From: a virus
IMG/VR virus record: IMGVR_UViG_3300045988_182790
Strand: one strand, 5' to 3'
DNA length: 64,000 nt
Shown: piece by piece, positions 1-64,000 of the stretch
Numbering within the stretch: the stretch's first letter is position 1
Layout: the number at the start of each line of letters is the position of its first letter
Notes under the pieces: generated by a model
Database searches by the model: none
What the model saw: only the letters and a program-made list of their open reading frames with translations
What the model was told of the DNA's origin: nothing
Position numbers and translations under genes: made by a program

Positions 1-65
1 ATGAAATTCAAAATCAAATTAAGGCACAAAAAATACAGACCATAAAAATGGCCTGTATGAAAAGT

Positions 66-656
66 TTACGAGATGAAACCCCAGTACTCCGCATCGTACT
101 CTGATAGCTTCATCCTCTGTTTTTTCTTTTTGTGAACCTTGACCGCTTCACTAAAGTCGTAATTTGCGATTTGGCGAAGAGCTTCGTTCACTTTGCTTGA
201 TGGAGTGTCGAGCATTAATTTATGCTCATGGAATCCCTTCATTGCATGGCCATCCTGCCTTTGTCTTGCAGTCTGACAATAGTTATTGTGAAATAATCTG
301 ACCTCTCCTATAGAAAAATCAATATAGAAAGTATCGCCTTTCTTTTTCACATATAACTTCTCCCCATGCAATTCCAACTTACACTTGTTCTCCACGAGCA
401 ATTTGTGGAGTGTGGCATTAGTGATTTCGTAATCGTGTACAAGTCTTTCATATGACTTATAATTTTTCACAATATCACTCGCACTCTCCGTAATGAAAAC
501 CATCGCTGCGCACATCGGACAGGTTTTCATCTTTTTGGGATTAAATTTGTCTATAACTTCAAGTCCCTCAATATCCCAATCTTGAATTTTAGGACAAGTA
601 GGCATATGGACAATCCTTGCTCCGCCTATTGTACGAAGAATTTTAATGTCAGCCAT
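66..656 (-). CDS. hypothetical Cys-rich protein (196 aa)
   Basis: Intact ORF, minus strand like neighbours. Several CxxC-like pairs (CPKIQ...CPMC). No recognisable catalytic motifs. Confidence 0.45.
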   Translation of the reverse strand: MADIKILRTIGGARIVHMPTCPKIQDWDIEGLEVIDKFNPKKMKTCPMCAAMVFITESASDIVKNYKSYERLVHDYEITNATLHKLLVENKCKLELHGEKLYVKKKGDTFYIDFSIGEVRLFHNNYCQTARQRQDGHAMKGFHEHKLMLDTPSSKVNEALRQIANYDFSEAVKVHKKKKQRMKLSEYDAEYWGFIS

Positions 657-657
657 A

Positions 658-963
658 TTATTGCACCCCCTCTTTTAATTCAACAGGAAGTAGCAACTTT
701 ATGCGCTCCGATTCTGTGTCAGATAACCATGCAATAAATCCATCCTTGTTAGCATGATTACATTTGCTTGACACAGGACAATTAGCGCAACCTCCGTTTA
801 CTGACTGCTCCTTACACATAGCAAGTCCTGTAGCTATCTCACCAGAGGACTCAAAAGGTCTTGTTGTTAAATTAGCTGACAATTCTTTAACAGCCCTATC
901 TAACAACACCATTCCTAACGGAAACTGTTTCAGCTCCATTAGTTTTTGATAGTTTGTACTCAT
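658..963 (-). CDS. hypothetical small Cys-rich protein (101 aa)
   Basis: ORF with CANCP...C..C cluster. Class-A upstream motif (AATATGAGATTTG on + strand at 1006-1018) about 45 nt before its start. Confidence 0.45.
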   Translation of the reverse strand: MSTNYQKLMELKQFPLGMVLLDRAVKELSANLTTRPFESSGEIATGLAMCKEQSVNGGCANCPVSSKCNHANKDGFIAWLSDTESERIKLLLPVELKEGVQ

Positions 964-1056
964 ATCTTAGTACCTCCCTTTCGTAATTTTATAAAGTTCA
1001 AGTAAAATATGAGATTTGTAAAACAAATAAGACCACTCGTTTGAGTGGCCTATTAA

Positions 1057-3159
1057 CTATTGAAGCATTTCAACAAGTCTTGTATTTCGTTTTATGTCAG
1101 AAGTATTTGAAATGCATCTTGTAATGGCATTTCCAGTAAACACAATTACTACTAAGCATTTTGCTCTTGTAACTGCAGTATAAAATAATCTTCTTGTCAT
1201 CATATGACTCATAGTCTCTGGCAGATAAATAATGATTATAGGATTTTCACTTCCCTGAGATTTGTGAATGGTATATGAATAGGCAAGTTCCATGTCAGAT
1301 AAAACACTTCTCTCATAAACTTTTATCCCATCGTCCATTTGAACACAAACTTCTTCTCTGTCAATATAAGTAATAACACCCATATCTCCATTAACATAAT
1401 CTGCATCCTTATTATTGCTTTTAAAAATTATTTTATCTTTTACCATTGGAGCTGGAGAAATTTCATTATTTAAAGAATTATGAATGATTTTCTTATGAAC
1501 AAATTGGTTCATTGCATAAGTTCCAGCTGAACCTTTTCTTGATGGCTCAATTAATTGAGTCTTAAAAGGATTATTAACGTCATAATATTTTTCCATTAAT
1601 GCACTGAGAGCTTTATATGCGTCATCATCATCTTTTGCTCTATACATTATGAAATCATCATGCAGTTCAGGTATCTCGCCTTTTAAAATTCTTTTGCTAT
1701 TTTCATAAATTGAGCCACCATTACCTTGACGAAAATTCTCTTCCAAACGATACACATTAAATTTTCCGCTTGTTATCAAGTCATGAAGAACATTGCCTGC
1801 ACCGATTGATGGCAACTGATTTTCATCACCCACAATGATGATTTGTGTTTTGTTAGAAGTTGCTTTGAAAAGGGTTCCAGCGAGAGCCGCGGAAACCATT
1901 GAAAATTCATCAATTATCATTAAGTCTGCATCAACTTCATCAAACTGATACGAAATGGAAAATTCATCATCTGCATTGTCTGGCTGAATTCCAATTGTTT
2001 TATGAATTGTCCGAGCTTTCATCCCTGTTGATTCAGACATTCGCTTTGCGGCTCGTCCAGTTGGGGCACACAAAACAATAGTCGCATCAGGGTATTCTTT
2101 CATGAATTTAATGATAATTCCATTAATTGTTGTAGTTTTTCCTGTACCTGGCCCTCCAGTAATGATACTTACTCCGTCTTTTAATGCTCCAAACGATTTT
2201 TTCTGGTCATTTCCATATTTGATTTGTAATTCATTTTCAATCTCTGTAATATCAGTATCAGTTATTTCAATATCATTTTTTTTATCATTTATCTCAGCTA
2301 ATCTCTTAGCGATAGTTTTTTCTGCAATAAACAGTGATTTTAAAGAGATTGTTTTGCCTATTGTGATAAAATCTTCTGAGTTTTCAAGTTCGTTTGCAAC
2401 AAGAACTCTTGATATTGGAGCTTTGTACAATGAATTTCTTGATGTCATATCAATATGTTTTATAAGCACTTTAGGTTTTACCCATGTATGTCCCTGTCTT
2501 GCTGCACAAATAAGTGCCCATTTGATAAGACCGTGAATTCTTATATTGTCGTAATAATCCATTTCGACATCATAGGCAATTGCATCTGCGGTTTTAAAAT
2601 CTAATCCAAAGGAATAACAAATATTGTATGGAGACTTTTTTATTATCTCGATGGCATCTTCTTTATATACTGAATATATGCTCATTATAGATTTTGAATC
2701 CATATATTGTTCTAAAAAAGACTTTACTTTGATAAGATTTTCGTCAATGCAGAAAATGGCATTAATTATTGTTATCACTTTCTTTTCAGTGAGTTTTGGA
2801 AAATCTGATTTTAATTGTTCTTCCAATCCTTGTTTTGTCATTGAAAAGAGATTTTCTTTGTACTTTCTTACGATTGGAGCAATCGTTGACTGTCCAATAC
2901 CTTTACAATTTGATGTCAAATATTTTATTGTTGCAGTTTCGTTCACCCAAGTGGGAATAACTGATGTACAAATAAAAGTTTTGCCTATATAATCGCCATG
3001 ACATTCTACAGTAAGGTTTTCAGATAGTCCTTCCAAATCGGACTGGCACCATACTCTTCCAGCCTTGTCTCTTTTTGCATATCTATCTGTGGTTCCGAGG
3101 AGGAACTTGTCTGGTTCATCATTTGGTTCTAATTTCTTAATAATTCCTTTTAAAATCAT
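1057..3159 (-). CDS. RecD/Dda-like SF1 DNA helicase
   Basis: Walker A GGPGTGKTT; motif Ia LCAPTGRAAKRM; motif II IIDEFSMV; motif III IVGDENQLPSIGAG; motif V HKSQGSE; motif VI YTAVTRAK. Confidence 0.85.
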   Translation of the reverse strand: MILKGIIKKLEPNDEPDKFLLGTTDRYAKRDKAGRVWCQSDLEGLSENLTVECHGDYIGKTFICTSVIPTWVNETATIKYLTSNCKGIGQSTIAPIVRKYKENLFSMTKQGLEEQLKSDFPKLTEKKVITIINAIFCIDENLIKVKSFLEQYMDSKSIMSIYSVYKEDAIEIIKKSPYNICYSFGLDFKTADAIAYDVEMDYYDNIRIHGLIKWALICAARQGHTWVKPKVLIKHIDMTSRNSLYKAPISRVLVANELENSEDFITIGKTISLKSLFIAEKTIAKRLAEINDKKNDIEITDTDITEIENELQIKYGNDQKKSFGALKDGVSIITGGPGTGKTTTINGIIIKFMKEYPDATIVLCAPTGRAAKRMSESTGMKARTIHKTIGIQPDNADDEFSISYQFDEVDADLMIIDEFSMVSAALAGTLFKATSNKTQIIIVGDENQLPSIGAGNVLHDLITSGKFNVYRLEENFRQGNGGSIYENSKRILKGEIPELHDDFIMYRAKDDDDAYKALSALMEKYYDVNNPFKTQLIEPSRKGSAGTYAMNQFVHKKIIHNSLNNEISPAPMVKDKIIFKSNNKDADYVNGDMGVITYIDREEVCVQMDDGIKVYERSVLSDMELAYSYTIHKSQGSENPIIIIYLPETMSHMMTRRLFYTAVTRAKCLVVIVFTGNAITRCISNTSDIKRNTRLVEMLQ

Positions 3160-3395
3160 AGTTACCGCCTCTTTTTATTAAAATGAGGGGCAAAATGCCC
3201 CTCGGCTTTGGTAATTGTGGGAGTTTAGTCTTTTTCGCCAATCACTCCCAACTGTTCCAACACAGCAAGTGCTGTAGGAACGATAATACAGAAAAAGGTA
3301 CAATAGCAAATTCCCCAAGTATTCATGGTTTTTGCTCCTTTCATTGTAAAAACTGTATTATTGGTTACAGTCATATAGTGGGTGGAAATAAAGAT

Positions 3396-3431
3396 TTGTT
3401 CAAAAAAAGAGGAAAATTATTTTCCTCTTTT
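3396..3431. terminator. bidirectional rho-independent terminator
   Basis: Hairpin AGAGGAAAATtATTTTCCTCT flanked by an A-run and a T-run, directly after the stop of the 3431-5083 gene. Confidence 0.55.
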
Positions 3432-5083
3432 TAGCAAGCATTTTTTCTCTTTTTAGCGATTTCGTATTTAAGTCTTTCAATGATAATAGATGCTTCCTGT
3501 TTGCTGATATTCAGCATACTGTCGTCAATTTCTCGGCCTGCCTGCTCTGCAAGATTTTTTATAAACTGAATCTGTTTAATTGATGCAAATTGATTGCTCC
3601 AGCTATTCTTTTTGCTCCATAATGGTCTTGCTGCAGCATGATATGTTTCAAGATATTCTTTCACATGGTTAATGTTTGTTTGAATATCTGCTGGCTGATG
3701 CTGGTGTAATACAGCGTTGCCTTTCTTAATTACTGCTGACGTTATTCCTCTGGCATCTGTTTGAGGAATGGTGATTGATATTCCATCTCCAATTGATAGC
3801 CTAAGAGATTGGTCTGGCATTAGGATGAAATTCAAATCGTTTAGGTCAAAATTTTCATCCTCGGCAAAAAGATTGACCTTTTTTGCACCACGAATCCAGC
3901 TAACAGGGGTATCTGTGAGAACCTCAATAAGTTCACCTATTTCTGTAAGTTTACCGCGCAACTTAGTCTTATCTTTTACAAGGTCAGTTCCAAGGCCAAA
4001 TAATGTTGGAGCTGTACATATATCCAATCGCCCTGTAACACCCACACAATCAATTAATGTAAGTGTTTCCTTGCCAGGATATAGTCTTAATCCTCGCCCC
4101 ACTGCCTGATTATAAAGAGACTGATTGTTTGTAGGTCTTGCCATAATAACTGTTTCAATGAGAGGAATATCTGTACCCTCAGTAAAAACCATACAATTAA
4201 CAAGGCAAGGTATCTCTCTGTTCGTAAATCTCTCGATAATTTCAGCCCTATTTGGAGTATCTCCTGTAACTACTATAGAATTAGGAATATGGTCTGCAAT
4301 ACTATTGGCATGAGCAACGTTTGCCGCAAAAATGAGTGTTTGTCCTTTTGCGTACTGATGATATGCGTCGGCAACAGCTTCTACAACTTCTGGACGGTTG
4401 ATTGCATCACACAATTCATTAACTTTGAAATCGCCCATTTGTTTATGAACCTTTCTGAGGTCAAAGCCAACATCTACCTGAATACAATCAATATCAGTTA
4501 AAAATCCGTTTTTAATTGCCCACTTTATGTCTTTGGTATAAATAATGTCATCAAAAATTTTGTTTAAGTCAGCTTTATCGGCTCTATCTGGTGTAGCCGT
4601 AAAGCCAAGATGAACCCTTGGTTTGAAATAATCGTAAATCTTCCTATATGAATTAGCTGTTGCATGATGAGCTTCATCCGTAATAATGGTATCAAAATCG
4701 TATGGGTCAAACTTATCCAGTCTTCTGACAAGTGTTTGCACTGACGCAGACACCACCTCTTCGCCATTTGAATGTTCTTTCCCCTGCTCTATTCCAAATG
4801 AGCAGTCAAAATATTTCTCTGGCTGATGAACAAGCTCTTCTCTATGAGAAAGAATTAAGACTCTGCCTCTTCTTGGTAAATGAGAAAAAATAAATGTCTT
4901 GCCCAGTCCAGTCGCTAATACACACAAATAACTTCCAGCACCAGCATTTTCAATCGCATCAATGCACTCTTTTTGATAAGGTCTTAGTGTACTCTGGTCT
5001 GGAATATGTGGTGGGTCAAATATGATAGTTGATTTTTCCTTTGCGGTTTTGTTTTCACTTCTATTTTTCTTATTCTTTGCCAT
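3431..5083 (-). CDS. SF2 DEAH-box helicase (type III Res/UvsW-like)
   Basis: Motif I ATGLGKTF; motif II ITDEAHHA; motif III FTATP; motif VI QAVGRGLR. Confidence 0.8.
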   Translation of the reverse strand: MAKNKKNRSENKTAKEKSTIIFDPPHIPDQSTLRPYQKECIDAIENAGAGSYLCVLATGLGKTFIFSHLPRRGRVLILSHREELVHQPEKYFDCSFGIEQGKEHSNGEEVVSASVQTLVRRLDKFDPYDFDTIITDEAHHATANSYRKIYDYFKPRVHLGFTATPDRADKADLNKIFDDIIYTKDIKWAIKNGFLTDIDCIQVDVGFDLRKVHKQMGDFKVNELCDAINRPEVVEAVADAYHQYAKGQTLIFAANVAHANSIADHIPNSIVVTGDTPNRAEIIERFTNREIPCLVNCMVFTEGTDIPLIETVIMARPTNNQSLYNQAVGRGLRLYPGKETLTLIDCVGVTGRLDICTAPTLFGLGTDLVKDKTKLRGKLTEIGELIEVLTDTPVSWIRGAKKVNLFAEDENFDLNDLNFILMPDQSLRLSIGDGISITIPQTDARGITSAVIKKGNAVLHQHQPADIQTNINHVKEYLETYHAAARPLWSKKNSWSNQFASIKQIQFIKNLAEQAGREIDDSMLNISKQEASIIIERLKYEIAKKRKNAC

Positions 5084-5400
5084 TATTTTTTCATCCTTTT
5101 TGCTTTATGTATACTGATGTATTTGTTAGCACTTTGAGATTTTAAGAAAGTGCATTTGTAATACACAGCATTCTTTTTTATTGTCATTTCCTGAGGTTCG
5201 CCTGCAATCATAAGCCTTGCTAATCCATCCACAAAAAACACATCTATAGCGTATAATTGCTCAGGATTAATTTTGTATCTTGATTTAACAATCATATTTT
5301 TGTCAGACAGTTCAGTAATAACAGCATCATAATCCTGTTTTACATTCTGCTTTTTGCTAACAAAAGTTGCCATACATTCTATATTTTTCTTTTCTTCCAT
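5083..5400 (-). CDS. hypothetical protein (105 aa)
   Basis: Intact ORF with a class-B-like upstream motif (CATAGTGGATATTTTT at 5433-5448 on the + strand). Confidence 0.45.
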   Translation of the reverse strand: MEEKKNIECMATFVSKKQNVKQDYDAVITELSDKNMIVKSRYKINPEQLYAIDVFFVDGLARLMIAGEPQEMTIKKNAVYYKCTFLKSQSANKYISIHKAKRMKK

Positions 5401-5550
5401 TTAAAAACCTCGATTTACATTCTTTATGCAGACATAGTGGATATTTTTGGAAATTTGTTTTATAAAAATTTGATTTTTCATAAAATATTTTCAAAAAAGT
5501 ACCTACTATGTGAATAGAACAATAATTATAAGAAAGGAAGATTATATTTT

Positions 5551-6405
5551 ATGACTAATCAGCGATGTTACAAAGCAATTAAAGATACATCTTTTATAAA
5601 TACTGTAAATAAAATGCGTTCAACTGGTTCGCCTGCTTATGTTTGTTCTATAGAAACGACAGGACTTAATTCATATGACAATGAAATAATCTGCATTGAT
5701 GTTATAAAATGTCATTTTGAAGGAGCTGACTTAATAAAAGATGGCGAAAAGCGTTTTTTATGTAAACCAGAAACTCCATTATCAGAAGAAATTGAAAATA
5801 TTTCTGGAATTACCAATGAAATGTTAAGTACAGCTTTAGATGTTGAGACAATGATGAGCGAATTTGTTTCTGCCATAGGAAGTTCTCCTAACATTGTTGG
5901 GTTTAATATCATTGATTTCTGTTCTCCATTCTTCAAAATGGCTGGATTTAACAGTGGATATATGCCTGATTTATCTTCTGCCATTGATTTAATGTCGATT
6001 GCAAAAGCAACTCTTCCACTAGGAAGTTATAAGCTTAAAACAATTTGTAAAGCGCTGGGAATTAACGAAGCTGATTGCTTATCATCTGTTGTTTCTAGCA
6101 AGGCAAATATGAAATTTGAAGTATTTAAACAAATTTGTTCTCTTGTTCCTGCAGGAACCGAAGTTGCAGAGATTTTGGATATGAAATACTGGAAGAAATC
6201 ATATAATTGCAGATTTATTTATGTGTATACCAATTTTGGCAAAGTTGCTTTTAATTGCAAAACATTATACTGGCAGGAATGTGATGACGGATTTTTTGAT
6301 GTTGTAGACCTTGATAAGTTGTCATTAACCATTTGCCAGACATATAATTGCGCAAATATGTTTGAATTTGTAAAAAAGTTTGAAGCTAAACAGGGGGTAA
6401 AATAA
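5551..6405 (+). CDS. DnaQ-like (DEDD) 3'-5' exonuclease-fold protein, possibly inactive
   Basis: Exo I-like VCSIETTGL, but the first Asp is replaced by Ser. Exo II-like GFNIIDF. Exo III region NEADCLSS has no His. RBS AAAGGAAG 8 nt before the ATG. One of the few plus-strand genes. Confidence 0.5.
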   Translation: MTNQRCYKAIKDTSFINTVNKMRSTGSPAYVCSIETTGLNSYDNEIICIDVIKCHFEGADLIKDGEKRFLCKPETPLSEEIENISGITNEMLSTALDVETMMSEFVSAIGSSPNIVGFNIIDFCSPFFKMAGFNSGYMPDLSSAIDLMSIAKATLPLGSYKLKTICKALGINEADCLSSVVSSKANMKFEVFKQICSLVPAGTEVAEILDMKYWKKSYNCRFIYVYTNFGKVAFNCKTLYWQECDDGFFDVVDLDKLSLTICQTYNCANMFEFVKKFEAKQGVK

Positions 6406-6440
6406 GAGAGGCTGTTAATTAGCCTCTCTCTTTTTTTTTG
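6406..6440. terminator. bidirectional terminator
   Basis: Hairpin GAGAGGCTgttaattAGCCTCTC followed by T9. Confidence 0.55.
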
Positions 6441-6761
6441 CTAGATGACCTTAATTATCAGCCAGCATATATCAATCATAATCAGCATAAATACAAACAT
6501 AAACGATATTGGGCCATCCGTCGCTGCAAGCTTATTTTCTTCACCCTGTTCATTAAAGCGATTGTTTATTTTCCGACTCTCTTTTTTCTGCTTTCTCCAT
6601 TTGACGATAGATGATAAAATTACTGCAATCGCAATAATATTTATTGCAATAAAAAGCTTATCGAGAGATTTAACTTTGGTAATGAAAGTTTGCATGAAGC
6701 TTATCATTTGTGGACTAAGATATGTAAGTGTTATCATAAAATTCATAGAGGGGAAACCCAC
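6441..6761 (-). CDS. small membrane protein (about 100 aa)
   Basis: Two hydrophobic helices. Preferred over the overlapping + ORF 6445-6900 because of strand context. Start may be the internal ATG (MNFMITL). Confidence 0.35.
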   Translation of the reverse strand: MGFPSMNFMITLTYLSPQMISFMQTFITKVKSLDKLFIAINIIAIAVILSSIVKWRKQKKESRKINNRFNEQGEENKLAATDGPISFMFVFMLIMIDICWLIIKVI

Positions 6762-6850
6762 AGGCTTGCCTATGGGAGGAACCGCCTTTAACCTACCTTT
6801 CTTTGTTCTGTTAAATAATTTTTATGCATCTCTATTTAGTAGTGGGTTGC

Positions 6851-8116
6851 TCACTTTTTCTCAATGCCTCTCTTTGCGTAGCAATGTGGACATTCAATAA
6901 AATGAACCCCTTCTGGCAGGAAAGTTATATCTTCATCACTTTCTTCGCCACAAATTGGGCACGTCATATGTTCTATCTGATGAACAACCGCTGTATGAAA
7001 CTCTTTTGTTTTTTCATCTACGTCATATAACTTGGCGTATAATTCGCTTGTAACATCATCCGAGATTTTAAGATACATTACGCACCATTGCTGATTAAAT
7101 TTGTTGGTTTTTAAGCAATCTCTCATCTTGTTGAGCATAACATTCCATCTTGCGTTCTTTAAACCAGCAATATAGTCTATAGTCTCTTTATAAAGAACTT
7201 TGATTTTATCAAGCTCCTTTTTATTGTTTTCCTTCTCTTCTTTTGACAATCCTCTTTTCTTCTTTTTATCAGAGGTCTTTTCTTCTGATACGTTAGAGGC
7301 TTTTTCTTTTGCAGGCTTTGGAACATCCTGAGGCTTTGGAATTTCTTTATCAGGTTTTATTTTTACTGGTTTATCCAATTTATTTTCCAATTCGACTGGT
7401 TCAACTGCTTTATCTCTAATAGATGAATGTTCTGCTGATTTATTGATAGCATCAGAAACCTTTTCTAATGCTTTTTCGGTTTCAATAACTACATCAGAGG
7501 TTAATTTGAACTCATCTTTTTCTTTGTTTTCGGTTTCTGGTATTGCATCTTTTACAATCTCTTTTGCTGTTACATTTTCTGCAACTGTGTCTTCTGTGAT
7601 ATTGTCTTCTGAGACTATATTTTCTGGCACAGTATCCTTTTCCACCCAAAGGAAATCTTTTTCTGTTAAGACATCATCATCACTGTTTGAGTAATGAGAA
7701 AGTAACACATTGTTAACAATTGTTTCATTATCAATATCCTGTAAATGATACTGTTTATAAATTTCATCTTTGTTAATTTTTGAACAGTCAAGACCTATAG
7801 CATCAAATAAAGTCTCGATTGCAGGATTTTTGAATCCTGAAACATCAAAAGAGTTAACTTTGTTATGACTGCATTCATTTGTATGAATATAAATTGTATT
7901 CGGCTCCTCTGCCATATTTTCTTTATCTGCAGTAAGAATACAGTTTATATCTTTGTCAGAAAATAATTCCATCTCATTTTCTATCACACATTCAATACTT
8001 TCAGGTTCGCCTATGAACTTTATGTGTGAAAAAAGACCTTTACCTTTACGGTTTATGTAAATTTTGTTAAATACTGCCAACTCTGGACAAAAATCTTTAC
8101 ACCAATCTGTTTGCAT
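6851..8116 (-). CDS. hypothetical acidic/K-E-rich protein with C-terminal zinc ribbon
   Basis: C-terminus CPICGEE...CPHC. Long low-complexity K/E/D central region. Class-A motif at 8148-8160. Confidence 0.5.
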   Translation of the reverse strand: MQTDWCKDFCPELAVFNKIYINRKGKGLFSHIKFIGEPESIECVIENEMELFSDKDINCILTADKENMAEEPNTIYIHTNECSHNKVNSFDVSGFKNPAIETLFDAIGLDCSKINKDEIYKQYHLQDIDNETIVNNVLLSHYSNSDDDVLTEKDFLWVEKDTVPENIVSEDNITEDTVAENVTAKEIVKDAIPETENKEKDEFKLTSDVVIETEKALEKVSDAINKSAEHSSIRDKAVEPVELENKLDKPVKIKPDKEIPKPQDVPKPAKEKASNVSEEKTSDKKKKRGLSKEEKENNKKELDKIKVLYKETIDYIAGLKNARWNVMLNKMRDCLKTNKFNQQWCVMYLKISDDVTSELYAKLYDVDEKTKEFHTAVVHQIEHMTCPICGEESDEDITFLPEGVHFIECPHCYAKRGIEKK

Positions 8117-8245
8117 TGAATTACTTCCTTTCTTTTGTATTTATACTAAATATGAAATGTCTAAAAATAAGTTAATTGCGTATAGACATATGAAGAAAAA
8201 TATCTACAATATAAGTAGAGATATTTTACGAAAGGAAGATGAAAA

Positions 8246-9061
8246 ATGGATTTTTGGGATATATTGGGAGAAATTCGAATGTATTTGTCACAAACTTATG
8301 CAAGAGGAATTTTCAGATTTAGGCGCTTTTCATCAAGTGATGAAGAAGCTACAAGAAAAAGATTTGAACATTCACGTGCAATGGAAGCTGGTTCGAGAAA
8401 TCTTATAGTTGGTGATGATATATTTGAACAGGACGAATCTGATAAATTAGATAATGCTTATCGAAATACAGTGATGGGACATTTGCTTAGAGAAAATACT
8501 GTTTTTGAGTTTGTATTCATGTTTTGGCTTACAATATTTATGTTTGTAACTTTTAAATATCCTTACAAAAACAATATTTTTGTTACCGCGAGCTCTCTTG
8601 AAAAATATGTTCTTGCTGGAATAATATCTTTTCTTGGAGCAATGTGTGCAGCAATTATTCTTGAATCTGACAGAGATACAGCAAGCAGAGTTGTTCTTAC
8701 AGATGTATATGTTTTAGCTCCTAGACAAAGAGGTTGGCATTCGCCTATTATGTTTTTATTACCTTCTATTGGGCCTGTTACAGCAATATTTGTTACAAAA
8801 GCGCTTGGTTTTACGACTGTATCTGGCTGGCTAAAACTATTTACTATTTCTTGGTTTATTGGAGCGTTTTTAGATTTACTTGCAAATACTTTTACTGTGT
8901 ATGGAGTTATGTGGCTGTTTCCGCTTACAAAAAAGCGTTTTCATTTCCCAAGAGTGATTTGTGTTAAAGATTTGGCAGAAGAATGGATTTTTAAAGTTAC
9001 ATTTTTCATTATAAACCTTGTTATAGAAATTGTTCTTGCGAGAATGATGTTTCGTTTTTAA
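8246..9061 (+). CDS. polytopic membrane protein (271 aa)
   Basis: At least five hydrophobic helices. Plus-strand gene ending at the shared terminator at 9066-9104. Confidence 0.5.
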   Translation: MDFWDILGEIRMYLSQTYARGIFRFRRFSSSDEEATRKRFEHSRAMEAGSRNLIVGDDIFEQDESDKLDNAYRNTVMGHLLRENTVFEFVFMFWLTIFMFVTFKYPYKNNIFVTASSLEKYVLAGIISFLGAMCAAIILESDRDTASRVVLTDVYVLAPRQRGWHSPIMFLLPSIGPVTAIFVTKALGFTTVSGWLKLFTISWFIGAFLDLLANTFTVYGVMWLFPLTKKRFHFPRVICVKDLAEEWIFKVTFFIINLVIEIVLARMMFRF

Positions 9062-9065
9062 TATA

Positions 9066-9104
9066 AAAAAAGACCTGTCCGAAAAATGGATAGGTCTTTT
9101 TTTT
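9066..9104. terminator. bidirectional terminator
   Basis: AGACCTGTCCgaaaaatGGATAGGTCT flanked by A- and T-runs, between convergent genes. Confidence 0.6.
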
Positions 9105-9108
9105 TAGA

Positions 9109-10401
9109 TTATGCTGAAAATTCAATCAAATATTCAATTGTTGCCTGCTCTTCCCTATAAACGATAACTTCATCATTTACAAGGCGGCTCATTGAAGCTT
9201 TTTTTGAACTCATCGCCCACAGACAATCATGGTCTGGAACATTCTGCTCAAAATCAACTACGGTATTTGGCACATAATTGTTGTACTCTGTATCATTATA
9301 TACATCATACACCTTTCCAGTAGCGACTTTGAAAACAGCGAGATACCCTTTCGAACAATCTCCATGTGCCCAGTAAGAGCCGTATGAAGATGTATAACCA
9401 ATGGATTTTCTTGAGTATGGAGCAAAGTAAAGTCCATATCCAAACATCTTACCATGGATAGTTACACCATCTGGATTAAGATATAATCCATTAGTGATGA
9501 TTGACCACCAGTTAGGTGTTCCTGAACCATGAAATAGTCTTGTAACTCCATCACCATTAAGGTCAATTTTCCTGTTTTTACAGTATTCATTAAACCTTTC
9601 TTCTGTGGCAATGTTTTTAACTTTCCATGCTCTTAAGAACCTGCTTCTCTGGTCAGTCATCATTTCTTTAAGCATAGCAACCTCTTCGTCTGAACAAGAG
9701 GTCATTTCAATGCCATTTGTTTCAAGAATTGTCTTACCAGCCTCCTGTTTGTCAGAAGAACGAAGCATTGATTTTAAGAAATCAAGCAAATCCTGTTCCG
9801 CCTGAATAGTGTCACTAAACTGTTCTTTCGACAAACATTTATGCTTGTTCATATTCCTCATAACACGAGGTATAACAGTCCACAGTTCAAGCAGGTATCT
9901 GTTAAACTCTGGAACAGAAAGTTTATCTTTCTTATCCTGCAAGAGCTTAATGATTTCCTGAGCCTTCTGCAAATCTGCATCAGGAATATCAGTGATTTTT
10001 ACCGACGAGTACTGTTCTTCAATTACCTTATTGCAGGCATCAAGAAGAATCTGCACTATATCAGCAACATCTGGGTCATCAATAGGCTTTGTATTAGACG
10101 TAACAACCTCTTTTTCCTCAGCCTCTTCCGTTGCTACGACTTTGTAACCATGGTCAATCTGGCACCAAAAGGTATCATCCCATGTTTCTATAGGACATTT
10201 TCTCGCCTTAGGCGCTTTCCTACCATATTTGCGGCCAATATCACCGCTTATGAGCTGAAAGGTCTTTCCGTCTGAATCAGCCTTCATGGTGACTGTTTTG
10301 TTAACACCGTTCGTGGCATTAAACTTAACCAGCCTCATCTGGATATAGGTCTGGTTTGGAACAGCAATGACTGTTCCGTTTTCATCTTCGTACTGTTTCA
10401 T
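9109..10401 (-). CDS. PARP-like ADP-ribosyltransferase (WGR-like + helical + ART catalytic domain)
   Basis: C-terminal domain aligns with PARP1 catalytic motifs: LFHGSG (H-G-S), GKMFGYGLYFA (GxGxYFA), YSRKSIGY, and C-terminal NDEVIVY...IEYLIEF (compare PARP1 YNEYIVY...LKYLLKL with the catalytic Glu). Confidence 0.75.
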   Translation of the reverse strand: MKQYEDENGTVIAVPNQTYIQMRLVKFNATNGVNKTVTMKADSDGKTFQLISGDIGRKYGRKAPKARKCPIETWDDTFWCQIDHGYKVVATEEAEEKEVVTSNTKPIDDPDVADIVQILLDACNKVIEEQYSSVKITDIPDADLQKAQEIIKLLQDKKDKLSVPEFNRYLLELWTVIPRVMRNMNKHKCLSKEQFSDTIQAEQDLLDFLKSMLRSSDKQEAGKTILETNGIEMTSCSDEEVAMLKEMMTDQRSRFLRAWKVKNIATEERFNEYCKNRKIDLNGDGVTRLFHGSGTPNWWSIITNGLYLNPDGVTIHGKMFGYGLYFAPYSRKSIGYTSSYGSYWAHGDCSKGYLAVFKVATGKVYDVYNDTEYNNYVPNTVVDFEQNVPDHDCLWAMSSKKASMSRLVNDEVIVYREEQATIEYLIEFSA

Positions 10402-10442
10402 ATTTCTTCTCTCCTTTTAATACAAAAATTTGTTGTATAAGG

Positions 10443-10455
10443 AATATGAGATTTG
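10443..10455 (-). promoter_or_regulatory. class-A conserved upstream motif (example)
   Basis: CAAATCTCATATT on the gene strand about 40 nt before the ATG of the 9109-10401 gene. The same 10-13-mer recurs before more than 20 genes. Confidence 0.5.
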
Positions 10456-10505
10456 AGTACAAAAAAAAAGAGACACCGCTTAATGCGGTGTCTTTTTTGG
10501 TGTTA

Positions 10506-11567
10506 CTACAGAATTGTGACAATATCTCCTCTGTCGTAAGTCTTCTTACGAAGAAGAGTTTTTGTCTCGTAGCTCTCATTTGCCATAACATATGTCTCCT
10601 GAGAATTACGAATGTCACAATCGACAAGGTATGGGTAGCCTGCCAGTTCTGTAACAGCTGGAGCCTTTACCATCCTGTAGTTGTGTCCTCTGTTCTGGAA
10701 ATACAATGTATCACCAGCAAGGGCTACAACACTTCCGTCCTTGTCGAAAGTGATGCTGTCGGCAGGTGCCTTTGTGACAAAGCTGTATACTTCGTATCCA
10801 TCAGCATCCAAAATTGCCGTTGTGACATCATCCTTTGAAACAAGGATTCTGTTGTCGTAATCATCATAGCCGATGTAGTTTGTAGCGGTTGCTACAAGGA
10901 ACGACCTTGTTCCATTCTTCACTTCCTTAAGACTCTCAGGGTCAAAATTCATCGAACGGAACTGGATGTCACCATTCTCATATAAAGCCAGAGTGATGTC
11001 TTTTACAACATTTGCTGTGACTTTATTTCCGTCACCGTCAACAACATCTTCGCCGTCCTCATCAACAACAACCTCAGGGTCGATTGTGCGAAGAACCATT
11101 GCAAGTCTGTCGTCGGATAATGAAGTAACAGATACTCTACCAACTTCTCTCACAAGCTTTGTAAACTTGTCTGTAAGAGGCTTATAAGCAAACACCTCAA
11201 TGCGGTCATCCTTTGCATCTCTTGTCTTTGCTGACAGAATAATTTCGCCAGGCAATGTTGCAAGAATGTCAATGAACGACAGCTGGCCCTGCTCTGTTGC
11301 TGGCTCGCCACCACAAAGAAGCTCTCCATTGTAAATAGAGTAGCCAATTGGCTTATCCTGCTTGCCGTACTCGATGACGTCAAAGCAAGATTCTACAGAC
11401 TTGAGTGGAAGAACTACTTCGCTCTCTAAGTCGATGACCTCTTTGCCGTCAATGACATCGATTTTCTGGAGAGTTACCTCATCCTTGTCACTAACGTCTG
11501 CGACAAGCATAACCTCCTTTGTTATTTTGTTCAAAACTTTACTAGAAACTACGACTGTATTCTTCAT
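10506..11567 (-). CDS. hypothetical protein (353 aa)
   Basis: Intact ORF with class-A motif at 11610-11622. No motifs recognised. Sliding-clamp-like size but unsupported. Confidence 0.45.
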   Translation of the reverse strand: MKNTVVVSSKVLNKITKEVMLVADVSDKDEVTLQKIDVIDGKEVIDLESEVVLPLKSVESCFDVIEYGKQDKPIGYSIYNGELLCGGEPATEQGQLSFIDILATLPGEIILSAKTRDAKDDRIEVFAYKPLTDKFTKLVREVGRVSVTSLSDDRLAMVLRTIDPEVVVDEDGEDVVDGDGNKVTANVVKDITLALYENGDIQFRSMNFDPESLKEVKNGTRSFLVATATNYIGYDDYDNRILVSKDDVTTAILDADGYEVYSFVTKAPADSITFDKDGSVVALAGDTLYFQNRGHNYRMVKAPAVTELAGYPYLVDCDIRNSQETYVMANESYETKTLLRKKTYDRGDIVTIL

Positions 11568-11695
11568 ACGTCTTTCCTCCTTTTAAAAAATGTTTTATAG
11601 ATACATTACTAATATGAAATACGAAAATGCATTAACAAGACAAAATAAAAAGCGCCCACAGCCAAGGATATACCTTAGACATGAACGCTTTTCTT

Positions 11696-11812
11696 TTTTA
11701 CTTCTGAGACTGAGTTTCAGCAATCTGTTGACACTGCTGACACACCTCTGCAAGTGTCATTCCAGCTGGAACACCTTCGATAATATACTCCCCATTCTCA
11801 ATTCTTACTGAC
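11696..11812 (-). CDS. small ORF (38 aa) not in ORF track
   Basis: ATG preceded by GGGAGGAAAAAAAT and a class-A motif at 11868-11880. Sequence MSVRIENGEYIIEGVPAGMTLAEVCQQCQQIAETQSQK. Confidence 0.3.
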
Positions 11813-11878
11813 ATATTTTTTTCCTCCCTTTAAAAATGATTTTATTAATACATTTTTAATATGAGATTTGAAGGTGAA

Positions 11879-13972
11879 TTAACGAACATTAAACAAATAC
11901 TCGCAGAAAATCCGCCTGCAATCTACATATGACGGACAATATTTTCTTTTGTGGATAAATCTGGCCACTTTATTAATGATTTTGCAAATAGCATATTCGT
12001 TTGCATGGAGTAGTTTATTGATAAACTCGTCTCTGCAAACAATATGTCCATTACAAGAAAAGTATTCCCAGCCTTTTGTTGTGCGAAGCTTGTCATACAT
12101 AGTACGAACATGGTCAATTGCTGTCAGCATCTCCTTATCGTATGAGCATAGTTCAAAGTCATTGGTTAACTCAGCATAAATTTCATCTATATTCTTGGTT
12201 GGTGTAAATGTGTCAGGGTATTCTGTATCATTTTTTTCTAAAGATGCTTTCATTCCGCGTATAATGAACGAAAAATGTCCATTTGTTACAGCTTTTGCAA
12301 TGTGCATGATATCGAAATATGCAGCATTAACAGACGTATCTATCTCATATGCTTTTGCAATCTGATTTAAGGCTTTACACACCTTTTCCTGCATATCTGC
12401 ATCAGCATAATCATATATATACGTCTTCATTTGTTTCATATTGTTAGCTCTGTTTTCTGGCAGCATTGTACGAAGATACTCAAGAAATGACAAACCATAG
12501 CCATATTTATCTTCATCTACTACTGGACTGTTAGAAAAATCTTCTTCTATAATGTCAAAGTCTATGCCATCTACATTGAATGTTGTAGGTTCACTTGCTG
12601 TTTTATTTGGCAAGTTAGTTTCATTTACATCCACATAGCTTTTTTTGGCACTTTTTTTATTTTTTAAAAACAGCTCACTTTCATAAGCTGCATTCCAGTC
12701 GATTTCTGAGAAATCTTTGATACTTCCCTTTGTATGTCCACAATCGTATTTCTTGGCAATTCTTTTTACGGTTCTAAGTGGAACTTTTGTAAGAAGAACT
12801 ACCTCATTATATGTATCACACTTTAAGATTGCCTGAACAACTACTTTGTCCCTATCAATTCTTTCACTGACAACCTTTTTGTGTTTTGCTTCCTTGCTTT
12901 CTTTTGATTCAAAGAAAAACGCGAATGTCTCATCCTTAGACAAATCAAGTCTGTCAATAATATACTGATTTGTCATCTTATAAGCATAGTTTCCGTTCTT
13001 TGCACTTGCAATAATGCCTCTTATCTCGTTATTGCTGATGCTGTAATCGGCAAATCCGTTATTAAATTCCTCAAGGGCGATAATTGCATCTTCCAATGGC
13101 ATAACAAGAATTGCTGTATGGAAGAAAATAAAACACAATGTATGATGTTTTGTAGACCAGTTTGTCCTACTATCACGCAAAGCAATAAGGTTCTCCAGTC
13201 TCTTTACAGCAAATTCTTCTATTGATTTTTTATTATGCTTTTTTGTCTTCTTTCCAGCATAAACAAACCCACAAATATCAGCTATTTCCGTGAGTGTGTA
13301 TTTTGCATCCTTGTTAAGCTCCAAGAGTCTACAGTATGTATGGGCTTCATAATTGTATGTACCAGGCAGTCTACAAAGTCTTGTTCCGTCCAGAACGCTT
13401 TTATCAACATCGAGAGTATCTTTGTCTCTTAAGATGTTTGCAATCTTGTTAGCAAGCTTTTTGTAAATAGCCTTGAAAAATCTTATCTGTTTTTCAGTAT
13501 CGCCAAATCCAGCAATAGATTTTGGCATGACAAAATACAGACCAAGGCCCCTGCCACTGTCTGTAAGCATTGTATAATTACATATTTCGTTGTTACTTAT
13601 AGCTTCTTTCAGCAAAGCTATTGTATTTTTCTTTCTCTTGGCAATCTCTTCGTCAGAGCTATTATGCGCATCCAAGTCAATGAAAAATCCATTGTAGCAG
13701 AATATCTTGTTCGATAATCTTCTATTTCCTGCAAATCTGTTAACAGTAATGTATGTATTTCCATTGTTTTCTGCAGAAATAAGTTTTTTAGGAACGCATG
13801 ATGCCAGAGGTTTTACTGACGGCTGTTTGTCCTTAAAACTGCACTTAATAATGGAACCCATATGATGAGTGCCATGCAATGTTTCTATGAAGTTTTTCTG
13901 CTCATTAAACAAAACATCTATTTCCATGCGTCTTGTCCTTTCGTATTTATTAGAAATATGAATTATGTACAA
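11879..13972 (-). CDS. primase-polymerase (AEP/PrimPol) domain protein with C-terminal extension
   Basis: Motif I FFIDLDAHN (hhhDhD); motif II TDSGRGLGLYFV; motif III RLCRLPGTYN. True start probably the internal MEIDVLF (ATG at 13929), which carries RBS AAAGGACAAGACGC and a class-A motif. Confidence 0.65.
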   Translation of the reverse strand: MYIIHISNKYERTRRMEIDVLFNEQKNFIETLHGTHHMGSIIKCSFKDKQPSVKPLASCVPKKLISAENNGNTYITVNRFAGNRRLSNKIFCYNGFFIDLDAHNSSDEEIAKRKKNTIALLKEAISNNEICNYTMLTDSGRGLGLYFVMPKSIAGFGDTEKQIRFFKAIYKKLANKIANILRDKDTLDVDKSVLDGTRLCRLPGTYNYEAHTYCRLLELNKDAKYTLTEIADICGFVYAGKKTKKHNKKSIEEFAVKRLENLIALRDSRTNWSTKHHTLCFIFFHTAILVMPLEDAIIALEEFNNGFADYSISNNEIRGIIASAKNGNYAYKMTNQYIIDRLDLSKDETFAFFFESKESKEAKHKKVVSERIDRDKVVVQAILKCDTYNEVVLLTKVPLRTVKRIAKKYDCGHTKGSIKDFSEIDWNAAYESELFLKNKKSAKKSYVDVNETNLPNKTASEPTTFNVDGIDFDIIEEDFSNSPVVDEDKYGYGLSFLEYLRTMLPENRANNMKQMKTYIYDYADADMQEKVCKALNQIAKAYEIDTSVNAAYFDIMHIAKAVTNGHFSFIIRGMKASLEKNDTEYPDTFTPTKNIDEIYAELTNDFELCSYDKEMLTAIDHVRTMYDKLRTTKGWEYFSCNGHIVCRDEFINKLLHANEYAICKIINKVARFIHKRKYCPSYVDCRRIFCEYLFNVR

Positions 13973-14187
13973 AAAGGTTAATAATCCTTTTCACAATCAA
14001 ATTTCCCTACTGATATGGTGGGCATTTTGCAGGATTTGTTTTATAAAAAAAGCCAGTCAGCTTTTGCTGGCTGGTTGCAAAAATTCATTTCAATTTTTTG
14101 TTTTTTATGATATACTCTTGCCAAGGTATTTGCCTTATTATCTACTGATGGGTGGCTGTTTGTTGCCGAACAGTCATCCACCTTCAC

Positions 14188-15468
14188 TTAGAAATTGACA
14201 GGAATTATTCTGTATGTGAACAGATTGTCTAAAAAGTCTCCCACCTCAGATGCAATTGTTACACAAATTGTTCTTCCGATAAGATTTCCATAACCATCTT
14301 TTGCAAAACAAGCATTATGATTTTTGGCATAGCCTGTTTGAGATGCATCTATTACTGTTTCTATTTGCCAACTTAAAACGGGTAATTCTTTAAATGAACT
14401 GCTCCACGCAGCTTTGTAAACCGTTTGTTTGTCAGAAATAAAATTCAATACCCCTTCTGAAAAAGGATGTGTGTCACACGTCATATACAAATATCCATCC
14501 GCGTAACCAAAATCGGCATTGCTTATAAAATCATATGGTGTTGTAATTTCCACTTGTCCTAGATTTTGAATATTATTCAAATCTCTGCAATCTAAATATT
14601 GTGCGTATGTTGTTGTTTTTGCGGCTGTTCCGCTTGTATAAAAAAGATATACCATTCCATCATTTTTCAAATTCATTAGTGCTGGTTGTCCAACTCCCCA
14701 AAATCCATCATTTACGCAGGAAACAATTTTGCCAACTTTTGTCCAATTATATAAATCGTTTGATACGGCAAAGCCAATTTCATTGTTTGTGCAATCATTT
14801 GTTGCGCACCCAAGATATGCCATTAAATATGTATAAGAACTACCATTGAAAGCGAAATTTCCACTGATGACTGATGGGTCACATACCTGCGCACTATCCC
14901 ATGCACCAGAAGTTGTTGCTAGTACTTGAGTTCCGTTTAGGTATATACCGTCTTTCACTTCGCCCTTATTATTTTCGTTTGAACAATAAAGGATTGCTCC
15001 GTTCACATTTGTTGGGCAATATTGGTAGATTTGTGATTGTTCTCCTACAGAATTAGCATCTTCTTGCTTTGTGTCAGGTTTAGTGTTATCAGGAATTTTA
15101 GTCAGTTTTTCTGTTGTTTTTGTCAGTTTTTCTGTTGTTTCTGTCAGTCCTTCTGTTGTTTCAGTCAGTTCATTAATGTCATTATTCTTTTGTGGTTCAA
15201 GGTTTGCTTCTTTATTTTCAATATCAATTGTTTCAGTATCAATTGTTTCGGTGTCAATTGTTTCAGTATCAGTTGTTTTCTTGGGTATTATCGTTTCACA
15301 AATATTATCAGATTTGTTAGTTTTGTCTGTTTGTGTTACTATTTGTTCACCTATATCAGGCGAAACAGATTTGTTTGTGGTTTCTATTTGCTGTGTGTTT
15401 GGTACCTCACAGTGCATTCCAACCAATAATGCTAGAATTAAAACACTTTGTATTATTCTTTTTCTCAA
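14188..15468 (-). CDS. secreted beta-rich protein (glycoside-hydrolase/propeller-like) with tandem repeats
   Basis: Signal peptide MRKRIIQSVLILALLVG. In-frame tandem repeats TETID x3 and LTETTEKLTK x3. C-terminal W/Y/G-rich region. Catalytic family not identifiable by eye. Confidence 0.5.
   Translation of the reverse strand: MRKRIIQSVLILALLVGMHCEVPNTQQIETTNKSVSPDIGEQIVTQTDKTNKSDNICETIIPKKTTDTETIDTETIDTETIDIENKEANLEPQKNNDINELTETTEGLTETTEKLTKTTEKLTKIPDNTKPDTKQEDANSVGEQSQIYQYCPTNVNGAILYCSNENNKGEVKDGIYLNGTQVLATTSGAWDSAQVCDPSVISGNFAFNGSSYTYLMAYLGCATNDCTNNEIGFAVSNDLYNWTKVGKIVSCVNDGFWGVGQPALMNLKNDGMVYLFYTSGTAAKTTTYAQYLDCRDLNNIQNLGQVEITTPYDFISNADFGYADGYLYMTCDTHPFSEGVLNFISDKQTVYKAAWSSSFKELPVLSWQIETVIDASQTGYAKNHNACFAKDGYGNLIGRTICVTIASEVGDFLDNLFTYRIIPVNF
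15095..15300. repeat. in-frame tandem nucleotide repeats (21-nt and 15-nt units)
   Basis: gtcagtttttctgttgttttt-like units x3-4 and caattgtttcagtat units x4 inside the CDS. Confidence 0.7.
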
Positions 15469-15564
15469 TTTTCTAAGCCCTTTCTTTTTGCTCTTAGAAA
15501 TATGAAATAAAGAAAAGTAGTGTAATAAAAAAGCCCATTTATAAAAATGGACTTTTCTTTGTGT

Positions 15565-17583
15565 TTAATCAAAGAGTGATGCCTGAACAGCGCCTCTTAC
15601 GAGTCTGTCATACTCTTCTCTTTCAGCCTTCGTCATCGGACGAGACTTTGCCGTCATGTCGATGTTTTCATCATCTATAGCGGCGGCTTTTGCAGCGGCT
15701 CTCTTTTCTCTCGCTTTTGCATTACGAGCTAAACGTCTTTCCTCCTTACGGATTGCTTCCATAGGGTCATTTGGCACATAACTCTTCATGCTTGGGTCGA
15801 AGATTTCATACAACTCTTTGATGAACTGGTTATAAACCTTTCCATCAAATTCGTTCTGATAAAGAACATACTGTCCTGTAACGAAGAGTTTCTCTTTTGC
15901 TCTTGTCATAGATACAAACAAAAGTCTTCTCTTCTCTTCAACCTCATCCTGATGACGAGAATTATGAAGAATTTTACTGTCGTAACCAGAAATGGAGTTA
16001 ATGATAACTTTCCACTCAAGCCCCTTTGAAGAGTGAGCGGTTGTTAATGCAACTCCCTTGTACTTCATATCCATCTTAAGTTCAGTGTTTGCACCAAATC
16101 TTCTGAATTTCTGGATGAAGTCAAGTTCTGATACCAAATCTCCATTCTCGTATACCTGCTCAAGCCACTTAACATACAGTTCATCCTCCATATTAAGTGC
16201 TTCGAGATATTCATGGAAAATTTTCTGTTGCATACCGAGATTTAAGGAATCCATGTTTGAGAACTGACTTCTCATCTTATTGATTTCCTCGTTAATTTCA
16301 TCATCGGTAAGCTCTTCCAGAAGCTTTCCATCATATTTTGCCACTAAGTAGTTGAAGTATGACTGAGTTGCGTCGGCATCATAGAATGCATCCGCAAGAG
16401 AGATTGCAGCAGAAATTCTTGAGTTATCGATAAGCTTTACAGGAGCCATCATAACCCAGTCAATGCCAGCCTTTGACAGTGCGGCGGAAATTTTACCAAG
16501 TTCCTTCTTGGTCATTGCTATTACAGCAATGTCTTCTGGTTCATAACCCTCTTCAAGGAGCTTCTTAATCGTATTAACGATATAAGTCTGCTCATCTTCT
16601 TCATTGTAAAAGCCTCGGACTGAAGCACTTCCGCCTTTGCCCTTTGCCGCAACAAGAGTTTTATCAACCTTGTTTACATTGAGGGAAACCAACGCATTTG
16701 CTGGCTCTATGATTTCTTCGTAAGAGCGGTAATTTTCTGTCATGTAAAGTGATGTGACAGGCAATCCCATTTTCTCCTCGAATTTAATCATATTGTCAGG
16801 GTTTGCGTCTCTAAATCCATAAATTGACTGGTTATCGTCTCCAATAACCATAATGTCTTTAGGATTTGTTGCTGCAAGCCTACGTAGGAATTCCATCTGC
16901 ATATTTGACGAATCCTGAAATTCATCAACGACGATATGTTCAAATCCGTAAGAGGCAAGCTCTGTTGGAATCATATCGAGAACCTTTAACATTAAAGGCT
17001 CCTGGTCTGCAAATGTAATTAATCCATTTGCTTGTAGCAAGTCATTGTACTCCTGATACAAGTCAATGAGCATATCAACAGACTGATTGCTCATGTGCTT
17101 GTACAATCCTGCTGGGCGAAGCTGTTCGTCAATCAATTTCTGAGCCGCACCTGGTTCTGACAAATCAATGCCAGACTTTTTGATGAGCTTAAACGTTTTG
17201 ATTGCAATAGTCAGTGCCCCATACTGAGACTCAACCGCAACATTGTAATTAAGTCCATCAACCTTATCACGAGTAACCAAAGGTAAAATACCCATAGCCT
17301 CACGAGTCTGATTCGTGTCAACGACTGTAGGGACTTTCTGATAGCCAAGTTCTTTTGCATATTTCTTGACTATCTCCATCGCGAAAGCATTAAAGGTTAC
17401 AATCGGCATTTTATCAATGTCTATCTCGTAACCCTCTGACAGAAATGCTCCAGCAAGACGAGTTCTCATCTCGTTTGCAGCCGCGTCTGTAAATGTGATG
17501 AGCAAGAATTTCGATAAAATCTGCTCCAACCATGCAGTCTTCATTGCCTTTGTTGCTTCTCTTTTTTTATTGTTCTTTGCCAT
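15565..17583 (-). CDS. UvrD/PcrA-family helicase, C-terminal portion (motifs Ia-VI) lacking the P-loop
   Basis: Motif Ia ITFTDAAANEM; II VVDEFQDSS; III VIGDDNQSIYGFRDA; IV ENYRSYEEI; V TAHSSKGLEW; VI LLFVSMTRAKEKL. No GxGKT anywhere. Strong RBS plus class-A motif directly before its ATG. Confidence 0.8.
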   Translation of the reverse strand: MAKNNKKREATKAMKTAWLEQILSKFLLITFTDAAANEMRTRLAGAFLSEGYEIDIDKMPIVTFNAFAMEIVKKYAKELGYQKVPTVVDTNQTREAMGILPLVTRDKVDGLNYNVAVESQYGALTIAIKTFKLIKKSGIDLSEPGAAQKLIDEQLRPAGLYKHMSNQSVDMLIDLYQEYNDLLQANGLITFADQEPLMLKVLDMIPTELASYGFEHIVVDEFQDSSNMQMEFLRRLAATNPKDIMVIGDDNQSIYGFRDANPDNMIKFEEKMGLPVTSLYMTENYRSYEEIIEPANALVSLNVNKVDKTLVAAKGKGGSASVRGFYNEEDEQTYIVNTIKKLLEEGYEPEDIAVIAMTKKELGKISAALSKAGIDWVMMAPVKLIDNSRISAAISLADAFYDADATQSYFNYLVAKYDGKLLEELTDDEINEEINKMRSQFSNMDSLNLGMQQKIFHEYLEALNMEDELYVKWLEQVYENGDLVSELDFIQKFRRFGANTELKMDMKYKGVALTTAHSSKGLEWKVIINSISGYDSKILHNSRHQDEVEEKRRLLFVSMTRAKEKLFVTGQYVLYQNEFDGKVYNQFIKELYEIFDPSMKSYVPNDPMEAIRKEERRLARNAKAREKRAAAKAAAIDDENIDMTAKSRPMTKAEREEYDRLVRGAVQASLFD

Positions 17584-17683
17584 ATTCTTTTCCTCCTTTA
17601 ATATGTTTTTGTTTATATGACGATATAAATATGAAATTCAGACATAAAAATAAGGAGAGCTTATTACCCTCCTTATCGTTGTT

Positions 17684-17875
17684 CTAATCAGCAAGCATTT
17701 CTGCAACTTCTTTGCTAACACAAAGTACGTTATCAGAGATTGCTAAATTTCCTGTTCTGATTTTTGATTTTACATCTGTTTCTGAGATTTTATTTTCATT
17801 AAACAGAATAATAATGTCATCTTCGGGCTTCTTTTTTACCGCTACGGCCCTAAGGCGAGAATATGTTTTTGCCAT
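17684..17875 (-). CDS. hypothetical protein (63 aa)
   Basis: Small ORF inside the inserted segment. Begins MAK like several neighbouring genes. Confidence 0.3.
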   Translation of the reverse strand: MAKTYSRLRAVAVKKKPEDDIIILFNENKISETDVKSKIRTGNLAISDNVLCVSKEVAEMLAD

Positions 17876-17889
17876 AATATTTTTCCTTT

Positions 17890-19479
17890 CTACTCGTCTT
17901 CACCTACTGGTTTGCTTGTCTTATTTCCGAATAACTGTCTTGATGTGCTTGATGAAGCGTCATCAGCGTCAACAGCTTCATCGGTTTCATCGACTTCACT
18001 TTCTGCAGTCTCGGTTGTTTCGTCTGTTGTTTCATTCGTTGTTTCGCCTGTGATTTCTTCTGTGTTTTCTTCTGTTGTTTCATCTGATATCTCAGTTTCA
18101 TCTGTAACTTCTGGCACAGATTTTTCAACAATTTCCGTTATCATCCATGGATAATCCTCAGAAATTTCAAAATACGAGCCATCATCTTTTGTATAAACAA
18201 CACTATAAATTCCACCTTCAACAGGAATAACATCATATGTCGAATTATCTGGCAAGTAATATCTGATGTTTAAGAATTTTGTTGTGTCTACAACATTTGC
18301 TTCCATTTCATAGTAAACACCACTTGTTGTCTCGCTTGCGTATGATTTGGCTTCATTAAGATGCATGATTTTAATATCTTTGCTAAAAATGGTTAAATCG
18401 TCATCTGTTACAATGCCTTCTTCTAATTCACTCATGGCGTTGCTGCTCTCATCTGTTTCAGAAGCATGAATTAAAAATCCGTTTTCGTCAAACACATATC
18501 CAATCTTAGTTCCTTCTAGCTGACCATCTTTGTTATATGTGTAAATTGTTTCATTATAATAATCTGCATCCAGTTTTTCAGCTTCTTTTTCGGTTTTTAC
18601 ATTTGGCAAATATCTGTAGAAACCACCACCATTCATATTGTAATATCCGGCCGTAACATATTCAGGAATATTTAATTCCGCAATATGTTCTGTGATGAAA
18701 GTAAATGTGCCAAACATATATGTTTCAGCAGATGAAAAACAATGAATATTTGATGTTAAAACTGCATCAACTTTTTCTGTACCAGTTCTGATATCACATT
18801 GGTATTGCGTTAAAGGTTTTAAGTCCATAACAGTTCCCGATGGAGAAACATTTGCCGTCTCAACTTTTGTCCAGCCATCAGAATTATTGTTTTCTGCATT
18901 TTCTGTACTCTCTACCTGCTCAGTTTCTTGATTGTTGGTTAACTCTCTGAATGAAACAAAATAAATAGAGTCTGCATCCAGTGTATCAAATCCAATTGCA
19001 TCACTCGACGGCATTACATATCCACCTGATTCAGGGTCATATTTGTAATTTTTTGATATATCCTGCATTAATCCTGACACACCAAAACTGTAGCCATCAT
19101 CATAAAATTTTTCCAATGCATATTTTGTTGGGATAACAGTAGATGATTTATAAATCATCTTGTCACCTTCATAAAATGTTGGGATATAACCTTCATCAAT
19201 ATTGTAATTAACCCACGTAATTCTGTTTGGAAGTTCGCCTTTCGCAGAATCGTTTGCGTCTTCAAAAGTGTGGGGCGCCTGATATAATGGGTAGTATCTT
19301 GTCTCATTCTTTGTCTGATGTACTATGTAATAAGCATCATCTGGTAATTCTTCTTCTGAGACATAATAAGGCAACTCAATATCGTTTGGTGCGGTTTCGG
19401 CTGTTTGTGTTGTTCCGCATCCAGCAAAAGTGACTATTGTTGAAACACTCAGTAATAGAGCTAAAAGTTTTTTCTTCAT
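17890..19479 (-). CDS. lipoprotein with acidic T/E-rich C-terminal tail
   Basis: Lipobox LLSVSTIVTFAGC. C-terminal ETTEENTEEITGETTNETTDETTE low-complexity tail. Confidence 0.6.
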   Translation of the reverse strand: MKKKLLALLLSVSTIVTFAGCGTTQTAETAPNDIELPYYVSEEELPDDAYYIVHQTKNETRYYPLYQAPHTFEDANDSAKGELPNRITWVNYNIDEGYIPTFYEGDKMIYKSSTVIPTKYALEKFYDDGYSFGVSGLMQDISKNYKYDPESGGYVMPSSDAIGFDTLDADSIYFVSFRELTNNQETEQVESTENAENNNSDGWTKVETANVSPSGTVMDLKPLTQYQCDIRTGTEKVDAVLTSNIHCFSSAETYMFGTFTFITEHIAELNIPEYVTAGYYNMNGGGFYRYLPNVKTEKEAEKLDADYYNETIYTYNKDGQLEGTKIGYVFDENGFLIHASETDESSNAMSELEEGIVTDDDLTIFSKDIKIMHLNEAKSYASETTSGVYYEMEANVVDTTKFLNIRYYLPDNSTYDVIPVEGGIYSVVYTKDDGSYFEISEDYPWMITEIVEKSVPEVTDETEISDETTEENTEEITGETTNETTDETTETAESEVDETDEAVDADDASSSTSRQLFGNKTSKPVGEDE

Positions 19480-19581
19480 AGAATTATCCTTTCCATTTTT
19501 ATTTACAAATAATATGAAATATACAGAAATAAGTCTTTTGCATAAAGAAAAGAGCCTTTATTGGCTCTTCTCTATCTCATT

Positions 19582-20739
19582 TTACTCTGCGTCAGAAACG
19601 TATTCTTCACCATCAGAATCATCTTCTTCTGGAATTGGAATATCTTCACCGCTTTCGTATCTTCGCACCATATCTTCAAGTTCGCCTAAGCAAATCTGAA
19701 CAGTACGTTCTTTGATAGCGGTTTCGGTCTTGCCACTGCCAGCACCAGCATTTACAATGAAGATTTTCATTTCTTCATCACTGCCTCTGGCGTTGATGAT
19801 TGCCTGCTGTTCATCTGTCGGAGTGAGCTTTTCACGTTTTTTTACAACCATTTCCTCTGATTTTGTAGGAACTGGCTTGTAATAGCAAATTGCTCTCTTC
19901 GGACAGTATTTGCAATCCTTTTCCTCATCCATCTCCGATTTTTCATAGCCTGTAGCAAACTTATCGAGCTGTTCAAGGAAAATCTGGTCAAGGTGACTTA
20001 ATGGCTGCGGTATTGGGTTGCCATCATTATCTACAAGATTTGTATAATCCTCAGACAATTCCCTGATTGGAGCATTGTTAAAGTAATCATCATTGATGAT
20101 TAAATCCGTGGACTTGTCTGATGGTTTTTTCATATAATAATATGAAGCAACCACTTTTCTTTTCTCGCCAGCTGGAACAAGCTCTCGAAGTGCCCTGAGC
20201 ATAAGATATAACGGAATTTCGTTTTCCGCATTTCTCTTAGCTCTTGTTGTTGTTCCAAGCTGAGGTAAGCCTTTCTTCGCAACTATGCCTTCGAGTGTTT
20301 TACCATCGTCAAAGATGGCAAGAAAACGCACGGAGATATCGTCTGCTCCCTCAAAGTCGGTTTTTACAAAGTCAGATATATCCAACTTAATTGGATTTTC
20401 TGCTTCCATAACGGCGACTTTTACACCTCTGTTATTACCGACAATTCGCTTCTCCGACTTCATGTAACGAAGAAGGCACTTTGCAAATGCTCTTTCATAG
20501 CTTTGCTGAGTTACATCAATATCATCAATTTCAACGTAACTTTCAGCGATGATTTTTTGCAAATCATCAAGGTCTTTTACCTGAAAGTCGCTCTTAAGAA
20601 AATCTCTTAAAATGCCATTCATTATAACAGCTTCATCGAGATGGCGATTTGCCCTTGTAGCTGTTTTCTGAATGCCTTCTCCTTTCTGATGTTCTACACA
20701 GGCAGCTTCTCTATCGAAGCTTGATAATGTCATCCCCAT
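19582..20739 (-). CDS. PD-(D/E)xK/Cas4-like nuclease domain fused to UvrD helicase N-terminal motifs (Q + Walker A)
   Basis: C-terminal FIVNAGAGSGKTETAI matches UvrD motif I, preceded by TDEQQAIIN (Q-motif-like). Upstream Cys cluster CKYCPKRAICYY resembles the RecB/Cas4 Fe-S motif. The ORF ends about 35 aa after the P-loop. Confidence 0.6.
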   Translation of the reverse strand: MGMTLSSFDREAACVEHQKGEGIQKTATRANRHLDEAVIMNGILRDFLKSDFQVKDLDDLQKIIAESYVEIDDIDVTQQSYERAFAKCLLRYMKSEKRIVGNNRGVKVAVMEAENPIKLDISDFVKTDFEGADDISVRFLAIFDDGKTLEGIVAKKGLPQLGTTTRAKRNAENEIPLYLMLRALRELVPAGEKRKVVASYYYMKKPSDKSTDLIINDDYFNNAPIRELSEDYTNLVDNDGNPIPQPLSHLDQIFLEQLDKFATGYEKSEMDEEKDCKYCPKRAICYYKPVPTKSEEMVVKKREKLTPTDEQQAIINARGSDEEMKIFIVNAGAGSGKTETAIKERTVQICLGELEDMVRRYESGEDIPIPEEDDSDGEEYVSDAE

Positions 20740-20936
20740 ATCTTTTTCCTGCTACTCAAAATGTGATTAAATATACTCATCACATCGAGAAATTGTAAGT
20801 TCTCACGAACATTACTTACTGCTTCATCGTGTATGTTCTCGATTGGATAAATCCATATCTACTAACAGGTTCTTGTACACTCCACAGTCGTTAATTCCTG
20901 CGATAGCCCGCAGTACATACTTACGTTTGCGTTTAA

Positions 20937-22115
20937 TTATGCAACTTCGTAAGTTATAGCGTCTCTCAAATTAAGACTTGCATTGAAATCCCTATCTTCA
21001 ACATAGCCACATTTACATCTGTAAACTCTATCTGAAAGCTTTAAATCTTTCTTGATACAGCCACAGCAATGACAAGTTTTTGAAGATGGATAAAATCTAT
21101 CTACAATTCTTAATTCAATACCATTATCATCGCATTTAGCTTTAAGCTTTGTTCTAAACTCATAGAATTTCTGCGATGCAACAGCTTTTGAAAGATGTCT
21201 GTTCTTCATCATTCCTGATACATTCAAATCTTCAATCGTTATGTAAGATGGCTTGGTTTTCACTATCTCAGCGATTGTTTTATTGATATAATCGGTACGG
21301 ATATTATCCATTTTATGATGAAGTTTCTGTACTTTGAGCTTTTGTTTCTGTATATTCGCTCTTTGAGTAGTCTCTCCTTTCTTTAAATTTTCATATTTAC
21401 GAGAAAGACTTCTCTGTTCTCGAATTAATTGTTTTTCCAGTTTCTTAACTTTGCCAGACTTGTTAATGTTCTTGTATTTTTTGCCATCAGAAATGATAGC
21501 AAAGTCCTTCAATCCAAGGTCAATTCCAATTCCTTCATTCGAATTATTGGCAATTTCAGGATTAGGTATTTCTACAAGAACAGATACATAATATCTACCA
21601 GCTTTTATTGAAACTGAACCGCTTTTTATCACATAACCATCTTTTGTCGTTGGGATGTATCCTTTTTCTTTGATACGCACCCAGCCAAGCGTTGGTATGT
21701 TAATTCTATGTCTTTCGCAATAACAATCTTTTGGATTATTTTTGACGAAATACATTTTCACATCGGACTTGTCTTTCTTTTTAAATTTTGGAAAGGCTGC
21801 TTGATGCTTAAAAAATTTTGTAAAAGCGGTACACCCATTTTCGATTGAGCGTTTTACAGACTTTGAGCTAACTTCTTTAATCCAAGAATATTCAGGATGA
21901 TTTGGAAGATATTCGTTGTTAAGCCAAACACTAAATGACTTACCACTCATAAACTTTTCACCTTTTGAGTAAAGCTCTTTGTTGTGAGCAAGATAGAAAT
22001 TGTAAACATATCTACAGGTTCCTATTGTCTTGTTAATTTTGACCTTTTGCTCTTCTGTTGGATTGATTTCTGTCTTGAAGCTCTTTAACTTTGTTGACTT
22101 GTTCATATTTTTCAC
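20937..22115 (-). CDS. tnpB: TnpB (OrfB_IS605, RuvC-like + zinc finger)
   Basis: C-terminal CHCCGC...CKCG zinc finger and DRDFNASLNL RuvC-III motif. Class-A motif at 22149-22161. Confidence 0.8.
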   Translation of the reverse strand: MKNMNKSTKLKSFKTEINPTEEQKVKINKTIGTCRYVYNFYLAHNKELYSKGEKFMSGKSFSVWLNNEYLPNHPEYSWIKEVSSKSVKRSIENGCTAFTKFFKHQAAFPKFKKKDKSDVKMYFVKNNPKDCYCERHRINIPTLGWVRIKEKGYIPTTKDGYVIKSGSVSIKAGRYYVSVLVEIPNPEIANNSNEGIGIDLGLKDFAIISDGKKYKNINKSGKVKKLEKQLIREQRSLSRKYENLKKGETTQRANIQKQKLKVQKLHHKMDNIRTDYINKTIAEIVKTKPSYITIEDLNVSGMMKNRHLSKAVASQKFYEFRTKLKAKCDDNGIELRIVDRFYPSSKTCHCCGCIKKDLKLSDRVYRCKCGYVEDRDFNASLNLRDAITYEVA

Positions 22116-22237
22116 CTCCTTTGATTATTTTTTTATCAACACATTTTTAATATGAGATTTGAAAATAAAATAAGGCTACTAAAAAACAATGTCATTAAGT
22201 ATTTTTTGGTAATCGACTGCCTGATATGTCTAAAATT

Positions 22238-22330
22238 ATTATAAATACTATGTTCTATATAATTTAGACATCCCGACGCTGTAATGTTTTGACGGAAACA
22301 CCTAGTAATTCAGCAAAATCTTTTGGTTTA
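22238..22330 (-). pseudogene. IS607-type tnpA (serine recombinase) 5' remnant, 30 codons
   Basis: MNTSNIINYKPKDFAELLGVSVKTLQRRDV* is a MerR-like HTH typical of IS607 TnpA N-termini and stops prematurely. Confidence 0.5.
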
Positions 22331-22560
22331 TAATTTATGATATTTGATGTATTCATATATATACCTCCATGAGTATGTGTGAACACATTTAGTCACATCT
22401 GACAATATTTTTAATTACTTAGCGTTTCCTCCTTTATTATTTTGTTCAATATGGTCTAAAAGAATATGAGATTTGCAAATAAAAATGGCTCAAAACGCTC
22501 TAGAAACGCTTTAAGCCACTTTTTTATTGTTTAGTCCTCCAAGCAAAACTAAACAATTGT

Positions 22561-22637
22561 GAGTACCAGTCGGACTCGAACCGACATCTGCAAAGGGAAT
22601 GAACCTTTATACCCTACCATTGGATGATGGATACTCT
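22561..22637 (-). tRNA. tRNA-like element (CAT anticodon, Met/Ile2-like), imperfect cloverleaf
   Basis: Acceptor GAGTATC/GGTACTC (7 bp). T-arm GTCGG-TTCGAGT-CCGAC. Anticodon arm AAAGG-TTCATTC-CCTTT. D-arm ATCC-AATGGTA-GGGT. There are 1-2 extra nt at several junctions and T at position 37, so it may be a pseudo-tRNA. Confidence 0.35.
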
Positions 22638-22639
22638 GA

Positions 22640-22795
22640 AAGTTATGAAAAGATTTGTTCGAGAGCTATCCGACCTTTAGCTCTCGAAAGGTGCTATTCG
22701 GGTGTGAGCCGATGTTGTGTAAGCCTTATGTCCATCTTAGCACCTAAAGTAAGGAAATTATTATGAAACTATAATATATATGAAATATGAAAAAT
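22640..22795 (-). ncRNA. putative structured leader/ncRNA upstream of the tRNA-like element
   Basis: Class-A-like motif TTTCATATTTCATATAT at about 22780 followed by two hairpins (AGGTGCTA...TAGCACCT and GAGAGCT...AGCTCTC). No ORF longer than 13 codons. Confidence 0.25.
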
Positions 22796-22799
22796 AAGA

Positions 22800-23615
22800 C
22801 TAATACATTGTGTGTTCGGCAAGCATTGCATTTGAAATCGTGCTATGTTCAAATCCAAATTCTTCTAACATATTTTGTACATATGTATTATTCGTCTCGA
22901 TAACATATTTGTTGTTTATCTTATGGTATCTACACGTTTTTTCAAAATCATCCATTGAGATTGCATCAAACCATTTATGAAATATGGTTTTTGATTTAGT
23001 TTCGTATAACTGAGGCAGATTTTTAGCGAGTTCATCTAACTCTTTAAAAGAATCAGTTATGATTTCATCTAAAGTTTCCCTATCAGTTTTTAATACATCA
23101 TTGGTAATTTCTTTGATTATATCGCTTAATTGAGTAGGTACTTCTAAGTTTTGTTCAGTAAAATAACTGAAACAAGCGAATAATTGCGCAGCAAGAATGC
23201 TCTTTGTAAAAGTGTCGTCACAATTTTCTCTGTAATCTTTTATTAAATACATAGAGTCACTCTTTACTGCGCCAGGACTTGTCTGTCCGTATGCAAAAGC
23301 GATATTAAGTGCCCATTGGTTTGATTCATTTTCATCATAGTCTTCTTCAAAGAAATTAAAGTCATCTTCAAAATCATCTTCAAAATAATCATTGAAATAC
23401 TTTGCGTCCTGAATAAAAGTGAACGTTTGGAGACTTGAATATAATTTGTCTGCCATTCTAAGCATTGGCGAACAATCATATATTGAATCAATAATTGCTC
23501 CAACAGGGAAGTTGTTAAATTGGTTAATATCAATTTGCCTAACTAATTCTTCTGGAAGTTCGTCTTGATTAATTATGCAGTTGTAATGTCTTACATCCAA
23601 TTTACAAACGTTCAT
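22800..23615 (-). CDS. hypothetical acidic protein (271 aa)
   Basis: Intact ORF with D/E/F-rich segment FEDDFEDDFNFFEEDYDE. Confidence 0.45.
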   Translation of the reverse strand: MNVCKLDVRHYNCIINQDELPEELVRQIDINQFNNFPVGAIIDSIYDCSPMLRMADKLYSSLQTFTFIQDAKYFNDYFEDDFEDDFNFFEEDYDENESNQWALNIAFAYGQTSPGAVKSDSMYLIKDYRENCDDTFTKSILAAQLFACFSYFTEQNLEVPTQLSDIIKEITNDVLKTDRETLDEIITDSFKELDELAKNLPQLYETKSKTIFHKWFDAISMDDFEKTCRYHKINNKYVIETNNTYVQNMLEEFGFEHSTISNAMLAEHTMY

Positions 23616-23632
23616 AGGCGTCCTTTCTGCTT

Positions 23633-24367
23633 CTAATAGATGATTTTATCAACCTTTTTGTTGTAGCCATCCTTTATAGAAGCCATTAATAGATTTGCAT
23701 TCTGTGCAATGCCATCTGCAACTTCTGTTCCATATATAGCCTTGATTTTCTTAAGACCTTCGTTTACATCATTGCTTTCTGCAAATATCTTTGCTGTCTT
23801 AGGAAGGATTTCGTCTCTATCCTCGCCCTTATACTTACACATAGTCATGTAAAAGCTTTCGCTACTATCATCCATCCAGATAACTGTTGGTTCAGGTTTC
23901 TTTTCTGGCATTTTTACAGCCTTTGATGGTTCCTTAGCTAATTTCTCAACTGGCTCATCAATTGGCTTTTTAATTGGTTCCTTAACCACCTTTTCAACCA
24001 CATTTTCTTTCTGTTTATCCATTTTTACTTTTGTCTGCTTAGTTGCAGTTACCCTTGGTGTACGTGGTTTCTTCGGTTTCTCCTGAGGAGATATAAGTTT
24101 CTTTACTGTTGCTGGAATACTGACTGCAGAAATGAATTCTACTTTTTCAGATACGTGCCTGCCTAAATAAAAACACATCTCTTCTGGAGAGTCAGCGATG
24201 ATAATATCCATATTTACTTTTTTATCTGAGATAGCTTTGCATAACTCAATTGAAACGTTCTCACCCTTCTTACAAAAGATTAGCACATTGTCCTCATCTC
24301 CAACTTTTGTTAGCGCATCTATATCTTTAACTGCAAGTTTTGATAATTCACCGATATATGTTTTCAC
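23633..24367 (-). CDS. hypothetical protein with K/P/E-rich linker (244 aa)
   Basis: Intact ORF, probably a GTG start. Class-B motif CATATAGTGGGCAAAA at 24385-24400 upstream. Confidence 0.45.
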   Translation of the reverse strand: MKTYIGELSKLAVKDIDALTKVGDEDNVLIFCKKGENVSIELCKAISDKKVNMDIIIADSPEEMCFYLGRHVSEKVEFISAVSIPATVKKLISPQEKPKKPRTPRVTATKQTKVKMDKQKENVVEKVVKEPIKKPIDEPVEKLAKEPSKAVKMPEKKPEPTVIWMDDSSESFYMTMCKYKGEDRDEILPKTAKIFAESNDVNEGLKKIKAIYGTEVADGIAQNANLLMASIKDGYNKKVDKIIY

Positions 24368-24502
24368 GTTTATCCCTCACTTTCTTCTTTTACTCATATA
24401 GTGGGCAAAAAGTGAGATTTATACAACGAAAATTGCTTATTTTTCTTCCAAATTTCATATTCCTTATATCTAAAAAATTTAATATTGAATGGAGGAAAAA
24501 TT

Positions 24503-24709
24503 ATGATATTTTATAACAAAATTGAGAACTCTACACCACTTATAAAAATGGCGTTAAAAGTTAATCTAGTAGATGAATACAACAAATTAAATGCGCCAAC
24601 GGATATTGTTAGTGGAAAAATAACAAAAGTACTTATAAGCCATGGTTTTGCTGACAATAATTATGGTATTACAAAAAGTGATTTAGAGCAAATTATTAAA
24701 ATTCTTTAA
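24503..24709 (+). CDS. small protein, paralog family S (68 aa)
   Basis: ATG at 24503 after GGAGGAAAAATT. C-terminus HGFADNNYGITKSDLEQIIKIL is paralogous to 37221-37439 (WGFADKNFAVTRKDLEQILKMIG). Confidence 0.5.
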   Translation: MIFYNKIENSTPLIKMALKVNLVDEYNKLNAPTDIVSGKITKVLISHGFADNNYGITKSDLEQIIKIL

Positions 24710-24738
24710 TCAAAAATGGGAGATGTTATTCTCCCATT
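24710..24738. terminator. bidirectional terminator between convergent paralog-module genes
   Basis: AATGGGAGAtgttaTTCTCCCATT followed by T6. Confidence 0.5.
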
Positions 24739-25334
24739 TTTTCATAAATAAAATCAATTGTATCAGCATTAACCATTATATTGCAAAAATAGCAAAGGCT
24801 AATAATGTACATCGAACAAACATCTTTTTGTTCAAACTTCTCCTTCATTAAAGTTAATACTGCAGCAAATGTTTTTACTAATTCCTCTTTGCACTCTATA
24901 ATGTCCGCATCTAATGAAAAGCTTAATAATGGTAGTATGGGAATTGTAGGGCCAGCTTTATTAATTCCATCCTCTGTTGCGCCAATTTTTCCCATATTAT
25001 CTGAAAAAATAAGAATTACTTCTGCGATTTCTTTTGATAAATAAGCAATTTTTTCTCTATCTGTTTCTTTGCTTAGTTGGGTGTTTAATTCTTCCAGTCT
25101 GTTTAAAGTATTTTCAATATCTTGAAATACATCACCTGTTGAAAATAATCCCTTTTTCCAACGTTCTATTCTAATATCTGTCTCTTCTACTGGCAAAGAT
25201 AAAACATCATGCAATGCATCTATAAAATCTGTGTCACCACTACCTTCTTTATTTAGGTCTTTTATTTCACTTTTTCTGAGCTTGTGTAAAATTTCTTTTC
25301 TCTTTTCGCGGACTTCTTTTTCACTATATTCCAT
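24726..25334 (-). CDS. paralog family L protein (about 200 aa; track ORF extends to 25547)
   Basis: Likely start MEYSEKEV (ATG at 25334) after GAGGTGGAGAT. Shares KSEIKDLNKEGSGDTDFIDALHD and RWKKGLFS blocks with the 37480-38049 and 57289-57867 proteins. Confidence 0.5.
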   Translation of the reverse strand: MEYSEKEVREKRKEILHKLRKSEIKDLNKEGSGDTDFIDALHDVLSLPVEETDIRIERWKKGLFSTGDVFQDIENTLNRLEELNTQLSKETDREKIAYLSKEIAEVILIFSDNMGKIGATEDGINKAGPTIPILPLLSFSLDADIIECKEELVKTFAAVLTLMKEKFEQKDVCSMYIISLCYFCNIMVNADTIDFIYEKMGE

Positions 25335-25463
25335 ATCTCCACCTCTTTTTGTGTTCCTATTAATATTGTGGGCATTTTTTCGCGATAATTCAATGCTTAT
25401 TTTTCTTCCAAATTTCATATTCCTTATATCTAAAAAATTTAATATTGAATGGAGGAAATTATT

Positions 25464-25985
25464 ATGAGAATTGACACAATTAAAGGTATTATTGATGGGT
25501 TTTGCTATGCATCTATCGAGATGGAAGGCGGACACATCTCTCGTCACATTAAGTGTGAGGATGGATTTCTTATTGACAGGATTTTGTCAGAAAGAAAAGA
25601 GTTGGCAACGACATTTGATTGCAGTTCTGATGAGGCGGTTGAGCTTATCAAAACAGCTTGTCTTGACGAAGAATGGCAAATGCCAGAATGCATTAAAGAA
25701 TGGTTGGATGATGAGTCTGACCGTGATGATTATGCTTTCGATTTTGATTTTGACCATGTAATAGGGCATGGCTTCTTCAAAAAGGGATGGCATGACTGGA
25801 ACTCAGGCGTCGCCTACTGTTCTCGACTCACCGTGGTGTTAAGAAAGGTTGAACTCCGCGACGGAAGTGACACTTTTCGTGTTTATTCTGCTTATCCGAC
25901 AGTTACAGAGGAAGATATAGAGCGAACAAAGGCTCAGTCTATTAATGCAATGAATGTCAGGGCTGTTAGATATGCAATAGCTTAA
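25464..25985 (+). CDS. hypothetical acidic protein (174 aa)
   Basis: ATG at 25464 after GGAGGAAATTATT. Its promoter/RBS region is a 65-nt copy of the one in front of 24503. Confidence 0.5.
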   Translation: MRIDTIKGIIDGFCYASIEMEGGHISRHIKCEDGFLIDRILSERKELATTFDCSSDEAVELIKTACLDEEWQMPECIKEWLDDESDRDDYAFDFDFDHVIGHGFFKKGWHDWNSGVAYCSRLTVVLRKVELRDGSDTFRVYSAYPTVTEEDIERTKAQSINAMNVRAVRYAIA

Positions 25986-26012
25986 TCACACTAGGAGGGG
26001 TTAATATCCCTC

Positions 26013-26297
26013 CTATTTTCTTGGGAAAAGCTGGAGCTTTGCAGGAATAATTTCCACATTATTTTTGTCAGCAACCTTTTTGTCAATCATCTCTTTTGGT
26101 GCACCATTTTCGAGGTCAAAGGATTTAATTGGTTTTGGGCTTCTATGAATTATCCAGCCATATCCATCTCTTGTTGTGTCTTTTTCTATAACAAGATTCC
26201 AGTTTGGATGAAGCTTTCTGTATTCCTCGATATTAATGCTTGGCTTTCTTGTTATTTTGAAATCGTTTTTACTCATTTTTCCATTTTCCTTTCTCAT
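26013..26297 (-). CDS. hypothetical protein (94 aa)
   Basis: Intact ORF in minus-strand array. Confidence 0.4.
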   Translation of the reverse strand: MRKENGKMSKNDFKITRKPSINIEEYRKLHPNWNLVIEKDTTRDGYGWIIHRSPKPIKSFDLENGAPKEMIDKKVADKNNVEIIPAKLQLFPRK

Positions 26298-26803
26298 AAT
26301 AAAGAATACGCTACAACAAATGCTCGTTCAAGCAAGTGTTATAGCGTGTCCTCTTGTTATGATATATATTTGTAAAGGAGGTTATGTCAGAAACAATTTA
26401 TTTGTTTCTATACCTATATAGTGGGCATGACGTGGAAAATATTCAACATTATTTATACCTTTAACTTCATTTGTCGAATTTAACAATTTATCACCATTAT
26501 TTGTTTTTACTAGATATATTATTTTATCTTCCGTTTCTTTGTAAAAAATATCTGTAGATATATTTTCTAAATGCTCTACGTTTGTTTGCTATTTAATTTT
26601 TATTTACAAAAGTTCAGTTTAACCCACAATGAACTTCTTCTATAATCGTATAATTCTTACTTGTTGTAGGAGTAAATTCGATTTTATAATCTTCCTTTTT
26701 ATTTGCTTTTGCTATCCATACACTACACTTTTTTTTATTTGCAAATTCTTGTGCATTGTGCTTTGCCAAAGAATAAAACTTCATTTTCTACCTCACTAAA
26801 AGC

Positions 26804-27061
26804 TTATTTTTTCCTTTCTGTTAAATCAGCTAAATCTTTATTTAGACTTTTCTTAATATATGTATCTGAATAATCTTTTCCAACTAATTTAACAACATAC
26901 TCTGATGTGTCAAATAATCTTTTTTGAACATCATCACATAACCATTGTCCTGGATATGCTGGGCAATTATTCCCTAAAATATCTTTTAATTTAAATGGCT
27001 TATCAGTTGCAATATTCTTGATATACTCACTCGCTGTTTTTTCAAAAGTTGATTTATCCAT
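26804..27061 (-). CDS. hypothetical protein (85 aa)
   Basis: Intact ORF. Confidence 0.4.
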   Translation of the reverse strand: MDKSTFEKTASEYIKNIATDKPFKLKDILGNNCPAYPGQWLCDDVQKRLFDTSEYVVKLVGKDYSDTYIKKSLNKDLADLTERKK

Positions 27062-27237
27062 AATAATCTCTCTTCCTGCTAGTCATAATCAAGCGTTACA
27101 TTTCCATACATATTTATAAATGGACATTCGATGTCTTTAACTTGATTATCAGGAACATCCACAAGAACTATTGCTTTCATTTCATTACCTTCACTTTCAC
27201 TATCTCACGTTTTTTATATGAAACCTATATTCAATGT

Positions 27238-27462
27238 CTATTTTACAAGTCTTACATCTTCCAATTCACTAAAGAAGAATCCAGCTTCACCAGTTCCATC
27301 CGTTAATGTACACGAAATACTATTTTCTGTCATGTCATAAATATCTCCAATATATCGTTCTCCGTTGTTTGCTATAAGTTCTACTCTATCACCGACAACG
27401 ACTGAAACTCCATTCGATAATACATAACAATGTTTTGCTTCTTTCATTTTTATTTCCTCCAA
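27238..27462 (-). CDS. hypothetical protein (74 aa)
   Basis: Intact ORF with RBS. Confidence 0.4.
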   Translation of the reverse strand: MEEIKMKEAKHCYVLSNGVSVVVGDRVELIANNGERYIGDIYDMTENSISCTLTDGTGEAGFFFSELEDVRLVK

Positions 27463-27476
27463 TTCATTCGTTGCTT

Positions 27477-27725
27477 CTATATTATAGTCATACTCACAAT
27501 TTTAGGATTTTTCATTGTTCTACAACTACCAATATTCATATCATAATATTCTTCATCCTCATTAAGAATTATGATTGCTCCGCTATCCCTACTATCGTTT
27601 TCCTGAACAATGATTTCATTAATATATTTATCAGTGGTCTTAATACCATCCTCTTCTTCAATTTGAATTTCCTTAATTGCATCCTCGTCAATTTCCACTT
27701 CTAAAACAATCTGTAATTTCTTCAT
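27477..27725 (-). CDS. hypothetical acidic protein (82 aa)
   Basis: Intact ORF, E/D-rich. Confidence 0.4.
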   Translation of the reverse strand: MKKLQIVLEVEIDEDAIKEIQIEEEDGIKTTDKYINEIIVQENDSRDSGAIIILNEDEEYYDMNIGSCRTMKNPKIVSMTII

Positions 27726-27756
27726 AATATCAATCTCCTTTTCTTATATAAAACTA

Positions 27757-28083
27757 TTACTTTATTGCCGTTAAATTATTATTGTAAATTTCTTTCCATC
27801 TATCGCCATCAGGAATATTGTTAAAATTGTCTGCATTTGCTTCAAATAATTTTTCTATAGTTCTGTATTCTGCACAATACATACATAAGATTGGTGCATA
27901 ATCATCTAATGTTTCAAAAGCATATGCATACGAATCTTCGTCATATACAATCATTCCTTTTAATTCTTCAACTTCCTCTTTCCTTTTAGGTCTTTGTAAC
28001 TTAATATCAAAGCTGCAAATATCACCGCACTGTAATTTATGCCCATATTTATCTGTTCCAATAATTAAATTAGGTATAATCAT
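27757..28083 (-). CDS. hypothetical protein (108 aa)
   Basis: Intact ORF. Class-B variant CCTACTATATTAA upstream (28153-28167 on the + strand). Confidence 0.45.
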   Translation of the reverse strand: MIIPNLIIGTDKYGHKLQCGDICSFDIKLQRPKRKEEVEELKGMIVYDEDSYAYAFETLDDYAPILCMYCAEYRTIEKLFEANADNFNNIPDGDRWKEIYNNNLTAIK

Positions 28084-28186
28084 AATATCAATCTCCTTTC
28101 AAAAAGCCCATAAATCAATCAATCAATAACTTTTTCCTTTTGTTTTTCTATTAATATAGTAGGCATATCATTACAAATATTCAATA

Positions 28187-28705
28187 TTATTTTGCCAATT
28201 TCTCTAAGCCATCAATATTGCAGAAAATATGTGCATTATCTTGAAGATATAAGCAAAATCTTCTATCTAATAATTCATAATCTTTATTTTTATCTGCATC
28301 ACGTAGCGCTTCAAGCTGAGTTTGCAAATAAGTAATGACAATATTCAATCGTGAAATCAAATCGGACATATTACAGACATCTTTATTGAGTGGTTCCAAC
28401 TCACAATGACCGATTGAGAAATTTCTATAACCTTTTCCTGTTGTGGCTAATATGTTAGCTATAACCATAGAAAAAGCCGACTGCCAGGCTAATATATTGG
28501 CCGCAATATCAAAGAATGTATTTATATCAACAGTATTGTTTTTGATGCAGTTCTTTAAGGAATAGATGATTTGTTCAAATTCATCTATTTCCTTTGTGAC
28601 CTTTTCTTCAATGGATAAATTGTTGTTGAGTAATTTGTTTTTCCATTCGTTTTCTTTGTCTGATGTTGCAACCATTTTTACCTCTTTATAAGCAAATAGT
28701 ATCAT
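28187..28705 (-). CDS. hypothetical protein (172 aa)
   Basis: Intact ORF. Confidence 0.45.
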   Translation of the reverse strand: MILFAYKEVKMVATSDKENEWKNKLLNNNLSIEEKVTKEIDEFEQIIYSLKNCIKNNTVDINTFFDIAANILAWQSAFSMVIANILATTGKGYRNFSIGHCELEPLNKDVCNMSDLISRLNIVITYLQTQLEALRDADKNKDYELLDRRFCLYLQDNAHIFCNIDGLEKLAK

Positions 28706-28820
28706 CTTTATGATACTACATTTTGTATCATCTTGGCGATACTATTTTGGAAAAGTGTTAATGAATAACGATAGCGAAAAAAAATAAGGCCCACAAGCAG
28801 ATACTTGCAGGCCTTTGAGT

Positions 28821-29519
28821 TTACTTCACGTCAATGTCTACTGGATTTTCAAGTTTCAATAAATCATCTCTGTGTTCGACGAGTGCAGCGCTCGCGATGG
28901 AATTTACTTTATTTTGGCAGAAAGCTTCAATTTCGCCTTTTGCTTCCATAACTGTTTTATCCATCTGCTCATTGAACTGGTCAGCAATAAAATCCATATT
29001 GCATCCAATATCCATACTCAGTTTTGATAATTTACTAAGTATTTCTTGTCTATCTGCTTTTGTTAAATTCTTTTTCTGTTCAAACATTTCAGATACAGAA
29101 TTAATAAGTTCCTGAGACTGCTCGGTGATTTTCTTACGTTTTTGCTTAAATTCATCAGTAAACTGTTCTCTCTTGCTCACAAAATCACAAGGAGGAATTT
29201 TACCATCCTTTTCTGTCCAGCGAATAGTAACAGGAACTCCACTTCCCATATTCATAGAAGTAATTGCTTCTGCGAACTGTGAATAACTCATTTCTACTTC
29301 TGCAATTACTTTGTTTCCACAAACATGGTCTTCATGCAACCCCCTTGTAACATTTGCATGATACAATGTCATTGCAATTGTATCTCTGTGTTCAATGCTA
29401 CTTCCAAATAAAGGTGTCGCTCCACCTGTCCTTCTACTAAAAGCCAATGTTCCATAACTCGGATGGCTTGTCTTTGTACCAAACTGTGTTTCTTCTGTTT
29501 TATAATTATTGTCTGCCAT
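28821..29519 (-). CDS. hypothetical protein (232 aa)
   Basis: Intact ORF. Its promoter/leader (29520-29585) and first codons (MADNN) are duplicated at 17584-17645 in front of the UvrD C-terminal part (MAKNN). Confidence 0.5.
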   Translation of the reverse strand: MADNNYKTEETQFGTKTSHPSYGTLAFSRRTGGATPLFGSSIEHRDTIAMTLYHANVTRGLHEDHVCGNKVIAEVEMSYSQFAEAITSMNMGSGVPVTIRWTEKDGKIPPCDFVSKREQFTDEFKQKRKKITEQSQELINSVSEMFEQKKNLTKADRQEILSKLSKLSMDIGCNMDFIADQFNEQMDKTVMEAKGEIEAFCQNKVNSIASAALVEHRDDLLKLENPVDIDVK

Positions 29520-29590
29520 ATTCTTTTCCTCCTTTAATGTATTTTTTATTTATATGACGATATAAATATGAAATTTGAATGTATGTGAAC

Positions 29591-30199
29591 TTATTTAACT
29601 AACATATCGCTAATATTTTTGGCATTTTCTAAACCAAGTTCAGATAATTTATTCATTTGCTCTTTAGTTAAAACATAATTACCACCAACATATACTGCAT
29701 ATTTATTATCTTTATTATAAGGACTATATATCTTGCACCAACCATGTTCTTCGAGATATTTTTCTGGATTATTAGTTTCAAATTGTCCAAAACAAATATC
29801 ATATGCTAATGAATGATGTCCTTGATAATCACAATGAAAATATCTGCCATCTGGAGAAATAAAACCAAATAGAGAATTATGCTTAAAATCTTCTTCCTTT
29901 TCAATTTTATGTGCAAGTTCAGTAGCTTCTTCGTGTTTTGGAAGTTCTGTTTGAGGTCTATTATATTCTTCAAAAAATTCCCAAATACTTTGACTAGCAT
30001 CATTATGAGCTTCTTGCCATATCCATATAACACCAAACATAAGACCTTCTGCTGGAATAGCAAATATGGATGCTTTGTCTACATTTTTATTCATAAGAAT
30101 ATTTAATAATACTTCTTTGTCATTATCTCTATCAGACATTATCCATTTTTGAATATCATTTTCTTTATAACAATAAAGTGTTTTTGGTCGTCTTTTCAT
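29591..30199 (-). CDS. hypothetical protein (202 aa)
   Basis: Intact ORF, preceded by the boundary motif TAAACTGAACTTTAA. Confidence 0.45.
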   Translation of the reverse strand: MKRRPKTLYCYKENDIQKWIMSDRDNDKEVLLNILMNKNVDKASIFAIPAEGLMFGVIWIWQEAHNDASQSIWEFFEEYNRPQTELPKHEEATELAHKIEKEEDFKHNSLFGFISPDGRYFHCDYQGHHSLAYDICFGQFETNNPEKYLEEHGWCKIYSPYNKDNKYAVYVGGNYVLTKEQMNKLSELGLENAKNISDMLVK

Positions 30200-30229
30200 A
30201 TTTTTTTACCTTTTTCATTAAAGTTCAGT

Positions 30230-30421
30230 TTACCTATGTAATTCTTTTGCTCTTTCTTCGATATCTTTTCTTATTCCTAAATCGCCTATATCGTAAAGCA
30301 ATTTTTCTTCAAAATCATCAATAGCTTGATTGTATGCCTGTATTCTCGCATTACATTCATCACTAGCATAATCACATATGCATTTATTATTCATAGTACA
30401 CTGTTTGCATATAACTAGCAT
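30230..30421 (-). CDS. small Cys-rich protein (63 aa)
   Basis: CKQC...CICDYASDEC cluster. Confidence 0.4.
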   Translation of the reverse strand: MLVICKQCTMNNKCICDYASDECNARIQAYNQAIDDFEEKLLYDIGDLGIRKDIEERAKELHR

Positions 30422-30464
30422 TTATATACACCACCTTTTATCTATCATCTAATTTACTAAATCC

Positions 30465-30848
30465 TTAGTTTACCTGCTTTGCACAAATCTGCTCTGTCTG
30501 TTCTCGTGTGAGGAATACTGTTTTTCCGAAATCTGCAATATCAGGCTCAATTTCATCTAAACATTCACTCGGACAATCTCCAATAGGTACAGAATATGCA
30601 CTGCATTGATATGTGATATGTTCGTCTATGACAATACTATCTACTGTATATGACAAAATACCGAACTCACTACAATATGCATATACCGTATCTCCAACCT
30701 TACACGGAAGCTTAAGTAATAAACCCTGCTCTTCTGCATCCTCGTATTCAGCTAATTTTTTTGCTATATCATTCATTCCAAGTGTCTGTATTTTTTCGTT
30801 TGGAATAAACGGTGTTCCATCAGAATAATTTTGAGTTATTCTATTCAT
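30465..30848 (-). CDS. hypothetical protein (127 aa)
   Basis: Intact ORF whose stop lies inside GTAAACTAAGGATTTA. Confidence 0.45.
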   Translation of the reverse strand: MNRITQNYSDGTPFIPNEKIQTLGMNDIAKKLAEYEDAEEQGLLLKLPCKVGDTVYAYCSEFGILSYTVDSIVIDEHITYQCSAYSVPIGDCPSECLDEIEPDIADFGKTVFLTREQTEQICAKQVN

Positions 30849-31205
30849 GTTTTGTCTCCTAACGTCTAATTTAGCATTTATAAGTTTATATATTTTTATC
30901 CATCAATGTATCGTATTCAGATGGACTCATTTCTGATAGAATACTTTTTAAAAAATTGCATTTTTCGGTAAAAGGGCAAACTTCGCAATCCTTTTGGTTG
31001 GTCTATTTTTACACTCTTCAACTAAATTCTTTACTTTCATGTAATTCCTTTCTGCCCAAGTGGGCTAAATCCTAATTTTAGAGTTATTTTAATTTTCTGC
31101 TACTTTTATAATTTCAATTTATTTATACATTAATATAGTAGATATATATAAAAATTTATCCAATAAAAAACAGAGATAGTTTTATCTACCTCTGCTTTTT
31201 TGTTC

Positions 31206-32786
31206 TTAGGAGAAATCTTCTTTATTATCGGTATTCTTTTTTGATACTGCTGGCTGTTTTGCTTCTGGCAGTTCAACCTTTACTTCATCAGGAATGCCAT
31301 TTACAGTGATGTTTTTGTTTACCTTGGCATCATATGTATTGGCTTTCATAATCTCTGTAAAATCAACACCTGTCGCCTCGGACATTGTATCGAAAATCTG
31401 TTTCATTACAACTGGAACGTTGTTTGAGATACCAGTAACCCCGCCGTCTCCAGTTCCACCACCATAAATTGATACATTATCAATAGATGCAAGTGGTTTT
31501 GCAATTTCTGCCGCCATTTGTGGCATGATGTTTACAATCATTTCTACCATAGCCGCGCCTGTATACTTCTTGTAAGCTTCGGCCTTCTTTTCCATCGCCT
31601 CTGCCTCAGCAAGTCCCTTCGCCTCGATAGCTTTAGCTTCTGCTTCACCGACTGCAGCAATACCTTCTGCCTCGGCACGTTTTACAGCAAGGATTCCTTC
31701 GGCTTCTTTTTTCTTTGCCTCTTTTTCAGCATCAGCCTTGATTTTTCTCACTTCGGCATCTTTTTGCTGTTCGTACTTATCGGCATCTGCCTGTCTCTGC
31801 TTCTCGATAAGTTCAGCTTCGGCTTCCTGCTGACGACGATATTTTTCAGCATCAGCTTTCTTTTTAATCTCCGCATTAAGAGTCTGCTCCATAACTTCTG
31901 CCTCTTTCTGGCGAAGCTCTACGGTACGTTCCTGCTGAGCAATATCAGCATTTACTCTTGTTGCTTCGATAGTTTTTCTCTGTTCCTCTTCCTGAATCTG
32001 ATAAGCCGCATCTGCAATAGCTTTCTTTGTATCAGATTCCTGCTTTAATTCTGCCTGTTTTATAGCGAGTTCATTCTGTTTTGCAGCAATCTCTGTTTCA
32101 GCCGCAACTCTCGCATCATTTGCCTCTTTTTCAGCCTGTGCTCTTGCAATAGCGACGTCTCTGTCAGCATTTGCTTTTGCGATGGAAGCATTTTTGCTAA
32201 TCTGAGCAACATTATCAATACCCATATTAACAATGACATCATCATTGTCTGAGAAATTCTGAACATTGAAAGATTTTATACTAAGACCCATTCGTTTTAA
32301 ATCTGGTTCTGCATTCTGAGTGACCAATTCACCGAATTTCTGACGGTCAGTAACCATTTCCTGTAGGTGCATTCTACCGACAATCTCTCTCATGTTGCCT
32401 TCAAGCACTTCTCTTGCAATGTTTCCAATTGCCTGAGGTGGTAAATTAAGGAAATTTCGTGCAGCGGTTTCAAGCATTGCTGGGTCATCAGCTTCTACTT
32501 GTACATTGACGTTTGCATCAACCATAATATTAATATAATCAGCTGTTGGTACTGGTGAAGATGTTGTAACTTCAACTGGAATAAGTTTCAATGACAGCTT
32601 GTCTTTCTTTTCCAGAAATGGAATTTTAACTCCAGCTCTTCCGATTAACACCTTGGGCTTTTTTCTTAATCCAGTAATAATAAATGCTTCATCTGTTGAA
32701 GCTTTTACATACCCACTTGCAAGAATAATTGCTAATAAAATTACCGCGACGGCGATAATAAAAACTACAGGACTAATAAAATTCAT
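31206..32786 (-). CDS. flotillin-like SPFH/band-7 membrane protein
   Basis: N-terminal TM helix, SPFH-like core, and a long A/E/K-rich coiled-coil (AEKEA...KAIEAKGLAEAEA) typical of YqiK/FloT flotillins. Confidence 0.75.
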   Translation of the reverse strand: MNFISPVVFIIAVAVILLAIILASGYVKASTDEAFIITGLRKKPKVLIGRAGVKIPFLEKKDKLSLKLIPVEVTTSSPVPTADYINIMVDANVNVQVEADDPAMLETAARNFLNLPPQAIGNIAREVLEGNMREIVGRMHLQEMVTDRQKFGELVTQNAEPDLKRMGLSIKSFNVQNFSDNDDVIVNMGIDNVAQISKNASIAKANADRDVAIARAQAEKEANDARVAAETEIAAKQNELAIKQAELKQESDTKKAIADAAYQIQEEEQRKTIEATRVNADIAQQERTVELRQKEAEVMEQTLNAEIKKKADAEKYRRQQEAEAELIEKQRQADADKYEQQKDAEVRKIKADAEKEAKKKEAEGILAVKRAEAEGIAAVGEAEAKAIEAKGLAEAEAMEKKAEAYKKYTGAAMVEMIVNIMPQMAAEIAKPLASIDNVSIYGGGTGDGGVTGISNNVPVVMKQIFDTMSEATGVDFTEIMKANTYDAKVNKNITVNGIPDEVKVELPEAKQPAVSKKNTDNKEDFS

Positions 32787-33016
32787 GTTTTTTTATTCCT
32801 CTCTTTTTTACTTTAATCGGTGTTATTTATTTTTTATTTTTATTTTTTGCTCAGCTCTTGGGCGACTTGCAGACAGCCATTCAAGGCTAGAATATATGTT
32901 TTTACCCATATAAAATCCTTTCATTTTGTTTGTTATGTTATGATAGTGGGCAAAAATTGGATTTTGTTTTAAAAAAAATAGCAAGAAATGTAAAAACATC
33001 TCTTGCTATTTTCGTT

Positions 33017-34372
33017 TTACACTAATCTATTGATGCCCTCTTTTGCAAGCGGACTTCTTACCGACTCAGAATTATCAAATGTAATCTGAGCACACAATTT
33101 GGAACCCTTCATCTTTTCTGCCGCAAAAACTAATCCATTATTCCATTTATCCAGTACTGGATTATCTATCTGATTAGGGTCTCCGCAGATAACAACTTTT
33201 GTTCCCTGTCCAGCTCTTGTAATAATATCTCTTATCTGAGAGCGTGTTGCATTCTGAGTTTCATCTACTATCAAATAACTGTTTGTAATAGAACGTCCCC
33301 TCATGTATGCTAAAGGACAGATTTCGATAATGCCAGTTTCAAACATATCCTCTATTTGCATCTGTATTTCTCGATTGTCTATATCCTTATTTTTACTACG
33401 AATAATTGATTGTAAATTATCGTAGAACGGAGCCATTAATGGGTTCATCTTCTCTTCCAAATCGCCTGGCAAATAACCAAAATCTGCATCGGCCATAACA
33501 TTATTTCGAGAAATAAGTATTCTGTCGTAAGAACGTTCCTTTTTACTGTTGTATACTTGGTCTAGTCCGCCAACCAATGAGAGGAAAGTTTTTGAAGTAC
33601 CTGCATTTCCCCTTAAAATAACAAAAGGTATTTCATCAACTGGAGCTAATAATGCGTGTAATGCAAAGTGTTGTGCAACATTTTTAGGTGTAATTCCGAA
33701 GGAATGAGTTTTCTTTGAGTCGATTAAGTTGATATTTCCGTTTTGATATATTCCTAAAAGCGACTGGTTGCCACATTTTATAGTAAGAAATTCATTCTCA
33801 ATGAAAGGTGGCTTCACATCATCAAACTCTCTAAGCTCAAGTGTTTTTTCTTTTACCAATTTTTCCATTGCAGCATAATTGTTTGTCTCAACAATTCTTC
33901 TGCCAAGATATGTTTCTTTATCAGAGGCTATTCTGTCATTTTTGTATGCCTGAACATTTTGATTTAATCCGCAGGCAGAAGCGTTTATTCGCATTGAAAT
34001 ATCGTTTGTTACTAAGATAACATTTTCGTCAGGATTATTTGCTTTTGCAAAAAGTGTTGTTCCAATAATTTGATTATCTGGCTTTTCTTTGCTATAGCTT
34101 GCTGGGAGAATTGATGTATCAGACTGTAAAATCATAAACTTTCCACCATTATCAAGCTCAACACCAGTGGTTAAATCTCCCTTTTCTCTTATTGCCTCAA
34201 GTAGTCTACAAGTCTCTCTTGCATTAAAACCAATATCATTGTGCAAATTCTTTTTTGAATCAAGTTCCTGCAGAGTTGTTGTTGTGATTGCAACGGTATT
34301 GTCTGCAAAACCAAAGATTGCATTTGGTGACTCTAGCAAAATGTTTGTGTCAAGAATGTAAGTTTTCTTCAT
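33017..34372 (-). CDS. PhoH2-type protein (N-terminal PIN domain + PhoH-like ATPase)
   Basis: PIN-like N-terminus (YILDTNILLE). Walker A RGNAGTSKT, Walker B LIVDETQN, and C-terminal KH-like region. Confidence 0.8.
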   Translation of the reverse strand: MKKTYILDTNILLESPNAIFGFADNTVAITTTTLQELDSKKNLHNDIGFNARETCRLLEAIREKGDLTTGVELDNGGKFMILQSDTSILPASYSKEKPDNQIIGTTLFAKANNPDENVILVTNDISMRINASACGLNQNVQAYKNDRIASDKETYLGRRIVETNNYAAMEKLVKEKTLELREFDDVKPPFIENEFLTIKCGNQSLLGIYQNGNINLIDSKKTHSFGITPKNVAQHFALHALLAPVDEIPFVILRGNAGTSKTFLSLVGGLDQVYNSKKERSYDRILISRNNVMADADFGYLPGDLEEKMNPLMAPFYDNLQSIIRSKNKDIDNREIQMQIEDMFETGIIEICPLAYMRGRSITNSYLIVDETQNATRSQIRDIITRAGQGTKVVICGDPNQIDNPVLDKWNNGLVFAAEKMKGSKLCAQITFDNSESVRSPLAKEGINRLV

Positions 34373-34388
34373 AAAGTGTGTCCTTTCT

Positions 34389-34595
34389 TTAGTCTATATC
34401 TTCCACGTCTTTATCGTAGTAAGGGTTCCAATCGCTTTCGTCTTCTGACTGCGAAAAAATATCATCGAGCGTGGCTTCGATTATCTTTTTGTGGATTTTG
34501 TATGCTAAAACTCCGACAACAGTTCCGCCGATTAAGGAACCAGTTAACAATGCGACAGATTTCTTCATAAAATGTCTCCTTTCTTTTTGTCCCAA
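34389..34595 (-). CDS. small membrane protein (68 aa)
   Basis: Single TM helix LLTGSLIGGTVVGVLAY with an acidic tail. Confidence 0.35.
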   Translation of the reverse strand: MGQKERRHFMKKSVALLTGSLIGGTVVGVLAYKIHKKIIEATLDDIFSQSEDESDWNPYYDKDVEDID

Positions 34596-34852
34596 TAATC
34601 TTTCATCCTTTTTGCGGCATCTTCTCTTTGTTCATCTGTCATCTCATGTGAATTTGTAAAGAGATGTAAATACTTGAGAGGCATATGTGCAACAATACAT
34701 TTGCCGCCATTGTCAGCAAGAATATCAATATCCTCTGGATGTTCTTTTTGTAGATTAATAACTTTATTTCTCCATTTTTCCTGAGAAAAGGTTACTGTTA
34801 TAGTTTGAGTGCCTGTAATCCACTCGATGACATTCTCTTTTATATCTGTCAT
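34565..34852 (-). CDS. hypothetical protein (95 aa)
   Basis: Intact ORF overlapping its neighbours by a few codons. Confidence 0.4.
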   Translation of the reverse strand: MTDIKENVIEWITGTQTITVTFSQEKWRNKVINLQKEHPEDIDILADNGGKCIVAHMPLKYLHLFTNSHEMTDEQREDAAKRMKDYWDKKKGDIL

Positions 34853-35091
34853 GTACCAAACTCCTTTCGTAATTTTTCTATTAGTTCTTCTGCTTCATCT
34901 CCGTAGGCAACAATCTTTACAGGGTTCATAAGGTTTAGACTATATATCCCAAGAATGGAATGGCCATCTACAACATACTTGCCCTGAGATGCGTCTATGG
35001 AGCAGGTAAATTTGTTTACTATGTTTATGAACTCAGCTACTTTTTCAAATTGGTTGATGTAAATAACTGTTTCTGTATTTTTGTGTGTCAT
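34849..35091 (-). CDS. HPr/Crh-like phosphocarrier-fold protein lacking the His15 equivalent
   Basis: KYVVDGHSILGIYSL compares to HPr KSVNLKSIMGVMSLG (Ser46 region). VKIVAYGDEAEELIEKL compares to VTITVDGADEAEGMAAI. No His in the N-terminal loop. Class-B motif CTATAGTGGGTAAA 17 nt upstream. Confidence 0.4.
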   Translation of the reverse strand: MTHKNTETVIYINQFEKVAEFINIVNKFTCSIDASQGKYVVDGHSILGIYSLNLMNPVKIVAYGDEAEELIEKLRKEFGT

Positions 35092-35129
35092 AAAAGTTCC
35101 TTTCTACTATAGTGGGTAAATTGGTTGTT

Positions 35130-36341
35130 CTATCTAACAGAAATTGACGGTATATCGCAAGAACAAATACAATACCGCTTATCTTCTGAAATAGTTCCAT
35201 TTGCAACATTCACTGCGTGTTTATCTATTGTTTTTTCATAAATGTTTCTTACTGTTCTTGCGTTGCCAAAATTTCTTTGCCTTTGTTCGTATTTCATTCT
35301 CTCAACAAATTCTTTTAGGTAATCCGTTGACACCTTATATCCGTTTGTATGAGCCAGCTTCAAAAACATTTCTTGGAAGTTTTTCATCGAATAATTTCCA
35401 AACCACAAATAATGTTTAATTCGAGAGGCGATGCCTGGATTGGAATTAATGAAATTTTTCATTTCCGTCTCATAGCCAGCAAAAATGAATACAATATCAT
35501 CTCTATGGTCTTCCATTTCTTTGATAAGTGTTGCTATTGCTTCATCTCCGCCACTTCCTGTAAGCAATGCGTAGGCCTCGTCAATAAACAAAACGCCCCC
35601 CATACTCTTTTGAATGAGCATAGATGTTTTCTTTGCGCTTTCGCCTACATACCTCCCCTTAAGAAAGTTTCCATCGACTTCAACACACTGATTTTTCCTA
35701 ATATATCCATTCTGATACAAAAATCCTGCCATAATACGAGCAACAGTTGTTTTTCCTGTGCCTGCTGGCCCCATAAAAATCATGCTCATCGAATCTGTTG
35801 GATGAAATTGTCCTTTACCGCCGTCATCTTTCCATTTTTGTTTTTCAAACTGCATCTTTGCAATCAGCTCATTCATCATTGTTTTGGTTTCTTCCAAACC
35901 GATTAATTTATCCAATTCTTCCTGCGGATTTTTAACACCTTCATGGGTGATTTTTCGCATTGTTGCAGAGTCTAATGTTTTTTCTGACTCCATCATGCGT
36001 TGACGCTCTATTACATCCCTATCTTTACCAGACATTTTTTTTAAGCTGTTGTACTTTTTACTGTTTCCATTTTCGTCATATTCAACTTCATCTCTAAGGC
36101 TTTGTCTTGACTTGGTTAATATTGGGTATAAAACTATTCCAGCAATGGCAAGCATTGAGAATAAGACAATATACAGTGTTGAAAAATCTCTTTGAATTTC
36201 TCCACTTGATGTAGTAAATCCGCCTAGTGTTCTTTCAGTTAGCAAAAAATACAGTGCTCCAACAATGCCGCCGATAATTGCAAGAATATCAAGAACTGAG
36301 CCAAGAATTACTGCGTAGTATTTAAGTTCTTTATTTGTCAT
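35130..36341 (-). CDS. membrane-anchored AAA+ ATPase of the SpoVK/CbbX family
   Basis: Two N-terminal TM helices. Walker A GPAGTGKTT, Walker B VLFIDEAYAL, and the SpoVK/CbbX-type C-terminal helical lid. Confidence 0.8.
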   Translation of the reverse strand: MTNKELKYYAVILGSVLDILAIIGGIVGALYFLLTERTLGGFTTSSGEIQRDFSTLYIVLFSMLAIAGIVLYPILTKSRQSLRDEVEYDENGNSKKYNSLKKMSGKDRDVIERQRMMESEKTLDSATMRKITHEGVKNPQEELDKLIGLEETKTMMNELIAKMQFEKQKWKDDGGKGQFHPTDSMSMIFMGPAGTGKTTVARIMAGFLYQNGYIRKNQCVEVDGNFLKGRYVGESAKKTSMLIQKSMGGVLFIDEAYALLTGSGGDEAIATLIKEMEDHRDDIVFIFAGYETEMKNFINSNPGIASRIKHYLWFGNYSMKNFQEMFLKLAHTNGYKVSTDYLKEFVERMKYEQRQRNFGNARTVRNIYEKTIDKHAVNVANGTISEDKRYCICSCDIPSISVR

Positions 36342-36356
36342 AAAAATATTCCTTTC

Positions 36357-36998
36357 TTAGAATGACAAACCGTCATATTCCTTTTGCATGGCAATAAATG
36401 ATTTTTCATCTCCGCAACCCATATCTGGATGAAAAGCTTTTGCAAGGGCTTTATATCTCCTATCAGCCTCTTCCTTTGTTTTGCATCCAGAAAAATAAGC
36501 GGAAGTAGGATTTGATTTAGAGGAATAGTTTTCAGTAAAGGTTTTTCTTTCTTCGTTTCCTTCATTTCTTTGGTATTCTGGAAAGATTTCATCCAGACTT
36601 TTTGTAAGATTTTTCATGGAAGACAACGCAACGGAAAGACTTTTCAGAGAATCCATGCAGTAAAAGTTATGTTCTATTTCAGATTTTGCATTGATGATTG
36701 TGTTTTCAGCGATTACTCTAAGGCGTTCATATTCTTCTTCTATATCTCCCAGCATTGACAAGGAATTAGAGTCACACATTCGTATACACTCATTTTTCTT
36801 GTTATTAAATTTGATTTCAAAAGTTTGAATAATATTGTTGTATTTATCTATGCAGTGATTTAGTTCATCAATATTTCTTTTTGCGTTCATATACTCTTCG
36901 TTTGAAGAGATATTTTTCTTTTGTTTTGGTTTTGTTGCAGTTAACAAAAATAATGCAGACATGACACAAATGACAATAAAAATATAAATTCCAACCAA
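36357..36998 (-). CDS. membrane-anchored J-domain (DnaJ-like) protein
   Basis: N-terminal TM helix (TTG start). C-terminal J-domain YKALAKAFHPDMG containing the HPD tripeptide. Confidence 0.65.
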   Translation of the reverse strand: MVGIYIFIVICVMSALFLLTATKPKQKKNISSNEEYMNAKRNIDELNHCIDKYNNIIQTFEIKFNNKKNECIRMCDSNSLSMLGDIEEEYERLRVIAENTIINAKSEIEHNFYCMDSLKSLSVALSSMKNLTKSLDEIFPEYQRNEGNEERKTFTENYSSKSNPTSAYFSGCKTKEEADRRYKALAKAFHPDMGCGDEKSFIAMQKEYDGLSF

Positions 36999-37074
36999 AA
37001 TAAATTCCTCACTTTTTTTATTTACAAAAAATATGAGATACAGAAAAACAGGATAAGAAATTTGCTATTTATTA

Positions 37075-37112
37075 CACAACATAATACAGTGCAATTTTCG
37101 TGCACTTTTTTG
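37075..37112. repeat. copy 1 (diverged) of 36-bp promoter-region repeat
   Basis: CACAACATAATACAGTGCA + hairpin AGTGCAattttcgTGCACT + T-run. Shares 19 nt with the copies at 38118 and 55791. Confidence 0.6.
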
Positions 37113-37220
37113 TTTGGTTTACATCCACATAGCATTTTTTGGCACTTTTTGTACTTAATTTGTTCTTAAATTTCATATTCCTTATACTGAACAATTTAAT
37201 ATTAAAAGGAGGAATTTATT

Positions 37221-37439
37221 ATGGTATTTTTCAAAAAGATTGAACAGGAAATTTCAAAGCCGCACATAAGGGCTGGGCTAAAACCTACAATTGAGCACGA
37301 ACTTCGCAAGATGACGGACACGAAAACTGATGCCGCCAGTGAACAATTCAAGAATCTTCTTATCACTTGGGGTTTTGCTGACAAGAATTTTGCTGTTACA
37401 AGGAAAGATTTGGAGCAAATACTCAAAATGATTGGATAA
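37221..37439 (+). CDS. small protein, paralog family S (72 aa)
   Basis: Paralog of 24503-24709. Promoter region AAATTTCATATTCCTTATA is shared. Confidence 0.5.
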   Translation: MVFFKKIEQEISKPHIRAGLKPTIEHELRKMTDTKTDAASEQFKNLLITWGFADKNFAVTRKDLEQILKMIG

Positions 37440-37440
37440 A

Positions 37441-37478
37441 CAAAAAGCGGAGGAGCATCGCCCTTCCGCTTTCTTTTT
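37441..37478. terminator. bidirectional terminator
   Basis: GCGGAGGagcatcgCCCTTCCGC followed by a T-run, between convergent genes. Confidence 0.5.
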
Positions 37479-37479
37479 G

Positions 37480-38049
37480 CTATTTATCACACATTTCTTT
37501 TATTGTTCCAGCATTTACAGATATATTTGTATAATATACAAGAGAATAAACAAGTATATTGTCATAATTTTCATTTTTTATTGCTTGCTTAGTTACCTCA
37601 AGAACATTTTTTGTAAATGCTATAAATTCTGCTATTGCATCCAACAAAGGAGTATTGTCCATTATATCAATAGGCACTAAGGTTAAATTTGTTTCTTCGT
37701 CTGTGTAACACTCAATTGTTGTTAATGTGTTTGCCAGAATAAGAATTGTATCAATAATGTTTTGCATTATTGTCACAATAATATTTTTATCTTGCACGTT
37801 TGACAAATCATTGTTAAGGCACTCTATTTTGCTTACAATAGAAGCTATATCTTCTAGCTTATCTTCTTTTTCTGGCAATCCTTGTTGCCAACGAAGCTTT
37901 TTCTCAGATGGTATATTTTCTGTATCTGTATCAGAAATCATTAATTTGATTCCATCAATAAAGTCTTCACCTGCTCCAGAAATATTGTTTATATCTTTTA
38001 GTTCGCTTTTGTGAAACTTTCTTTTAATTTCTTTTATCTTATCAGTCAT
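37480..38049 (-). CDS. paralog family L protein (189 aa)
   Basis: Shares KSELKDINNISGAGEDFIDGIKL and RWQQGLPE blocks with the 24726 and 57289 proteins. Confidence 0.5.
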   Translation of the reverse strand: MTDKIKEIKRKFHKSELKDINNISGAGEDFIDGIKLMISDTDTENIPSEKKLRWQQGLPEKEDKLEDIASIVSKIECLNNDLSNVQDKNIIVTIMQNIIDTILILANTLTTIECYTDEETNLTLVPIDIMDNTPLLDAIAEFIAFTKNVLEVTKQAIKNENYDNILVYSLVYYTNISVNAGTIKEMCDK

Positions 38050-38117
38050 ATTTTTGACACTCCTTTTATCATATCGTAGATAAAATTTGAAAAATATTCA
38101 AGAATTTTCATTTATAC

Positions 38118-38153
38118 ACACAACATAATACAGTGCAGATTTTTTGCGCTTTC
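38118..38153. repeat. copy 2 of 36-bp promoter-region repeat
   Basis: CACAACATAATACAGTGCAGATTTTTTGCGCTTTCT, identical over 36 nt to 55791-55826. Confidence 0.7.
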
Positions 38154-38164
38154 TTTTGTAAAAA

Positions 38165-38202
38165 AAATGGAGCTGTCTAAATGACAACTCCACTCCTTTT
38201 TG
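38165..38202. terminator. terminator after dnaE
   Basis: GGAGCTGTCtaaatGACAACTCC with T-runs on both strands. Confidence 0.5.
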
Positions 38203-40479
38203 TTACATGGCTACGATTTTTACGTCGTACCCATTCTCTGTTAATCTACCAACGACATCTGTAGATACTGTGAACTCTGTCTGACTTATATCAGACATTT
38301 CCTGCGTGTAAATTCTAAAGAAAAGTCCTGTTGTAAGGTCTGTTTCTTTATATCCCTGCGCAAAATTATAGATATTACACATATCTTCAATAGTTGGCGC
38401 AACAGCAAGAATTATTTTTGCCTGCTTATCAAGGACATTAAAGCTGTCAATAACAATCTGGTCTTCACCATTATTATCTGTGTCTTTATGTCCAATGATT
38501 TTTGTGATTGTTCCTGACTGAATGAGATTTTGATATTTCTCATAGGTTTTAGGAAAGCAAACGCCACTGATACTCTCTCCATCTTTGTCAGTGATTGTTA
38601 CAAATGCCATTTTGTCACCTTTTTTGGTTTTAATAACCTTTGCATCAGTGATGATTGCTGCCATTTTGACATTCGCTTTTTCATCTGCATTAACAATATC
38701 ATTGATAATCATGAGATTTGCGGTATCATAATCCTCTAAAGGATTTCCAGTAACCCACATTCCAAGAGCATCTACTTCTAAAAGAAGTCTTTTTTCTGTA
38801 GATAATGGGGCAACGTGTTTCTTTATAATACCTTTCATCTCATCACGAAGAATACTAAGTTCTCCCTGATATTTTCTAAGGTCAAGAACACGTTTGTTTT
38901 CCGCTTTCTCGTTTGTATATGACTGGTTTTCAAGCAAAGATATTTTTTCAATCTTCGTTTTAGCTTTTTTCCATACATCATCATAAGCCACAACATCAGT
39001 TGCACTTATTTCTCTGTTGATTGTGAAATCATCGCAAGCTCCAGAGTTAATAAGTTTTGCCACACAAGAAGCTCCGATTGTTGTTTTTTCAACAATCTCT
39101 TCGATTGAACGGAAATTGCCAGCTTTTTCTCTGTCTGCAACCAATACTTCTGCCGCACTCTTTAACCCTTTGATTGCTTTAAATCCTATTATGATGCCAT
39201 CTTTATATGGGTAATAATCTGCTTTGGATTCATTAATGTCTGGTCTATAAAGAGTGATGTTTGAAGCTTTACAATCAGCAACAAGCTGAGCTGTTTTGTC
39301 TGGTTGCCAGCCTATTATTGCGCACAAATATTCGCGCTTATAATGATATTTAAGCCATGCTGTAATATAAGATACAAGCGCATATGCTGCAGCGTGGGAT
39401 TTATTGAAACCATATTTAGCGAAAGGCATTAACTGGTCAAATAACCAATTTGCATCCTCTTCTGAAATATTTTGAGTTTCTTTACATCCTGTTACGAAAT
39501 CTGGTCTGACAGCGGCCAACTCTTCCTCATGTTTTTTGCTCATATGTCTTCTAACATTATCAGCATCACCCATGTCAAAGCCTGCCGCAGTTGTCATAAT
39601 GCTCATTACCTGCTCCTGATATACTGGGAACCCATATGTTTCAGACAAAATTGGTTCAAGAAAAGGGAATTTCTCCACAAATGGAGATTTTCTTCCAGTA
39701 TTCTTACAGTCAATAATGTCATCAATAAAATCCATTGGGCCAGGTCTGTATACAGAGATAGCAAGGATAATATCTTCGAAACAAGTAGGGTTAAGTCTTG
39801 TTAGCATCCCCTTCATTCCATCAGATTCTACCTGAAATACAAAGTTTGTATCTCCTTTAGCGTAAATATTCTGGAACACTTCTGTTTCAAAAGGAAGATT
39901 ATATGGCTCAATCTTTATGCCCTTTGTTTCGGTGATAATATGCATTGCATCAGTAATAGCATTAAGGTTTTTAAGCCCTAAGAAGTCCATTTTGATAAAT
40001 CCTAACTGGCCTTCGCACTGAACCATATCTGCTTGAACAGCAAATACTTCATTTCCATCATCATCGTTTGATTTCATAAGAGGTATATAATTCTCTACGT
40101 CAGTTCCATCAGAAATAATAATTCCTGCGGCGTGTGTTCCGTATGATGTTATATAGTTCTCAATCATCATTGCATAATCAATGATTGTCAGCGCTGTTTC
40201 ATTGCCGCTAAATTCAGCTTTCAACTCGTTTTCGTAATTAACGAGTTTTGCATTTGGTTCATCACCGATTAATTTACGCATTGACTTGTAAATGGAAATA
40301 TATTTCTTTTTATCTCCGCTCTCTTCAAGTCCAAGAAGCTTTGGTGCGTACTCAAGCGCGCTTTTTGCAGCAAGACGATTTTTTGTCATAATGTTTGCCA
40401 CAGAACGTTCACCGTATTTTTCCTTGACATATTTGATAGTGATTTCTCTTGCATGAGCTGAGAAATCTGTGTCAATATC
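38203..40479 (-). CDS. dnaE: DNA polymerase III alpha (DnaE-type) exon 2
   Basis: Begins DIDTDF (DnaE consensus DIDIDF). Contains GFNKSHAAAYALVSY (DnaE FNKSHSAAYA motif), fingers/thumb regions, and a C-terminal OB-like region. Confidence 0.85.
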   Translation of the reverse strand, partial: DIDTDFSAHAREITIKYVKEKYGERSVANIMTKNRLAAKSALEYAPKLLGLEESGDKKKYISIYKSMRKLIGDEPNAKLVNYENELKAEFSGNETALTIIDYAMMIENYITSYGTHAAGIIISDGTDVENYIPLMKSNDDDGNEVFAVQADMVQCEGQLGFIKMDFLGLKNLNAITDAMHIITETKGIKIEPYNLPFETEVFQNIYAKGDTNFVFQVESDGMKGMLTRLNPTCFEDIILAISVYRPGPMDFIDDIIDCKNTGRKSPFVEKFPFLEPILSETYGFPVYQEQVMSIMTTAAGFDMGDADNVRRHMSKKHEEELAAVRPDFVTGCKETQNISEEDANWLFDQLMPFAKYGFNKSHAAAYALVSYITAWLKYHYKREYLCAIIGWQPDKTAQLVADCKASNITLYRPDINESKADYYPYKDGIIIGFKAIKGLKSAAEVLVADREKAGNFRSIEEIVEKTTIGASCVAKLINSGACDDFTINREISATDVVAYDDVWKKAKTKIEKISLLENQSYTNEKAENKRVLDLRKYQGELSILRDEMKGIIKKHVAPLSTEKRLLLEVDALGMWVTGNPLEDYDTANLMIINDIVNADEKANVKMAAIITDAKVIKTKKGDKMAFVTITDKDGESISGVCFPKTYEKYQNLIQSGTITKIIGHKDTDNNGEDQIVIDSFNVLDKQAKIILAVAPTIEDMCNIYNFAQGYKETDLTTGLFFRIYTQEMSDISQTEFTVSTDVVGRLTENGYDVKIVAM

Positions 40480-40886
40480 CATTCATACCCTCGGTTTCCC
40501 GATATTTTGACTTTTAGGGGACTAGACTATATCTCGCTATTTAAAATAGCATGATGCACTTCGGTTAAGTATTCATCTCTTAACCTACTCTACTCGATTC
40601 GTCCTTAATAGGCTTATTCTCTTATTACTAAGAGTTACATTTATTAGTTCTTTCGATAGTCGTTACACTTTTGTTTATAATGTAATAAACACTTAGCACG
40701 GTATCACCTGCTATCTGTTTCCAGACCGTAGGCTCTCTTACGAAGCGGATTCGTCTATGGATTAAGCTGTATATCTCGTTGTGACGCTTCATACAGCAGT
40801 CTTATCTAGCTTCTACCGTTAGCACGTAACTCTTAGGCTACGCACACCCTTGAAAAAAGGTTCACATCATACGCCCAATATAGTTT
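40480..40886 (-). other. group I self-splicing intron (ORF-less, about 407 nt) in dnaE
   Basis: Exon 1 ends ...RVSMP (cct) and exon 2 starts DIDTDF, restoring the conserved RVSMPDIDxDF. Intron GGGCGT 11 nt in can pair with exon AUGCCU to form P1 with a U·G at the splice site. The last intron nt is G. AGATATAGTC is present (group I S-element-like). Confidence 0.65.
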
Positions 40887-42533
40887 AGGCATACTAACAC
40901 GATGAGGATTAAGAAATCGCTCAAACAAAAGATTGTATTTCATTGGGTCTATTTCTGAAATATCACTTAAATAACAAGCAAGCGAACCTCCCGCACTGCC
41001 TCGGCCTGGCCCGATTTCAGTTGAATTATCTCCATGACTTTTTGCATACTGAATGAAGTCAGCAACCTCGCAGAAATAATCATTAAAGCCCATCTGGTCA
41101 ATGATACTTAACTCGTATTCAAGTCTTTCCCTGTATTCCTTTGAAAATCCGTTTGGATAACGTTTAGGAATACCATCCTCACAAAGCTTACGAAGTCTTT
41201 CCTTTGCATTTTCAAACTTCGGATAATGTTTTGCGTCAGAAAGTTCTGGATTACACATTTTGGCGATAACTTCAATGTTTCCCATCGCTTCATCAACAAC
41301 ATCTTCTGGATAAAGCTGTAATAACATTTCAGCTAATTCATCGCCTGTTTTGAAATACAATTCATCATCGCCTGTAATAGCTTCTCGCCAAGGTCTATCC
41401 TGAGAAATTGACGCCAGATTTTCAAGAAGAAGTCTCTTCTTTGCATCTGTCTTATTTGCCATGTGGACATCATTTGTGGCCACAAGCGGAATATTCATTT
41501 CTCTTGCAAGTTTGACTATTACTGGATATATCATGGCTTCTGTATCTATGCCATGGTACTGAATTTCACAATAAAAGTCTGACTCAAAAACATCTACGAA
41601 AAACTTTGCGTACTTTTTACCCACAATGTAAAGTTCATCATCGTTTTTCTTTCTGGCCTCTAACAATGCAATTGCATCTTTATTCTTCTGAATAGTTTCC
41701 AATTTGGTCTTGTTCTTCGAAATAAGATTTTTGTTTGCTTTGTTATTGTTTTTTATTTCTTGTATTTGAGCCTTAAGAGATGAAATCTCATCCTTTGCTT
41801 CTTGTGCCTGAGCTTTTTCAATCTCAAGCGCTGCAAGCTTGAATTCTCTTTCTTCACTATCTTTGATTTTCTTGATTGCATTTTGTGTGGCACCAAATTT
41901 CTTTGATGCAATCGGAGTTAATTCTGCAATCTTTTCATTGATAGCTAGGATTTGCTTTTCTGCGACAGCATTGGATTCAAGAGCCTGTTGCAATCCGTCT
42001 GACAAATTGGATTTCGAAGATTCAATTCGATTTTGGATTTTTCTAATCTCTTTATCAATAAACAGATTGTAAGATAATGGTGTTGCTAATACTCCGCCAA
42101 CGCAGGCACTTGTTGCAACAACGTGTCCATACCCTAACGAGCCTTTACCGAAAAATTTCTTCAAATCCTTTAATTCGCCTACTGGTCTGCCAGAAATAAA
42201 ATTTCGATTTGTTTCTGATACAAACCTTGAGATTGCCTGAATACCTTCATAATCTTTTGCTAAAAGAACTAGATGTGCTCTCTTTTTTATTATGAAAGTT
42301 TCAGTTACAGGGATTTCAGTGTTGATATAAGCTTCAACACCAAGAATTGGTTTAATGTCATTCTCTTTGGCTGCATTATAAAAATCAAGCCAATTCCAAC
42401 AGCCTCCATGGTCTGTTATGGCTATAGCAGGCATTTTTAATTCTTTAGCCTTGCTGATACATTCTGATACAGTCATAGCTCCGTCATTGAGCGACGCATC
42501 AGTATGTACGTGTAGATTGATATTTGTTTTCAT
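40887..42533 (-). CDS. dnaE: DNA polymerase III alpha (DnaE-type) exon 1 (PHP domain with coiled-coil insertion)
   Basis: PHP motifs HVHTDASLNDGA and ITDHGG. Ends GGSLACYLSDISEIDPMKYNLLFERFLNPHRVSMP. K/E-rich insertion of about 130 aa inside the PHP domain. The track ORF continues into the intron to 40833. Confidence 0.85.
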
Positions 42534-42574
42534 ATTTTCCCTCCTTGATTATTCTTTTTATAAAGTTCACAAAG

Positions 42575-42587
42575 AATATGAGATTTG
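42575..42587 (-). promoter_or_regulatory. class-A conserved upstream motif (example)
   Basis: CAAATCTCATATT about 40 nt before the dnaE exon-1 ATG. Confidence 0.5.
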
Positions 42588-42686
42588 AAAAGTGAAGTAA
42601 GCGATGTGATATATACAAATAGAGGGCATATTTGAGAAAATATTCAAAAAAAAGAACCACAATTTCTTGCGGTTCTAATTTTTTGT

Positions 42687-43412
42687 TTACCAATTTGCAA
42701 AAGCTATGATTTCACGTTCCTTTTTTATGTTTGCTATCGCATTTTCATAGAAAACTCGGTCAACCATTGTTTTTGCAATTTTTTCTTGCTCGTCCAAAGC
42801 TTCCTTTGCTTCCTGCATTTTGCTAGAAACTAAGTAATTATAAGCTTCTGGGTCTTCCGCTTTCAGCTGGAGCGGAGTTATTTTGATACGTTCCATTTTT
42901 TGATAATTCGGTTCATCAGCCTCATCAATAGAACGCTTGATGTACGTGCCAACAGGAGGGTTTGTTGGAATATCGCATTCATATCCATATTCCTGCGTGA
43001 CAAATTCTGTTGGTAAGTGGGTTCCTAGTCCAATAACCTCGAAAAACGGTTTAAGGTAACTAGCTTCTTTTACTACCTCACTTCTTTCTTCGGACATTGC
43101 AATGCTTTCTTTGTCAATACCGAACGAGTCAATTATCCAGTTGAGAGCATCCACAAAAGATAATGACAAATAATTCATTACCATTGTGAAAATATCTCCG
43201 CCAGACCGACAACCAAAGCAATAATAACTTTTGTTGTCCTGCGAAACAACGCAGTTGGTGAGGTTTTTATCAACCTTACCAAGGTTTTTCATGTGATTTG
43301 GACACTCCAACCACATTTTTCCGCTTTTGTACTTGGTTCTAAGACCAAGTTGATTTGCGACCTCTTCTACGGAAACCATCTCTTTCAGTAGGTCTTTGTC
43401 TATCATACTCAT
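42687..43412 (-). CDS. DnaG-like primase zinc-binding (CHC2) domain protein
   Basis: CPNHMKNLGKVDKNLTNC...CFGCRSGGDIFT matches the primase CHC2 zinc-finger pattern. No TOPRIM region seen. Confidence 0.65.
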   Translation of the reverse strand: MSMIDKDLLKEMVSVEEVANQLGLRTKYKSGKMWLECPNHMKNLGKVDKNLTNCVVSQDNKSYYCFGCRSGGDIFTMVMNYLSLSFVDALNWIIDSFGIDKESIAMSEERSEVVKEASYLKPFFEVIGLGTHLPTEFVTQEYGYECDIPTNPPVGTYIKRSIDEADEPNYQKMERIKITPLQLKAEDPEAYNYLVSSKMQEAKEALDEQEKIAKTMVDRVFYENAIANIKKEREIIAFANW

Positions 43413-43502
43413 AGTTTTTACTCCCTTACATGAAGATTTTTTATAGTATGAATATGAGTTTTAGACATAAAAAAACCACTCTCTTTTGAGAGTGGTGATA
43501 AA

Positions 43503-43691
43503 CTACAATGTGAAAATATAATAAAAGCAGAGGATTATTATGCCAATGTCTACTAAATAGCCAACGCCATAAGCAAATATTTCTGCTCTCGAATTATAAA
43601 TGCTTCTTACTTGCTCTGCTAATGGTTTTGTCATTCTGATACCAAAAACAATAATTGCAAGTAGTATTAATTTTATAACTGGTGTGGTCAT
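43503..43691 (-). CDS. small membrane protein (62 aa)
   Basis: Two hydrophobic helices. Confidence 0.35.
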   Translation of the reverse strand: MTTPVIKLILLAIIVFGIRMTKPLAEQVRSIYNSRAEIFAYGVGYLVDIGIIILCFYYIFTL

Positions 43692-43911
43692 TTTTATCCC
43701 CCCTTCTTTTATTATGAATATCTTATCATTCCTTATTTCTTTTTACAAGACTGACTTATGATATCATTGTTACCAAATGCTTGCTTAATCATCTAATTTA
43801 ATAGGACACTTTTCTAATATCTCATACCCATTGGCTTCTAAGCACTCTTTTACGCTTTCATCCATTACATAACAAATTTCCTGCACTGTCTGAACATCTT
43901 CAATAAATCTG

Positions 43912-44094
43912 TCAGCTTTGCACCATCCTTGTGTGTTGTTTTTCATCTGGATTAACATAATCCCATCCGCAAACTAATACAAGATTTAGTCTCAGCGAAT
44001 CATACCCATCATAAATTTCCATTGAATCTACCTTATATACAAGGTTATCTTCGTTTTTTACAAAAATTGCTTTGTTTTCTAATAGCGCTTTCAT
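43912..44094 (-). CDS. hypothetical small protein; possibly 5' part of a frameshifted gene
   Basis: A 48-codon open frame continues downstream (43768-43913) in another frame. Confidence 0.3.
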   Translation of the reverse strand: MKALLENKAIFVKNEDNLVYKVDSMEIYDGYDSLRLNLVLVCGWDYVNPDEKQHTRMVQS

Positions 44095-44115
44095 TTTTTT
44101 ACTCCTTTTGTGAAA

Positions 44116-44307
44116 CTATTTCAATTGTCTTAATGCTTCATTTGCCTTTTCCTCTGATGAGTAGTAATAACCTTTACTATCTATTCCTTCTATGTCTGAA
44201 ATTGTCAAATCTCTTATTGACTTAGACATTATCATTGCATATTTACTGTTTTTGTCAACTATTGTCCAAACATAATCGTTTGGATATTCAATTTTAATCC
44301 CTGCCAT
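44116..44307 (-). CDS. hypothetical protein (63 aa)
   Basis: Intact small ORF. Confidence 0.35.
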   Translation of the reverse strand: MAGIKIEYPNDYVWTIVDKNSKYAMIMSKSIRDLTISDIEGIDSKGYYYSSEEKANEALRQLK

Positions 44308-44535
44308 TATTTATTTTTAGTAGCAGACTGTATCGTATGTATGAAAGTATTGTAAAATAAACATTTATCACTTCCTTTGCATAAAATACTGTCCACTACG
44401 TTCTCCTTTCCTAAAATTATCCTTAATCCTTCGTTTAGGATATTGATAGCAGCATTTTTGTCACGGCTAATTATAAGACCACAATTTTATTCTTCTACTA
44501 CTTCGAAACTATTTGCCTGAGTTTCTTACATTGTT

Positions 44536-44829
44536 CTAAAACATCAATACTGCTTCTTTATTACGAAGTTTAATACAGATTGTTCTATCACTATTATTAA
44601 TCTCATAATCAACTAAGTCATATTCGTAAACATCAACTTCTGTATTCGATGATTTTGATTTCAGATATAACATTTCTGTTCCAATGGTTTCTGCAAATTT
44701 CTCGATGTTTATAAGGTCTGAAAATCCATATGTGGAAATTGGGCCATATACAATTCCTATAAGATTTTTGCTTGTTTTTGATATTTTATATGTGTCAACT
44801 ATTAGTTGTTTGAATTTTTCGTTTTTCAT
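44536..44829 (-). CDS. hypothetical protein (97 aa)
   Basis: Intact ORF with RBS. Confidence 0.4.
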   Translation of the reverse strand: MKNEKFKQLIVDTYKISKTSKNLIGIVYGPISTYGFSDLINIEKFAETIGTEMLYLKSKSSNTEVDVYEYDLVDYEINNSDRTICIKLRNKEAVLMF

Positions 44830-45140
44830 AATGACTCCTCTTTAATTTATTGCATTCAAAAGCAGTTCTTCTATATCATAATTATGCGCTTTTGCCATTC
44901 TTTTTGCAACGGCTTTGTCGTTACCATCTCCACTTTTATATATCCTACCAATAGCAAATCGTGTCCAGATTTGTTATTACCTCATCCAAAGTTCAGTTTA
45001 AATATCCATTGGGTCACATTCTGAATTAGGACATTCGCCATAATCTTCATAGCACTTACTGCAACAAAACTGGCATTCCATCCATCACCTATTTTGCAAT
45101 CATCACACACTGATGGTTCTCTGCAATCGTCTTCTATGGT

Positions 45141-45458
45141 TCATTCTCCTTCTAAATCCATAATCGCTCCACAATTAGGACAATATTTTGACTTTATTTT
45201 CTGGTTAGCATAATCAGTTTTATATACTTTCTTGCTACAAACAGAACAATATACACCTTCATTTGCACATTCATCTAATAGAAGCCAACTGCCATGTTTT
45301 CTAACTTCTGAATTTTTTATTAGATAATCATACATATTTTCAAGTCCAAGATTATAGATTCCCATAAACCCTTTCATTTGTCCTGTTTCTATGAGTTCTT
45401 CTTTGCTTATATTGCAAGCTTTAATCATTGCATCATATTTCTTACCATCTTCTGTCAT
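45141..45458 (-). CDS. zinc-ribbon protein (105 aa)
   Basis: CSVCSKK...CPNCG four-Cys ribbon. Confidence 0.45.
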   Translation of the reverse strand: MTEDGKKYDAMIKACNISKEELIETGQMKGFMGIYNLGLENMYDYLIKNSEVRKHGSWLLLDECANEGVYCSVCSKKVYKTDYANQKIKSKYCPNCGAIMDLEGE

Positions 45459-45504
45459 ATCTATTCTCCAATATAAAATGTTAGTTCAATGGTGGTTTTA
45501 CTTT

Positions 45505-45729
45505 CTATAATTTGCACCAATCATCTGTATGGTATTTATTCCAATCATCTATCGCCACTTGTGTCCCATGAGTAATATGTGATATACTGTTTCTACCGCA
45601 AATAGGACAAATTAGCTGAATCCATTCCAAATTACATTTCACTTGCGGAAGAACATTACATTTACGACATGGCTTTGCTTGTGTCCAATTTGTGCCTCTT
45701 TGAGAACGTGATTTCAATACCCCATACAT
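45505..45729 (-). CDS. zinc-finger small protein (74 aa)
   Basis: CRKCN...CPICG. Its start overlaps a 17-nt tandem duplication (GTATGGGGTATTGAAAT x2). Confidence 0.4.
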   Translation of the reverse strand: MYGVLKSRSQRGTNWTQAKPCRKCNVLPQVKCNLEWIQLICPICGRNSISHITHGTQVAIDDWNKYHTDDWCKL

Positions 45730-46081
45730 ATTTCAATACCCCATACTTCAATAGTATCAATAGGATAACCTAATTCAGTTGCCAAATTCTTTTTAGCTTC
45801 ATATTCAGACACGGCTTTTCTGTAATATGTTTCCTTAGTAACTGTACAAAATAACATAAACGTTAACATATTCTATCTCCTCCCTAAATCCTTATTTATT
45901 TCAATTTTATACGATTATATATCCTATCATTTTGAATTAAATTTTCGTGTTCACTTCGTAAAGTTTTTCTAAATTCAGAATATGACGTTACACGACCACA
46001 AATTGCTTCGCATTGCCATTCATAATTGAGTTTTTTCTTTACTTGTCTTTTGTTCATATTATTCTTTACCTCTCGAAATGC

Positions 46082-46450
46082 TTAAAAGTCTTTGCCCCAT
46101 TCGTTTTTTTTAATAGCTTCTTCGATTGAATGAGCTAATTTGTTTGAACCGTTTTCTATGTACGAAAATTGCCACTTTCCATCAAAGAATTTTACAACAT
46201 CGAAATATTCTTTTTTTTCTTCATTTCCAAAACAAAATACTTTCGGGTGCGGAATCTCTAATAACTCAAAACCAGATACATCATAACCATCATTAGCAAT
46301 TAACTCTGCAATTGTATCAAAATCGGTTTTTGGAATATCTTCATTCCAACTTATTAAGTGAATATAATCTTCTCCTATTTCTCCTACGTCGCACATAGGA
46401 AACCATCTGTCGAACTCCATAATATCTTTAACATCGCTGATATTGCTCAT
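46082..46450 (-). CDS. hypothetical protein (122 aa)
   Basis: Intact ORF preceded by CTAAGGATTTAAGAAAGAGAGG. Confidence 0.45.
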   Translation of the reverse strand: MSNISDVKDIMEFDRWFPMCDVGEIGEDYIHLISWNEDIPKTDFDTIAELIANDGYDVSGFELLEIPHPKVFCFGNEEKKEYFDVVKFFDGKWQFSYIENGSNKLAHSIEEAIKKNEWGKDF

Positions 46451-46478
46451 ATTATCCTCTCTTTCTTAAATCCTTAGT

Positions 46479-46832
46479 TTATGAATTATCTTTAACCCAT
46501 ATAACAGCACCTCTCGGATGTGAATATGGTATAGGAATTTGATATTTTTCTACCGAACCATATTCAAAAATCCATGCATAAGGTGTCTTATATCTTTCTA
46601 TCAACTCTTCCCATGAAATATCTACTTGATGATTTTTCTTATTGGTTTCCCATAATTGCTTTGTGAGAGGTATAGAGTCTGTAATATTTGCTGTTCCAAA
46701 TACACAACCTGTTCCACTTTTTGCAATTGCAATTTTCCCTCTTTTTGTAGTATTACTTCCACGGATTTCCCAAAGTTTGTTATAATCAAAAATTCTGTCA
46801 GCCCAATAAGGTTTTACAATTAAGATATCCAC
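46479..46832 (-). CDS. ASCH/PUA-like domain protein
   Basis: MDILIVKPYWADRIFDYNKLWEIRGSNTTKRGKIAIAKSG resembles the ASCH N-terminal beta-barrel pattern. Confidence 0.45.
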   Translation of the reverse strand: MDILIVKPYWADRIFDYNKLWEIRGSNTTKRGKIAIAKSGTGCVFGTANITDSIPLTKQLWETNKKNHQVDISWEELIERYKTPYAWIFEYGSVEKYQIPIPYSHPRGAVIWVKDNS

Positions 46833-46859
46833 AATTATTCCTTTCGACTAAAGTCTAAT

Positions 46860-47084
46860 CTACTTAAGTTTCTCTGCTATTTTTCTAATGTTATCAAGGA
46901 CAGTATCACAGTTTCTCCAAACTACCCAACTGCAATCTCCATCTTTTTCAGCACTCATTACTTGAGTTATTATATCCATACTTGCGTCAGACAATTTTTC
47001 AGCAATGTCATCCCATTTTTGAGATTCAATCCACCTTGAAAATCTTGGTTGATAGTATTTAACTTCCTCATTTTCAACTTTCAT
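46860..47084 (-). CDS. hypothetical protein (74 aa)
   Basis: Intact ORF preceded by TAAGGATTTACGGAGG. Confidence 0.4.
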   Translation of the reverse strand: MKVENEEVKYYQPRFSRWIESQKWDDIAEKLSDASMDIITQVMSAEKDGDCSWVVWRNCDTVLDNIRKIAEKLK

Positions 47085-47087
47085 TTG

Positions 47088-47315
47088 TCAACCTCCGTAA
47101 ATCCTTATAAAACTTGCATTTAAAGTTTCGTTGCAAATATCTATCCAACTAAAATCTGATTCTCCGCTCACAAGATATAGTCTTACATCCGACTCTCCAA
47201 TTTCATCTGAGACTTTCCATATCGAATCTTTCTTTGCAACCCCAAATTTATCAGTTATGCTACCATCATCATCTTCAAAAGGAATTGTAAGATTTTCTTT
47301 GCAAACATATTTATC
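47088..47315 (-). CDS. hypothetical protein (about 75 aa; track ORF extends to 47408)
   Basis: Likely start MDKYVCK with ATAAGGATTTAGCGGAGG immediately upstream. Confidence 0.35.
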   Translation of the reverse strand, partial: DKYVCKENLTIPFEDDDGSITDKFGVAKKDSIWKVSDEIGESDVRLYLVSGESDFSWIDICNETLNASFIRIYGG

Positions 47316-47352
47316 CATAGCTTCTACCTCCGCTAAATCCTTATTTATCATG

Positions 47353-47553
47353 CTAAAAAATAATCTTGTTTTTTTTGCTGCATCCCAGCTTCCAAAAACG
47401 TTGTTCACATCTTTTCACAATTCCATAACAATCATATGTCATATCTATCTCTAAATATGGTTCTTCTGGAATATATCCACAATGTTTTATAAATTCATTT
47501 GTTATGTCATTAACACTATGAACTTCGATAATATAATGCTCTAATAAATTCAT
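47353..47553 (-). CDS. hypothetical protein (66 aa)
   Basis: Class-B motif at 47592-47608 and RBS GGGAGGGGGA. Confidence 0.4.
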   Translation of the reverse strand: MNLLEHYIIEVHSVNDITNEFIKHCGYIPEEPYLEIDMTYDCYGIVKRCEQRFWKLGCSKKNKIIF

Positions 47554-47591
47554 TCCCCCTCCCAGTAATCACCCTAATCTTGTTTTATATT

Positions 47592-47608
47592 TATATAGTG
47601 GGTAAAAA
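47592..47608 (-). promoter_or_regulatory. class-B conserved upstream motif (example)
   Basis: TTTTTACCCACTATATA on the gene strand, preceded by TTTTTGTTAGATAAAAT. About 10 similar copies in the window. Confidence 0.5.
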
Positions 47609-47661
47609 GTATATTTTATCTAACAAAAATAGCAGAGAATTTCTTCCCTGCTATCGTGTTG

Positions 47662-47883
47662 TTAAGGTCTTATTCTTATAATTTCTTTACCACATTCTCT
47701 TGCATATTGTACGCAATTACACGTTCCGCCTTTGGAACCATCCCACACAGCAATAATTTTGTCAGCTATATCTATCATTTTCCTGCGGTTTCTTAATGAA
47801 AAAACTCTGTATTCAGCCTGTAAAACATTGTCTGAGTGCCAGTTATCTTCAACAATATGCCAGATAAAACCCTGAAAAAACAT
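47662..47883 (-). pseudogene. possible remnant of a YpsA/SLOG-like gene
   Basis: IIAVWDGSKGGTCNCVQYARECGKEII resembles the C-terminal core of SLOG/YpsA-type Rossmann proteins. Only about 40 codons are free of overlap with the upstream gene. Confidence 0.25.
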
Positions 47884-48821
47884 GATGCAATAAATATTAA
47901 GAGCATATCATCCAAAGATATGTTTCTGTGGCTGTATAATGTTAAAATTATAGTAGCCAATGCTGCAACAATAATGATACACATTTTGCATTTATCATAT
48001 TTTGAATAAGCGGAACAAATATAATCGAATATTGCAAATGTAAGATATACAGTACAGGTTATTATAATTGTTCCACTTTTTAAGTCCACACTATCCTCTC
48101 CACTGACTATCTGTTGCAAAGAAACAGTCCAGCTCTTATCCACTTTCCAGAGAAAATGAGAAACTTTTGACTCTGGATAGATACCGCAAAGATACAAAAC
48201 GCCTATCAACAATACATAATATGACAGAATGGTGGCTTGTGTTCTAAGTACATTTGCAGCATATTCTGAAATTATGCCAATATTTTTTACAATCTGAGTT
48301 TTATGCTTGCATTCTTTATCTAAAGTTTCTGTCTGTGAATTTATGAGTTGTTCTTCTTTTGATTTTTCAAGTTGTTCTTCTTTTGATTCTTCACAGCAGC
48401 TATAAAAACCATATGCATCACATACAATATTTATTGCGTGACAAATCATATTGTATGGTTCTTTAACACAATATAAAGAACTAAATTCATCCTTACACTC
48501 TTTATTTTTTTCAAATGTTTCTTGAAAAAATTCTGGTTCTGAAATTGCAAGAGTATTCGCCTCTTTAAGTCCTAATAATTTAAAATATTCCTTTAAAACT
48601 ACAGTATATAATGGGTCGTAGTATAATGCGCGCACACACTTTCTGGAATCATTGTATTTGTCTACAAGTTCAATATCGCTTAATTTAAGTGTCAAGCCAT
48701 ATCTCACTCGTTCCATATTGTTCACAGTAAATATATTTTCCTGCCCTTCCATAGTTTTTGTTTCTGTTATATCCCTATTATTTTTAATCTCATTTACAAT
48801 CTGAGTTTTATTTGTGTTCAT
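47793..48821 (-). CDS. membrane protein (342 aa)
   Basis: Soluble Cys-rich N-terminal half and 4-5 C-terminal TM helices. Confidence 0.5.
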   Translation of the reverse strand: MNTNKTQIVNEIKNNRDITETKTMEGQENIFTVNNMERVRYGLTLKLSDIELVDKYNDSRKCVRALYYDPLYTVVLKEYFKLLGLKEANTLAISEPEFFQETFEKNKECKDEFSSLYCVKEPYNMICHAINIVCDAYGFYSCCEESKEEQLEKSKEEQLINSQTETLDKECKHKTQIVKNIGIISEYAANVLRTQATILSYYVLLIGVLYLCGIYPESKVSHFLWKVDKSWTVSLQQIVSGEDSVDLKSGTIIITCTVYLTFAIFDYICSAYSKYDKCKMCIIIVAALATIILTLYSHRNISLDDMLLIFIASCFFRVLSGILLKITGTQTMFYRLNTEFFH

Positions 48822-48866
48822 GAAATAGTTCCTCCATTTTTTCTATGGTTTCTAGTCCGTATGTAA

Positions 48867-49358
48867 TTACTTCTGCTTTGCAGCTTCTTTATCCGCGTCT
48901 GTAAAATCGCTTTCTCCAAATACTGAAAATCTATATTCATGTATGCTTTTAGTTGCAATTTCTTCATTCTTATTACAATCTATATCACTTATAATCCCTT
49001 TTGCTCCTAAAATATTCAAATCAGTAATCATCTTTGATTTTTTATATTTTAGAATTGGCACTTCTGCATCCATTTTATAGACGGTTGTTGTGAAAGCATT
49101 ATTACCCTCACCAAAAAACTTATCGTAATCTGTTTTGGATAATTCAAAGCTCTCGCTGCAGTCATGGAAAAATTCATTTATTTGCCCATCATCCGTTGTG
49201 AAATGCAATTCATAATAAGTTTCGTTGTTGAGTGTGTATGTGTCCTCTATGACAATATGAGCTATAATGTTATATGCGCATGTGTTGATTGTAGCATCTG
49301 GGGATTTGTCGTTTGCTATATTATATGTCTGTTTATTGCATCCATTGAGTAACAGCAA
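48867..49358 (-). CDS. lipoprotein (163 aa)
   Basis: Lipobox MLLLNGC. Confidence 0.5.
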   Translation of the reverse strand: MLLLNGCNKQTYNIANDKSPDATINTCAYNIIAHIVIEDTYTLNNETYYELHFTTDDGQINEFFHDCSESFELSKTDYDKFFGEGNNAFTTTVYKMDAEVPILKYKKSKMITDLNILGAKGIISDIDCNKNEEIATKSIHEYRFSVFGESDFTDADKEAAKQK

Positions 49359-49453
49359 TATTACTACTGTTATAGCTATTGTTAAGAAAAATTCGTATTA
49401 CTTTTTCATCCACTATCTTTCCTTTTCCTGCGTTAAAACTGGTTCCCACCATT

Positions 49454-49813
49454 TCAAATCTTTTCGGCATCATTGTTGGCATCATTTTCTTTGCTGACAA
49501 CCAACGTGCGAACAAGTTTTTTCTTTGCCTCTTGTGGCTGTTCGGGTGTGAGTTCGGTCTTAATCTCTTTGTGAGAAGTAGTATTTTTTACAGCTTTTCC
49601 CTTTGACAGCTTGTTTACTGAGAGGCTTTTGTTAATGAGCATAGTTGTAAGCAAAAATGTTGTAAGCAAAGTTTTCTTGCAGGCTTCTCCTTCCTGTAGT
49701 TCGTTGTCTTTTGTTTTTAAAATATTTGCGTGTTTGAAGAGATGTTTGTATACATATTCTTCGTCTTCCGTAAAGTCTATATTTACCGACATTGCTTGAC
49801 TTATGTCCAGCAA
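49454..49813 (-). CDS. hypothetical protein (119 aa)
   Basis: Intact ORF. Confidence 0.35.
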   Translation of the reverse strand: MLDISQAMSVNIDFTEDEEYVYKHLFKHANILKTKDNELQEGEACKKTLLTTFLLTTMLINKSLSVNKLSKGKAVKNTTSHKEIKTELTPEQPQEAKKKLVRTLVVSKENDANNDAEKI

Positions 49814-50127
49814 CTAAATCTTCCTGCCTGCCATAATTCACAAATGATTGCAATTGGAACAAATACATATATATATCCAAAAGTTATCATATGTGTCTTA
49901 GTGTCTGTGACAGCTGAAATATGAAGAAATGTCATTGCTGCAGTAAGGAATATTGCTGTTTGCAATGATACAACTAATAGTAATAATGATGATGTTATAT
50001 ATGCCATCATAAGAGACAGGATTTCATTTGACGTTAATGAAATCCTATACTCTTTATCATGTTTGATATCATACACACCATAACAAAGCAATCCTGCGTA
50101 TACTGGGAGTAAAATACTGTTAATCAT
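49801..50127 (-). CDS. small polytopic membrane protein, possible TadV/CpaA-type prepilin peptidase
   Basis: Three TM helices with conserved-position Asp (YDIKHD, VTDTK). Sits in the Tad operon, but GGGD-type motif not seen. Confidence 0.35.
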   Translation of the reverse strand: MINSILLPVYAGLLCYGVYDIKHDKEYRISLTSNEILSLMMAYITSSLLLLVVSLQTAIFLTAAMTFLHISAVTDTKTHMITFGYIYVFVPIAIICELWQAGRFSCWT

Positions 50128-50815
50128 TTTTTACCCTTACCATTGTTACGTCATTATCTCCAGCCGCATCATAGAATTTAGCTACATCATCTCGTTCCAT
50201 TTCAATTACGAAATACAATGCTGTCGAAGTAGTATCATTGCTCTGAATTTCTAGGTATGAAGAGTCATAAGATGCAACAATATACACGTTTGAAAGTAAC
50301 AGTTTGTTTGTTTTATGAATTGTATCTTCTTCTGTACCTTCCGCAATATACAAATCTACAACATCTCCAGCTCTGATATAACCGTTTACAGCACTATCTG
50401 CTCTTGAGACTGCGAATGATACCTCTACAGGGTCTTTAATGTTGCTATTGATTGTTGAGGAATCTTTTACTTTTGTAGATGAAAGAATTTCTCCTTTTGA
50501 TACTGGAGTAATAAGTCTTCCTGTGATGTCATCAAGCGATGTATATGTGGTTGTTGTTATAAGAGCGGAATTGACTGACTCAATGCCAAAATAGTCTTTT
50601 ACATTTTTTGAGGAGATAATCGTTCCTTCCTCAATATCTTTTAGTGCATACACGGCTGGAGAAATGTCTTTATCCGTGAGGACATATGCTTGAGCGGCGG
50701 TTAAACCTACCCAAACAACAAGTCCAACCACAAGTGTTACAGCCCATTTTGTCAATGACTTGCTGACGGTATGTTCTTTCTTCTCTTTAGTTCTACTTTT
50801 GCCTTTTTTGAACAT
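50120..50815 (-). CDS. CpaB/RcpC-like pilus assembly protein
   Basis: N-terminal TM anchor plus SAF-like domain (ALKDIEEGTIIS). Confidence 0.5.
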   Translation of the reverse strand: MFKKGKSRTKEKKEHTVSKSLTKWAVTLVVGLVVWVGLTAAQAYVLTDKDISPAVYALKDIEEGTIISSKNVKDYFGIESVNSALITTTTYTSLDDITGRLITPVSKGEILSSTKVKDSSTINSNIKDPVEVSFAVSRADSAVNGYIRAGDVVDLYIAEGTEEDTIHKTNKLLLSNVYIVASYDSSYLEIQSNDTTSTALYFVIEMERDDVAKFYDAAGDNDVTMVRVKND

Positions 50816-50832
50816 ATCTTACACCTCTTTAT

Positions 50833-51105
50833 TTAGTTGAAAATTCCAAGAATTTTGCTACTAAGCTTTCCCATAAATGAATCGGCTCCTGGTGCGCCAC
50901 TCTCATAATCGCTGTTTCCAAAAATAATGTAGGTTAAAGCTTTTCCAAGTGCTAGGATTACGAGAATGATTACGAAGATAATTACAATTTTCCCAATCAA
51001 ATCAGACTCGCCAGCCTTTTTTGTTTTGATACTTTCAATGGCATCATCGACCATCATATTAGCTTTTGTTTTTGTTGAAATAATAAGGTTGTCCAGTTTC
51101 TTCAT
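50833..51105 (-). CDS. Flp-family pilin-like protein (90 aa)
   Basis: Short protein with central hydrophobic stretch GKIVIIFVIILVILALG after a Gly. Sits in a Tad operon. Atypical leader. Confidence 0.3.
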   Translation of the reverse strand: MKKLDNLIISTKTKANMMVDDAIESIKTKKAGESDLIGKIVIIFVIILVILALGKALTYIIFGNSDYESGAPGADSFMGKLSSKILGIFN

Positions 51106-51181
51106 GGTTGTTATAAAGTCCTTTCTATTATTGTTTTAAAATTGTTACATAATATATATGAAATATAAAAAATAGGGTTAA

Positions 51182-51901
51182 TCACGACGCAGGCTCGATT
51201 TGTGAAAAGCTTTCTATCTGTATTCGCCTTGAGAATACCTCATCACTTAAGGATATGAATGCTTTTGGCAAATCCAAGTCAAAAGAAAATACTGCGTATA
51301 CTGTAGGAAGATGCAAGTCACTTCTTCTATGTGTACTAAACGGTGAACCTGATAATGTTCCTGATGTGGAGGTTCTTTTCTGGATTGATACTGAACTGAA
51401 ATCTTTATGTTCAGAACCATTAACAATTTGCATCATATTGATATTGCTAACTCTGTATTCAACTAAAGTAGTACCTACATAATCATATATATAAAAATCA
51501 TCAACAGTAAAATCTCTTACATTCAACTGATTAGCGGCCCAGCCAACGTTTCCACCGCTAAAACCAGTTGGTGTAATTCCCATTGTTGTTGTGAGGGATG
51601 ACAAATATTTATGTAATCTGTCATACACCTCAGCTCGTTCTTCGTCTGAAACCGTTATGCTGGATGCGTCTGCGGAGCCTATTATTTGAAATTTTCTATT
51701 TGACCTATATTCATCCGCATTGATTACTGCAGCGGACATTGTTGCAGAATCAGCATCATTTCGTATATTCTCACTTAAAATTTCAGCCGCGCGAAGATAC
51801 AAGCCTAAACAAAGAAACATTATCATAAAAAAGACAAAGAACATGGATATTAACATGACTGCAAAGCCTTTTTTCTTCTGTTTTACAATTCTTTTTATCA
51901 T
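51182..51901 (-). CDS. TadE/TadF-like pseudopilin
   Basis: Basic N-terminus plus hydrophobic helix FAVMLISMFFVFFMIMFL, as in TadE-like proteins. Confidence 0.45.
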   Translation of the reverse strand: MIKRIVKQKKKGFAVMLISMFFVFFMIMFLCLGLYLRAAEILSENIRNDADSATMSAAVINADEYRSNRKFQIIGSADASSITVSDEERAEVYDRLHKYLSSLTTTMGITPTGFSGGNVGWAANQLNVRDFTVDDFYIYDYVGTTLVEYRVSNINMMQIVNGSEHKDFSSVSIQKRTSTSGTLSGSPFSTHRRSDLHLPTVYAVFSFDLDLPKAFISLSDEVFSRRIQIESFSQIEPAS

Positions 51902-51906
51902 AATTT

Positions 51907-52416
51907 TTACTCCTTTGAAGTCGTAGACAAATGAATTGTCATTACAGCATTTGATTTCTTAAACATTGGTATAAAGTCTGATGCGCCTTTGCCCATCTCA
52001 AAAAACGTCTCACAGCACACTGTTATATCCAGCTGAATTTCTTCTCCATAGCCAAGGTCTGATGTTGTGGTATTGTTTGTATATGAATTTCCTAATGCTG
52101 TAACTGTTCCTTTGATACAGCTGGAATCTACTGGCGCTGTACCGTCCTTTGTATAACCTGCATCATTCAACGCATCAATGAGATTTTGCATCTCATTTGC
52201 GCCACCAACAGTATTAGTCAAATATCCATCACTTTCCATTTTAAGAAGATACTCTCGCGCAATGGAATTTAATTTGTTTTTATTATTGATTGCAACATTC
52301 AAATTGAGATACAAAACAATTATGACTGAGGCTACTGCCATAAAAATCATCATAATCAGTAAATCTTCAAGGGAGCCTTTCTTCTTTTGTCTGTAAAAAA
52401 AATGTAGTTTTTTCAT
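51907..52416 (-). CDS. TadE-like pseudopilin
   Basis: Same architecture as 51182-51901. Confidence 0.45.
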   Translation of the reverse strand: MKKLHFFYRQKKKGSLEDLLIMMIFMAVASVIIVLYLNLNVAINNKNKLNSIAREYLLKMESDGYLTNTVGGANEMQNLIDALNDAGYTKDGTAPVDSSCIKGTVTALGNSYTNNTTTSDLGYGEEIQLDITVCCETFFEMGKGASDFIPMFKKSNAVMTIHLSTTSKE

Positions 52417-52438
52417 TTTCGTATGAAGCTCCTTTCTG

Positions 52439-53308
52439 TTACCATAGTGACATCAAACTTTCACCAAGTTGAAGACCTACTGTATAAAGCGCAAGAACGA
52501 TAATTCCAGAGAAAAATGCAATACTTAGCATTGTTGCCGACTTTTTGGCTTTTATCTTCTCATTTTCAAAACGAATTTTATTATTATCTTCTATCTGTCC
52601 ACTTATATCTTTAGTCATCTCAATAATTCTTCCTGTTCTGAATGACTGTTTGATTATGTCAGCCAGGTCATCTATCTGAGGATTATCAAAACGCATTTTG
52701 AAAACGGAAATGGCCTCTTCCATTGTCATTTTTCGAGACAGGATATTGTTATTAAGTTCTGTAAGCGCTTTTTTCAATCGTTTGTTAGTTACGGAACGCT
52801 GACAGTCAATCAATGAGTCGCCGATAAAAAGTCCAGCTCTCGCCTCTGTTTTTAATGTGCTGTAAATGGTGACAATATCGTCTTCCATCTCAAGATTATC
52901 TTTTCTGTTCTTCGATTTAGCATTAACATCTGGTAACATAAATCCTACGAAAAACATCAGTATTGCGCCAAGAATTTTTATAGTGAATGTTGGTGCTACA
53001 ATAAGTGTTGCAATAGATGTCAATGCGCCATAAATTATTTTTTCGAAGATGAATGTTACAGGGTCAAGTTCATAATCATTACGCCTGTACATAATTCCTG
53101 TCTGGGAAAGAAAAGCTTCTAATGAACTTTTGTTAAAATAAGATTTCTTCCCCTCGACTGAATCCATTTTGCTTTTTATTGCTTCTTTTGACAGTGCAAC
53201 AAATGTATCCGTTTTCCCTATTAATGTAAAAACTATCAATGCAGCACTTATGCAAGCAATAAGAGTTACTAAAATTTTTGCTATTGTAATAAGATTGAGT
53301 GCATCCAT
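52439..53308 (-). CDS. TadC-like (T2SS-F family) inner-membrane platform protein
   Basis: About 290 aa with 3 TM segments and a cytoplasmic helical domain. Paired with a second GspF-like gene. Confidence 0.55.
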   Translation of the reverse strand: MDALNLITIAKILVTLIACISAALIVFTLIGKTDTFVALSKEAIKSKMDSVEGKKSYFNKSSLEAFLSQTGIMYRRNDYELDPVTFIFEKIIYGALTSIATLIVAPTFTIKILGAILMFFVGFMLPDVNAKSKNRKDNLEMEDDIVTIYSTLKTEARAGLFIGDSLIDCQRSVTNKRLKKALTELNNNILSRKMTMEEAISVFKMRFDNPQIDDLADIIKQSFRTGRIIEMTKDISGQIEDNNKIRFENEKIKAKKSATMLSIAFFSGIIVLALYTVGLQLGESLMSLW

Positions 53309-53311
53309 ACG

Positions 53312-54313
53312 CTACTTCCTATCCTTTCTTATAGTGCTGATGATACCGACAAGAATAACTACTCCGAGATATACCAATATTGCTCGTCCCACAATCGTTC
53401 CGAAGATGGAATTCCAAATATCTTCTACAATCATTGATAAAACATACATAATTCCGCATCCAGCGACAGCAAGTATGCCAATCTCTCCGAGGAAATTTTT
53501 TCTGATGTTTCGCATTTGTCTTTTAAAGCTTACATATTCTTTTACATCAGTTTTGTTTTCCTCAATAACTTCTGCATAATTCTCATTGTGCATAGCACAT
53601 ATTCGTAAAGAATTGATGATTGCTCTGAATTTTTTATGATTCACTTTTGTTGACAATCGTTTTAGCGACTCATCTACTGGGACACCTGATTTTATTTCGT
53701 AATAGCACTGTTCTACTGGAACCCTGAGAGGTTCTGAAAGATAAGGTACTGTTCGTCCAAGCATTTCGCCAATTGTATTTTCAAGCGAACTCATGTTATC
53801 AAGGGCATTCATAAACTTAAGTAACTGATTTTCGATATTAATGTAGTTTTTAATAGCTTTTACTTCGAGGTAAATGAATGTAAAAGCGAGGATAACACAA
53901 AAGTTTACAAATCCAATTAATGAATTATGCATCCAAAATCCAATGATTGTGCTGAGAATAACGGTTATACCTACAATCAGAAATATAAAGTTTTCAGCAT
54001 TAAGCTCTGGGTATCTGTCTTTTAATCCTGCATCCAGAATAAGACTATCCACTTTGGACAAAACACCCTCTTGTTCAGTTTCTCCTTCTAGTAGATATCT
54101 TTGTTTGTATTCCTCTTCTCTTATTTTTCTCTGTTTATCAATGTTTGCTTGTAATTTTGCAAACTTCATTGAAAACCAATGATGGTTGAATAAATATGAT
54201 ACAAAGAAAAATGCAGAAATAATAAACACAATCGCTAAGGCAATCTGCAAATAAGCAAGTATGGGATTTGCAAGCCAAATTGATTCAAAGTACTGAATAA
54301 TTTTTTCTTTCAT
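53312..54313 (-). CDS. TadB-like (T2SS-F family) inner-membrane platform protein
   Basis: Same family architecture as 52439-53308. Confidence 0.55.
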   Translation of the reverse strand: MKEKIIQYFESIWLANPILAYLQIALAIVFIISAFFFVSYLFNHHWFSMKFAKLQANIDKQRKIREEEYKQRYLLEGETEQEGVLSKVDSLILDAGLKDRYPELNAENFIFLIVGITVILSTIIGFWMHNSLIGFVNFCVILAFTFIYLEVKAIKNYINIENQLLKFMNALDNMSSLENTIGEMLGRTVPYLSEPLRVPVEQCYYEIKSGVPVDESLKRLSTKVNHKKFRAIINSLRICAMHNENYAEVIEENKTDVKEYVSFKRQMRNIRKNFLGEIGILAVAGCGIMYVLSMIVEDIWNSIFGTIVGRAILVYLGVVILVGIISTIRKDRK

Positions 54314-54318
54314 AGTTC

Positions 54319-55710
54319 CTACTCCTTATCTGTATCTTCTACAATATCGCTTTCCTGAACTGGTTCTGATTTATCTTCTGGAACATTTTCGAGTTCTTCA
54401 AGTTCATGTTCTTTTGAGAGCTTGTATTCAATTTCAGCCAGTTCCTCTTTTTCAGCATCATTTGGTTTATAATTTAGGATTGTAGACTCCTCTGGATGGC
54501 GTCTATCATACACTGTGTCATAAATTATGGAGTAGGTATCACCTGATGTATCAAGGCCTCTAATTTCAGAAATTTCTTCTATTTTATAATTCTTCATAAA
54601 GATAACCACTTCCATAGCAGAAAGCATTGTGAGAACTTCATTCATTGTGTACCCTGTTGCCTGCATAATATAGTCAGCAAGCTTATACATAGCATCCTTT
54701 GAACTTTTACCGTGTACAGATGTCCAACATTTATGTCCTGTATATGCAGCCATGGCAAAGCTTTTTGCTTCCATACCCTTAATCTCACCAATCATGTAAT
54801 AATCGTTATCTGTGAGAAGACCATTTCTTGCAATATCTGCAAGTTCATAGCTGACTTTTCCCTCAGTACTTGCATTGACAGGTGATTGATACATAAAGTC
54901 TGGATGGTCACTAAATAACTCGGCACTTTCCTGAGCAATAAGTCCAGAATAAATAGTTGGAATATTATCAATCTCTGCATTCATTAAAGTAGATTTTCCT
55001 GATGCACCCTTTCCAGTGTAAATAATTCCACTTGAACACTTTGCTTTTATTTCCAAATATGGAACAAGCTCAGGTGGGAACATTTTTGCTTCTATCAGAT
55101 TATTCATATCCTTTTTGCGCTTAAGGATTTTTCTAATCTGGATTACTGGTAATTTACTTTCGTTGATGATACCGCCAGTAATATTAAAACGAAGTCTTGC
55201 GTGTTCATTATTATCAACGTCAGTAAATACACGAATAGCATTGGCATCAGTTAGTGATACTCCATTCTTCGAACAGACATTATCAATAAAACTGATATAA
55301 TCTGCTCTATCAATAAACTTAACGTTTGTAGCCTTTCGTTCGCCCTTTCGTTTAAGTCTGATATGCCCCTCGTCATAAATCTTGATATCAGAAATATCAT
55401 CATCGGCCAAAAAGTCTTCCAAAATGTAATAACCCCAAATTCGCTTGTCTAATCGCTTGAGGGTATCTTCAATTTGAGCTTCATCGCAAGTTACTGTTTG
55501 CAAATGTTTTCTCATCATTTTGAAGAATTCGTCTTTTGAGATGATATTCCTCTGAATGTTTGCGAGGTAATTACGGTCTGGCGCACTGGCATAATCAATT
55601 GCATACTTGAACAAGTCCCCTTCGTATCGTTCTACTGGTTCATTTTCAATTGTTACCTCTTTTTTCTGTTTCTTGAAAAAATTAAACATAAAACTTTTTT
55701 GTCCTTTCAT
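54319..55710 (-). CDS. CpaF/TadA-type secretion ATPase (VirB11/GspE superfamily)
   Basis: Walker A TGKGASGKST, Walker B-Asp box DNDYYMIGEIKGMEA, His box GHKCWTSVHG. Confidence 0.85.
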   Translation of the reverse strand: MKGQKSFMFNFFKKQKKEVTIENEPVERYEGDLFKYAIDYASAPDRNYLANIQRNIISKDEFFKMMRKHLQTVTCDEAQIEDTLKRLDKRIWGYYILEDFLADDDISDIKIYDEGHIRLKRKGERKATNVKFIDRADYISFIDNVCSKNGVSLTDANAIRVFTDVDNNEHARLRFNITGGIINESKLPVIQIRKILKRKKDMNNLIEAKMFPPELVPYLEIKAKCSSGIIYTGKGASGKSTLMNAEIDNIPTIYSGLIAQESAELFSDHPDFMYQSPVNASTEGKVSYELADIARNGLLTDNDYYMIGEIKGMEAKSFAMAAYTGHKCWTSVHGKSSKDAMYKLADYIMQATGYTMNEVLTMLSAMEVVIFMKNYKIEEISEIRGLDTSGDTYSIIYDTVYDRRHPEESTILNYKPNDAEKEELAEIEYKLSKEHELEELENVPEDKSEPVQESDIVEDTDKE

Positions 55711-55760
55711 TTTGTTTACGTTTAAAATGTGAAATACGGAAAAAGAGGTTAAAAAAAAGA

Positions 55761-55788
55761 ACTACCGTTGTCGGTAGTCCTTTTTATA
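55761..55788 (-). terminator. terminator between the 36-bp repeat and the Tad operon promoter
   Basis: GGACTACCGacaaCGGTAGTTC followed by T8 on the gene strand. Confidence 0.45.
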
Positions 55789-55790
55789 TC

Positions 55791-55826
55791 ACAACATAAT
55801 ACAGTGCAGATTTTTTGCGCTTTCTA
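55791..55826. repeat. copy 3 of 36-bp promoter-region repeat
   Basis: Identical to 38118-38153. Lies between the TnpB 3' region and the Tad operon start. Confidence 0.7.
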
Positions 55827-55974
55827 TATTATTATTCTTTTGCCTTATTTGTTTTGTTTGCGAATTCGCTTGTAATTATATCTGCATTTTGAAGAATATT
55901 TCCGTAAAATACTAGACTACTGTTGACACTCCCACGATGCTAAAGCATCGGGGATTCTTACCAAGTTTGTTGCC

Positions 55975-57246
55975 TTATGACAACCTTATTCGTAACGGAC
56001 TTGCCAATAGCCCACTAGACAGTTTTTCACAAGTGAAGCCCTGCTTACCTTTCCTTAATATGTTATATGCACCATTTACATCTGCATTGAGAATTATGCC
56101 ATTTTTGCTTTGATACAAACCTCTCTTGATTCGTTTACCACTAAATTCCTTTGTATATGGTTGTTCGAATTTGTACTCAGGTAATTCATCATTATCCAAG
56201 AAGCTGCTCTTACTTGTGTAGCTTTCCTCTACTTCTTTGTATTCAACCCCATACTTCCAACATAAGAATTGCAGCTGTTCTCTCAAAATACCAAATGGTA
56301 CCTGTGTAAAGTTTTGATTATTCTGCTTTCCTATGTTTACAAAACGTTTGAAGTCCTTATTATATCCTACAATTAAAGTTCCTATATCATTGGCTAAACA
56401 CTGGTTTATAATGTATCTAGCAGTCTTTTTAATACAGTCATTAACCTGATTATTTCTCTTAGTAGTAAGTCTTTGAATACGATTTGTAGTAACTTTAGAA
56501 GTCTTTTGTTGTTTCATAGCAATAGAGTTATATTTCGCTATCTGCTTATTCCAATACTGGTTGATTGATTTAATCCTACGACCATCCATAATGAATGGTG
56601 TCATTATATTAGAAACACAGGTAGCAAGATTTTCTACTCCTATATCTATAGCCATAACCTTATTAGTATCTAAAGTTCTGATTTCTTGTTCTACAACATA
56701 GATATACTGCACTTTAAAATACTTTCCATTACCACAAGGAAGTATTCTAACTTCTTTAATTGTCTTATTTTGTAATCTTTCAGGGAACGGTATCTTTATA
56801 TCATCTTTGTAATTCTTTAATTTTCGATACTCTCTGCTCATTGGTATTTTGAAATATCCATCTTTAATAGATATGGCATTAGTAGACAGCACAAGGTTAA
56901 AAAGTCCACCTTTCTTGCGATAATTTGGAATTTTAACATCATTGTAACGATATTCACCTTGCTTACACTTTTTAAGTAAGTTGAAGAATGACTTAAAAGA
57001 CCTATCTACTACTTTCATAGTCTGTTGCGCAACACCAGCTTGCAACAATCCGTAGTTTTCATTATCCTTACATTCGTGATAGTTGCTTTCATAAGTTAAA
57101 AACTTATTTTGAGCAAAGAAATATTGTCTAATGTTGTAAAGTGCTACATTGTAAAGGTTATTAGAATACTGGCATAATTCTGTAAGTATTTGATGTTGCT
57201 CTTTTGTTAGACCACGAATTACATTACTTTGTACTGCATATTCCAT
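55975..57246 (-). CDS. tnpB: TnpB-like RuvC-fold protein lacking zinc-finger cysteines
   Basis: OrfB_IS605-like N-terminus, RuvC-III-like ADVNGAYNILRKG. The usual CxxC...CxxC region is absent. Downstream hairpin CCCGATGCTTTAGCATCGTGGG. Confidence 0.65.
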   Translation of the reverse strand: MEYAVQSNVIRGLTKEQHQILTELCQYSNNLYNVALYNIRQYFFAQNKFLTYESNYHECKDNENYGLLQAGVAQQTMKVVDRSFKSFFNLLKKCKQGEYRYNDVKIPNYRKKGGLFNLVLSTNAISIKDGYFKIPMSREYRKLKNYKDDIKIPFPERLQNKTIKEVRILPCGNGKYFKVQYIYVVEQEIRTLDTNKVMAIDIGVENLATCVSNIMTPFIMDGRRIKSINQYWNKQIAKYNSIAMKQQKTSKVTTNRIQRLTTKRNNQVNDCIKKTARYIINQCLANDIGTLIVGYNKDFKRFVNIGKQNNQNFTQVPFGILREQLQFLCWKYGVEYKEVEESYTSKSSFLDNDELPEYKFEQPYTKEFSGKRIKRGLYQSKNGIILNADVNGAYNILRKGKQGFTCEKLSSGLLASPLRIRLS

Positions 57247-57288
57247 AAGATTTAAACCTCCTTTCTTTAATGTTTACTATACCCTAAT

Positions 57289-57867
57289 CTAAAGATTAGG
57301 GGTTTTCTGGCTTTGCCTTACAAAACGGTCAATAAGTGACAAAATAACCATTGTTTTGATAGTTATTTCTTCTGGAATTATTTTCTGATTTGAAGAGATT
57401 TTTTCCATCATTTCATCGGCAAATAAATTGCATATTTCACAAACAAAATCTTTATTTTCTTCTATGTTTTTACCAGCGTCGTATTCCTGCAAATACCGTT
57501 CGTCTATATCTTCTTCTATTATTGCATTTTCTTCAAAGAAATTTTCTGCGTCGGTATTTATTTCTACAATAATATTGCTTATTGTATCTGCTAACTGTTC
57601 GTAATTATCCTTTTTTGCAGCAAATAATTCGTCAACAAAATCTTTTAATCTGTTCAAGTCATGACCCATATCTGGCTTGTCAATTGAGCTTAAACCATTC
57701 TGCCAACGAAAGGCGCGTACATTTTTCTTTTCTGGTTCTGGCGCAATTGATATAGCTAAATCCAAGGCATTTAATAAATTTTCCATTCCATCTATGCCAT
57801 TAGCCTCTTTAATTTCACTTTTATGCAATTCTTTTTCTATTTGTTTAATTGTTTTATCTGAACTCAT
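57289..57867 (-). CDS. paralog family L protein (192 aa)
   Basis: Shares KSEIKEANGIDGMENLLNALDL and RWQNGLSS blocks with the 24726 and 37480 proteins. No small partner gene. Confidence 0.5.
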   Translation of the reverse strand: MSSDKTIKQIEKELHKSEIKEANGIDGMENLLNALDLAISIAPEPEKKNVRAFRWQNGLSSIDKPDMGHDLNRLKDFVDELFAAKKDNYEQLADTISNIIVEINTDAENFFEENAIIEEDIDERYLQEYDAGKNIEENKDFVCEICNLFADEMMEKISSNQKIIPEEITIKTMVILSLIDRFVRQSQKTPNL

Positions 57868-58009
57868 GAATTTACCTCTTAATATTATTCTTTTTATTTA
57901 TTGTAGGTATTTTTTGGTATTTATTCAACGCAATTAGTGTCCTTAATTTATTTACAGAACTCATATTTATTATATCTAAACAATTTCATATATTTAAAGG
58001 AGGGAATAC

Positions 58010-58170
58010 TAAGTAATTCAAAATATTGTCAAATGTGATTAAACGTGTCTAAATGTACTCATGGAGGTATACTTATGAATACATCAAATATCACAAATTA
58101 TAAACCAAAAGATTTTGCTGAATTACTAGGTGTTTCCGTCAAAACATTACAAATAATATCATTTATCTGA
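58010..58170 (+). mobile_element. IS607-family left-end fragment with a 31-codon tnpA remnant
   Basis: About 85% identical to 22238-22400 in reverse orientation. Encodes MNTSNITNYKPKDFAELLGVSVKTLQ... Overlaps and supplies the last codons of the collagen-like gene. Confidence 0.5.
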
Positions 58171-59561
58171 GTTTCAATATCTGAAATAATACCATCATAT
58201 GAAGTTGAAACGGCTGATAAAATATTAGTCTTTAATGTGTTTATTTCTTCATCAGTAAAATAATCAGTACCCTTTACTGGTGTATATCCATTTGCACCAT
58301 CCGTACCATGCAAAGAATTAAGCCATTCAGCTCTTGTGCCTGAAAATCCTTCTTCTACTGCGATTTCATATGCATCAAGTCCATCACTGCCATCTGCACC
58401 GTTTACTCCGTCTGTTCCATTAACAACTCTTGACTGTACAGTGCTTACGATTGATGCAATCTCATCATCGGTGAAATAATCCACACCTTTAACTGGTGTA
58501 TAACCGTCTGCCCCATCTGCACCATTTTGTACTGTTGCGGAAATTTGGTCAATGATTGCATTGATTTCGTCTGTAGTAAAGTAATCCACACCCTTTACTG
58601 GTGTATAACCATCCGCACCATTAGTACCGTCTACACCACTTTGTACTTGTGATGCGATTTCATCAATCATTGCATTAATTTCATCTGGCGTAAAGTAATC
58701 TACACCCTTTACTGGTGTATAACCGTCTGCACCTTTAACGATACTGTTTATCTGGTCTGATAGTGTAGCTGTTACGTTAGCCGCAATTTCTGTTTTGAGT
58801 GTTTCTGTATCAACAGTTGTTCCAGTATCAGTTGATGTGAAATACTTTGCAACTTCCTCTGAAATGTTAAGATTATTTTTCACATAATCATTTATTCTTA
58901 CCATTTCTTCATCAGATAATGTATAAGTTGTATCTGGTGTAGTTGTTGATGTCTCAGCACTGCTTAAAATAGTGGCAATCTGGCTTTCCAAAGATGATAC
59001 TCTGGTATTAAGGTCGGAAGTTACACTAGCTTTTTCTTCCTCGGATAATGTACAAGAGAAATTTGCCTCTGTAAGCTGAGCCTGCACAGCTGTTGCAACT
59101 TCATTTGTGATGTATGCTTTTGTATCTTCGGTAAGCGATGCAGTTGATGTAGATTGATAATTAGTAAAATCAATCTGAGCAATAGTGTCCGCAATCATAG
59201 CTTCAAATTCAGCTTTTGTTGAAGAGTCACCATCATCTGAAATAATAGTATTTGTCACTGATTGAGTAATATTATTAATTGTTTCCTCTGTAAAGTAATT
59301 TGATATATCATTCTGTTCAACGTACTGAACTATATAATCATCTACTTCATCTTTGATTTCAGATTTTACAGATGCAAGTGCTCCCTGCACATACTCTTCC
59401 TGTAGCTTCTGCTGTTCTTCTGGAGTGTTAACATATGCTATTGTGCCTGTAGAATTAGTTTTTAAATTGTCATATGCGATATATCCAGTTAAGACGCATG
59501 ATAATGTAATTATAGCAATCCATTGTTTAACAACTCTATTTTTCATTATTTTTCCTTCCAT
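58098..59561 (-). CDS. membrane-anchored collagen-like repeat protein (fibre/adhesin-like)
   Basis: N-terminal TM helix. Four tandem repeats GADGYTPVKGVDYFT(D/P)EI with GxDG collagen-like triplets. Class-A motif at 59587. Confidence 0.55.
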   Translation of the reverse strand: MEGKIMKNRVVKQWIAIITLSCVLTGYIAYDNLKTNSTGTIAYVNTPEEQQKLQEEYVQGALASVKSEIKDEVDDYIVQYVEQNDISNYFTEETINNITQSVTNTIISDDGDSSTKAEFEAMIADTIAQIDFTNYQSTSTASLTEDTKAYITNEVATAVQAQLTEANFSCTLSEEEKASVTSDLNTRVSSLESQIATILSSAETSTTTPDTTYTLSDEEMVRINDYVKNNLNISEEVAKYFTSTDTGTTVDTETLKTEIAANVTATLSDQINSIVKGADGYTPVKGVDYFTPDEINAMIDEIASQVQSGVDGTNGADGYTPVKGVDYFTTDEINAIIDQISATVQNGADGADGYTPVKGVDYFTDDEIASIVSTVQSRVVNGTDGVNGADGSDGLDAYEIAVEEGFSGTRAEWLNSLHGTDGANGYTPVKGTDYFTDEEINTLKTNILSAVSTSYDGIISDIETQINDIICNVLTETPSNSAKSFGL

Positions 59562-59651
59562 TTCTGTTTAACTTTTGCCTACAAAAAGAATATGAAATAC
59601 ACAAAAACAAATAAAAAAGAGAAGCTACAAAACTGCAGCCTCTCCTCTTTT

Positions 59652-62600
59652 TTAGTCTGGAGCAATGATGTGTGTATGGAACTTATCTGTTAACTTGGTT
59701 TCTCCGTTATCATTTGTTCCAACATAACATTTTGCTTTTGCCTGAGCTGTTGCTGTTGCAGTTCCAGACATAGTGTTTGTGTGTTTATAGCCTGTTTCAA
59801 AGGTAAGAAGTTCTGTCAAATCACAAACAGGATTTTCAGCTGTCCATGTAGACGCTTTTGTTAAAAATCCTATTGATTCATCACCTAAATACAATGGAAC
59901 CACAAATGGGTAATCATAATTTCGTTGACAATCGCCTGTAAGAGTGATTGTTGGGTCAAGTATTGCACCCTCAACATATTCTGTATTATCCTTTTGTGTC
60001 GTACCAAGTGGGTGTTCTCCCTGTGCTCTTTCTGCATCCAACAAAGATGCCTTAAGGAGTTTGCTTGGAAAATCAATATCAAGCTCATCTACATAACCAT
60101 AAGTTACAATATGAAGTGTTCCACCGTCTCCGCAAAGGAAATTATCAGAACCATCATCAAGGTCTTTAGCATCTCTTGTGATGTAAGCAAATATAGAAAT
60201 ATTTGAAATTGCTTCATCTTCTGCACTATAAACCTTATTCTCATTTCCTGCATTATCAACAGCAACAATGAAGTATTTCAAGCTTGCACTTGTTTTAAAA
60301 TCTTCATATAAATTGGTTGTTACAGCATACACAGCTTCATATATGGCCCCTGCGCTATTCTTCTCAATAGAATCGACTTCTGCTGTCATATCGTACTCTT
60401 TGTATTTAAGAGCTGATACTAACGCATCTTTCCCTGTGCCAGCTTTATAAATATTTGTGTACACATCTGAATCAGTTACATAATCACTATCGTATACAAC
60501 GAGTGTAACCTTTTTAATGCCTGATGTATCTGTACTGTCAGCAAGAGTTGAATTTTCATCAGACACCTCAACAGTTATTTTTGAGCTTAGCTCACTGATA
60601 TTAACATCACCTGTTTCAGTATCTACTACAACTCCGCCTGTCGTCATACCATGTGGTAAACTTCCATGCTTGATGCCTGTTGTTAACAGCTCTTCTTTGT
60701 ACACAGGTGCAGTCTTATCAATATGCACTGTAAGTTCAGCTGTACTGGTAATTTTGTTTGCAGGTGAACCATAAGTTGCGGATGCATTATCAGTTGCTTT
60801 ACCATAGTAAGTATACGAGCCTTCTTTTGAGTCTGTATAGGTAATTGACTGAGCTGTTGTTGCACCACTAAGTGTTTTTGAGCTTACTGCTTTCCAACCA
60901 CTTGTAATCTTCTCATATATGCCTAAACCACTTAAGCCACTTTCATTATCCTTTGATGTAAAGGTGAGAAGTACATTGTTATTTACCCACGGTGTATCAG
61001 CCTTTGATGTGCTTGCTGTCACACTTGCATATGTTGTTGTCTTTGTTGGATTTGTTGCTTTAAGAATGGTGTCGTTTCCAGCTGGTGCTGATGAATCCTG
61101 CCAGTTAGCAATAATCTTGACAGTAGGTACTGCCACATAGCTTTGATATTTATATGAGTTGTTATAACCCATTGTAAATGTATTACTTGACAACGATGAA
61201 TTTGTAGAATTGTTTGTTATTATTTGCCAGCCTTTAAAAGTCCAGCCGATTCTTGATGGTGTGCCTAAATTAATGGAAGTTCCATATTCCATATCATAGT
61301 TTCCATTAGTACCAGTTCCACCAGCCACATCCACATAAAGTCTGTATTTGTTTGGATAGTAGAATGAGTTTGTTGAAGCATTGCCTGTTACTGTCCAGCT
61401 ATTTTTGTCTATACTGCTCCAATGATAACCCGTCACATTTCCCCATGCAGCCTTATAGCCTAAAGCATTAAAGGTTGTTCCATACAACTGACTCCAAGTT
61501 TTGCTTCCTAAAGATGTTTTGGTGTGTGTTGGACTGTTGTATAAACCACTGGCTTTGTTGTAATAGTAGTTTATCGTTTGTTTGTAGCTGTTTCTATACA
61601 CGCTTACATACTTTGTATTTGCGCTAGTGACCGTGTACGATATTGATGCTACTTTGTAAGCACTATCTGCCGCTCTTGACCAACTAACTGTTGAACCATA
61701 GTCATAATTCTTATTTATAACTGGAGAATAACTTCCCCATGAACCATCAGCATTCTGATACCTTACATAAACTTTTTGCAAGTAAGTGTTTGGCTCCCAC
61801 TGCGCACAGAATGTAAATGTATCATTCAAAACATCACTTGAAGTATTAGCCCAAGCTTCGTCCATTGTCCATGTACTTCCTGCACTGTAAATTGTCCATT
61901 TTTCAGGATGTGCCCAGCCATATTCGCTTTGCCATCCTTTAGAGCCACAAAATATAGCATTATCTGAAGCACGAACAACTGCATAGCCCTTTAAATGATA
62001 CCCTGTTTTTGTAAATCCATCCCGCAGCGTCCAGTTGTTTCCGAAATCCACTGTCTGTGATGCTACTGAACCACCTGTCGCTCCATTGCCATTGTAATTG
62101 ATAGTGTAAGTATTTGGTGTTAAACCAAAAACAAATTCTGGAATATCACTCCATACACATAAGCTTCCATTTAATTCTTCATACCAATAAGTACCAAATG
62201 AATGCATAGGACTTACCTGTAGAGTAAAAGTCCCTGAATTACTATTTAAAGTTGATTCATTTATTGGAAAATATAAATCTGGTATTCTTTTATACTTATA
62301 AGTACTTTTATCATTACTATATTTCACACTGGTGTTATACCAAACATCCGCATAACCAAATACTAATTTATTAAAGTTAACGGAACTACGTTCTTCCCAA
62401 ACACGACCAAGATAATCGGCAACGTATGCATTTTCATTGGAAGTACCACCACCACCATTGGCATTAAGTGCTGTTACACCATTATCTTCGGAATGATAAC
62501 CAACTCTACGATTAATGTAGTTATTAAAGTTTATATGATACCCTATATAATATCCAGCATCGCCCCCAAAGTGCTTATCATAATCATAATTAGTTTCAGA

Positions 62601-64000
62601 GCGTACAAATGTTCCATCTTGAAGATAGTAGTCCTGATATCTAGCTCTAATGGTTGGTATATTAGCATAAAGACTTACAGGTATAGGGTGAGTAAATTCT
62701 CCTGAATAAGATAACCCATTATCTCTATAGGTAGAAACTGTTATGCCCATCCCAGTTCCGCAATTTGGTCCTGCCCCTGCTATTGAGTATTTTCCATACA
62801 TACCTGAAACTACATATTTGTATATTTTATTTCTATCTGGTGATGACATATAAAAAACACCGTTAGAAGTTTGACTATACCATTCAGATATAAACATCTG
62901 ATTATCTCGCTTTTTAAATTCACTTATACAATAATCAACATAAGAAGTAGTAGTTTCACTGCTAAGAACATATAAATTATCCTTATCTGAATAAGAATAA
63001 TCTCCGTGCCAAGCTTCGGTATTTAAAATCTCTACTTTACTTTTAATTTTTTCTAATTCTTCGGGGGATAATGAATTTAACAAAGCACCTACATATTCTA
63101 TATCTGTGTCTAATAGATAATGATTAAGTTCATCATTTTCCATATTCTCCCAATCTAAATCAAATATATTTGACTTAAGGTTGTAATCAGACTTAACAAC
63201 GCCTCCAAGATATTGGCTATTTTCTTTACCATTATCTTCTCCATGTTGCATATCTGCAATATCCAAATATTTACCATAATCACTTTTAGACATTGCATTT
63301 GAAAATTTATTTAACACGAGTTCTACATTCTTAGTTTCAGCACTCTCCAAATCAGCAATAATACTTGATACATAAGCGCAAGAGAATGATGTACCTATTG
63401 TATTATTGTAAGTACCAAAACAAGAATAATCTACTGTCTTACCATAGTTAGAATACTTGTAAGCTTCATTACTAGATACAGCTGCACCTACAACATAAGC
63501 AGACTTGAAATTTGCTGGGTATAAGTACTTAACATCGCTAGATGTATTACCTGCAGAAACTACTACCTTAATACCTTTTTCTTCTGCTTCTTTTACTAAT
63601 GTTTCTAGGTCACCTACATTAGAAGAATATACGTTAGTATTCATAGATAAGTTAATTATATCAACCCCCTGGTCTATAGCATAACGTAAACCCTTACAAA
63701 CATTTTCAATAGAAGTGTTTTCCTCTTCTCCTACAACCTTTATAGGTACAATTGATACTAAATCATTAGTATTGTTGCAAATAAGTTCTGCAATAATACT
63801 ACCGTGACCATTAATATCTTCTACATTTGTAGAGTCATCCAATACATTATAAGGATTTAAAACTCTATCTGAGTTTACTTTTTCAAGATTTAAACCCGTG
63901 TCAATAATCGCCACTGACACAGGTTTAACTTTCTCCAATGTACTTATGTATTCCTTAATTGTACCCTTGGGTGTATAGATGAAAGAATATACTACTAAAA
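59652..64000 (-). CDS. giant protein (more than 1,440 aa) with N-terminal subtilisin (S8) domain; 5' end outside window
   Basis: Catalytic triad motifs AIIDTG (Asp), HGSIIAELI (His), and GTSFSCAYVSS (Ser), followed by about 1,000 aa of Y/N/G/T-rich beta-type sequence. The frame stays open to the window edge. Confidence 0.75.
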   Translation of the reverse strand, partial: LVVYSFIYTPKGTIKEYISTLEKVKPVSVAIIDTGLNLEKVNSDRVLNPYNVLDDSTNVEDINGHGSIIAELICNNTNDLVSIVPIKVVGEEENTSIENVCKGLRYAIDQGVDIINLSMNTNVYSSNVGDLETLVKEAEEKGIKVVVSAGNTSSDVKYLYPANFKSAYVVGAAVSSNEAYKYSNYGKTVDYSCFGTYNNTIGTSFSCAYVSSIIADLESAETKNVELVLNKFSNAMSKSDYGKYLDIADMQHGEDNGKENSQYLGGVVKSDYNLKSNIFDLDWENMENDELNHYLLDTDIEYVGALLNSLSPEELEKIKSKVEILNTEAWHGDYSYSDKDNLYVLSSETTTSYVDYCISEFKKRDNQMFISEWYSQTSNGVFYMSSPDRNKIYKYVVSGMYGKYSIAGAGPNCGTGMGITVSTYRDNGLSYSGEFTHPIPVSLYANIPTIRARYQDYYLQDGTFVRSETNYDYDKHFGGDAGYYIGYHINFNNYINRRVGYHSEDNGVTALNANGGGGTSNENAYVADYLGRVWEERSSVNFNKLVFGYADVWYNTSVKYSNDKSTYKYKRIPDLYFPINESTLNSNSGTFTLQVSPMHSFGTYWYEELNGSLCVWSDIPEFVFGLTPNTYTINYNGNGATGGSVASQTVDFGNNWTLRDGFTKTGYHLKGYAVVRASDNAIFCGSKGWQSEYGWAHPEKWTIYSAGSTWTMDEAWANTSSDVLNDTFTFCAQWEPNTYLQKVYVRYQNADGSWGSYSPVINKNYDYGSTVSWSRAADSAYKVASISYTVTSANTKYVSVYRNSYKQTINYYYNKASGLYNSPTHTKTSLGSKTWSQLYGTTFNALGYKAAWGNVTGYHWSSIDKNSWTVTGNASTNSFYYPNKYRLYVDVAGGTGTNGNYDMEYGTSINLGTPSRIGWTFKGWQIITNNSTNSSLSSNTFTMGYNNSYKYQSYVAVPTVKIIANWQDSSAPAGNDTILKATNPTKTTTYASVTASTSKADTPWVNNNVLLTFTSKDNESGLSGLGIYEKITSGWKAVSSKTLSGATTAQSITYTDSKEGSYTYYGKATDNASATYGSPANKITSTAELTVHIDKTAPVYKEELLTTGIKHGSLPHGMTTGGVVVDTETGDVNISELSSKITVEVSDENSTLADSTDTSGIKKVTLVVYDSDYVTDSDVYTNIYKAGTGKDALVSALKYKEYDMTAEVDSIEKNSAGAIYEAVYAVTTNLYEDFKTSASLKYFIVAVDNAGNENKVYSAEDEAISNISIFAYITRDAKDLDDGSDNFLCGDGGTLHIVTYGYVDELDIDFPSKLLKASLLDAERAQGEHPLGTTQKDNTEYVEGAILDPTITLTGDCQRNYDYPFVVPLYLGDESIGFLTKASTWTAENPVCDLTELLTFETGYKHTNTMSGTATATAQAKAKCYVGTNDNGETKLTDKFHTHIIAPD

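What the first reader, a model, noticed from the sequence alone, without database searches (positions are those of the whole stretch)
1..64000. Class A: a conserved 10-13-nt motif before more than 20 genes
On the coding strand the sequence (C)AAATCTCATATT or TATTTCATATT lies 35-50 nt before start codons. Plus-strand coordinates include 1006, 8148, 10443, 11610, 11868, 13957, 15491, 17628, 19510, 22149, 22463, 29565, 37020, 42575, 43452, 51160, 55728 and 59587. The same motif occurs in plus orientation before the plus-strand genes at 24451, 25410 and 37180. It does not fit a sigma-70 -35/-10 pair, and there is no -35 hexamer 17 nt upstream. The best reading is a single-element promoter for a dedicated (possibly element-encoded) polymerase or sigma factor.
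Basis: seen in the sequence. Interest (0 to 1): 0.6.

Follow-up and report, generated by a model that had tools for sequence, protein, structure and literature searches.

The report
Element-specific promoter motif, CATATT core
A 14-base sequence (cAAATyTCATATT) sits just upstream of about 20 genes of an uncultured, plasmid-like element from gut Clostridia; it is almost certainly a promoter that works without a -35 box, is shared by the element's relatives, and differs from the TATAAT promoters of likely host chromosomes.

Summary
ATYTCATATT occurs 18 times against 1.7 expected, and 17 of the 18 lie in the 14% of the window that is intergenic. All intergenic copies point at the downstream gene and end 27-45 nt before its start codon. 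Twelve of the 25 candidate sites follow a terminator hairpin.

The invariant core, CATATT, behaves like a sigma-70-family -10 hexamer:
- It keeps A-11 and T-7.
- A purine sits exactly 7 nt downstream in 25 of 25 sites.
- There is no TTGACA-like -35 box and no TG extension. Instead there is a T-rich tract and an invariant A at -16.

Eight related contigs share only the CATATT-N6-purine core, including upstream of orthologous dnaE, primase and other genes. In chromosomal loci of gut Clostridia, TATAAT dominates and CATATT is rare.

A second promoter class in the window (TTGAAT-17-yACwAT) looks like an ordinary primary-sigma promoter.

No sigma or RNA polymerase gene was found in the 74 kb I could read. 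Four relatives encode a divergent RpoD-like sigma, and in two of them its gene is preceded by a CATATT promoter.

Best reading: a -35-independent promoter class read by a specialised, probably element-encoded, sigma factor. This is a new member of a known kind, of moderate interest.

The parts
1006..1019 (-). Class A site ACAAATCTCATATT. It ends 42 nt before the ATG of gene 658-963. A terminator hairpin ends 17 nt upstream.
8149..8162 (-). Class A site AGACATTTCATATT, 32 nt before the ATG of gene 6851-8116. It lies back-to-back with a class B promoter for 8246-9061 (+).
10443..10456 (-). Class A site TCAAATCTCATATT, 41 nt before the PARP-domain gene 9109-10401. A terminator lies at 10493-10471.
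11611..11624 (-). Class A site TCGTATTTCATATT, 43 nt before gene 10506-11567 (353 aa). The orthologues in L126 and L128 also carry a CATATT promoter.
11858..11871 (-). Class A site TCAAATCTCATATT, 43 nt before a 38-aa ORF that starts at 11814.
13955..13968 (-). Class A site ACATAATTCATATT, 27 nt before gene 11879-13927 (682 aa, no known domain).
15499..15512 (-). Class A site CTTTATTTCATATT, 30 nt before the TTG start of gene 14188-15468. A terminator lies upstream.
17628..17641 (-). Class A site CTGAATTTCATATT, 44 nt before the UvrD-type helicase gene 15565-17583. A terminator lies at 17677-17649.
19511..19524 (-). Class A site GTATATTTCATATT, 31 nt before gene 17890-19479.
22149..22162 (-). 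Class A site TCAAATCTCATATT, 42 nt before the TnpB gene 20937-22106.
22463..22476 (-). Class A site GCAAATCTCATATT. It lies about 30-40 nt outside the left end of the IS607-like TnpB element and reads into a truncated tnpA remnant.
24448..24461 (+). Class A site CCAAATTTCATATT, 41 nt before the plus-strand gene 24503-24709 (68 aa). It is divergent from a class B promoter at 24398 (-).
25408..25421 (+). Class A site CCAAATTTCATATT, 42 nt before the plus-strand gene 25464-25985 (RNase A-like CdiA-CT domain). It is divergent from a class B promoter at 25365 (-).
29565..29578 (-). Class A site TCAAATTTCATATT, 45 nt before gene 28821-29519.
37030..37043 (-). Class A site CTGTATCTCATATT, 31 nt before gene 36357-36998. 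The orthologues in L125, L130 and L131 also have CATATT promoters.
37166..37179 (+). Class A site TTAAATTTCATATT, 41 nt before a 72-aa plus-strand ORF that starts at 37221. This ORF is a paralogue of 24503-24709.
42575..42588 (-). Class A site TCAAATCTCATATT, 41 nt before the N-terminal half of dnaE (40833-42533). Every relative examined has CATATT-N6-R upstream of the orthologous gene.
43451..43464 (-). Class A site CTAAAACTCATATT, 38 nt before the DnaG zinc-ribbon (primase-like) gene 42687-43412. A terminator lies upstream. The orthologues in L126, L128 and L132 have CATATT promoters.
57954..57967 (+). Class A site ACAGAACTCATATT. It reads into a second copy of the IS607-like left end and truncated tnpA remnant. 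No intact gene lies downstream.
59589..59602 (-). Class A site GTGTATTTCATATT, 27 nt before gene 58098-59561. A terminator lies upstream.
1..11 (-). Class A site cut by the window start (TTGAATTTCAT...). The full site is L002 10646-10659, upstream of an 84-aa gene outside the window. A terminator lies at 58-33.
51155..51168 (-). Weak variant TTATATTTCATATA (T-7 replaced by A), 49 nt before gene 50833-51105. Its function is doubtful.
55726..55739 (-). Weak variant CCGTATTTCACATT (T-10 replaced by C) upstream of the T2SSE-type ATPase gene 54319-55710. A terminator lies upstream.
6106..6119 (-). Perfect-scoring copy TCAAATTTCATATT lying antisense inside the plus-strand exonuclease gene 5551-6405. 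No RBS or start codon follows. It may be an antisense promoter or a chance copy.

Best explanation
The motif is the core of a -35-independent promoter class ('class A') of a large plasmid-like element from gut Clostridia.

Anatomy. CATATT is the -10 hexamer (-12 to -7). The lineage-specific upstream part, with T at -13, y at -14, T at -15 and an invariant A at -16, plus a T-rich tract from -27 to -21, substitutes for the missing -35 box. Transcription would start at the conserved purine 7 nt after the hexamer. This gives 5' leaders of about 20-40 nt that carry the strong AAGGAGG ribosome-binding site.

Reader. The promoter would be read by the bacterial multisubunit RNA polymerase carrying a sigma-70-family factor whose -10 specificity differs from that of the host primary sigma (C instead of T at -12, T instead of A at -8). 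The most likely reader is an element-encoded RpoD-like sigma of the kind found in related elements. That sigma would be expressed first from ordinary sigma-A-type 'class B' promoters and then reinforce its own expression.

Shown: the enrichment, position, orientation and geometry of the motif, the absence of a -35 box, conservation in relatives, and the contrast with host chromosomes.

Inferred: the start site, the identity of the sigma factor and the order of expression.
For: - Enrichment and placement: 18 copies of ATYTCATATT against 1.7 expected, 17 of 18 intergenic, all pointing at the downstream gene and ending 27-45 nt before its start.
- Terminator hairpins end 14-49 nt upstream of 12 of the 25 candidate sites. 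This leaves no room for another promoter between terminator and motif.
- The -10 geometry holds: A-11 and T-7 are invariant, and a purine sits at the 7th nt after the hexamer in 25 of 25 sites, with T at -1 in 16 of 20.
- There is no -35 box: score 2.6 of 6, against 2.57 for controls.
- In six related loci (L125, L126, L128, L130-L132) CATATT is the most frequent hexamer in upstream windows, present in 23 of 54. The median for composition-matched permutations is 2. In 21 of the 23 a purine follows after N6, 32-65 nt before the start codons.
- The core is kept upstream of orthologous dnaE-N, primase, 353-aa and 213-aa genes, and also in L133 and L214.
- Chromosomal Clostridia loci use TATAAT (24% of windows, rank 2) and not CATATT (2%). 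The element shows the reverse.
- A separate class B in the window does have a -35 box: TTGAAT/TTAGAT, 16-18 nt, yACwAT, scoring 3.86 of 6 against 2.57.
- Relatives L126, L128, L213 and L214 encode a 320-336-aa RpoD-like sigma that scores far below the RpoD equivalog cut-off. It carries substitutions next to the -12 and extended -10 contact residues of regions 2.4 and 3.0.
- The sigma gene is preceded by a CATATT promoter in L128 and L214, and by a class-B-like promoter in L126 and L128.
Against: - No sigma or RNA polymerase gene was found in the window plus 10 kb of flank. Pfam was run on about 60 proteins, and a custom sigma HMM on all 685 ORFs of at least 40 aa gave a best E-value of 0.8.
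- The remaining 25.4 kb of the contig could not be read.
- The sigma-Rce1 module that lies next to the 353-aa gene in relatives is absent from that position here.
- An RpoD-like sigma with an intact region 4 would normally be expected to use a -35 box, and the class B promoters fit it at least as well.
- There are no transcript 5' ends, so the start site and promoter activity are untested.
- The upstream T-rich tract partly coincides with terminator T-runs, so it may not be a recognition element.
Confidence: 0.5

Rival explanations
1. Host RNA polymerase with its primary sigma-A reads the CATATT hexamer as a weak -10. It does so either alone with help from the A/T-rich upstream DNA, or with an element-encoded activator that binds cAAATyT and replaces the -35 contact. 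This would resemble T4 MotA/AsiA-type or class II activation.
For: - CATATT keeps the two bases that matter most to sigma-A (A-11 and T-7), and the spacing to a purine start is canonical.
- No sigma gene was found in 74 kb.
- The lineage-specific flank next to a constant core is what a lineage-specific activator would produce.
Against: - Likely host chromosomes hardly ever use CATATT (2% of upstream windows, against 24% for TATAAT).
- The motif has no TG extension and no -35 box, so it should be very weak for sigma-A alone.
- The flank abuts the hexamer (-19 to -13), where sigma region 3.0 would sit rather than an activator.
- No DNA-binding regulator was recognised among the window proteins.
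Confidence: 0.22
2. A host alternative sigma factor reads the motif. One example would be a sporulation-type sigma-E/sigma-K factor, whose -10 elements begin with CATA and whose -35 elements are minimal. That would tie expression of the element to a host developmental or stress state.
For: - From general knowledge, -10 elements of the Bacillus and Clostridium sigma-E and sigma-K factors begin with CATA, and sigma-K promoters have only a 2-nt -35 element.
- The core is constant across elements that probably live in different Clostridia.
Against: - CATATT is nearly absent upstream of genes in 622 kb of chromosomal Clostridia loci, although sporulation genes are few in that sample.
- More than 20 genes, including replication genes (dnaE, primase, helicase), would depend on a developmental sigma, which is an odd arrangement for a replicon.
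- No AC or ATA element was seen at -35.
Confidence: 0.1
3. A dedicated polymerase outside the sigma-70 system reads the motif as a single-element promoter. Candidates are a T7-like single-subunit enzyme, a YonO-like enzyme, or something new.
For: - The motif is highly conserved and carries high information (four identical 14-mers).
- It has no -35 box.
- Many window proteins have no recognisable domain.
Against: - There is no PF00940-type or other polymerase hit in any protein.
- No DxDGD-type catalytic motif occurs in any ORF longer than 150 aa.
- The large unannotated protein of relatives that I checked looks like a repetitive surface protein.
- The hexamer plus purine spacing is exactly that of sigma-70-type promoters.
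- Relatives carry a sigma, not a polymerase.
Confidence: 0.06
4. The motif is not a promoter. It could be an operator for a repressor, a 5'-UTR RNA element, or a repeated mobile or structural DNA element that happens to lie between genes.
For: No transcript data exist. One perfect copy lies antisense inside a gene (6106-6119), and two copies lie next to IS ends.
Against: - The motif is not palindromic.
- It has a strict orientation and a fixed distance window relative to start codons.
- Terminators lie immediately upstream, so a promoter must overlap it.
- Only 6 nt plus the +1 purine are conserved across relatives, which fits a -10 element and not an operator or an RNA structure.
- The flanks of the copies are otherwise unrelated, so it is not a mobile repeat.
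Confidence: 0.05

Closest known systems
SigN regulon of Bacillus subtilis plasmid pBS32 (Burton et al. 2019, PMC6751061)
   Same: - In pBS32, a large plasmid of a Firmicute carries its own highly conserved promoter consensus upstream of many plasmid genes, including replication and nucleotide-metabolism genes, and hardly anywhere on the chromosome.
- The sigN gene has sigma-A-type promoters plus an autoregulated SigN promoter.
- This is the arrangement seen upstream of the sigma gene in relatives L128 and L214.
   Different: - SigN promoters are bipartite (TTTACG, about 12-15 nt, GATATA). Class A has no -35 element and a different hexamer.
- SigN is a distant, weakly sigma-like protein. The sigma of the relatives is RpoD-like.
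- No sigma gene has been found on this contig so far.
Phage T4 late promoters (TATAAATA, read by gp55 with gp33 and the sliding clamp); from general knowledge
   Same: Both are a single extended -10-type element with no -35 box, repeated upstream of many genes of the element.
   Different: - The sequences differ.
- gp55 is a truncated sigma that needs a DNA-loaded clamp.
- No gp55 or gp33 homologue was detected here (Pfam and PHROGs).
- The element looks plasmid-like, not phage-like.
Extended -10 (TGnTATAAT) promoters of primary sigma factors; from general knowledge
   Same: Both are -35-independent, with extra specific bases immediately upstream of the -10 hexamer, where sigma region 3.0 binds.
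   Different: Positions -15/-14 are T-y, not T-G. The hexamer is CATATT, not TATAAT. An invariant A at -16 and a T-rich tract have no counterpart in extended -10 promoters.
Bacillus phage SPO1 middle and late promoters (gp28; gp33/34, with -10 GATATT); from general knowledge
   Same: Both involve element-encoded sigma factors that redirect host core polymerase to element-specific consensus sequences. The late -10 element, GATATT, differs from CATATT by one base.
   Different: SPO1 promoters have specific -35 elements. SPO1 is a lytic phage with a temporal cascade, which has not been shown here.
Sporulation sigma-E/sigma-K promoters (-10 CATAnnnT); from general knowledge
   Same: Both have C at -12 followed by ATA. 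Sigma-K promoters have an almost negligible -35 element.
   Different: These are host developmental regulons. Their downstream consensus (CATAcAnT / CATAnnnTA) is not matched consistently. No AC or ATA -35 element is present.

Membership tests
Sigma-70-family promoter (-10 element) | A hexamer with A at position 2 (-11) and T at position 6 (-7) | tested here: met
   CATATT is invariant in 20 strong sites in the window. It also occurs in 23 upstream windows of relatives.
Sigma-70-family promoter (-10 element) | Transcription start, usually a purine, 6-8 nt downstream of the hexamer | tested here: inconclusive
   A purine is at the 7th nt in 25 of 25 window sites and 21 of 23 sites in relatives. 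No 5'-end data exist, so the start itself is not shown.
Canonical primary-sigma (sigma-A) promoter | A TTGACA-like -35 hexamer 16-18 nt upstream of the -10 | tested here: not met
   The mean best match is 2.6 of 6, against 2.57 at random intergenic positions. Class B sites in the same window score 3.86.
Canonical primary-sigma (sigma-A) promoter | The hexamer type used upstream of chromosomal genes of the host group | tested here: not met
   CATATT occurs in 2% of 199 chromosomal Clostridia upstream windows and TATAAT in 24%. The host identity is only approximate.
Extended -10 promoter | TG at -15/-14 | tested here: not met
   Positions -15/-14 are T (17 of 20) and C or T (20 of 20), with no G.
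Regulon of an element-encoded sigma factor (SigN/pBS32 or SPO1 type) | A sigma-family gene on the same element | tested here: inconclusive
   None was found in the window plus 10 kb of flank. The other 25.4 kb of the contig is unread. A sigma gene is present in relatives L126, L128, L213 and L214.
Regulon of an element-encoded sigma factor (SigN/pBS32 or SPO1 type) | A consensus restricted to the element and repeated upstream of many of its genes | tested here: met
   About 20 sites in the window and 3 more in the flank. The motif is rare in chromosomal loci.
Regulon of an element-encoded sigma factor (SigN/pBS32 or SPO1 type) | Transcription from the consensus depends on that sigma | not testable with these tools
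   This needs in vitro transcription or genetics.
T4-late-type (gp55) promoters | The TATAAATA element and a gp55-like truncated sigma | tested here: not met
   The sequence differs. No gp55-like hit appeared in the Pfam or PHROGs scans. PHROGs was run on only 10 proteins.
Single-subunit (T7-like) RNA polymerase promoters | A T7-like polymerase gene (PF00940) and a conserved promoter of about 20 nt running through +1 | tested here: not met
   There is no polymerase hit. Conservation stops at -7 except for the +1 purine. The unread part of the contig leaves a small doubt.

The most novel reading that the evidence does not exclude
A whole family of uncultured large plasmid-like elements of gut Clostridia runs an orthogonal transcription programme from -35-less CATATT promoters.
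Probability: 0.12. Interest if true: 0.75.

Novelty: new member of a known kind. Interest (0 to 1): 0.42.

Why it matters
- The motif marks about a third of the transcription units of an unstudied family of large replicons in human-gut Clostridia. These replicons carry a split dnaE, Tad-like pilus genes, TnpB insertion sequences and actin-like partition genes.
- Together with the second, sigma-A-like class, it gives a ready-made two-tier regulatory map.
- It provides a sequence tag (CATATT-N6-R after a terminator) for recognising members of the family in metagenomes.
- It is a candidate orthogonal promoter/sigma pair for genetic tools in Clostridia.
- The principle itself is not surprising. 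Mobile elements with their own promoter consensus and sigma factor are well known.

Tried and rejected
- A scan of IMG/VR for the exact 14-mer TCAAATCTCATATT gave only single, scattered chance hits. It was uninformative.
- The search for related loci with DnaE-N in IMG/VR found nothing. Megablast and tblastn against isolated phages and plasmids found no close relative, with at most 35% amino-acid identity.
- I tried several ways to reach the unread 25 kb of the contig, and all failed:
  - A homologue search with the third TnpB copy returned about 45 alleles with the same N-terminus and none traceable to this contig.
  - An exact 26-mer from the flank matched nothing in the JGI metagenomes or the GTDB genomes.
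  - The 1512-aa flank protein had no relative in the JGI metagenomes.
- A sigma search with the relatives' sigma found no member on the 100.3-kb contig.
- The GTDB scan with the DnaE-N alignment was flooded by chromosomal dnaE, and only L133 was a true relative. The chromosomal loci were reused as the host-promoter control.
- The generic sigma-70 promoter scan found no more than chance (85 against 71 +/- 8).
- PDB sequence searches of six unknown proteins gave nothing. PHROGs on ten proteins gave nothing.
- A literature search for the motif string gave nothing specific apart from the SigN paper.
- I considered TCATATT as a -35-type box with a downstream TATAAA as the -10, and rejected it. The spacing to the A/T-rich downstream hexamers varies from 2 to 20 nt, and several sites leave only 27-32 nt to the ATG.
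- I considered CTTATTT 16 nt upstream as a -35 element, and rejected it. In many sites it is the terminator T-run, and its spacing varies from 13 to 18 nt.
- Rfam found no group I intron in the dnaE gap.
Full report
**Source and context.** The window is positions 35311-99310 of a 100,300-bp metagenomic contig (ENA ERZ27229639, k119_147736). It has 34% G+C, and almost all genes lie on the minus strand.

Recognisable proteins:
- RecD2-, SNF2- and UvrD-type helicases.
- A dnaE split into two ORFs, a DnaG zinc-ribbon protein, PhoH, an AAA ATPase and a flotillin.
- A PARP-domain protein.
- A Tad/Flp-like set (CpaB, two T2SSF proteins, T2SSE).
- A 1428-aa subtilase.
- Two TnpB genes.

No phage structural protein and no PHROG family were found. 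Relatives carry a T4SS coupling protein and actin-like ALP_N partition genes. The element therefore looks like a large plasmid rather than a phage. One relative is binned in an Acetatifactor (Lachnospiraceae) MAG. The relatives' sigma is closest to the RpoD of Ruminococcus and Oscillospiraceae. The host is probably a gut member of the Clostridia, but this is approximate.

- TCATATT occurs 55 times against 29 +/- 6 in shuffles. Of these, 21 lie in the 14% of the window that is intergenic, where about 5 are expected.
- ATYTCATATT occurs 18 times against 1.67 +/- 1.2, and 17 of the 18 are intergenic.
- A 14-position matrix at >=12 bits gives 24 hits, 23 of them intergenic.
- All intergenic copies point at the downstream gene, including the four on the plus strand. 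Those with an identifiable start codon end 27-45 nt before it, upstream of a strong AAGGAGG ribosome-binding site.
- Three more copies lie in the 10 kb to the left on the same contig, one of them cut by the window edge.
Two listed sites (51155 and 55726) change the core hexamer.

**Anatomy.** I aligned 20 strong sites and numbered them with CATATT at -12 to -7.
- The invariant positions are A-16, T-13 and the hexamer.
- T-15, y-14, A-18 and c-19 are strongly preferred.
- Positions -27 to -21 are T-rich.
- T is frequent at -4 and -1.
- The 7th nucleotide after the hexamer is a purine in 25 of 25 candidate sites.
- There is no -35 box. The best TTGACA match 16-18 nt upstream scores 2.6 of 6, the same as random intergenic positions at 2.57.
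- Twelve of the 25 candidate sites have a terminator-like hairpin plus T-run ending 14-49 nt upstream. The layout is terminator, motif, leader, RBS, ATG, with no room for another promoter.

I rejected two alternative architectures because the spacings vary too much. One treats the motif as a -35-type box with a downstream TATAAA. The other treats an upstream CTTATTT as the -35 box.

**A second class in the same window.** Fourteen intergenic, gene-co-oriented sites read (c)C-yACwAT and are preceded at 16-18 nt by TTGAAT, TTAGAT or TAGACA. Their -35 score is 3.86 of 6, against 2.57 for controls. This 'class B' looks like an ordinary primary-sigma promoter. Several intergenic regions carry one class A and one class B promoter back to back (8117-8245, 24368-24502, 25335-25463).

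**Relatives.** The nearest relatives by DnaE-N identity are distant, at 35-57%. None has the AAATyT prefix. All have the core.
- In 54 upstream windows of six loci, CATATT is the most frequent hexamer (23 windows). The median for the 60 composition-matched permutations is 2.
- In 21 of the 23, a purine follows after N6.
- The flanks are lineage-specific: TTTTA-CATATT-TAAnnC-GTAAC in L126 and L128, ATA-CATATT-AAA in L132, c-CATATT-TAATAT in L130 and L131, and tcT-CATATT-nnntgt in L133.
- The core is retained upstream of orthologous genes: dnaE-N in all seven relatives, the primase, the 353-aa protein and the 213-aa protein.
- L126 and L128 also have a second, bipartite class (TTTCCA...TTCACTATATA), which sits upstream of the orthologue of a class B gene of the window (the RNase T-type exonuclease).

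So both promoter classes, and the assignment of genes to them, are conserved across the family.

**Host control.** The GTDB scan returned mostly chromosomal dnaE loci. I used 30 of them from Clostridia (622 kb) as a control.

| Sequence set | Upstream windows with TATAAT | Upstream windows with CATATT |
|---|---|---|
| Chromosomal Clostridia loci (199 windows) | 24% (rank 2) | 2% (rank 934) |
| This element (window plus flank) | 3% | 37% (rank 1) |
| Relatives | 13% | 61% (rank 1) |

Class A is therefore not the usual promoter type of the likely hosts.

**Who reads it?**
- No sigma or polymerase gene was found in the 74 kb I could read. Pfam was run on about 60 proteins. A custom HMM built from sigma homologues was run against all 685 ORFs, with a best E-value of 0.8. 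No DxDGD motif was found.
- Four related contigs encode a 320-336-aa RpoD-like sigma in a conserved sigma, Rce1-like, 360-aa-protein arrangement.
- This sigma scores about 200-230 bits against RpoD models whose cut-offs are 350-570 bits.
- Relative to chromosomal RpoD, it has substitutions flanking the residues that contact -12 and the extended -10 region. For example, WWIRQAITR becomes WWIKQKITR or WWIKQKIQR, and PVHMVET becomes SVHEQER.
- Its gene is preceded by a CATATT promoter in L128 and L214, and by the bipartite class in L126 and L128. This is the mixed sigma-A plus autoregulatory arrangement described for sigN of pBS32 (PMC6751061).
- In the window, the gene homologous to the 360-aa neighbour (10506-11567) has no sigma beside it.
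- The remaining 25 kb of the contig could not be reached.

**Conclusion.** That the motif is a promoter -10 region with a lineage-specific upstream extension and no -35 box is well supported (about 0.85). That it is read by a specialised sigma-70-family factor encoded by the element is the best single model, but it is inferred (about 0.5 for the whole statement).

The rivals are:
- host sigma-A with or without an element-encoded activator (0.22);
- a host alternative sigma of the CATA-reading type (0.10);
- a polymerase outside the sigma-70 system (0.06);
- not a promoter at all (0.05).

The closest known systems are the pBS32 SigN regulon, T4 late promoters, extended -10 promoters and SPO1 sigma cascades. 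Class A shares the logic of these but none of their sequences. It fails the defining tests for canonical sigma-A, TG-extended, T4-late and T7-type promoters. I rate it a new member of a known kind, of moderate interest.

Noticed in passing
window 3214, 3375, 5434, 24398, 25365, 26418, 28156, 31135, 32943, 35109, 47595, 57900 (-); 5503, 8204 (+); also L002 20066-20100: A second conserved promoter class ('class B'): TTGAAT/TTAGAT/TAGACA, 16-18 nt, (c)C-yACwAT. It has a clear -35 box (3.86 of 6 against 2.57 for controls) and lies upstream of at least 14 genes. A counterpart (TTTCCA...TTCACTATATA) occurs in relatives L126 and L128, including upstream of their sigma gene.
   Followed up: partly
window 38203-42533 (-), gap 40483-40832: dnaE is split exactly at Pfam DNA_pol3_alpha profile position 102/103 into two ORFs 350 nt apart. 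Relatives have HNH or LAGLIDADG homing-endonuclease ORFs in the same gap (L125, L130, L132), and a conserved CGGGAAACCGAGGGT lies just before the second ORF. This suggests an intron, but Rfam found no group I or group II model.
   Followed up: partly
window 20749-22434 and 55975-58060; L002 20482-20591: At least three IS607/IS605-type TnpB elements are present. RAGATH-18 RNA lies at 20816-20888 (-), downstream of one tnpB. Truncated tnpA (MerR-type HTH) remnants follow the element ends. Near-identical TnpB alleles occur on many chromosomal contigs of gut Clostridia.
   Followed up: partly
window 22422-22476 (-) and 57954-58012 (+): Two independent copies of the IS left end (CTAAGTAATTnAAAATATTGTCAnATGTGA) each lie about 30-40 nt downstream of a class A promoter, and the sequences upstream of the two are unrelated. 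This could be insertion into class A leaders or selection for promoter capture. It is unexplained.
   Followed up: no
window 24368-24502, 25335-25463, 37166-37220, 10402-10456: Near-identical class A promoter plus leader cassettes (TCATATTCCTTATAyc...AATTTAATATT) are repeated. Two of them drive small paralogous plus-strand proteins (68 aa at 24503 and 72 aa at 37221, with a shared HGFAD...DLEQI C-terminus). One drives a protein with an RNase A-like CdiA-CT toxin domain (25464-25985). Each faces a class B gene, which may indicate toxin/immunity-type modules.
   Followed up: no
window 6106-6119 (-): A perfect class A copy lies antisense inside the RNase T-type exonuclease gene (5551-6405, +), with no RBS or ORF start behind it. 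It may be an antisense-RNA promoter.
   Followed up: no
window 22559-22636 (-): ARAGORN calls a tRNA-Met here, but Rfam at gathering threshold reports no tRNA. Two overlapping degenerate class A-like copies (22777-22797) lie about 140 nt upstream.
   Followed up: no
window 50120-55710 (-): A Tad/Flp-pilus-like gene set (CpaB/RcpC-like, two T2SSF-like membrane proteins, a T2SSE ATPase) lies next to a 1428-aa subtilase and an aRib-domain protein. These are unusual cargo for a replicon that also carries its own DNA polymerase III alpha subunit.
   Followed up: no
L126 4504-6080; L128 3974-5570; L213 236-1781; L214 2650-4258: In relatives the RpoD-like sigma gene is always followed directly by an Rce1-like (CPBP) intramembrane protease gene. 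This could be an anti-sigma or processing partner.
   Followed up: no

What the first reader, a model, noticed from the sequence alone, without database searches (positions are those of the whole stretch)
3372..47608. Class B: a second upstream motif, TTTTTGCCCACTATAT, resembling the T7/SP6/K11 promoter core
About ten genes (copies at 3372, 5433, 24385, 25352, 26415, 28153, 31131, 32940, 35107 and 47592) carry TTTT(T/A)(G/C)CCCACTATA(T/G) 17-45 nt before the start. The core CCCACTATAG/T is close to the -7..+1 core of single-subunit RNAP promoters (T7 CTCACTATAG, K11 CACACTATAG). Two copies also share an upstream TTTnTGTTAGATA box. Together with class A this suggests two transcription classes, such as host-dependent versus element-RNAP-dependent, or early versus late.
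Basis: seen in the sequence. Interest (0 to 1): 0.65.

Follow-up and report, generated by a model that had tools for sequence, protein, structure and literature searches.

The report
Sigma-70-type promoters, not T7-like
The repeated CCCACTATAT motif is real, but it is the -10 half of a two-part bacterial (sigma-70-type) promoter used about 20 times on a large, undescribed conjugative-plasmid-like element, so its likeness to phage T7 promoters looks coincidental.

Summary
All ten sites exist, on the minus (coding) strand. The literal 16-mer matches only one site; the shared core is C(C/T)AC(T/A)AT.

Every site also has a -35-like hexamer (TTGAAT, TTGAAC, TAAAAC or TTAGAT) exactly 17 nt upstream. 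A scan found five more window sites (5504+, 14020, 38078, 42624, 57905) and five more elsewhere on the same 100-kb contig. All 15 window sites are intergenic and upstream of genes, and several directly follow terminators.

Relatives with 53-73% DnaE identity keep the promoter at orthologous positions, upstream of dnaE and of the flotillin gene. The spacing is kept but the hexamers differ (AACTAT, TACTAT, CACTAT, TATTAT).

The T7 reading is not supported:
- The likeness stops at the 7-mer CACTATA.
- The base after TATA is G in 1 of 19 sites.
- Orthologous sites carry TATTAT.
- No single-subunit RNA polymerase or sigma gene was detected in the 84 kb of the contig seen.

Two promoter classes do exist. 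Class A (CAAATCTCATATT) has no -35 box, is conserved across the whole family, and is the stranger one.

Which sigma reads class B is unresolved. The invariant C at -13 and -10 leaves room for a dedicated factor. This is an ordinary kind of feature in a new element family.

The parts
3375..3403 (-). Class B promoter: TTGAAC-17-CACTAT. It sits directly after a terminator, upstream of a small ORF and the RecD2-like helicase gene (1057-3159).
5434..5462 (-). Class B promoter: TAAAAC-17-CACTAT, 33 nt before gene 5083-5400, which is followed by the SNF2/ResIII helicase gene.
5481..5509 (+). Class B promoter on the plus strand: TAAAAT-17-TACTAT, 41 nt before the plus-strand RNase T-like gene 5551-6405. 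It is divergent from site 5439.
14015..14043 (-). Class B promoter: TAAAAC-17-CACCAT, after a terminator. It lies in tandem with a class A motif (13963) upstream of the 682-aa primase/polymerase-like gene.
24398..24426 (-). Class B promoter: TTGTAT-17-CACTAT, 30 nt before gene 23633-24367. It abuts a 56-bp exact duplicate that carries a plus-strand class A motif.
25365..25393 (-). Class B promoter: TTGAAT-17-CACAAT, 30 nt before gene 24726-25334. It is back-to-back with a plus-strand class A motif that drives gene 25464-25985.
26418..26446 (-). Class B promoter: TTGAAT-17-CACTAT, with a 141-nt leader before gene 26013-26276.
28156..28184 (-). Class B promoter: TTGAAT-17-TACTAT, 72 nt before gene 27757-28083.
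31135..31163 (-). Class B promoter: TTGGAT-17-TACTAT, directly after a terminator, with a long leader before gene 30465-30848.
32943..32971 (-). Class B promoter: TAAAAC-17-CACTAT, after a terminator, upstream of a ~29-codon ORF and the flotillin/SPFH gene 31206-32786. The position is conserved in L004 and L005.
35109..35137 (-). Class B promoter: TTAGAT-17-CACTAT, 17 nt before gene 34849-35091, which heads the operon ending in the PIN-PhoH gene. The 'TGTTAGATA box' is its -35 region.
38073..38101 (-). Class B promoter: TTGAAT-17-TACGAT, 23 nt before gene 37480-38049.
42619..42647 (-). Class B promoter: TTGAAT-17-CTCTAT, after a terminator, in tandem with class A (42583) upstream of the dnaE 5' part (40833-42533). 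The tandem arrangement is conserved in four relatives.
47595..47623 (-). Class B promoter: TTAGAT-17-CACTAT, after a terminator, 41 nt before gene 47353-47553. That gene heads a run of about 13 small ORFs extending down to ~43.5 kb.
57900..57928 (-). Class B promoter: TTGAAT-17-TACAAT, 32 nt before gene 57289-57867.

Best explanation
Class B sites are bipartite sigma-70-family promoters. Each has a -35 box T(T/A)(G/A)AA(C/T), a 17-bp spacer (18 bp in one case) and a -10 box (C/T)AC(T/A)AT preceded by an invariant C.

They are read by the host's multi-subunit RNA polymerase. The sigma is most likely the primary sigma-A or a very close functional equivalent. Transcription should start about 6-8 nt downstream of the hexamer, not at the base after TATA.

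The promoters head insulated transcription units (terminator, promoter, ribosome-binding site, gene or genes) on a large conjugative-plasmid-like element of a low-GC Gram-positive host. They drive helicase and exonuclease genes, many small or accessory ORFs and a three-member paralog family. They also lie in tandem upstream of class A promoters at dnaE and at the primase-like gene.

Shown here: the motif, its bipartite geometry, its placement and its conservation in relatives. Inferred: that transcription starts there, and which sigma is used.

At the level of architecture (a sigma-70-family promoter) I put about 0.9. The figure below is for the full statement, including primary-sigma usage.
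For: Geometry:
- A -35-like hexamer lies exactly 17 nt upstream in all ten reader sites.
- Spacing histogram: 11 cases at 17 nt against 0-2 at every other spacing from 10 to 25. Of 21 minus-strand C[CT]AC[TA]AT occurrences, 11 have the partner at 17 nt.
- -11A and -7T, the two bases essential for sigma-70-type -10 recognition (established knowledge), are kept in 19/19 (-7T) and 18/19 (-11A) sites on the contig.

Placement:
- The matrix scan gives 15 sites and none in shuffles. Five of them were not used to build the matrix. All are intergenic and all are oriented toward a downstream gene, including the one plus-strand site before one of the few plus-strand genes.
- The -35 box often overlaps the T-tract of an upstream terminator.

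Conservation:
- Upstream of dnaE in five elements (53-73% DnaE identity), the -35 box, the 17-nt distance and the nAnTAT -10 box are kept while the spacer sequence is not. The same holds upstream of the flotillin gene.
- The 55%-identity human-gut relatives use TTGGAC-17-TATTAT, which is close to the sigma-A consensus.
- Clade L004/L005 has 11 sites with consensus TAAAACGATT...C-TACTAT.

No alternative polymerase was seen in 84 kb of the contig.
Against: - The hexamers are poor matches to TTGACA/TATAAT. CACTAT scores 3/6 and TAAAAC 2/6, so the generic sigma-70 scanner does not pick these sites up.
- C at -13 and C at -10 are invariant in about 30 sites of the window clade and the L004/L005 clade. 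That is more constraint than sigma-A normally imposes at those positions, and it hints at a dedicated sigma or an overlapping regulator site.
- There are no transcript data.
- The host is unknown.
- 16 kb of the contig, and whatever lies beyond it, were not seen.
Confidence: 0.55

Rival explanations
1. The architecture is the same (a bipartite sigma-70-family promoter), but it is read by a dedicated sigma factor rather than by sigma-A. That factor could be encoded by the element, too divergent for Pfam or lying in the unseen part, or it could be a host alternative sigma. It would specifically require C(-13) and C(-10), recognising 'C-YACTAT'. Class A and class B would then form a self-contained transcription programme.
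For: - C(-13), A(-11), C(-10), A(-8) and T(-7) are invariant or nearly so across ~30 sites in two clades.
- The -10 flavour changes with the lineage: TATTAT in L015/L019/L021, TACTAT in L004/L005, CACTAT in the window. That looks like co-evolution with a cognate factor.
- The -35 consensus TAAAAC(G/A)A in many sites is far from TTGACA.
- Consensus sigma-A-type promoters are not enriched in the window: 91 found against 75.5 +/- 9.5 in shuffles.
- There is precedent that a single base at -13 separates closely related sigma factors: C(-13) for E. coli sigma-S (PMC3333887).
Against: - No sigma-70 domain was found in any ORF of the window or in the 20 kb of the contig next to it, nor in the annotated loci of relatives.
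- L010 (CACTAT) and L015 (TATTAT) carry different -10 hexamers at the same dnaE promoter, which suggests tolerance rather than strict specificity.
- Similarity that extends beyond the hexamers within subgroups (for example ATGCC-YACTAT-ATTAATAG) suggests part of the uniformity comes from duplication of promoter cassettes.
Confidence: 0.3
2. Class B is a promoter for a T7/SP6/K11-type single-subunit RNA polymerase encoded by the element, with initiation immediately after TATA.
For: The 7-mer CACTATA is identical to the -7..-1 core of T7-like promoters (my own knowledge of the T7 consensus TAATACGACTCACTATAGGGAGA). It occurs in most copies.
Against: - A -35 partner at a fixed 17-nt spacing is not a feature of single-subunit polymerase promoters.
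- Flanking positions do not match T7: for site 24403, 2 of 10 upstream and 2 of 6 downstream positions (read directly).
- The base after TATA is G in only 1 of 19 sites.
- Orthologous sites in relatives read TATTAT, AACTAT or CTCTAT.
- No T7-type motifs A, B or C, no DxDGD motif and no Pfam RNA polymerase domain were found in the window, L001/L173, L004 or L005.
Confidence: 0.03
3. The motif is not itself a promoter. It could be a dispersed repeat, an IS or recombination terminus, or mainly the operator of an element-encoded DNA-binding regulator that happens to lie upstream of genes.
For: - Some copies sit in or next to duplicated modules: 56-bp exact repeats at 24434-24489 and 25394-25449.
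- Subgroups share sequence beyond the hexamers.
- The strong conservation of CC-CACTAT-AT could reflect a protein operator overlapping the -10 box.
Against: - The spacers between the two boxes are unrelated in sequence while their length is fixed.
- The sites do not flank the TnpB/IS elements as pairs.
- Their orientation always matches the downstream gene, including the single plus-strand copy.
- They follow terminators and precede ribosome-binding sites.
- An operator role could coexist with promoter function, but it does not explain the -35 box or the spacing.
Confidence: 0.05

Closest known systems
Bacterial sigma-70 / sigma-A housekeeping promoters (TTGACA - 17 bp - TATAAT)
   Same: - Two hexamers 17 bp apart.
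- -11A and -7T are kept.
- TTG is present in most -35 boxes.
- The sites are intergenic, on the coding strand and ahead of Shine-Dalgarno sequences.
- Relatives carry near-consensus versions (TTGGAC-17-TATTAT).
   Different: - The -10 box in this lineage is C-(C/T)ACTAT, with invariant C at -13 and -10 and usually C at -12.
- The -35 box is TTGAAT, TAAAAC or TTAGAT rather than TTGACA.
- TG, where present, lies one base further upstream than in a classical extended -10 box.
E. coli sigma-S (RpoS)-selective promoters
   Same: This is a sigma-70-family promoter in which a C at -13, immediately upstream of the -10 hexamer, is a hallmark of selectivity between closely related sigma factors (PMC3333887). 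Class B likewise has an invariant C at -13 and a pyrimidine at -12.
   Different: - Firmicutes have no RpoS.
- The rest of the class B hexamer (ACTAT) differs from the sigma-S hexamer consensus as I recall it (my own knowledge, not checked here).
- The spacer is 17 rather than 16 bp.
- This is an analogy only, and no membership is claimed.
T7/SP6/K11 single-subunit RNA polymerase promoters
   Same: They share the 7-mer CACTATA and an AT-rich stretch upstream of it.
   Different: - There is no conserved -17..-8 specificity region matching any T7-like promoter.
- There is no +1 G.
- There is a required-looking -35 box at 17 bp.
- No cognate polymerase gene was seen.
- The core is not conserved at orthologous sites in relatives.
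Two-tier promoter programmes of large phages (Bacillus phage SPO1: host sigma-A early promoters, then gp28 and gp33/34 promoters; T4 late promoters, which have a -10 box only)
   Same: A sigma-A-like bipartite class (B) coexists with an element-specific class that has no -35 box (A: CAAATCTCATATT here, CCATATTTAT or CCATATTTAA in relatives). Class A is conserved across the family. The two occur in tandem before some replication genes.
   Different: - The element looks like a conjugative plasmid (TraG-like coupling protein here; ParM-like proteins in relatives), not a phage.
- No phage-type sigma was identified.
- A temporal order is not shown.

Membership tests
Sigma-70-family bipartite promoter | Two conserved elements (-35 and -10) separated by 17 +/- 1 bp | tested here: met
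   All 15 window sites have a spacer of 17 bp, and one further contig site has 18 bp. The spacing histogram peaks at 17 (11 cases against 0-2 elsewhere).
Sigma-70-family bipartite promoter | A at -11 and T at -7 of the -10 hexamer | tested here: met
   -7T is present in 19/19 and -11A in 18/19 sites on the contig, and both in 10-11 of 11 sites in L004/L005.
Sigma-70-family bipartite promoter | Located upstream of genes, in their orientation, in non-coding DNA | tested here: met
   15 of 15 sites are intergenic, against 15% intergenic DNA overall. All face a downstream gene 17-156 nt away.
Sigma-70-family bipartite promoter | Conserved as a functional element in relatives (boxes and spacing kept, spacer free to vary) | tested here: met
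   Alignments of the dnaE and flotillin upstream regions in 5 and 3 elements respectively.
Sigma-70-family bipartite promoter | Transcription starts 5-9 nt downstream of the -10 box and depends on a sigma-70-family factor | not testable with these tools
   No transcript data and no biochemistry are available.
Primary sigma-A consensus promoter (TTGACA/TATAAT) | At least ~9 of 12 matches to the consensus hexamers | tested here: not met
   Typical class B sites score 5-8 of 12 (for example TAAAAC/CACTAT 5, TTGAAT/CACTAT 7, TTGAAT/TACAAT 9). None appears among the listed matches of the generic scan of 22-39 kb, which shows the top 60 of 91.
T7-like single-subunit RNA polymerase promoter | Continuous ~23-bp conserved sequence from -17 to +6, with a specificity region at -12..-8 | tested here: not met
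   Only CACTATA is shared. Positions downstream of the hexamer carry little information. The upstream information lies in a separate box 17 bp away.
T7-like single-subunit RNA polymerase promoter | Initiating G at +1 immediately after TATA | tested here: not met
   The base after TATA is T in 13, A in 5 and G in 1 of 19 sites.
T7-like single-subunit RNA polymerase promoter | Cognate single-subunit RNA polymerase gene on the element | tested here: inconclusive
   None was found in the window, in the 20 kb adjoining it on the contig, or in the loci of relatives, by Pfam or by motif search. About 16 kb of the contig, and any sequence beyond the contig, were not seen.
IS or repeat terminus | Copies occur as paired ends flanking a transposase or mobile unit, with similarity running through the whole repeat | tested here: not met
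   The sites are single and gene-proximal, with unrelated spacers. The TnpB genes (20937-22106, 55975-57246) are not bracketed by them.

The most novel reading that the evidence does not exclude
Class B is read by a dedicated sigma-70-family factor, not by the host's sigma-A. The factor would be encoded by the element, undetectable with Pfam or located in the unseen part. Its -10 specificity would centre on C(-13)/C(-10) ('C-YACTAT') and would co-evolve with the lineage (TATTAT, then TACTAT, then CACTAT). Together with the family-wide class A promoters, which have no -35 box, this would give an undescribed family of 100-kb-plus conjugative elements of gut and rumen Firmicutes its own two-tier transcription programme.
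Probability: 0.25. Interest if true: 0.55.

Novelty: new member of a known kind. Interest (0 to 1): 0.3.

Why it matters
- It removes a tempting but wrong lead, a T7-like polymerase system on a plasmid-like element. In its place it gives a concrete, testable promoter model: box sequences, spacing and a predicted start site.
- It provides a promoter map (15 window sites and 5 more on the contig) for a widespread but unannotated family of large conjugative elements from gut and rumen metagenomes. The family carries its own DnaE, primase, Tad/Flp pilus genes and many small ORFs.
- The more interesting open question it exposes is what reads the family-wide class A promoters, which lack a -35 box. 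A related question is whether the unusual C(-13)/C(-10) signature of class B marks a dedicated sigma factor.
- Both classes could be useful as parts or annotation markers for these elements.

Tried and rejected
Searches for annotated or close relatives:
- Megablast of 15 kb against the phage and plasmid collections found no match.
- tblastn of DnaE against plasmids gave at most 35% identity. The AAA ATPase against phages gave only distant hits.
- IMG/VR scans with the protein and with the alignment found nothing closer than 38%.
- The GTDB species-representative scan gave only an unrelated alphaproteobacterial DnaE.
- So no annotated or isolate relative was available to name the host or supply a full gene list.

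Literature:
- The 'Hodor' megaplasmid preprint describes different elements: 44-47% GC, Rep_3 and sortases, with no mention of DnaE, Tad or promoters.

Searches for a sigma factor or RNA polymerase:
- Pfam, PHROGs and NCBIfam on essentially all window ORFs and neighbouring contig ORFs, plus regex searches for catalytic motifs, found nothing.

Attempts to read the rest of the contig:
- I tried to walk to its last 16 kb. The last protein search returned a 94%-identical representative from another contig. The 48% homolog led to an unrelated siphophage.

Considered and rejected for class B:
- Sigma-54: no GG/GC -24/-12 pair.
- Sigma-D/sigma-28: TAAA-15-GCCGATAT does not align.
- ECF-type: some sites have AAC in the -35 box, but there is no CGT-type -10 box.
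- Sporulation sigma E/F/G/K consensus sequences (recalled from memory, not aligned by a tool).
- A classical extended -10 box: the TG is one base too far upstream.

Other:
- The three paralogs driven by class B promoters show no sigma-like features.
- An Rfam search of the dnaE insert found nothing, even at E <= 1.

Full report
**1. Observation**

The motif lies on the minus strand, which carries almost all genes of the window.
- The 16-mer as written matches once, at 24396-24411.
- CCCACTATA with up to one mismatch gives 18 hits against 7.7 +/- 2.8 expected. No shuffle reached 18, and 15 of the 18 are on the minus strand.
- All ten listed copies are present. Relative to the 16-mer they carry 0-7 mismatches.
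- What they really share is C(C/T)AC(T/A)AT, usually followed by AT.

**2. Anatomy**

Aligned on the core, every copy has a -35-like hexamer exactly 17 nt upstream of (C/T)AC(T/A)AT. The hexamers are TTGAAT, TTGAAC, TTGTAT, TTGGAT, TTAGAT or TAAAAC.
- A spacing histogram over all -10-like words on the minus strand shows 11 partners at 17 nt and 0-2 at every other spacing from 10 to 25. The plus strand shows no peak.
- A matrix built from the ten sites finds 15 sites in the window and none in 20 Markov shuffles. The five new ones are 5504(+), 14020, 38078, 42624 and 57905.
- All 15 are intergenic, although intergenic DNA is only about 15% of the window. All point at a downstream gene, including the single plus-strand copy, which precedes one of the few plus-strand genes.
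- The distance from the hexamer to the start codon is 17-48 nt for ten sites and 72-156 nt for five.
- Many sites sit directly on the T-tract of an upstream terminator hairpin, giving the layout terminator, promoter, ribosome-binding site, gene.
- Five more sites lie on the same contig outside the window, one of them with an 18-nt spacer.
- The consensus of the 19 fixed-spacing sites is tt-TtgaAt-Aaat....aaataTaCC-cACtAT-at.

**3. The element**

The window is positions 35311-99310 of a 100.3-kb metagenomic contig.

Genes found in the window and the adjoining part of the contig:
- a split DnaE and a DnaG-type zinc-ribbon protein;
- RecD2-, UvrD- and SNF2-type helicases;
- a PARP-like enzyme;
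- PIN-PhoH, flotillin and an AAA ATPase;
- a Tad/Flp pilus cluster (CpaF-like ATPase, TadB/C-like and RcpC/CpaB-like proteins);
- an S8 peptidase;
- two TnpB genes in the window and a third on the adjoining part of the contig;
- just outside the window, a TraG/VirD4-type coupling protein.

Relatives add ParM-like ALP_N, TraG, GGDEF/EAL and chemotaxis-type genes. No phage hallmark was found. The family is common in human-gut and rumen metagenomes, on contigs of 50 to 350 kb. It is absent at close range from PLSDB, INPHARED, IMG/VR and the GTDB representatives. It is not the recently described 'Hodor' megaplasmids. I therefore treat it as a large conjugative-plasmid-like element of a low-GC, Shine-Dalgarno-using (Firmicute-type) host.

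**4. Comparative evidence**
- In L004 and L005 (73% DnaE identity), class B appears at 11 sites with consensus TAAAAC-GATT...C-TACTAT-A.
- L010 has TTGGAC-17-CACTAT. The 55%-identity human-gut group (L015, L019, L021) has TTGGAC-17-TATTAT.
- Upstream of dnaE, five elements keep the same layout: terminator T-tract, -35 box, 17 nt of unrelated spacer, -10 box (CTCTAT, AACTAT, AACTAT, CACTAT, TATTAT), then a class A motif.
- The promoter upstream of the flotillin gene is likewise kept in three elements.
- Conserved boxes and spacing with a free spacer are what a functional bipartite promoter should show.

**5. Test of the T7-like reading**
- The likeness is confined to the 7-mer CACTATA. For site 24403, only 2 of 10 upstream and 2 of 6 downstream positions agree with the T7 consensus. 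This is a direct comparison with TAATACGACTCACTATAGGGAGA, recalled from my own knowledge.
- The base after TATA, which would be +1, is T in 13, A in 5 and G in 1 of 19 sites.
- A partner box 17 bp upstream is not part of single-subunit polymerase promoters.
- Orthologous sites carry TATTAT or AACTAT.
- No T7-type motif, no DxDGD motif and no Pfam RNA polymerase or sigma domain occurs in the window, in the 20 kb of the contig adjoining it, or in the loci of relatives.
- About 16 kb of the contig could not be reached.

**6. Which sigma?**

The geometry and the invariant -11A and -7T say sigma-70 family. Near-consensus versions in relatives, and the tolerance shown at the dnaE promoter, argue for the primary sigma.

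Several observations argue against a plain sigma-A reading:
- The window lineage's boxes are weak matches to TTGACA/TATAAT, at 5-8 of 12 positions.
- Generic consensus promoters are not enriched: 91 found against 75.5 +/- 9.5 in shuffles.
- C(-13) and C(-10) are invariant over about 30 sites in two clades.

A C at -13 is a known discriminator between E. coli sigma-70 and sigma-S (PMC3333887), so a dedicated sigma-A-like factor is a live alternative. Part of the uniformity probably reflects duplication of promoter cassettes. Subgroups share flanks such as ATGCC-YACTAT-ATTAATAG, and two sites abut an exact 56-bp repeat.

I put about 0.9 on 'sigma-70-family promoter'. Within that, I put roughly 0.55 on the primary sigma and 0.3 on a dedicated factor.

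**7. Two classes**

- Class A (CAAATCTCATATT or ATTTCATATT) occurs at about 20 intergenic minus-strand sites and 4-5 plus-strand sites.
- For most sites its first base lies 36-58 nt before the start codon, usually right after a terminator, and it has no -35 partner.
- It is conserved in every relative examined, as CCATATTTAT or CCATATTTAA.
- Classes B and A occur in tandem before dnaE and before the primase-like gene.
- What reads class A is unknown. It is the more unusual of the two.

**8. Verdict**

The promoter and two-class interpretation is supported, and the T7-like mechanism is not. Class B is a new member (a lineage-specific flavour) of the ordinary sigma-70-type promoter kind, on an undescribed family of large conjugative elements. 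Interest is modest. It rises only if the C(-13)/C(-10) signature turns out to mark a dedicated sigma.

Noticed in passing
window, about 20 minus-strand sites (e.g. 1014, 10451, 11619, 13963, 15507, 17636, 19519, 22157, 29573, 37038, 42583, 43459, 51163, 55734, 59597) and plus-strand sites 24453, 25413, 37171, 57959/57984: Class A motif CAAATCTCATATT / ATTTCATATT. It starts 36-58 nt before most start codons, usually right after a terminator, and has no -35 partner. It is conserved in all relatives (CCATATTTAT or CCATATTTAA in L006, L008, L010, L015). No cognate sigma or activator was identified. It is more unusual than class B.
   Followed up: partly
window 40483-40832 (-), between the two dnaE ORFs 40833-42533 and 38203-40482: dnaE is split by a ~350-nt non-coding insert whose sequence is conserved in L004, L010 and L015. 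In L006/L007 the insert carries an HNH/NUMOD4 homing-endonuclease ORF, and in L005 it is absent (unsplit 1305-aa DnaE). L010 additionally has an intein. The insert looks like a self-splicing intron, yet there is no Rfam match even at E <= 1.
   Followed up: partly
window 20816-20888 (-): RAGATH-18 RNA (72.8 bits) lies immediately downstream of the TnpB gene 20937-22106. A remnant of a MerR-like IS607-type TnpA N-terminus lies nearby in 22107-22799. A second TnpB (55975-57246) has no Rfam hit next to it.
   Followed up: no
window 24726-25334, 37480-38049, 57289-57867 (all -); possibly also 28187-28675: Three (perhaps four) paralogous acidic proteins of ~190-200 aa with no family assignment share an N-terminal K-E-I-x-x-K-x-H-K-S-E-I-K motif and an RWxxGL motif. 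The first three each have their own class B promoter.
   Followed up: partly
window 38119-38149, 55790-55820, 37075-37105 (-): A 31-nt repeat, GCGCAAAAAATCTGCACTGTATTATGTTGTG, occurs as two exact copies and one diverged copy. It consists of a short hairpin followed by TGTATTATGTTGTG. It sits upstream of the class B site at 38078, in the intergenic gap downstream of the second TnpB gene (55975-57246), and in the 36999-37201 gap. Its function is unknown.
   Followed up: no
window 24434-24489 and 25394-25449: An exact 56-bp duplication carries a plus-strand class A promoter back-to-back with two different minus-strand class B promoters. The second module drives a CdiA-CT RNase A-like toxin-domain gene (25464-25985, +). 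The first drives a small plus-strand ORF (~24485-24709).
   Followed up: partly
window 43503-47553 (-): A run of about 13 small ORFs (50-120 aa, several with CxxC pairs) lies behind the single class B promoter at 47600, with no recognisable families. It resembles the small-gene, anti-defence-type islands of conjugative plasmids, but this was not tested.
   Followed up: no
window 49454-55689 (-): A Tad/Flp-type pilus cluster (CpaF-like T2SSE ATPase, TadB/C-like T2SSF, RcpC/CpaB-like SAF protein, small hydrophobic ORFs) lies on an element that also has a TraG-type coupling protein (L173 20356-21576). The same cluster sits next to dnaE in L008.
   Followed up: partly
window 28697-28744 (-), gap 28676-28820: The intergenic region upstream of gene 28187-28675 has neither a class A nor a class B motif. 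It contains two direct copies of TAGTATC...GATGATAC, which look like an operator.
   Followed up: no
window 22559-22636 (-): A tRNA-Met (CAT) gene is preceded by a double class A motif (22792/22785). Relatives such as L015 and L033 carry tRNA genes, some behind TTGGAC-17-TATTAT promoters.
   Followed up: no

What the first reader, a model, noticed from the sequence alone, without database searches (positions are those of the whole stretch)
9109..10401. Eukaryote-like PARP catalytic domain protein in a phage/plasmid-like context
The C-terminal 180 aa match the PARP1 ART signature in order: HGS, GxMFGYGLYFA, the S-K-S region, and the terminal NDEVIVY...YLIEF block holding the catalytic Glu. The upstream helical region resembles the PARP regulatory helical domain, and the N-terminus is WGR-like. 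Bacterial and phage PARPs are rare. In a mobile genome such an enzyme could modify host or element proteins, or DNA, as an anti-defence or takeover function. No PARG or macrodomain partner is evident nearby.
Basis: partly seen in the sequence, partly recalled or inferred. Interest (0 to 1): 0.7.

Follow-up and report, generated by a model that had tools for sequence, protein, structure and literature searches.

The report
PARP-type ADP-ribosyltransferase on phage-like element
This gene really does encode a relative of the human DNA-damage enzyme PARP1, carried on a large phage-like element from a gut bacterium, but such phage PARPs are already catalogued, so it is a new and somewhat unusual member of a known family.

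Summary
ORF 9109-10401 (minus strand, 430 aa) is an intact PARP1-3-type enzyme with three domains: a WGR-derived N-terminal domain, a helical domain and an ART catalytic domain.

- **Evidence for identity:** Pfam PARP scores 72.8 bits (cut-off 26.7). A family profile aligns end to end with the human PARP1 WGR-HD-CAT construct (E 1.7e-27). An AlphaFold model (pLDDT 85) matches the same chains best.
- **Catalytic residues:** the H-Y-E triad (H291, Y325, E411) and the NAD+-contact residues are invariant across relatives.
- **Transcription:** the gene has its own ribosome-binding site and sits between two strong terminator hairpins, inside a helicase and exonuclease module of a ≥100-kb phage-like element.
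- **Novelty:** low. Phage PARPs were reported in 2014 and 2022, and one source already names this exact protein a PARP. I found 173 related viral loci and 146 genome loci.
- **What is unusual:** the window protein belongs to a divergent subfamily. The name-giving W-G-R motif reads S-G-D, and a longer, strongly basic hairpin follows it. The TARG1-like macrodomain "eraser" gene that sits directly upstream of PARP in 25 of 31 viral relatives is absent.

The biological role is not known. My best inference is nucleic-acid-triggered ADP-ribosylation at replication or repair intermediates.

The parts
9109..10401 (-). PARP-family ADP-ribosyltransferase gene, 430 aa plus a TAA stop
   Evidence: ORF listing. 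Pfam PF00644 at 72.8 bits. PHROG 23333 at E 1.7e-27. An identical protein, P0001, is named 'poly [ADP-ribose] polymerase' by JGI.
10117..10374 (-). N-terminal WGR-derived domain (aa 10-95): a four-stranded sheet, one helix and one further strand
   Evidence: The family profile aligns this region with the PARP1 WGR domain, placing PARP1 'WGRVG' opposite the family's 'sGRiG'. Seven of 32 relatives hit Pfam WGR. The model has pLDDT of about 90 here. Foldseek alignments to WGR-HD-CAT chains span about 495 columns.
10240..10248 (-). S52-G53-D54, the position of the W-G-R signature
   Evidence: Alignments. 88 of 101 dereplicated relatives have Y-G-R at this position, and the window is the only S-G-D among them.
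10198..10239 (-). Basic hairpin IGRKYGRKAPKARK (aa 55-68, net charge +7)
   Evidence: It is 5 residues longer than in canonical Y-G-R relatives and is the most basic among 119 homologues.
9718..10089 (-). Helical domain (aa 105-228), the counterpart of the PARP1 regulatory helical domain
   Evidence: The model predicts helices at 110-131, 141-160, 163-176 and 192-216. This region aligns with the PARP1 helical domain by phmmer and by profile. F166, N167 and P178 are invariant. The Pfam PARP_reg model itself does not hit.
9112..9717 (-). ART catalytic domain (aa 229-430)
   Evidence: Pfam PARP covers aa 248-429, profile positions 15-198 of 199. H291, G292, Y325, K332, S333, Y336 and E411 are invariant.
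9529..9531 (-). H291 codon (PARP1 H862 equivalent)
9427..9429 (-). Y325 codon (PARP1 Y896 equivalent)
9169..9171 (-). E411 codon, the catalytic glutamate (PARP1 E988 equivalent)
10409..10416 (-). Ribosome-binding site AAGGAGAG, 7 nt (GGAG core 9 nt) upstream of the ATG
   Evidence: Read directly from the sequence.
10461..10497 (-). Intrinsic terminator between the upstream 353-aa gene and the PARP gene
   Evidence: Terminator scan: 9-bp stem with 6 GC pairs followed by T9. Folding energy -17.6 kcal/mol, z -5.7.
9065..9105 (.). Bidirectional terminator hairpin (A-run, stem, T-run) shared with the convergent 271-aa membrane-protein gene
   Evidence: Sequence. Folding energy -17.3 kcal/mol, z -7.2, with 0 of 200 shuffles folding as well.

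Best explanation
The gene encodes an active NAD+-dependent ADP-ribosyltransferase of the PARP1-3 clade, with a WGR-derived domain, a helical domain and an ART domain. It is expressed as its own transcription unit within the replication, recombination and repair gene block of a large (>=100 kb) phage-like element. The host is probably a gut member of the Clostridia or Lachnospiraceae.

**Shown here**
- The gene is intact, with its own ribosome-binding site and flanking terminators.
- All NAD+-binding and catalytic residues, including the H-Y-E triad, are present and under strong conservation.
- The three-domain fold matches PARP1 and PARP2.
- The neighbours are helicases and an exonuclease.

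**Inferred by analogy with PARP1-3 and with the Herpetosiphon and C. difficile enzymes**
- The helical domain keeps the active site closed.
- Binding of a nucleic-acid ligand by the N-terminal domain relieves this block. In this subfamily the contact is probably made through the enlarged basic hairpin, not through the lost Trp and Arg residues.
- The enzyme then adds ADP-ribose, probably as chains because the Glu is present. Likely targets are the enzyme itself, nearby DNA-bound proteins (on Glu or Asp), or phosphorylated DNA ends at replication or repair intermediates.
- This element encodes no dedicated eraser next to the gene, so reversal would depend on host hydrolases or on a gene outside the visible region.
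For: - **Identity:** Pfam PARP at 72.8 bits. Profile against PARP1 WGR-HD-CAT at E 1.7e-27 over profile positions 27-423. AlphaFold model with pLDDT 85.4, whose best PDB matches are PARP1 and PARP2 multi-domain chains with TM-score up to 0.65. Best viral match is a 415-aa phage 'NAD(+) ADP-ribosyltransferase', TM 0.81/0.84.
- **Activity:** H291, G292, Y325, K332, S333, Y336 and E411 are invariant in 32 sequences. H-Y-E is kept in 100 of 101 dereplicated relatives and in all 118 full-length homologues.
- **Expression:** ribosome-binding site plus two flanking terminators.
- **DNA-metabolism context in the window:** RecD2-like, SNF2 and UvrD helicases and an RNase T-type exonuclease lie within 8 kb.
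- **DNA-metabolism context in relatives:** the PARP gene sits among NAD+-dependent ligase (with BRCT), DnaE, DnaG, PD-(D/E)XK, ERCC4, RecJ, NrdD and ThyX genes.
- **Biochemical precedent:** Herpetosiphon PARP needs DNA for activation, and C. difficile PARP makes PAR in vitro (PMC8120803, PMC5966428). PARP1-3 also modify DNA terminal phosphates (PMC8385414).
Against: - The W and R of the WGR signature are replaced (S-G-D), and the 'NKYY' strand reads 'NKTV'. Activation by DNA breaks in the PARP1 manner is therefore uncertain.
- Pfam PARP_reg and WGR models do not hit this protein.
- H-Y-E is necessary but not sufficient for chain synthesis. From general knowledge, PARP3 and PARP4 keep the triad yet are mono-transferases.
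- No eraser was found in 74 kb. That fits an irreversible effector as well as it fits a repair signal.
- The gene-neighbourhood argument is weakened by overall synteny among related elements.
- No capsid or terminase gene was seen in the visible 74 kb, so 'phage' is not proven.
- No experiment on any phage PARP turned up in the literature searches.
Confidence: 0.6

Rival explanations
1. Host-takeover or anti-defence effector. The enzyme ADP-ribosylates host proteins such as RNA polymerase, nucleoid proteins or defence proteins early in infection. It would act essentially irreversibly, like T4 Alt, ModA and ModB, but possibly with chains. This is the reading offered for jumbo-phage PARPs in PMC7824862.
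For: - No cognate eraser is present in the window.
- The window's subfamily lacks the TARG1-like partner in 0 of 14 loci, against 36 of 91 for canonical relatives.
- The sensor domain has diverged.
- The gene is an independent transcription unit.
- Iyer et al. suggest that phage PARPs act like other phage ARTs on host proteins (PMC7824862).
Against: - The gene is not next to head or packaging genes, unlike many injected ARTs (PMC9503650).
- The full helical autoinhibitory domain and the WGR-derived domain are retained and conserved. That argues for ligand-gated activity and against constitutive activity.
- Neighbours here and in relatives are DNA replication and repair genes.
- There are no PADLOC or anti-defence family hits.
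Confidence: 0.25
2. Mono-ADP-ribosylating DNA-end modifier, in the manner of PARP3. The enzyme caps phosphorylated ends or nicks of the element's DNA. This would protect them from host exonucleases or prime them for ligation.
For: - PARP1-3 modify terminal DNA phosphates, and modified ends resist phosphatase (PMC8385414).
- The N-terminal hairpin is strongly basic.
- In relatives the PARP gene sits beside NAD+-dependent ligase and a TARG1-like macrodomain. TARG1 reverses PARP3-made DNA-end marks (PMC8385414).
Against: - The idea is purely analogical. No ligase or macrodomain is present in this window.
- The 5'-phosphate-reading Trp and Arg of the WGR motif are lost.
- Even for eukaryotic PARPs, the in vivo relevance of DNA-end ADP-ribosylation is unproven (PMC8385414).
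Confidence: 0.12
3. Inactive or decaying PARP remnant, or a non-PARP ART (DarT or toxin type) misread as PARP.
For: The WGR signature is degenerate, and the Pfam regulatory and WGR models are silent.
Against: - The ORF is full length with every catalytic and NAD+-contact residue invariant.
- The subfamily is large (97 of 119 homologues) and keeps the same layout.
- The gene has a strong ribosome-binding site.
- The best profile and fold matches are all PARP1 to PARP4 and tankyrase, never DarT or toxins.
Confidence: 0.03

Closest known systems
Eukaryotic clade-1 PARPs (human PARP1, PARP2, PARP3)
   Same: - Same order of WGR, helical and ART domains.
- Same H-Y-E triad and NAD+-contact residues: H862, G863, Y896, K903, S904, Y907 and E988 correspond to H291, G292, Y325, K332, S333, Y336 and E411.
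- They are the best sequence and structure matches.
- The WGR hairpin has the same length as in PARP1.
   Different: - No zinc fingers, no BRCT domain and no N-terminal tail.
- Only about 15% identity in the structural alignment.
- W589 and R591 of the WGR motif are replaced by Ser and Asp.
- The Pfam PARP_reg and WGR models do not reach it.
- No HPF1 or PARG partners.
Characterised bacterial PARPs (Herpetosiphon aurantiacus PARP; Clostridioides difficile CD160 PARP) and the 72-member bacterial set of Garcia-Saura et al. 2018 (PMC5966428)
   Same: - A compact protein of about 400-450 aa with WGR, helical and catalytic domains and the H-Y-E triad.
- A Clostridiales clade in which Pfam sees no regulatory domain although models show a helical domain (PMC5966428), as found here.
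   Different: - Most bacterial PARPs carry Y-G-R (PMC5966428; 88 of 101 groups). The window has S-G-D plus a 5-residue-longer basic hairpin.
- Those organisms pair PARP with a PARG (PMC8120803). No eraser was seen here.
Phage and viral PARPs ('PARTs'): Cellulophaga phages phi4:1 and phi17:2, Xanthomonas jumbo phages Xoo-sp13 and XacN1, and uncultured huge phages
   Same: - Homologous over 41-88% of the length at 25-38% identity.
- PHROG 23333.
- Carried on large phage genomes. Already noted in PMC4245714, PMC7824862 and PMC9503650.
   Different: - The closest annotated phage record is only 29% identical (LR756500).
- The window's close relatives (48-77% identity) are all unannotated metagenomic contigs.
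Macrodomain(TARG1-like)-PARP gene pair of large phages and Clostridia and Bacteroidota genomes (seen here in related loci)
   Same: The PARP is homologous, at 34-39% identity, and sits in the same kind of replication and repair neighbourhood.
   Different: - In those loci a 145-aa TARG1/OARD1-like macrodomain (E 1.2e-27 to human TARG1) ends about 12 bp before the PARP start. This is seen in 25 of 31 viral and 11 of 68 genome groups.
- The window and its subfamily lack it.

Membership tests
PARP / ARTD, clade 1 (PARP1-3-like) | ART catalytic domain matching Pfam PF00644 above the gathering score | tested here: met
   72.8 bits against a 26.7-bit cut-off, aa 248-429, profile positions 15-198 of 199.
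PARP / ARTD, clade 1 (PARP1-3-like) | H-Y-E catalytic triad and the nicotinamide- and adenosine-contact residues | tested here: met
   H291, G292, Y325, K332, S333, Y336 and E411 are invariant. They align with the PARP1 HGS, GIYFA, SKS and YNEYIVY motifs.
PARP / ARTD, clade 1 (PARP1-3-like) | Helical regulatory domain directly N-terminal to the ART domain | tested here: met
   The Pfam PF02877 model gives no hit. However, aa ~105-228 align with the PARP1 helical domain by phmmer and by profile. The model is a helical bundle that superposes on PARP1 and PARP2 HD-CAT chains.
PARP / ARTD, clade 1 (PARP1-3-like) | WGR domain (fold and homology) | tested here: met
   The profile alignment reaches the PARP1 WGR domain. 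Seven of 32 aligned relatives hit Pfam PF05406. Full-length Foldseek matches to WGR-HD-CAT chains. The window protein itself gives no Pfam WGR hit.
PARP / ARTD, clade 1 (PARP1-3-like) | Conserved aromatic-Gly-Arg signature (W/Y/F-G-R) of the WGR domain | tested here: not met
   The window has S52-G53-D54. Its subfamily has lost the aromatic residue throughout.
PARP / ARTD, clade 1 (PARP1-3-like) | NAD+-dependent synthesis of poly(ADP-ribose), activated by DNA breaks | not testable with these tools
   This needs purified protein, NAD+ and DNA ligands.
Macrodomain(TARG1-like)-PARP writer-eraser gene pair | TARG1-like macrodomain gene directly upstream of PARP on the same strand | tested here: not met
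   An HMM of 86 partner proteins scores no better than E 0.24 on the six-frame window. There is none in the subfamily loci. The upstream gene is an unrelated 353-aa protein followed by a terminator.
   Only PARP appears in Pfam down to E = 1. All PDB sequence and fold hits are PARP1 to PARP4 or tankyrase. The triad is H-Y-E, not R-S-E.
Known anti-phage defence systems (PADLOC) | Match to a PADLOC model for PARP or its immediate neighbours | tested here: not met
   No hit for PARP or for the 353-, 697-, 426-, 421- and 271-aa neighbours. The only hits are generic ones further out: UvrD/GajB-type matches for the 672-aa helicase and weakly the 385-aa protein, and DEDDh for the exonuclease.

The most novel reading that the evidence does not exclude
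The window's protein represents a distinct, uncharacterised PARP subfamily: 97 of the 119 homologues retrieved, mostly on large gut or rumen Clostridia-associated elements. In this subfamily the sensor domain has been rebuilt. The W/Y and often the R of the WGR motif are lost, 'NKYY' has become 'NKTV', and a 5-residue-longer, highly basic hairpin is present. The usual TARG1-like eraser gene is absent. Under this reading the enzyme is gated by a ligand other than a 5'-phosphorylated DNA break, for example RNA, ssDNA or a replication intermediate. It would then lay down an essentially irreversible ADP-ribose mark during infection.
Probability: 0.25. Interest if true: 0.6.

Novelty: new member of a known kind. 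Interest (0 to 1): 0.38.

Why it matters
No phage PARP has a demonstrated biological role. The searches of the held paper library found only genomic surveys (PMC4245714, PMC7824862, PMC9503650).

This protein is compact at 430 aa, has a single polypeptide, models with high confidence and keeps every catalytic residue. It also carries a naturally altered sensor domain. That makes it a convenient system for asking how helical-domain autoinhibition is released when the canonical Trp and Arg of the WGR motif are missing.

The survey of relatives also shows that PARP genes in large phages usually travel with a TARG1-like macrodomain, and often with an NAD+-dependent ligase that has a BRCT domain. 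This is a minimal writer, eraser and ligase set that resembles the eukaryotic single-strand-break repair axis. Testing it could show what PARylation does in a bacterial cell. The window itself, however, adds only one more, somewhat atypical, member to a known family.

Tried and rejected
- **NCBIfam and PADLOC scans** of the PARP gave nothing.
- **Megablast of 25 kb against phage and plasmid collections** found only a TnpB/IS607 segment, so no close sequenced relative exists there.
- **Phage versus plasmid:**
  - PHROG scans of 40 proteins gave replication proteins and one weak tail-like hit, but no capsid, portal or terminase.
  - tblastn with DnaE hit both phages and plasmids at about 32-35% identity.
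  - An exact-match DNA search meant to reach the unseen 25 kb of the contig found nothing.
  - The question remains unsettled.
- **Is the window's subfamily closer to eukaryotic PARP1?** Its WGR hairpin has the PARP1 length and G-R-x-G-x3-G-x-N-K pattern, which prompted the test. The answer is no. Canonical Y-G-R relatives score higher against a PARP1 fragment, with a median of 44.7 bits against 32.9.
- **Is the syntenic 421-aa downstream protein a hidden eraser?** It has a conserved N-terminal domain, an acidic and Lys-rich linker and a C4 zinc ribbon. It shows no hydrolase-like motif and no significant family hit (only two sub-threshold Pfam matches and a marginal PHROG of unknown function). 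Its adjacency breaks in L001. I did not pursue it further.
- **A PARG signature regex (GGG-x6-8-QEE)** found nothing.
Full report
**Observation.** The window holds an ATG-to-TAA ORF of 430 aa at 9109-10401 on the minus strand, exactly as reported.
- HGS at 291-293
- GKMFGYGLYFA at 317-327
- SRKS at 330-333
- NDEVIVY at 409-415
- YLIEF at 424-428

**Is it more than chance?** Yes.
- Pfam's PARP catalytic model (PF00644) scores 72.8 bits against a 26.7-bit cut-off (E 3.5e-20) over aa 248-429. Nothing else in Pfam is significant.
- NCBIfam has no model for it. PHROG 23333 matches aa 69-428 at E 1.7e-27.
- A plain sequence search of the PDB finds human PARP1 WGR-HD-CAT constructs first (E 4e-9). 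That alignment runs from aa 81 to 373, through the helical region into the catalytic domain.

**Domain architecture.** I aligned the protein with 31 homologues spanning 35-77% identity (alignment A1).
- Invariant columns include H291, G292, Y325, K332, S333, Y336 and E411. In the HMMER alignments these sit opposite PARP1's HGS, GIYFA, SKS(ANY) and YNEYIVY motifs. They are the H-Y-E triad plus the residues that hold NAD+.
- A profile built from A1 aligns with PARP1 WGR-HD-CAT chains over profile positions 27-423 at E 1.7e-27. It places PARP1's 'WGRVG' opposite the family's 'sGRiG'.
- Seven of the 32 members hit Pfam WGR on their own. None hits Pfam PARP_reg. Garcia-Saura et al. described the same situation for clostridial PARPs, where a helical domain appears in models although Pfam is silent (PMC5966428).
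- An AlphaFold2 model built on A1 has mean pLDDT 85.4 and pTM 0.70. It shows an N-terminal sheet-plus-helix domain (aa ~10-95), a helical bundle (aa ~105-228) and an ART domain.
- Foldseek against the PDB returns PARP1 WGR-HD-CAT chains first (7s6h_D at E 2.4e-20; 4dqy_C with TM-score 0.65 over about 495 columns), then PARP2.
- Against viral models the top hit is a 415-aa phage 'NAD(+) ADP-ribosyltransferase' with TM 0.81/0.84.

**What is unusual in this copy.** At the position of the W-G-R signature the window protein reads S52-G53-D54.
- Among 101 dereplicated groups of related loci, 88 read Y-G-R and 100 keep H-Y-E. The window is the only S-G-D.
- Among 119 homologues from the protein search, two subfamilies separate cleanly.
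  - Subfamily A (22 sequences) has an aromatic-G-R motif, an 'NNKYY' strand and a 9-residue hairpin with net charge 0 to +2. This is the type Pfam recognises as WGR.
  - Subfamily B (97 sequences, including the window) has lost the aromatic residue and reads 'N-K/E-T-V' in the neighbouring strand. Its hairpin is 14 residues long and basic.
- The window's hairpin, IGRKYGRKAPKARK, has net charge +7, the highest in the set.
- About half of subfamily B keeps the Arg. The window and its closest relatives (P0002-P0005) have Asp or Glu there.
- The hairpin length and its G-R-x-G-x3-G-x-N-K pattern resemble PARP1's WGRVGTVIGSNK. Even so, subfamily B is not globally closer to PARP1 (median 32.9 bits against 44.7 for subfamily A), so I read nothing into the resemblance.

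**Transcription unit.**
- The upstream 353-aa gene ends at 10506. A 9-bp GC-rich stem with a T9 tail follows it at 10497-10461 (-17.6 kcal/mol, z -5.7).
- AAGGAGAG lies 7 nt (its GGAG core 9 nt) before the PARP ATG.
- Directly after the PARP stop codon, an A-run, stem and T-run hairpin at 9105-9065 (-17.3 kcal/mol, z -7.2) serves both PARP and the convergent 271-aa membrane-protein gene.
- PARP is therefore a monocistronic unit. No convincing sigma-70 promoter was found in the 60-nt leader.

**The element.**
- The window corresponds to positions 35,311-99,310 of a 100,300-bp metagenomic contig. G+C is about 34%, and almost all genes are on the minus strand.
- Within 8 kb of PARP lie a RecD2-like helicase, an SNF2-type helicase, a UvrD helicase and an RNase T-type exonuclease.
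- Further along are a DnaE-type polymerase split into two ORFs, a clamp-loader-like AAA protein, a DnaG-type zinc ribbon, PIN-PhoH, a flotillin, a T2SSE ATPase with a CpaB-like protein, two TnpB genes, a 1428-aa S8 peptidase and a protein with tail-like PHROG hits.
- No capsid, portal or terminase gene was found in the 74 kb I could see. I therefore call the element phage-like, not a proven phage.
- One TnpB segment is 81% identical to an Agathobacter rectalis plasmid. The nearest genome-borne relatives of the PARP are in Lachnospiraceae and Blautia MAGs. Both point to a Clostridia host.

**How common are such genes?**
- The word-indexed protein search gave 229 hits. One is an identical protein that JGI already names 'poly [ADP-ribose] polymerase'.
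- The exhaustive search of 1.84 billion cluster representatives gave 1595, 805 and 384 clusters at E<=1e-3, 1e-10 and 1e-30.
- IMG/VR holds at least 173 related loci. About half of the 80 returned are on contigs of at least 100 kb.
- 146 loci were found in species-representative genomes: Lachnospiraceae, other Clostridia, Paenibacillus, Saprospiraceae, Cytophagales and Microscillaceae.
- GenBank phages with annotated PARPs include Cellulophaga phi4:1 and phi17:2 and Xanthomonas Xoo-sp13 and XacN1.
- The literature already records viral PARPs:
  - Perina et al. 2014 list four, including Cellulophaga phi4:1 (PMC4245714).
  - Iyer et al. note them in jumbo phages (PMC7824862).
  - Iyer et al. also rank the PART/PARP family among the most frequent viral ARTs (PMC9503650).
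- I found no experimental study of a phage PARP.

**Neighbourhood analysis.** I clustered 2,592 ORFs lying within 8 kb of the PARP gene in 162 loci.
- The most conserved neighbour is a 145-aa protein on the same strand that ends about 12 bp before the PARP start. It is present in 36 of 101 dereplicated groups: 25 of 31 viral and 11 of 68 genomic.
- It is a TARG1/OARD1-type macrodomain. It scores E 1.2e-27 to human TARG1 (4j5r) and matches the DarG macrodomain more weakly. It falls just under Pfam's Macro threshold, at 21.4 bits against 22.
- Other recurrent neighbours are NAD+-dependent DNA ligase with a BRCT domain, DnaE, DnaG, a PD-(D/E)XK nuclease, an ERCC4 nuclease, RecJ, NrdD and ThyX.
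- In large phages PARP is therefore typically part of a writer-eraser pair inside the replication and repair block.
- The window lacks the eraser.
  - An HMM of the 86 partner proteins scores no better than E 0.24 on the six-frame translation.
  - Precomputed Pfam calls show no Macro, PARG, ARH, NADAR or Nudix in 74 kb.
  - No PARG signature is present.
- The same holds for five other subfamily-B loci fetched individually.
- Counting dereplicated groups, the partner is adjacent in 36 of 91 aromatic-G-R loci against 0 of 10 loci with a degenerate motif, or 0 of 14 with the extra loci (Fisher p 0.013 and 0.002). These counts are not corrected for shared ancestry.
- Subfamily-B elements share this gene order: unknown gene, PARP, a 410-440-aa zinc-ribbon protein, RNase T exonuclease, an actin-like ALP_N protein, SNF2 helicase, RecD2 helicase.

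**Mechanism.**
- Shown here: the gene is intact and expressible, the catalytic apparatus is complete and conserved, the three-domain fold is that of PARP1-3, and the context is DNA metabolism.
- Inferred from the PARP1-3 model and from the DNA-dependent Herpetosiphon enzyme and the active C. difficile enzyme (PMC8120803, PMC5966428):
  - The helical domain blocks productive NAD+ binding.
  - A nucleic-acid ligand bound by the N-terminal domain releases that block.
  - ADP-ribose, probably as chains, is then transferred to the enzyme itself, to nearby proteins or to phosphorylated DNA ends. PARP1-3 do the last of these in vitro, and TARG1 can reverse it for PARP3 (PMC8385414).
- In this subfamily the ligand contact is probably made by the basic hairpin and not by the lost Trp and Arg, so the ligand need not be a 5'-phosphorylated break.
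- I put about 0.95 on the enzyme identity and about 0.5 on this mechanism and role, which gives 0.6 overall.
- The main rival, at 0.25, is an irreversible host-takeover or anti-defence effector. It is favoured by the missing eraser and the independent transcription unit. It is disfavoured by the retained autoinhibitory architecture and the replication and repair neighbourhood.
- A PARP3-like DNA-end capping role (0.12) and a dead or misassigned enzyme (0.03) follow.

**Verdict.** The finding is real and correctly interpreted at the level of protein family. It is a new member of a known kind, not a new kind. This exact protein already carries a PARP name in a public source, and phage PARPs are in the literature. 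What remains of interest is the divergent sensor domain, the absence of the usual TARG1-like partner, and the fact that no phage PARP has yet been studied experimentally. Interest 0.38.

Noticed in passing
Related loci, e.g. L011:9518-9955 (macrodomain) and L007:7549-9531 (ligase), each upstream of PARP at 10001: In large-phage relatives a TARG1/OARD1-like macrodomain gene ends about 12 bp before the PARP start (25 of 31 viral groups). It is often preceded by an NAD+-dependent DNA ligase with a BRCT domain and by an ERCC4 nuclease. Together these form a compact writer, eraser and ligase set reminiscent of eukaryotic single-strand-break repair.
   Followed up: partly
window 38203-42533 (-): The DnaE-type DNA polymerase III alpha is split into two ORFs, 40833-42533 (PHP domain plus N-terminal half) and 38203-40482 (C-terminal half, finger, HHH and OB). 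The break falls at contiguous profile positions (443 and 444 of PHROG 405), and a 350-bp gap separates the ORFs. A relative (L170) has it as one 1318-aa gene. Intron, split gene or sequencing frameshift was not resolved.
   Followed up: no
window 20816-22115 (-) and 55975-57246 (-); a third copy lies just outside the window (L166:20482 onward): Several TnpB (OrfB_IS605 / Cas12f-like) genes are present. The first is followed by a RAGATH-18 RNA motif at 20816-20888 (72.8 bits). It is 81% identical in DNA to an Agathobacter rectalis plasmid segment, which hints at the host.
   Followed up: partly
window 50120-55710 (-): A T2SSE-family secretion ATPase (54319-55710) and a SAF/RcpC (CpaB-like) protein (50120-50815) lie among many small unannotated ORFs. 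This pilus- or secretion-like module is unexpected in a phage and leaves the element's class (phage, plasmid or other) open.
   Followed up: partly
window 6851-8116 (-): A 421-aa protein lies just downstream of PARP. It has a conserved N-terminal domain, a long acidic and Lys-rich linker and a C-terminal C4 zinc ribbon (C386, C389, C409, C412). It is syntenic with PARP in three other subfamily-B loci at 30-32% identity in tblastn (35-37% in the alignment), with no significant family match. A functional link to PARP is unproven.
   Followed up: partly
window 59652-63938 (-) and L166:15483-20021: Two very large proteins are present: a 1428-aa protein with an S8 peptidase domain (the contig's own gene call reads 1466 aa) and, outside the window, a 1512-aa protein with a weak glucosaminidase hit. 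They may be virion-associated or cell-wall-acting proteins.
   Followed up: no
window 31206-32786 (-), 25464-25985 (+), 33017-34372 (-): The element also encodes a flotillin/Band_7 protein, a bacterial RNase A-like protein (PF18431) on the opposite strand, and a PIN-PhoH fusion.
   Followed up: no
window 10001-12000: G+C rises to 0.405 here, against about 0.33-0.36 in the flanks. The peak covers the unannotated 353-aa gene upstream of PARP, whose only detected homologues are in L167 and L088.
   Followed up: no
window 10198-10248 (-); PARP1 WGR hairpin: The subfamily-B hairpin has the same length and G-R-x-G-x3-G-x-N-K pattern as human PARP1's WGRVGTVIGSNK, while canonical bacterial Y-G-R PARPs are 5 residues shorter. 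Overall similarity does not place subfamily B closer to PARP1, so the meaning is unclear.
   Followed up: partly
Related loci, e.g. L074:5559-6275: An HNH-AP2 homing-endonuclease gene abuts the PARP gene in 9 dereplicated groups of relatives. NrdD in L001 is likewise interrupted by an HNH gene.
   Followed up: no
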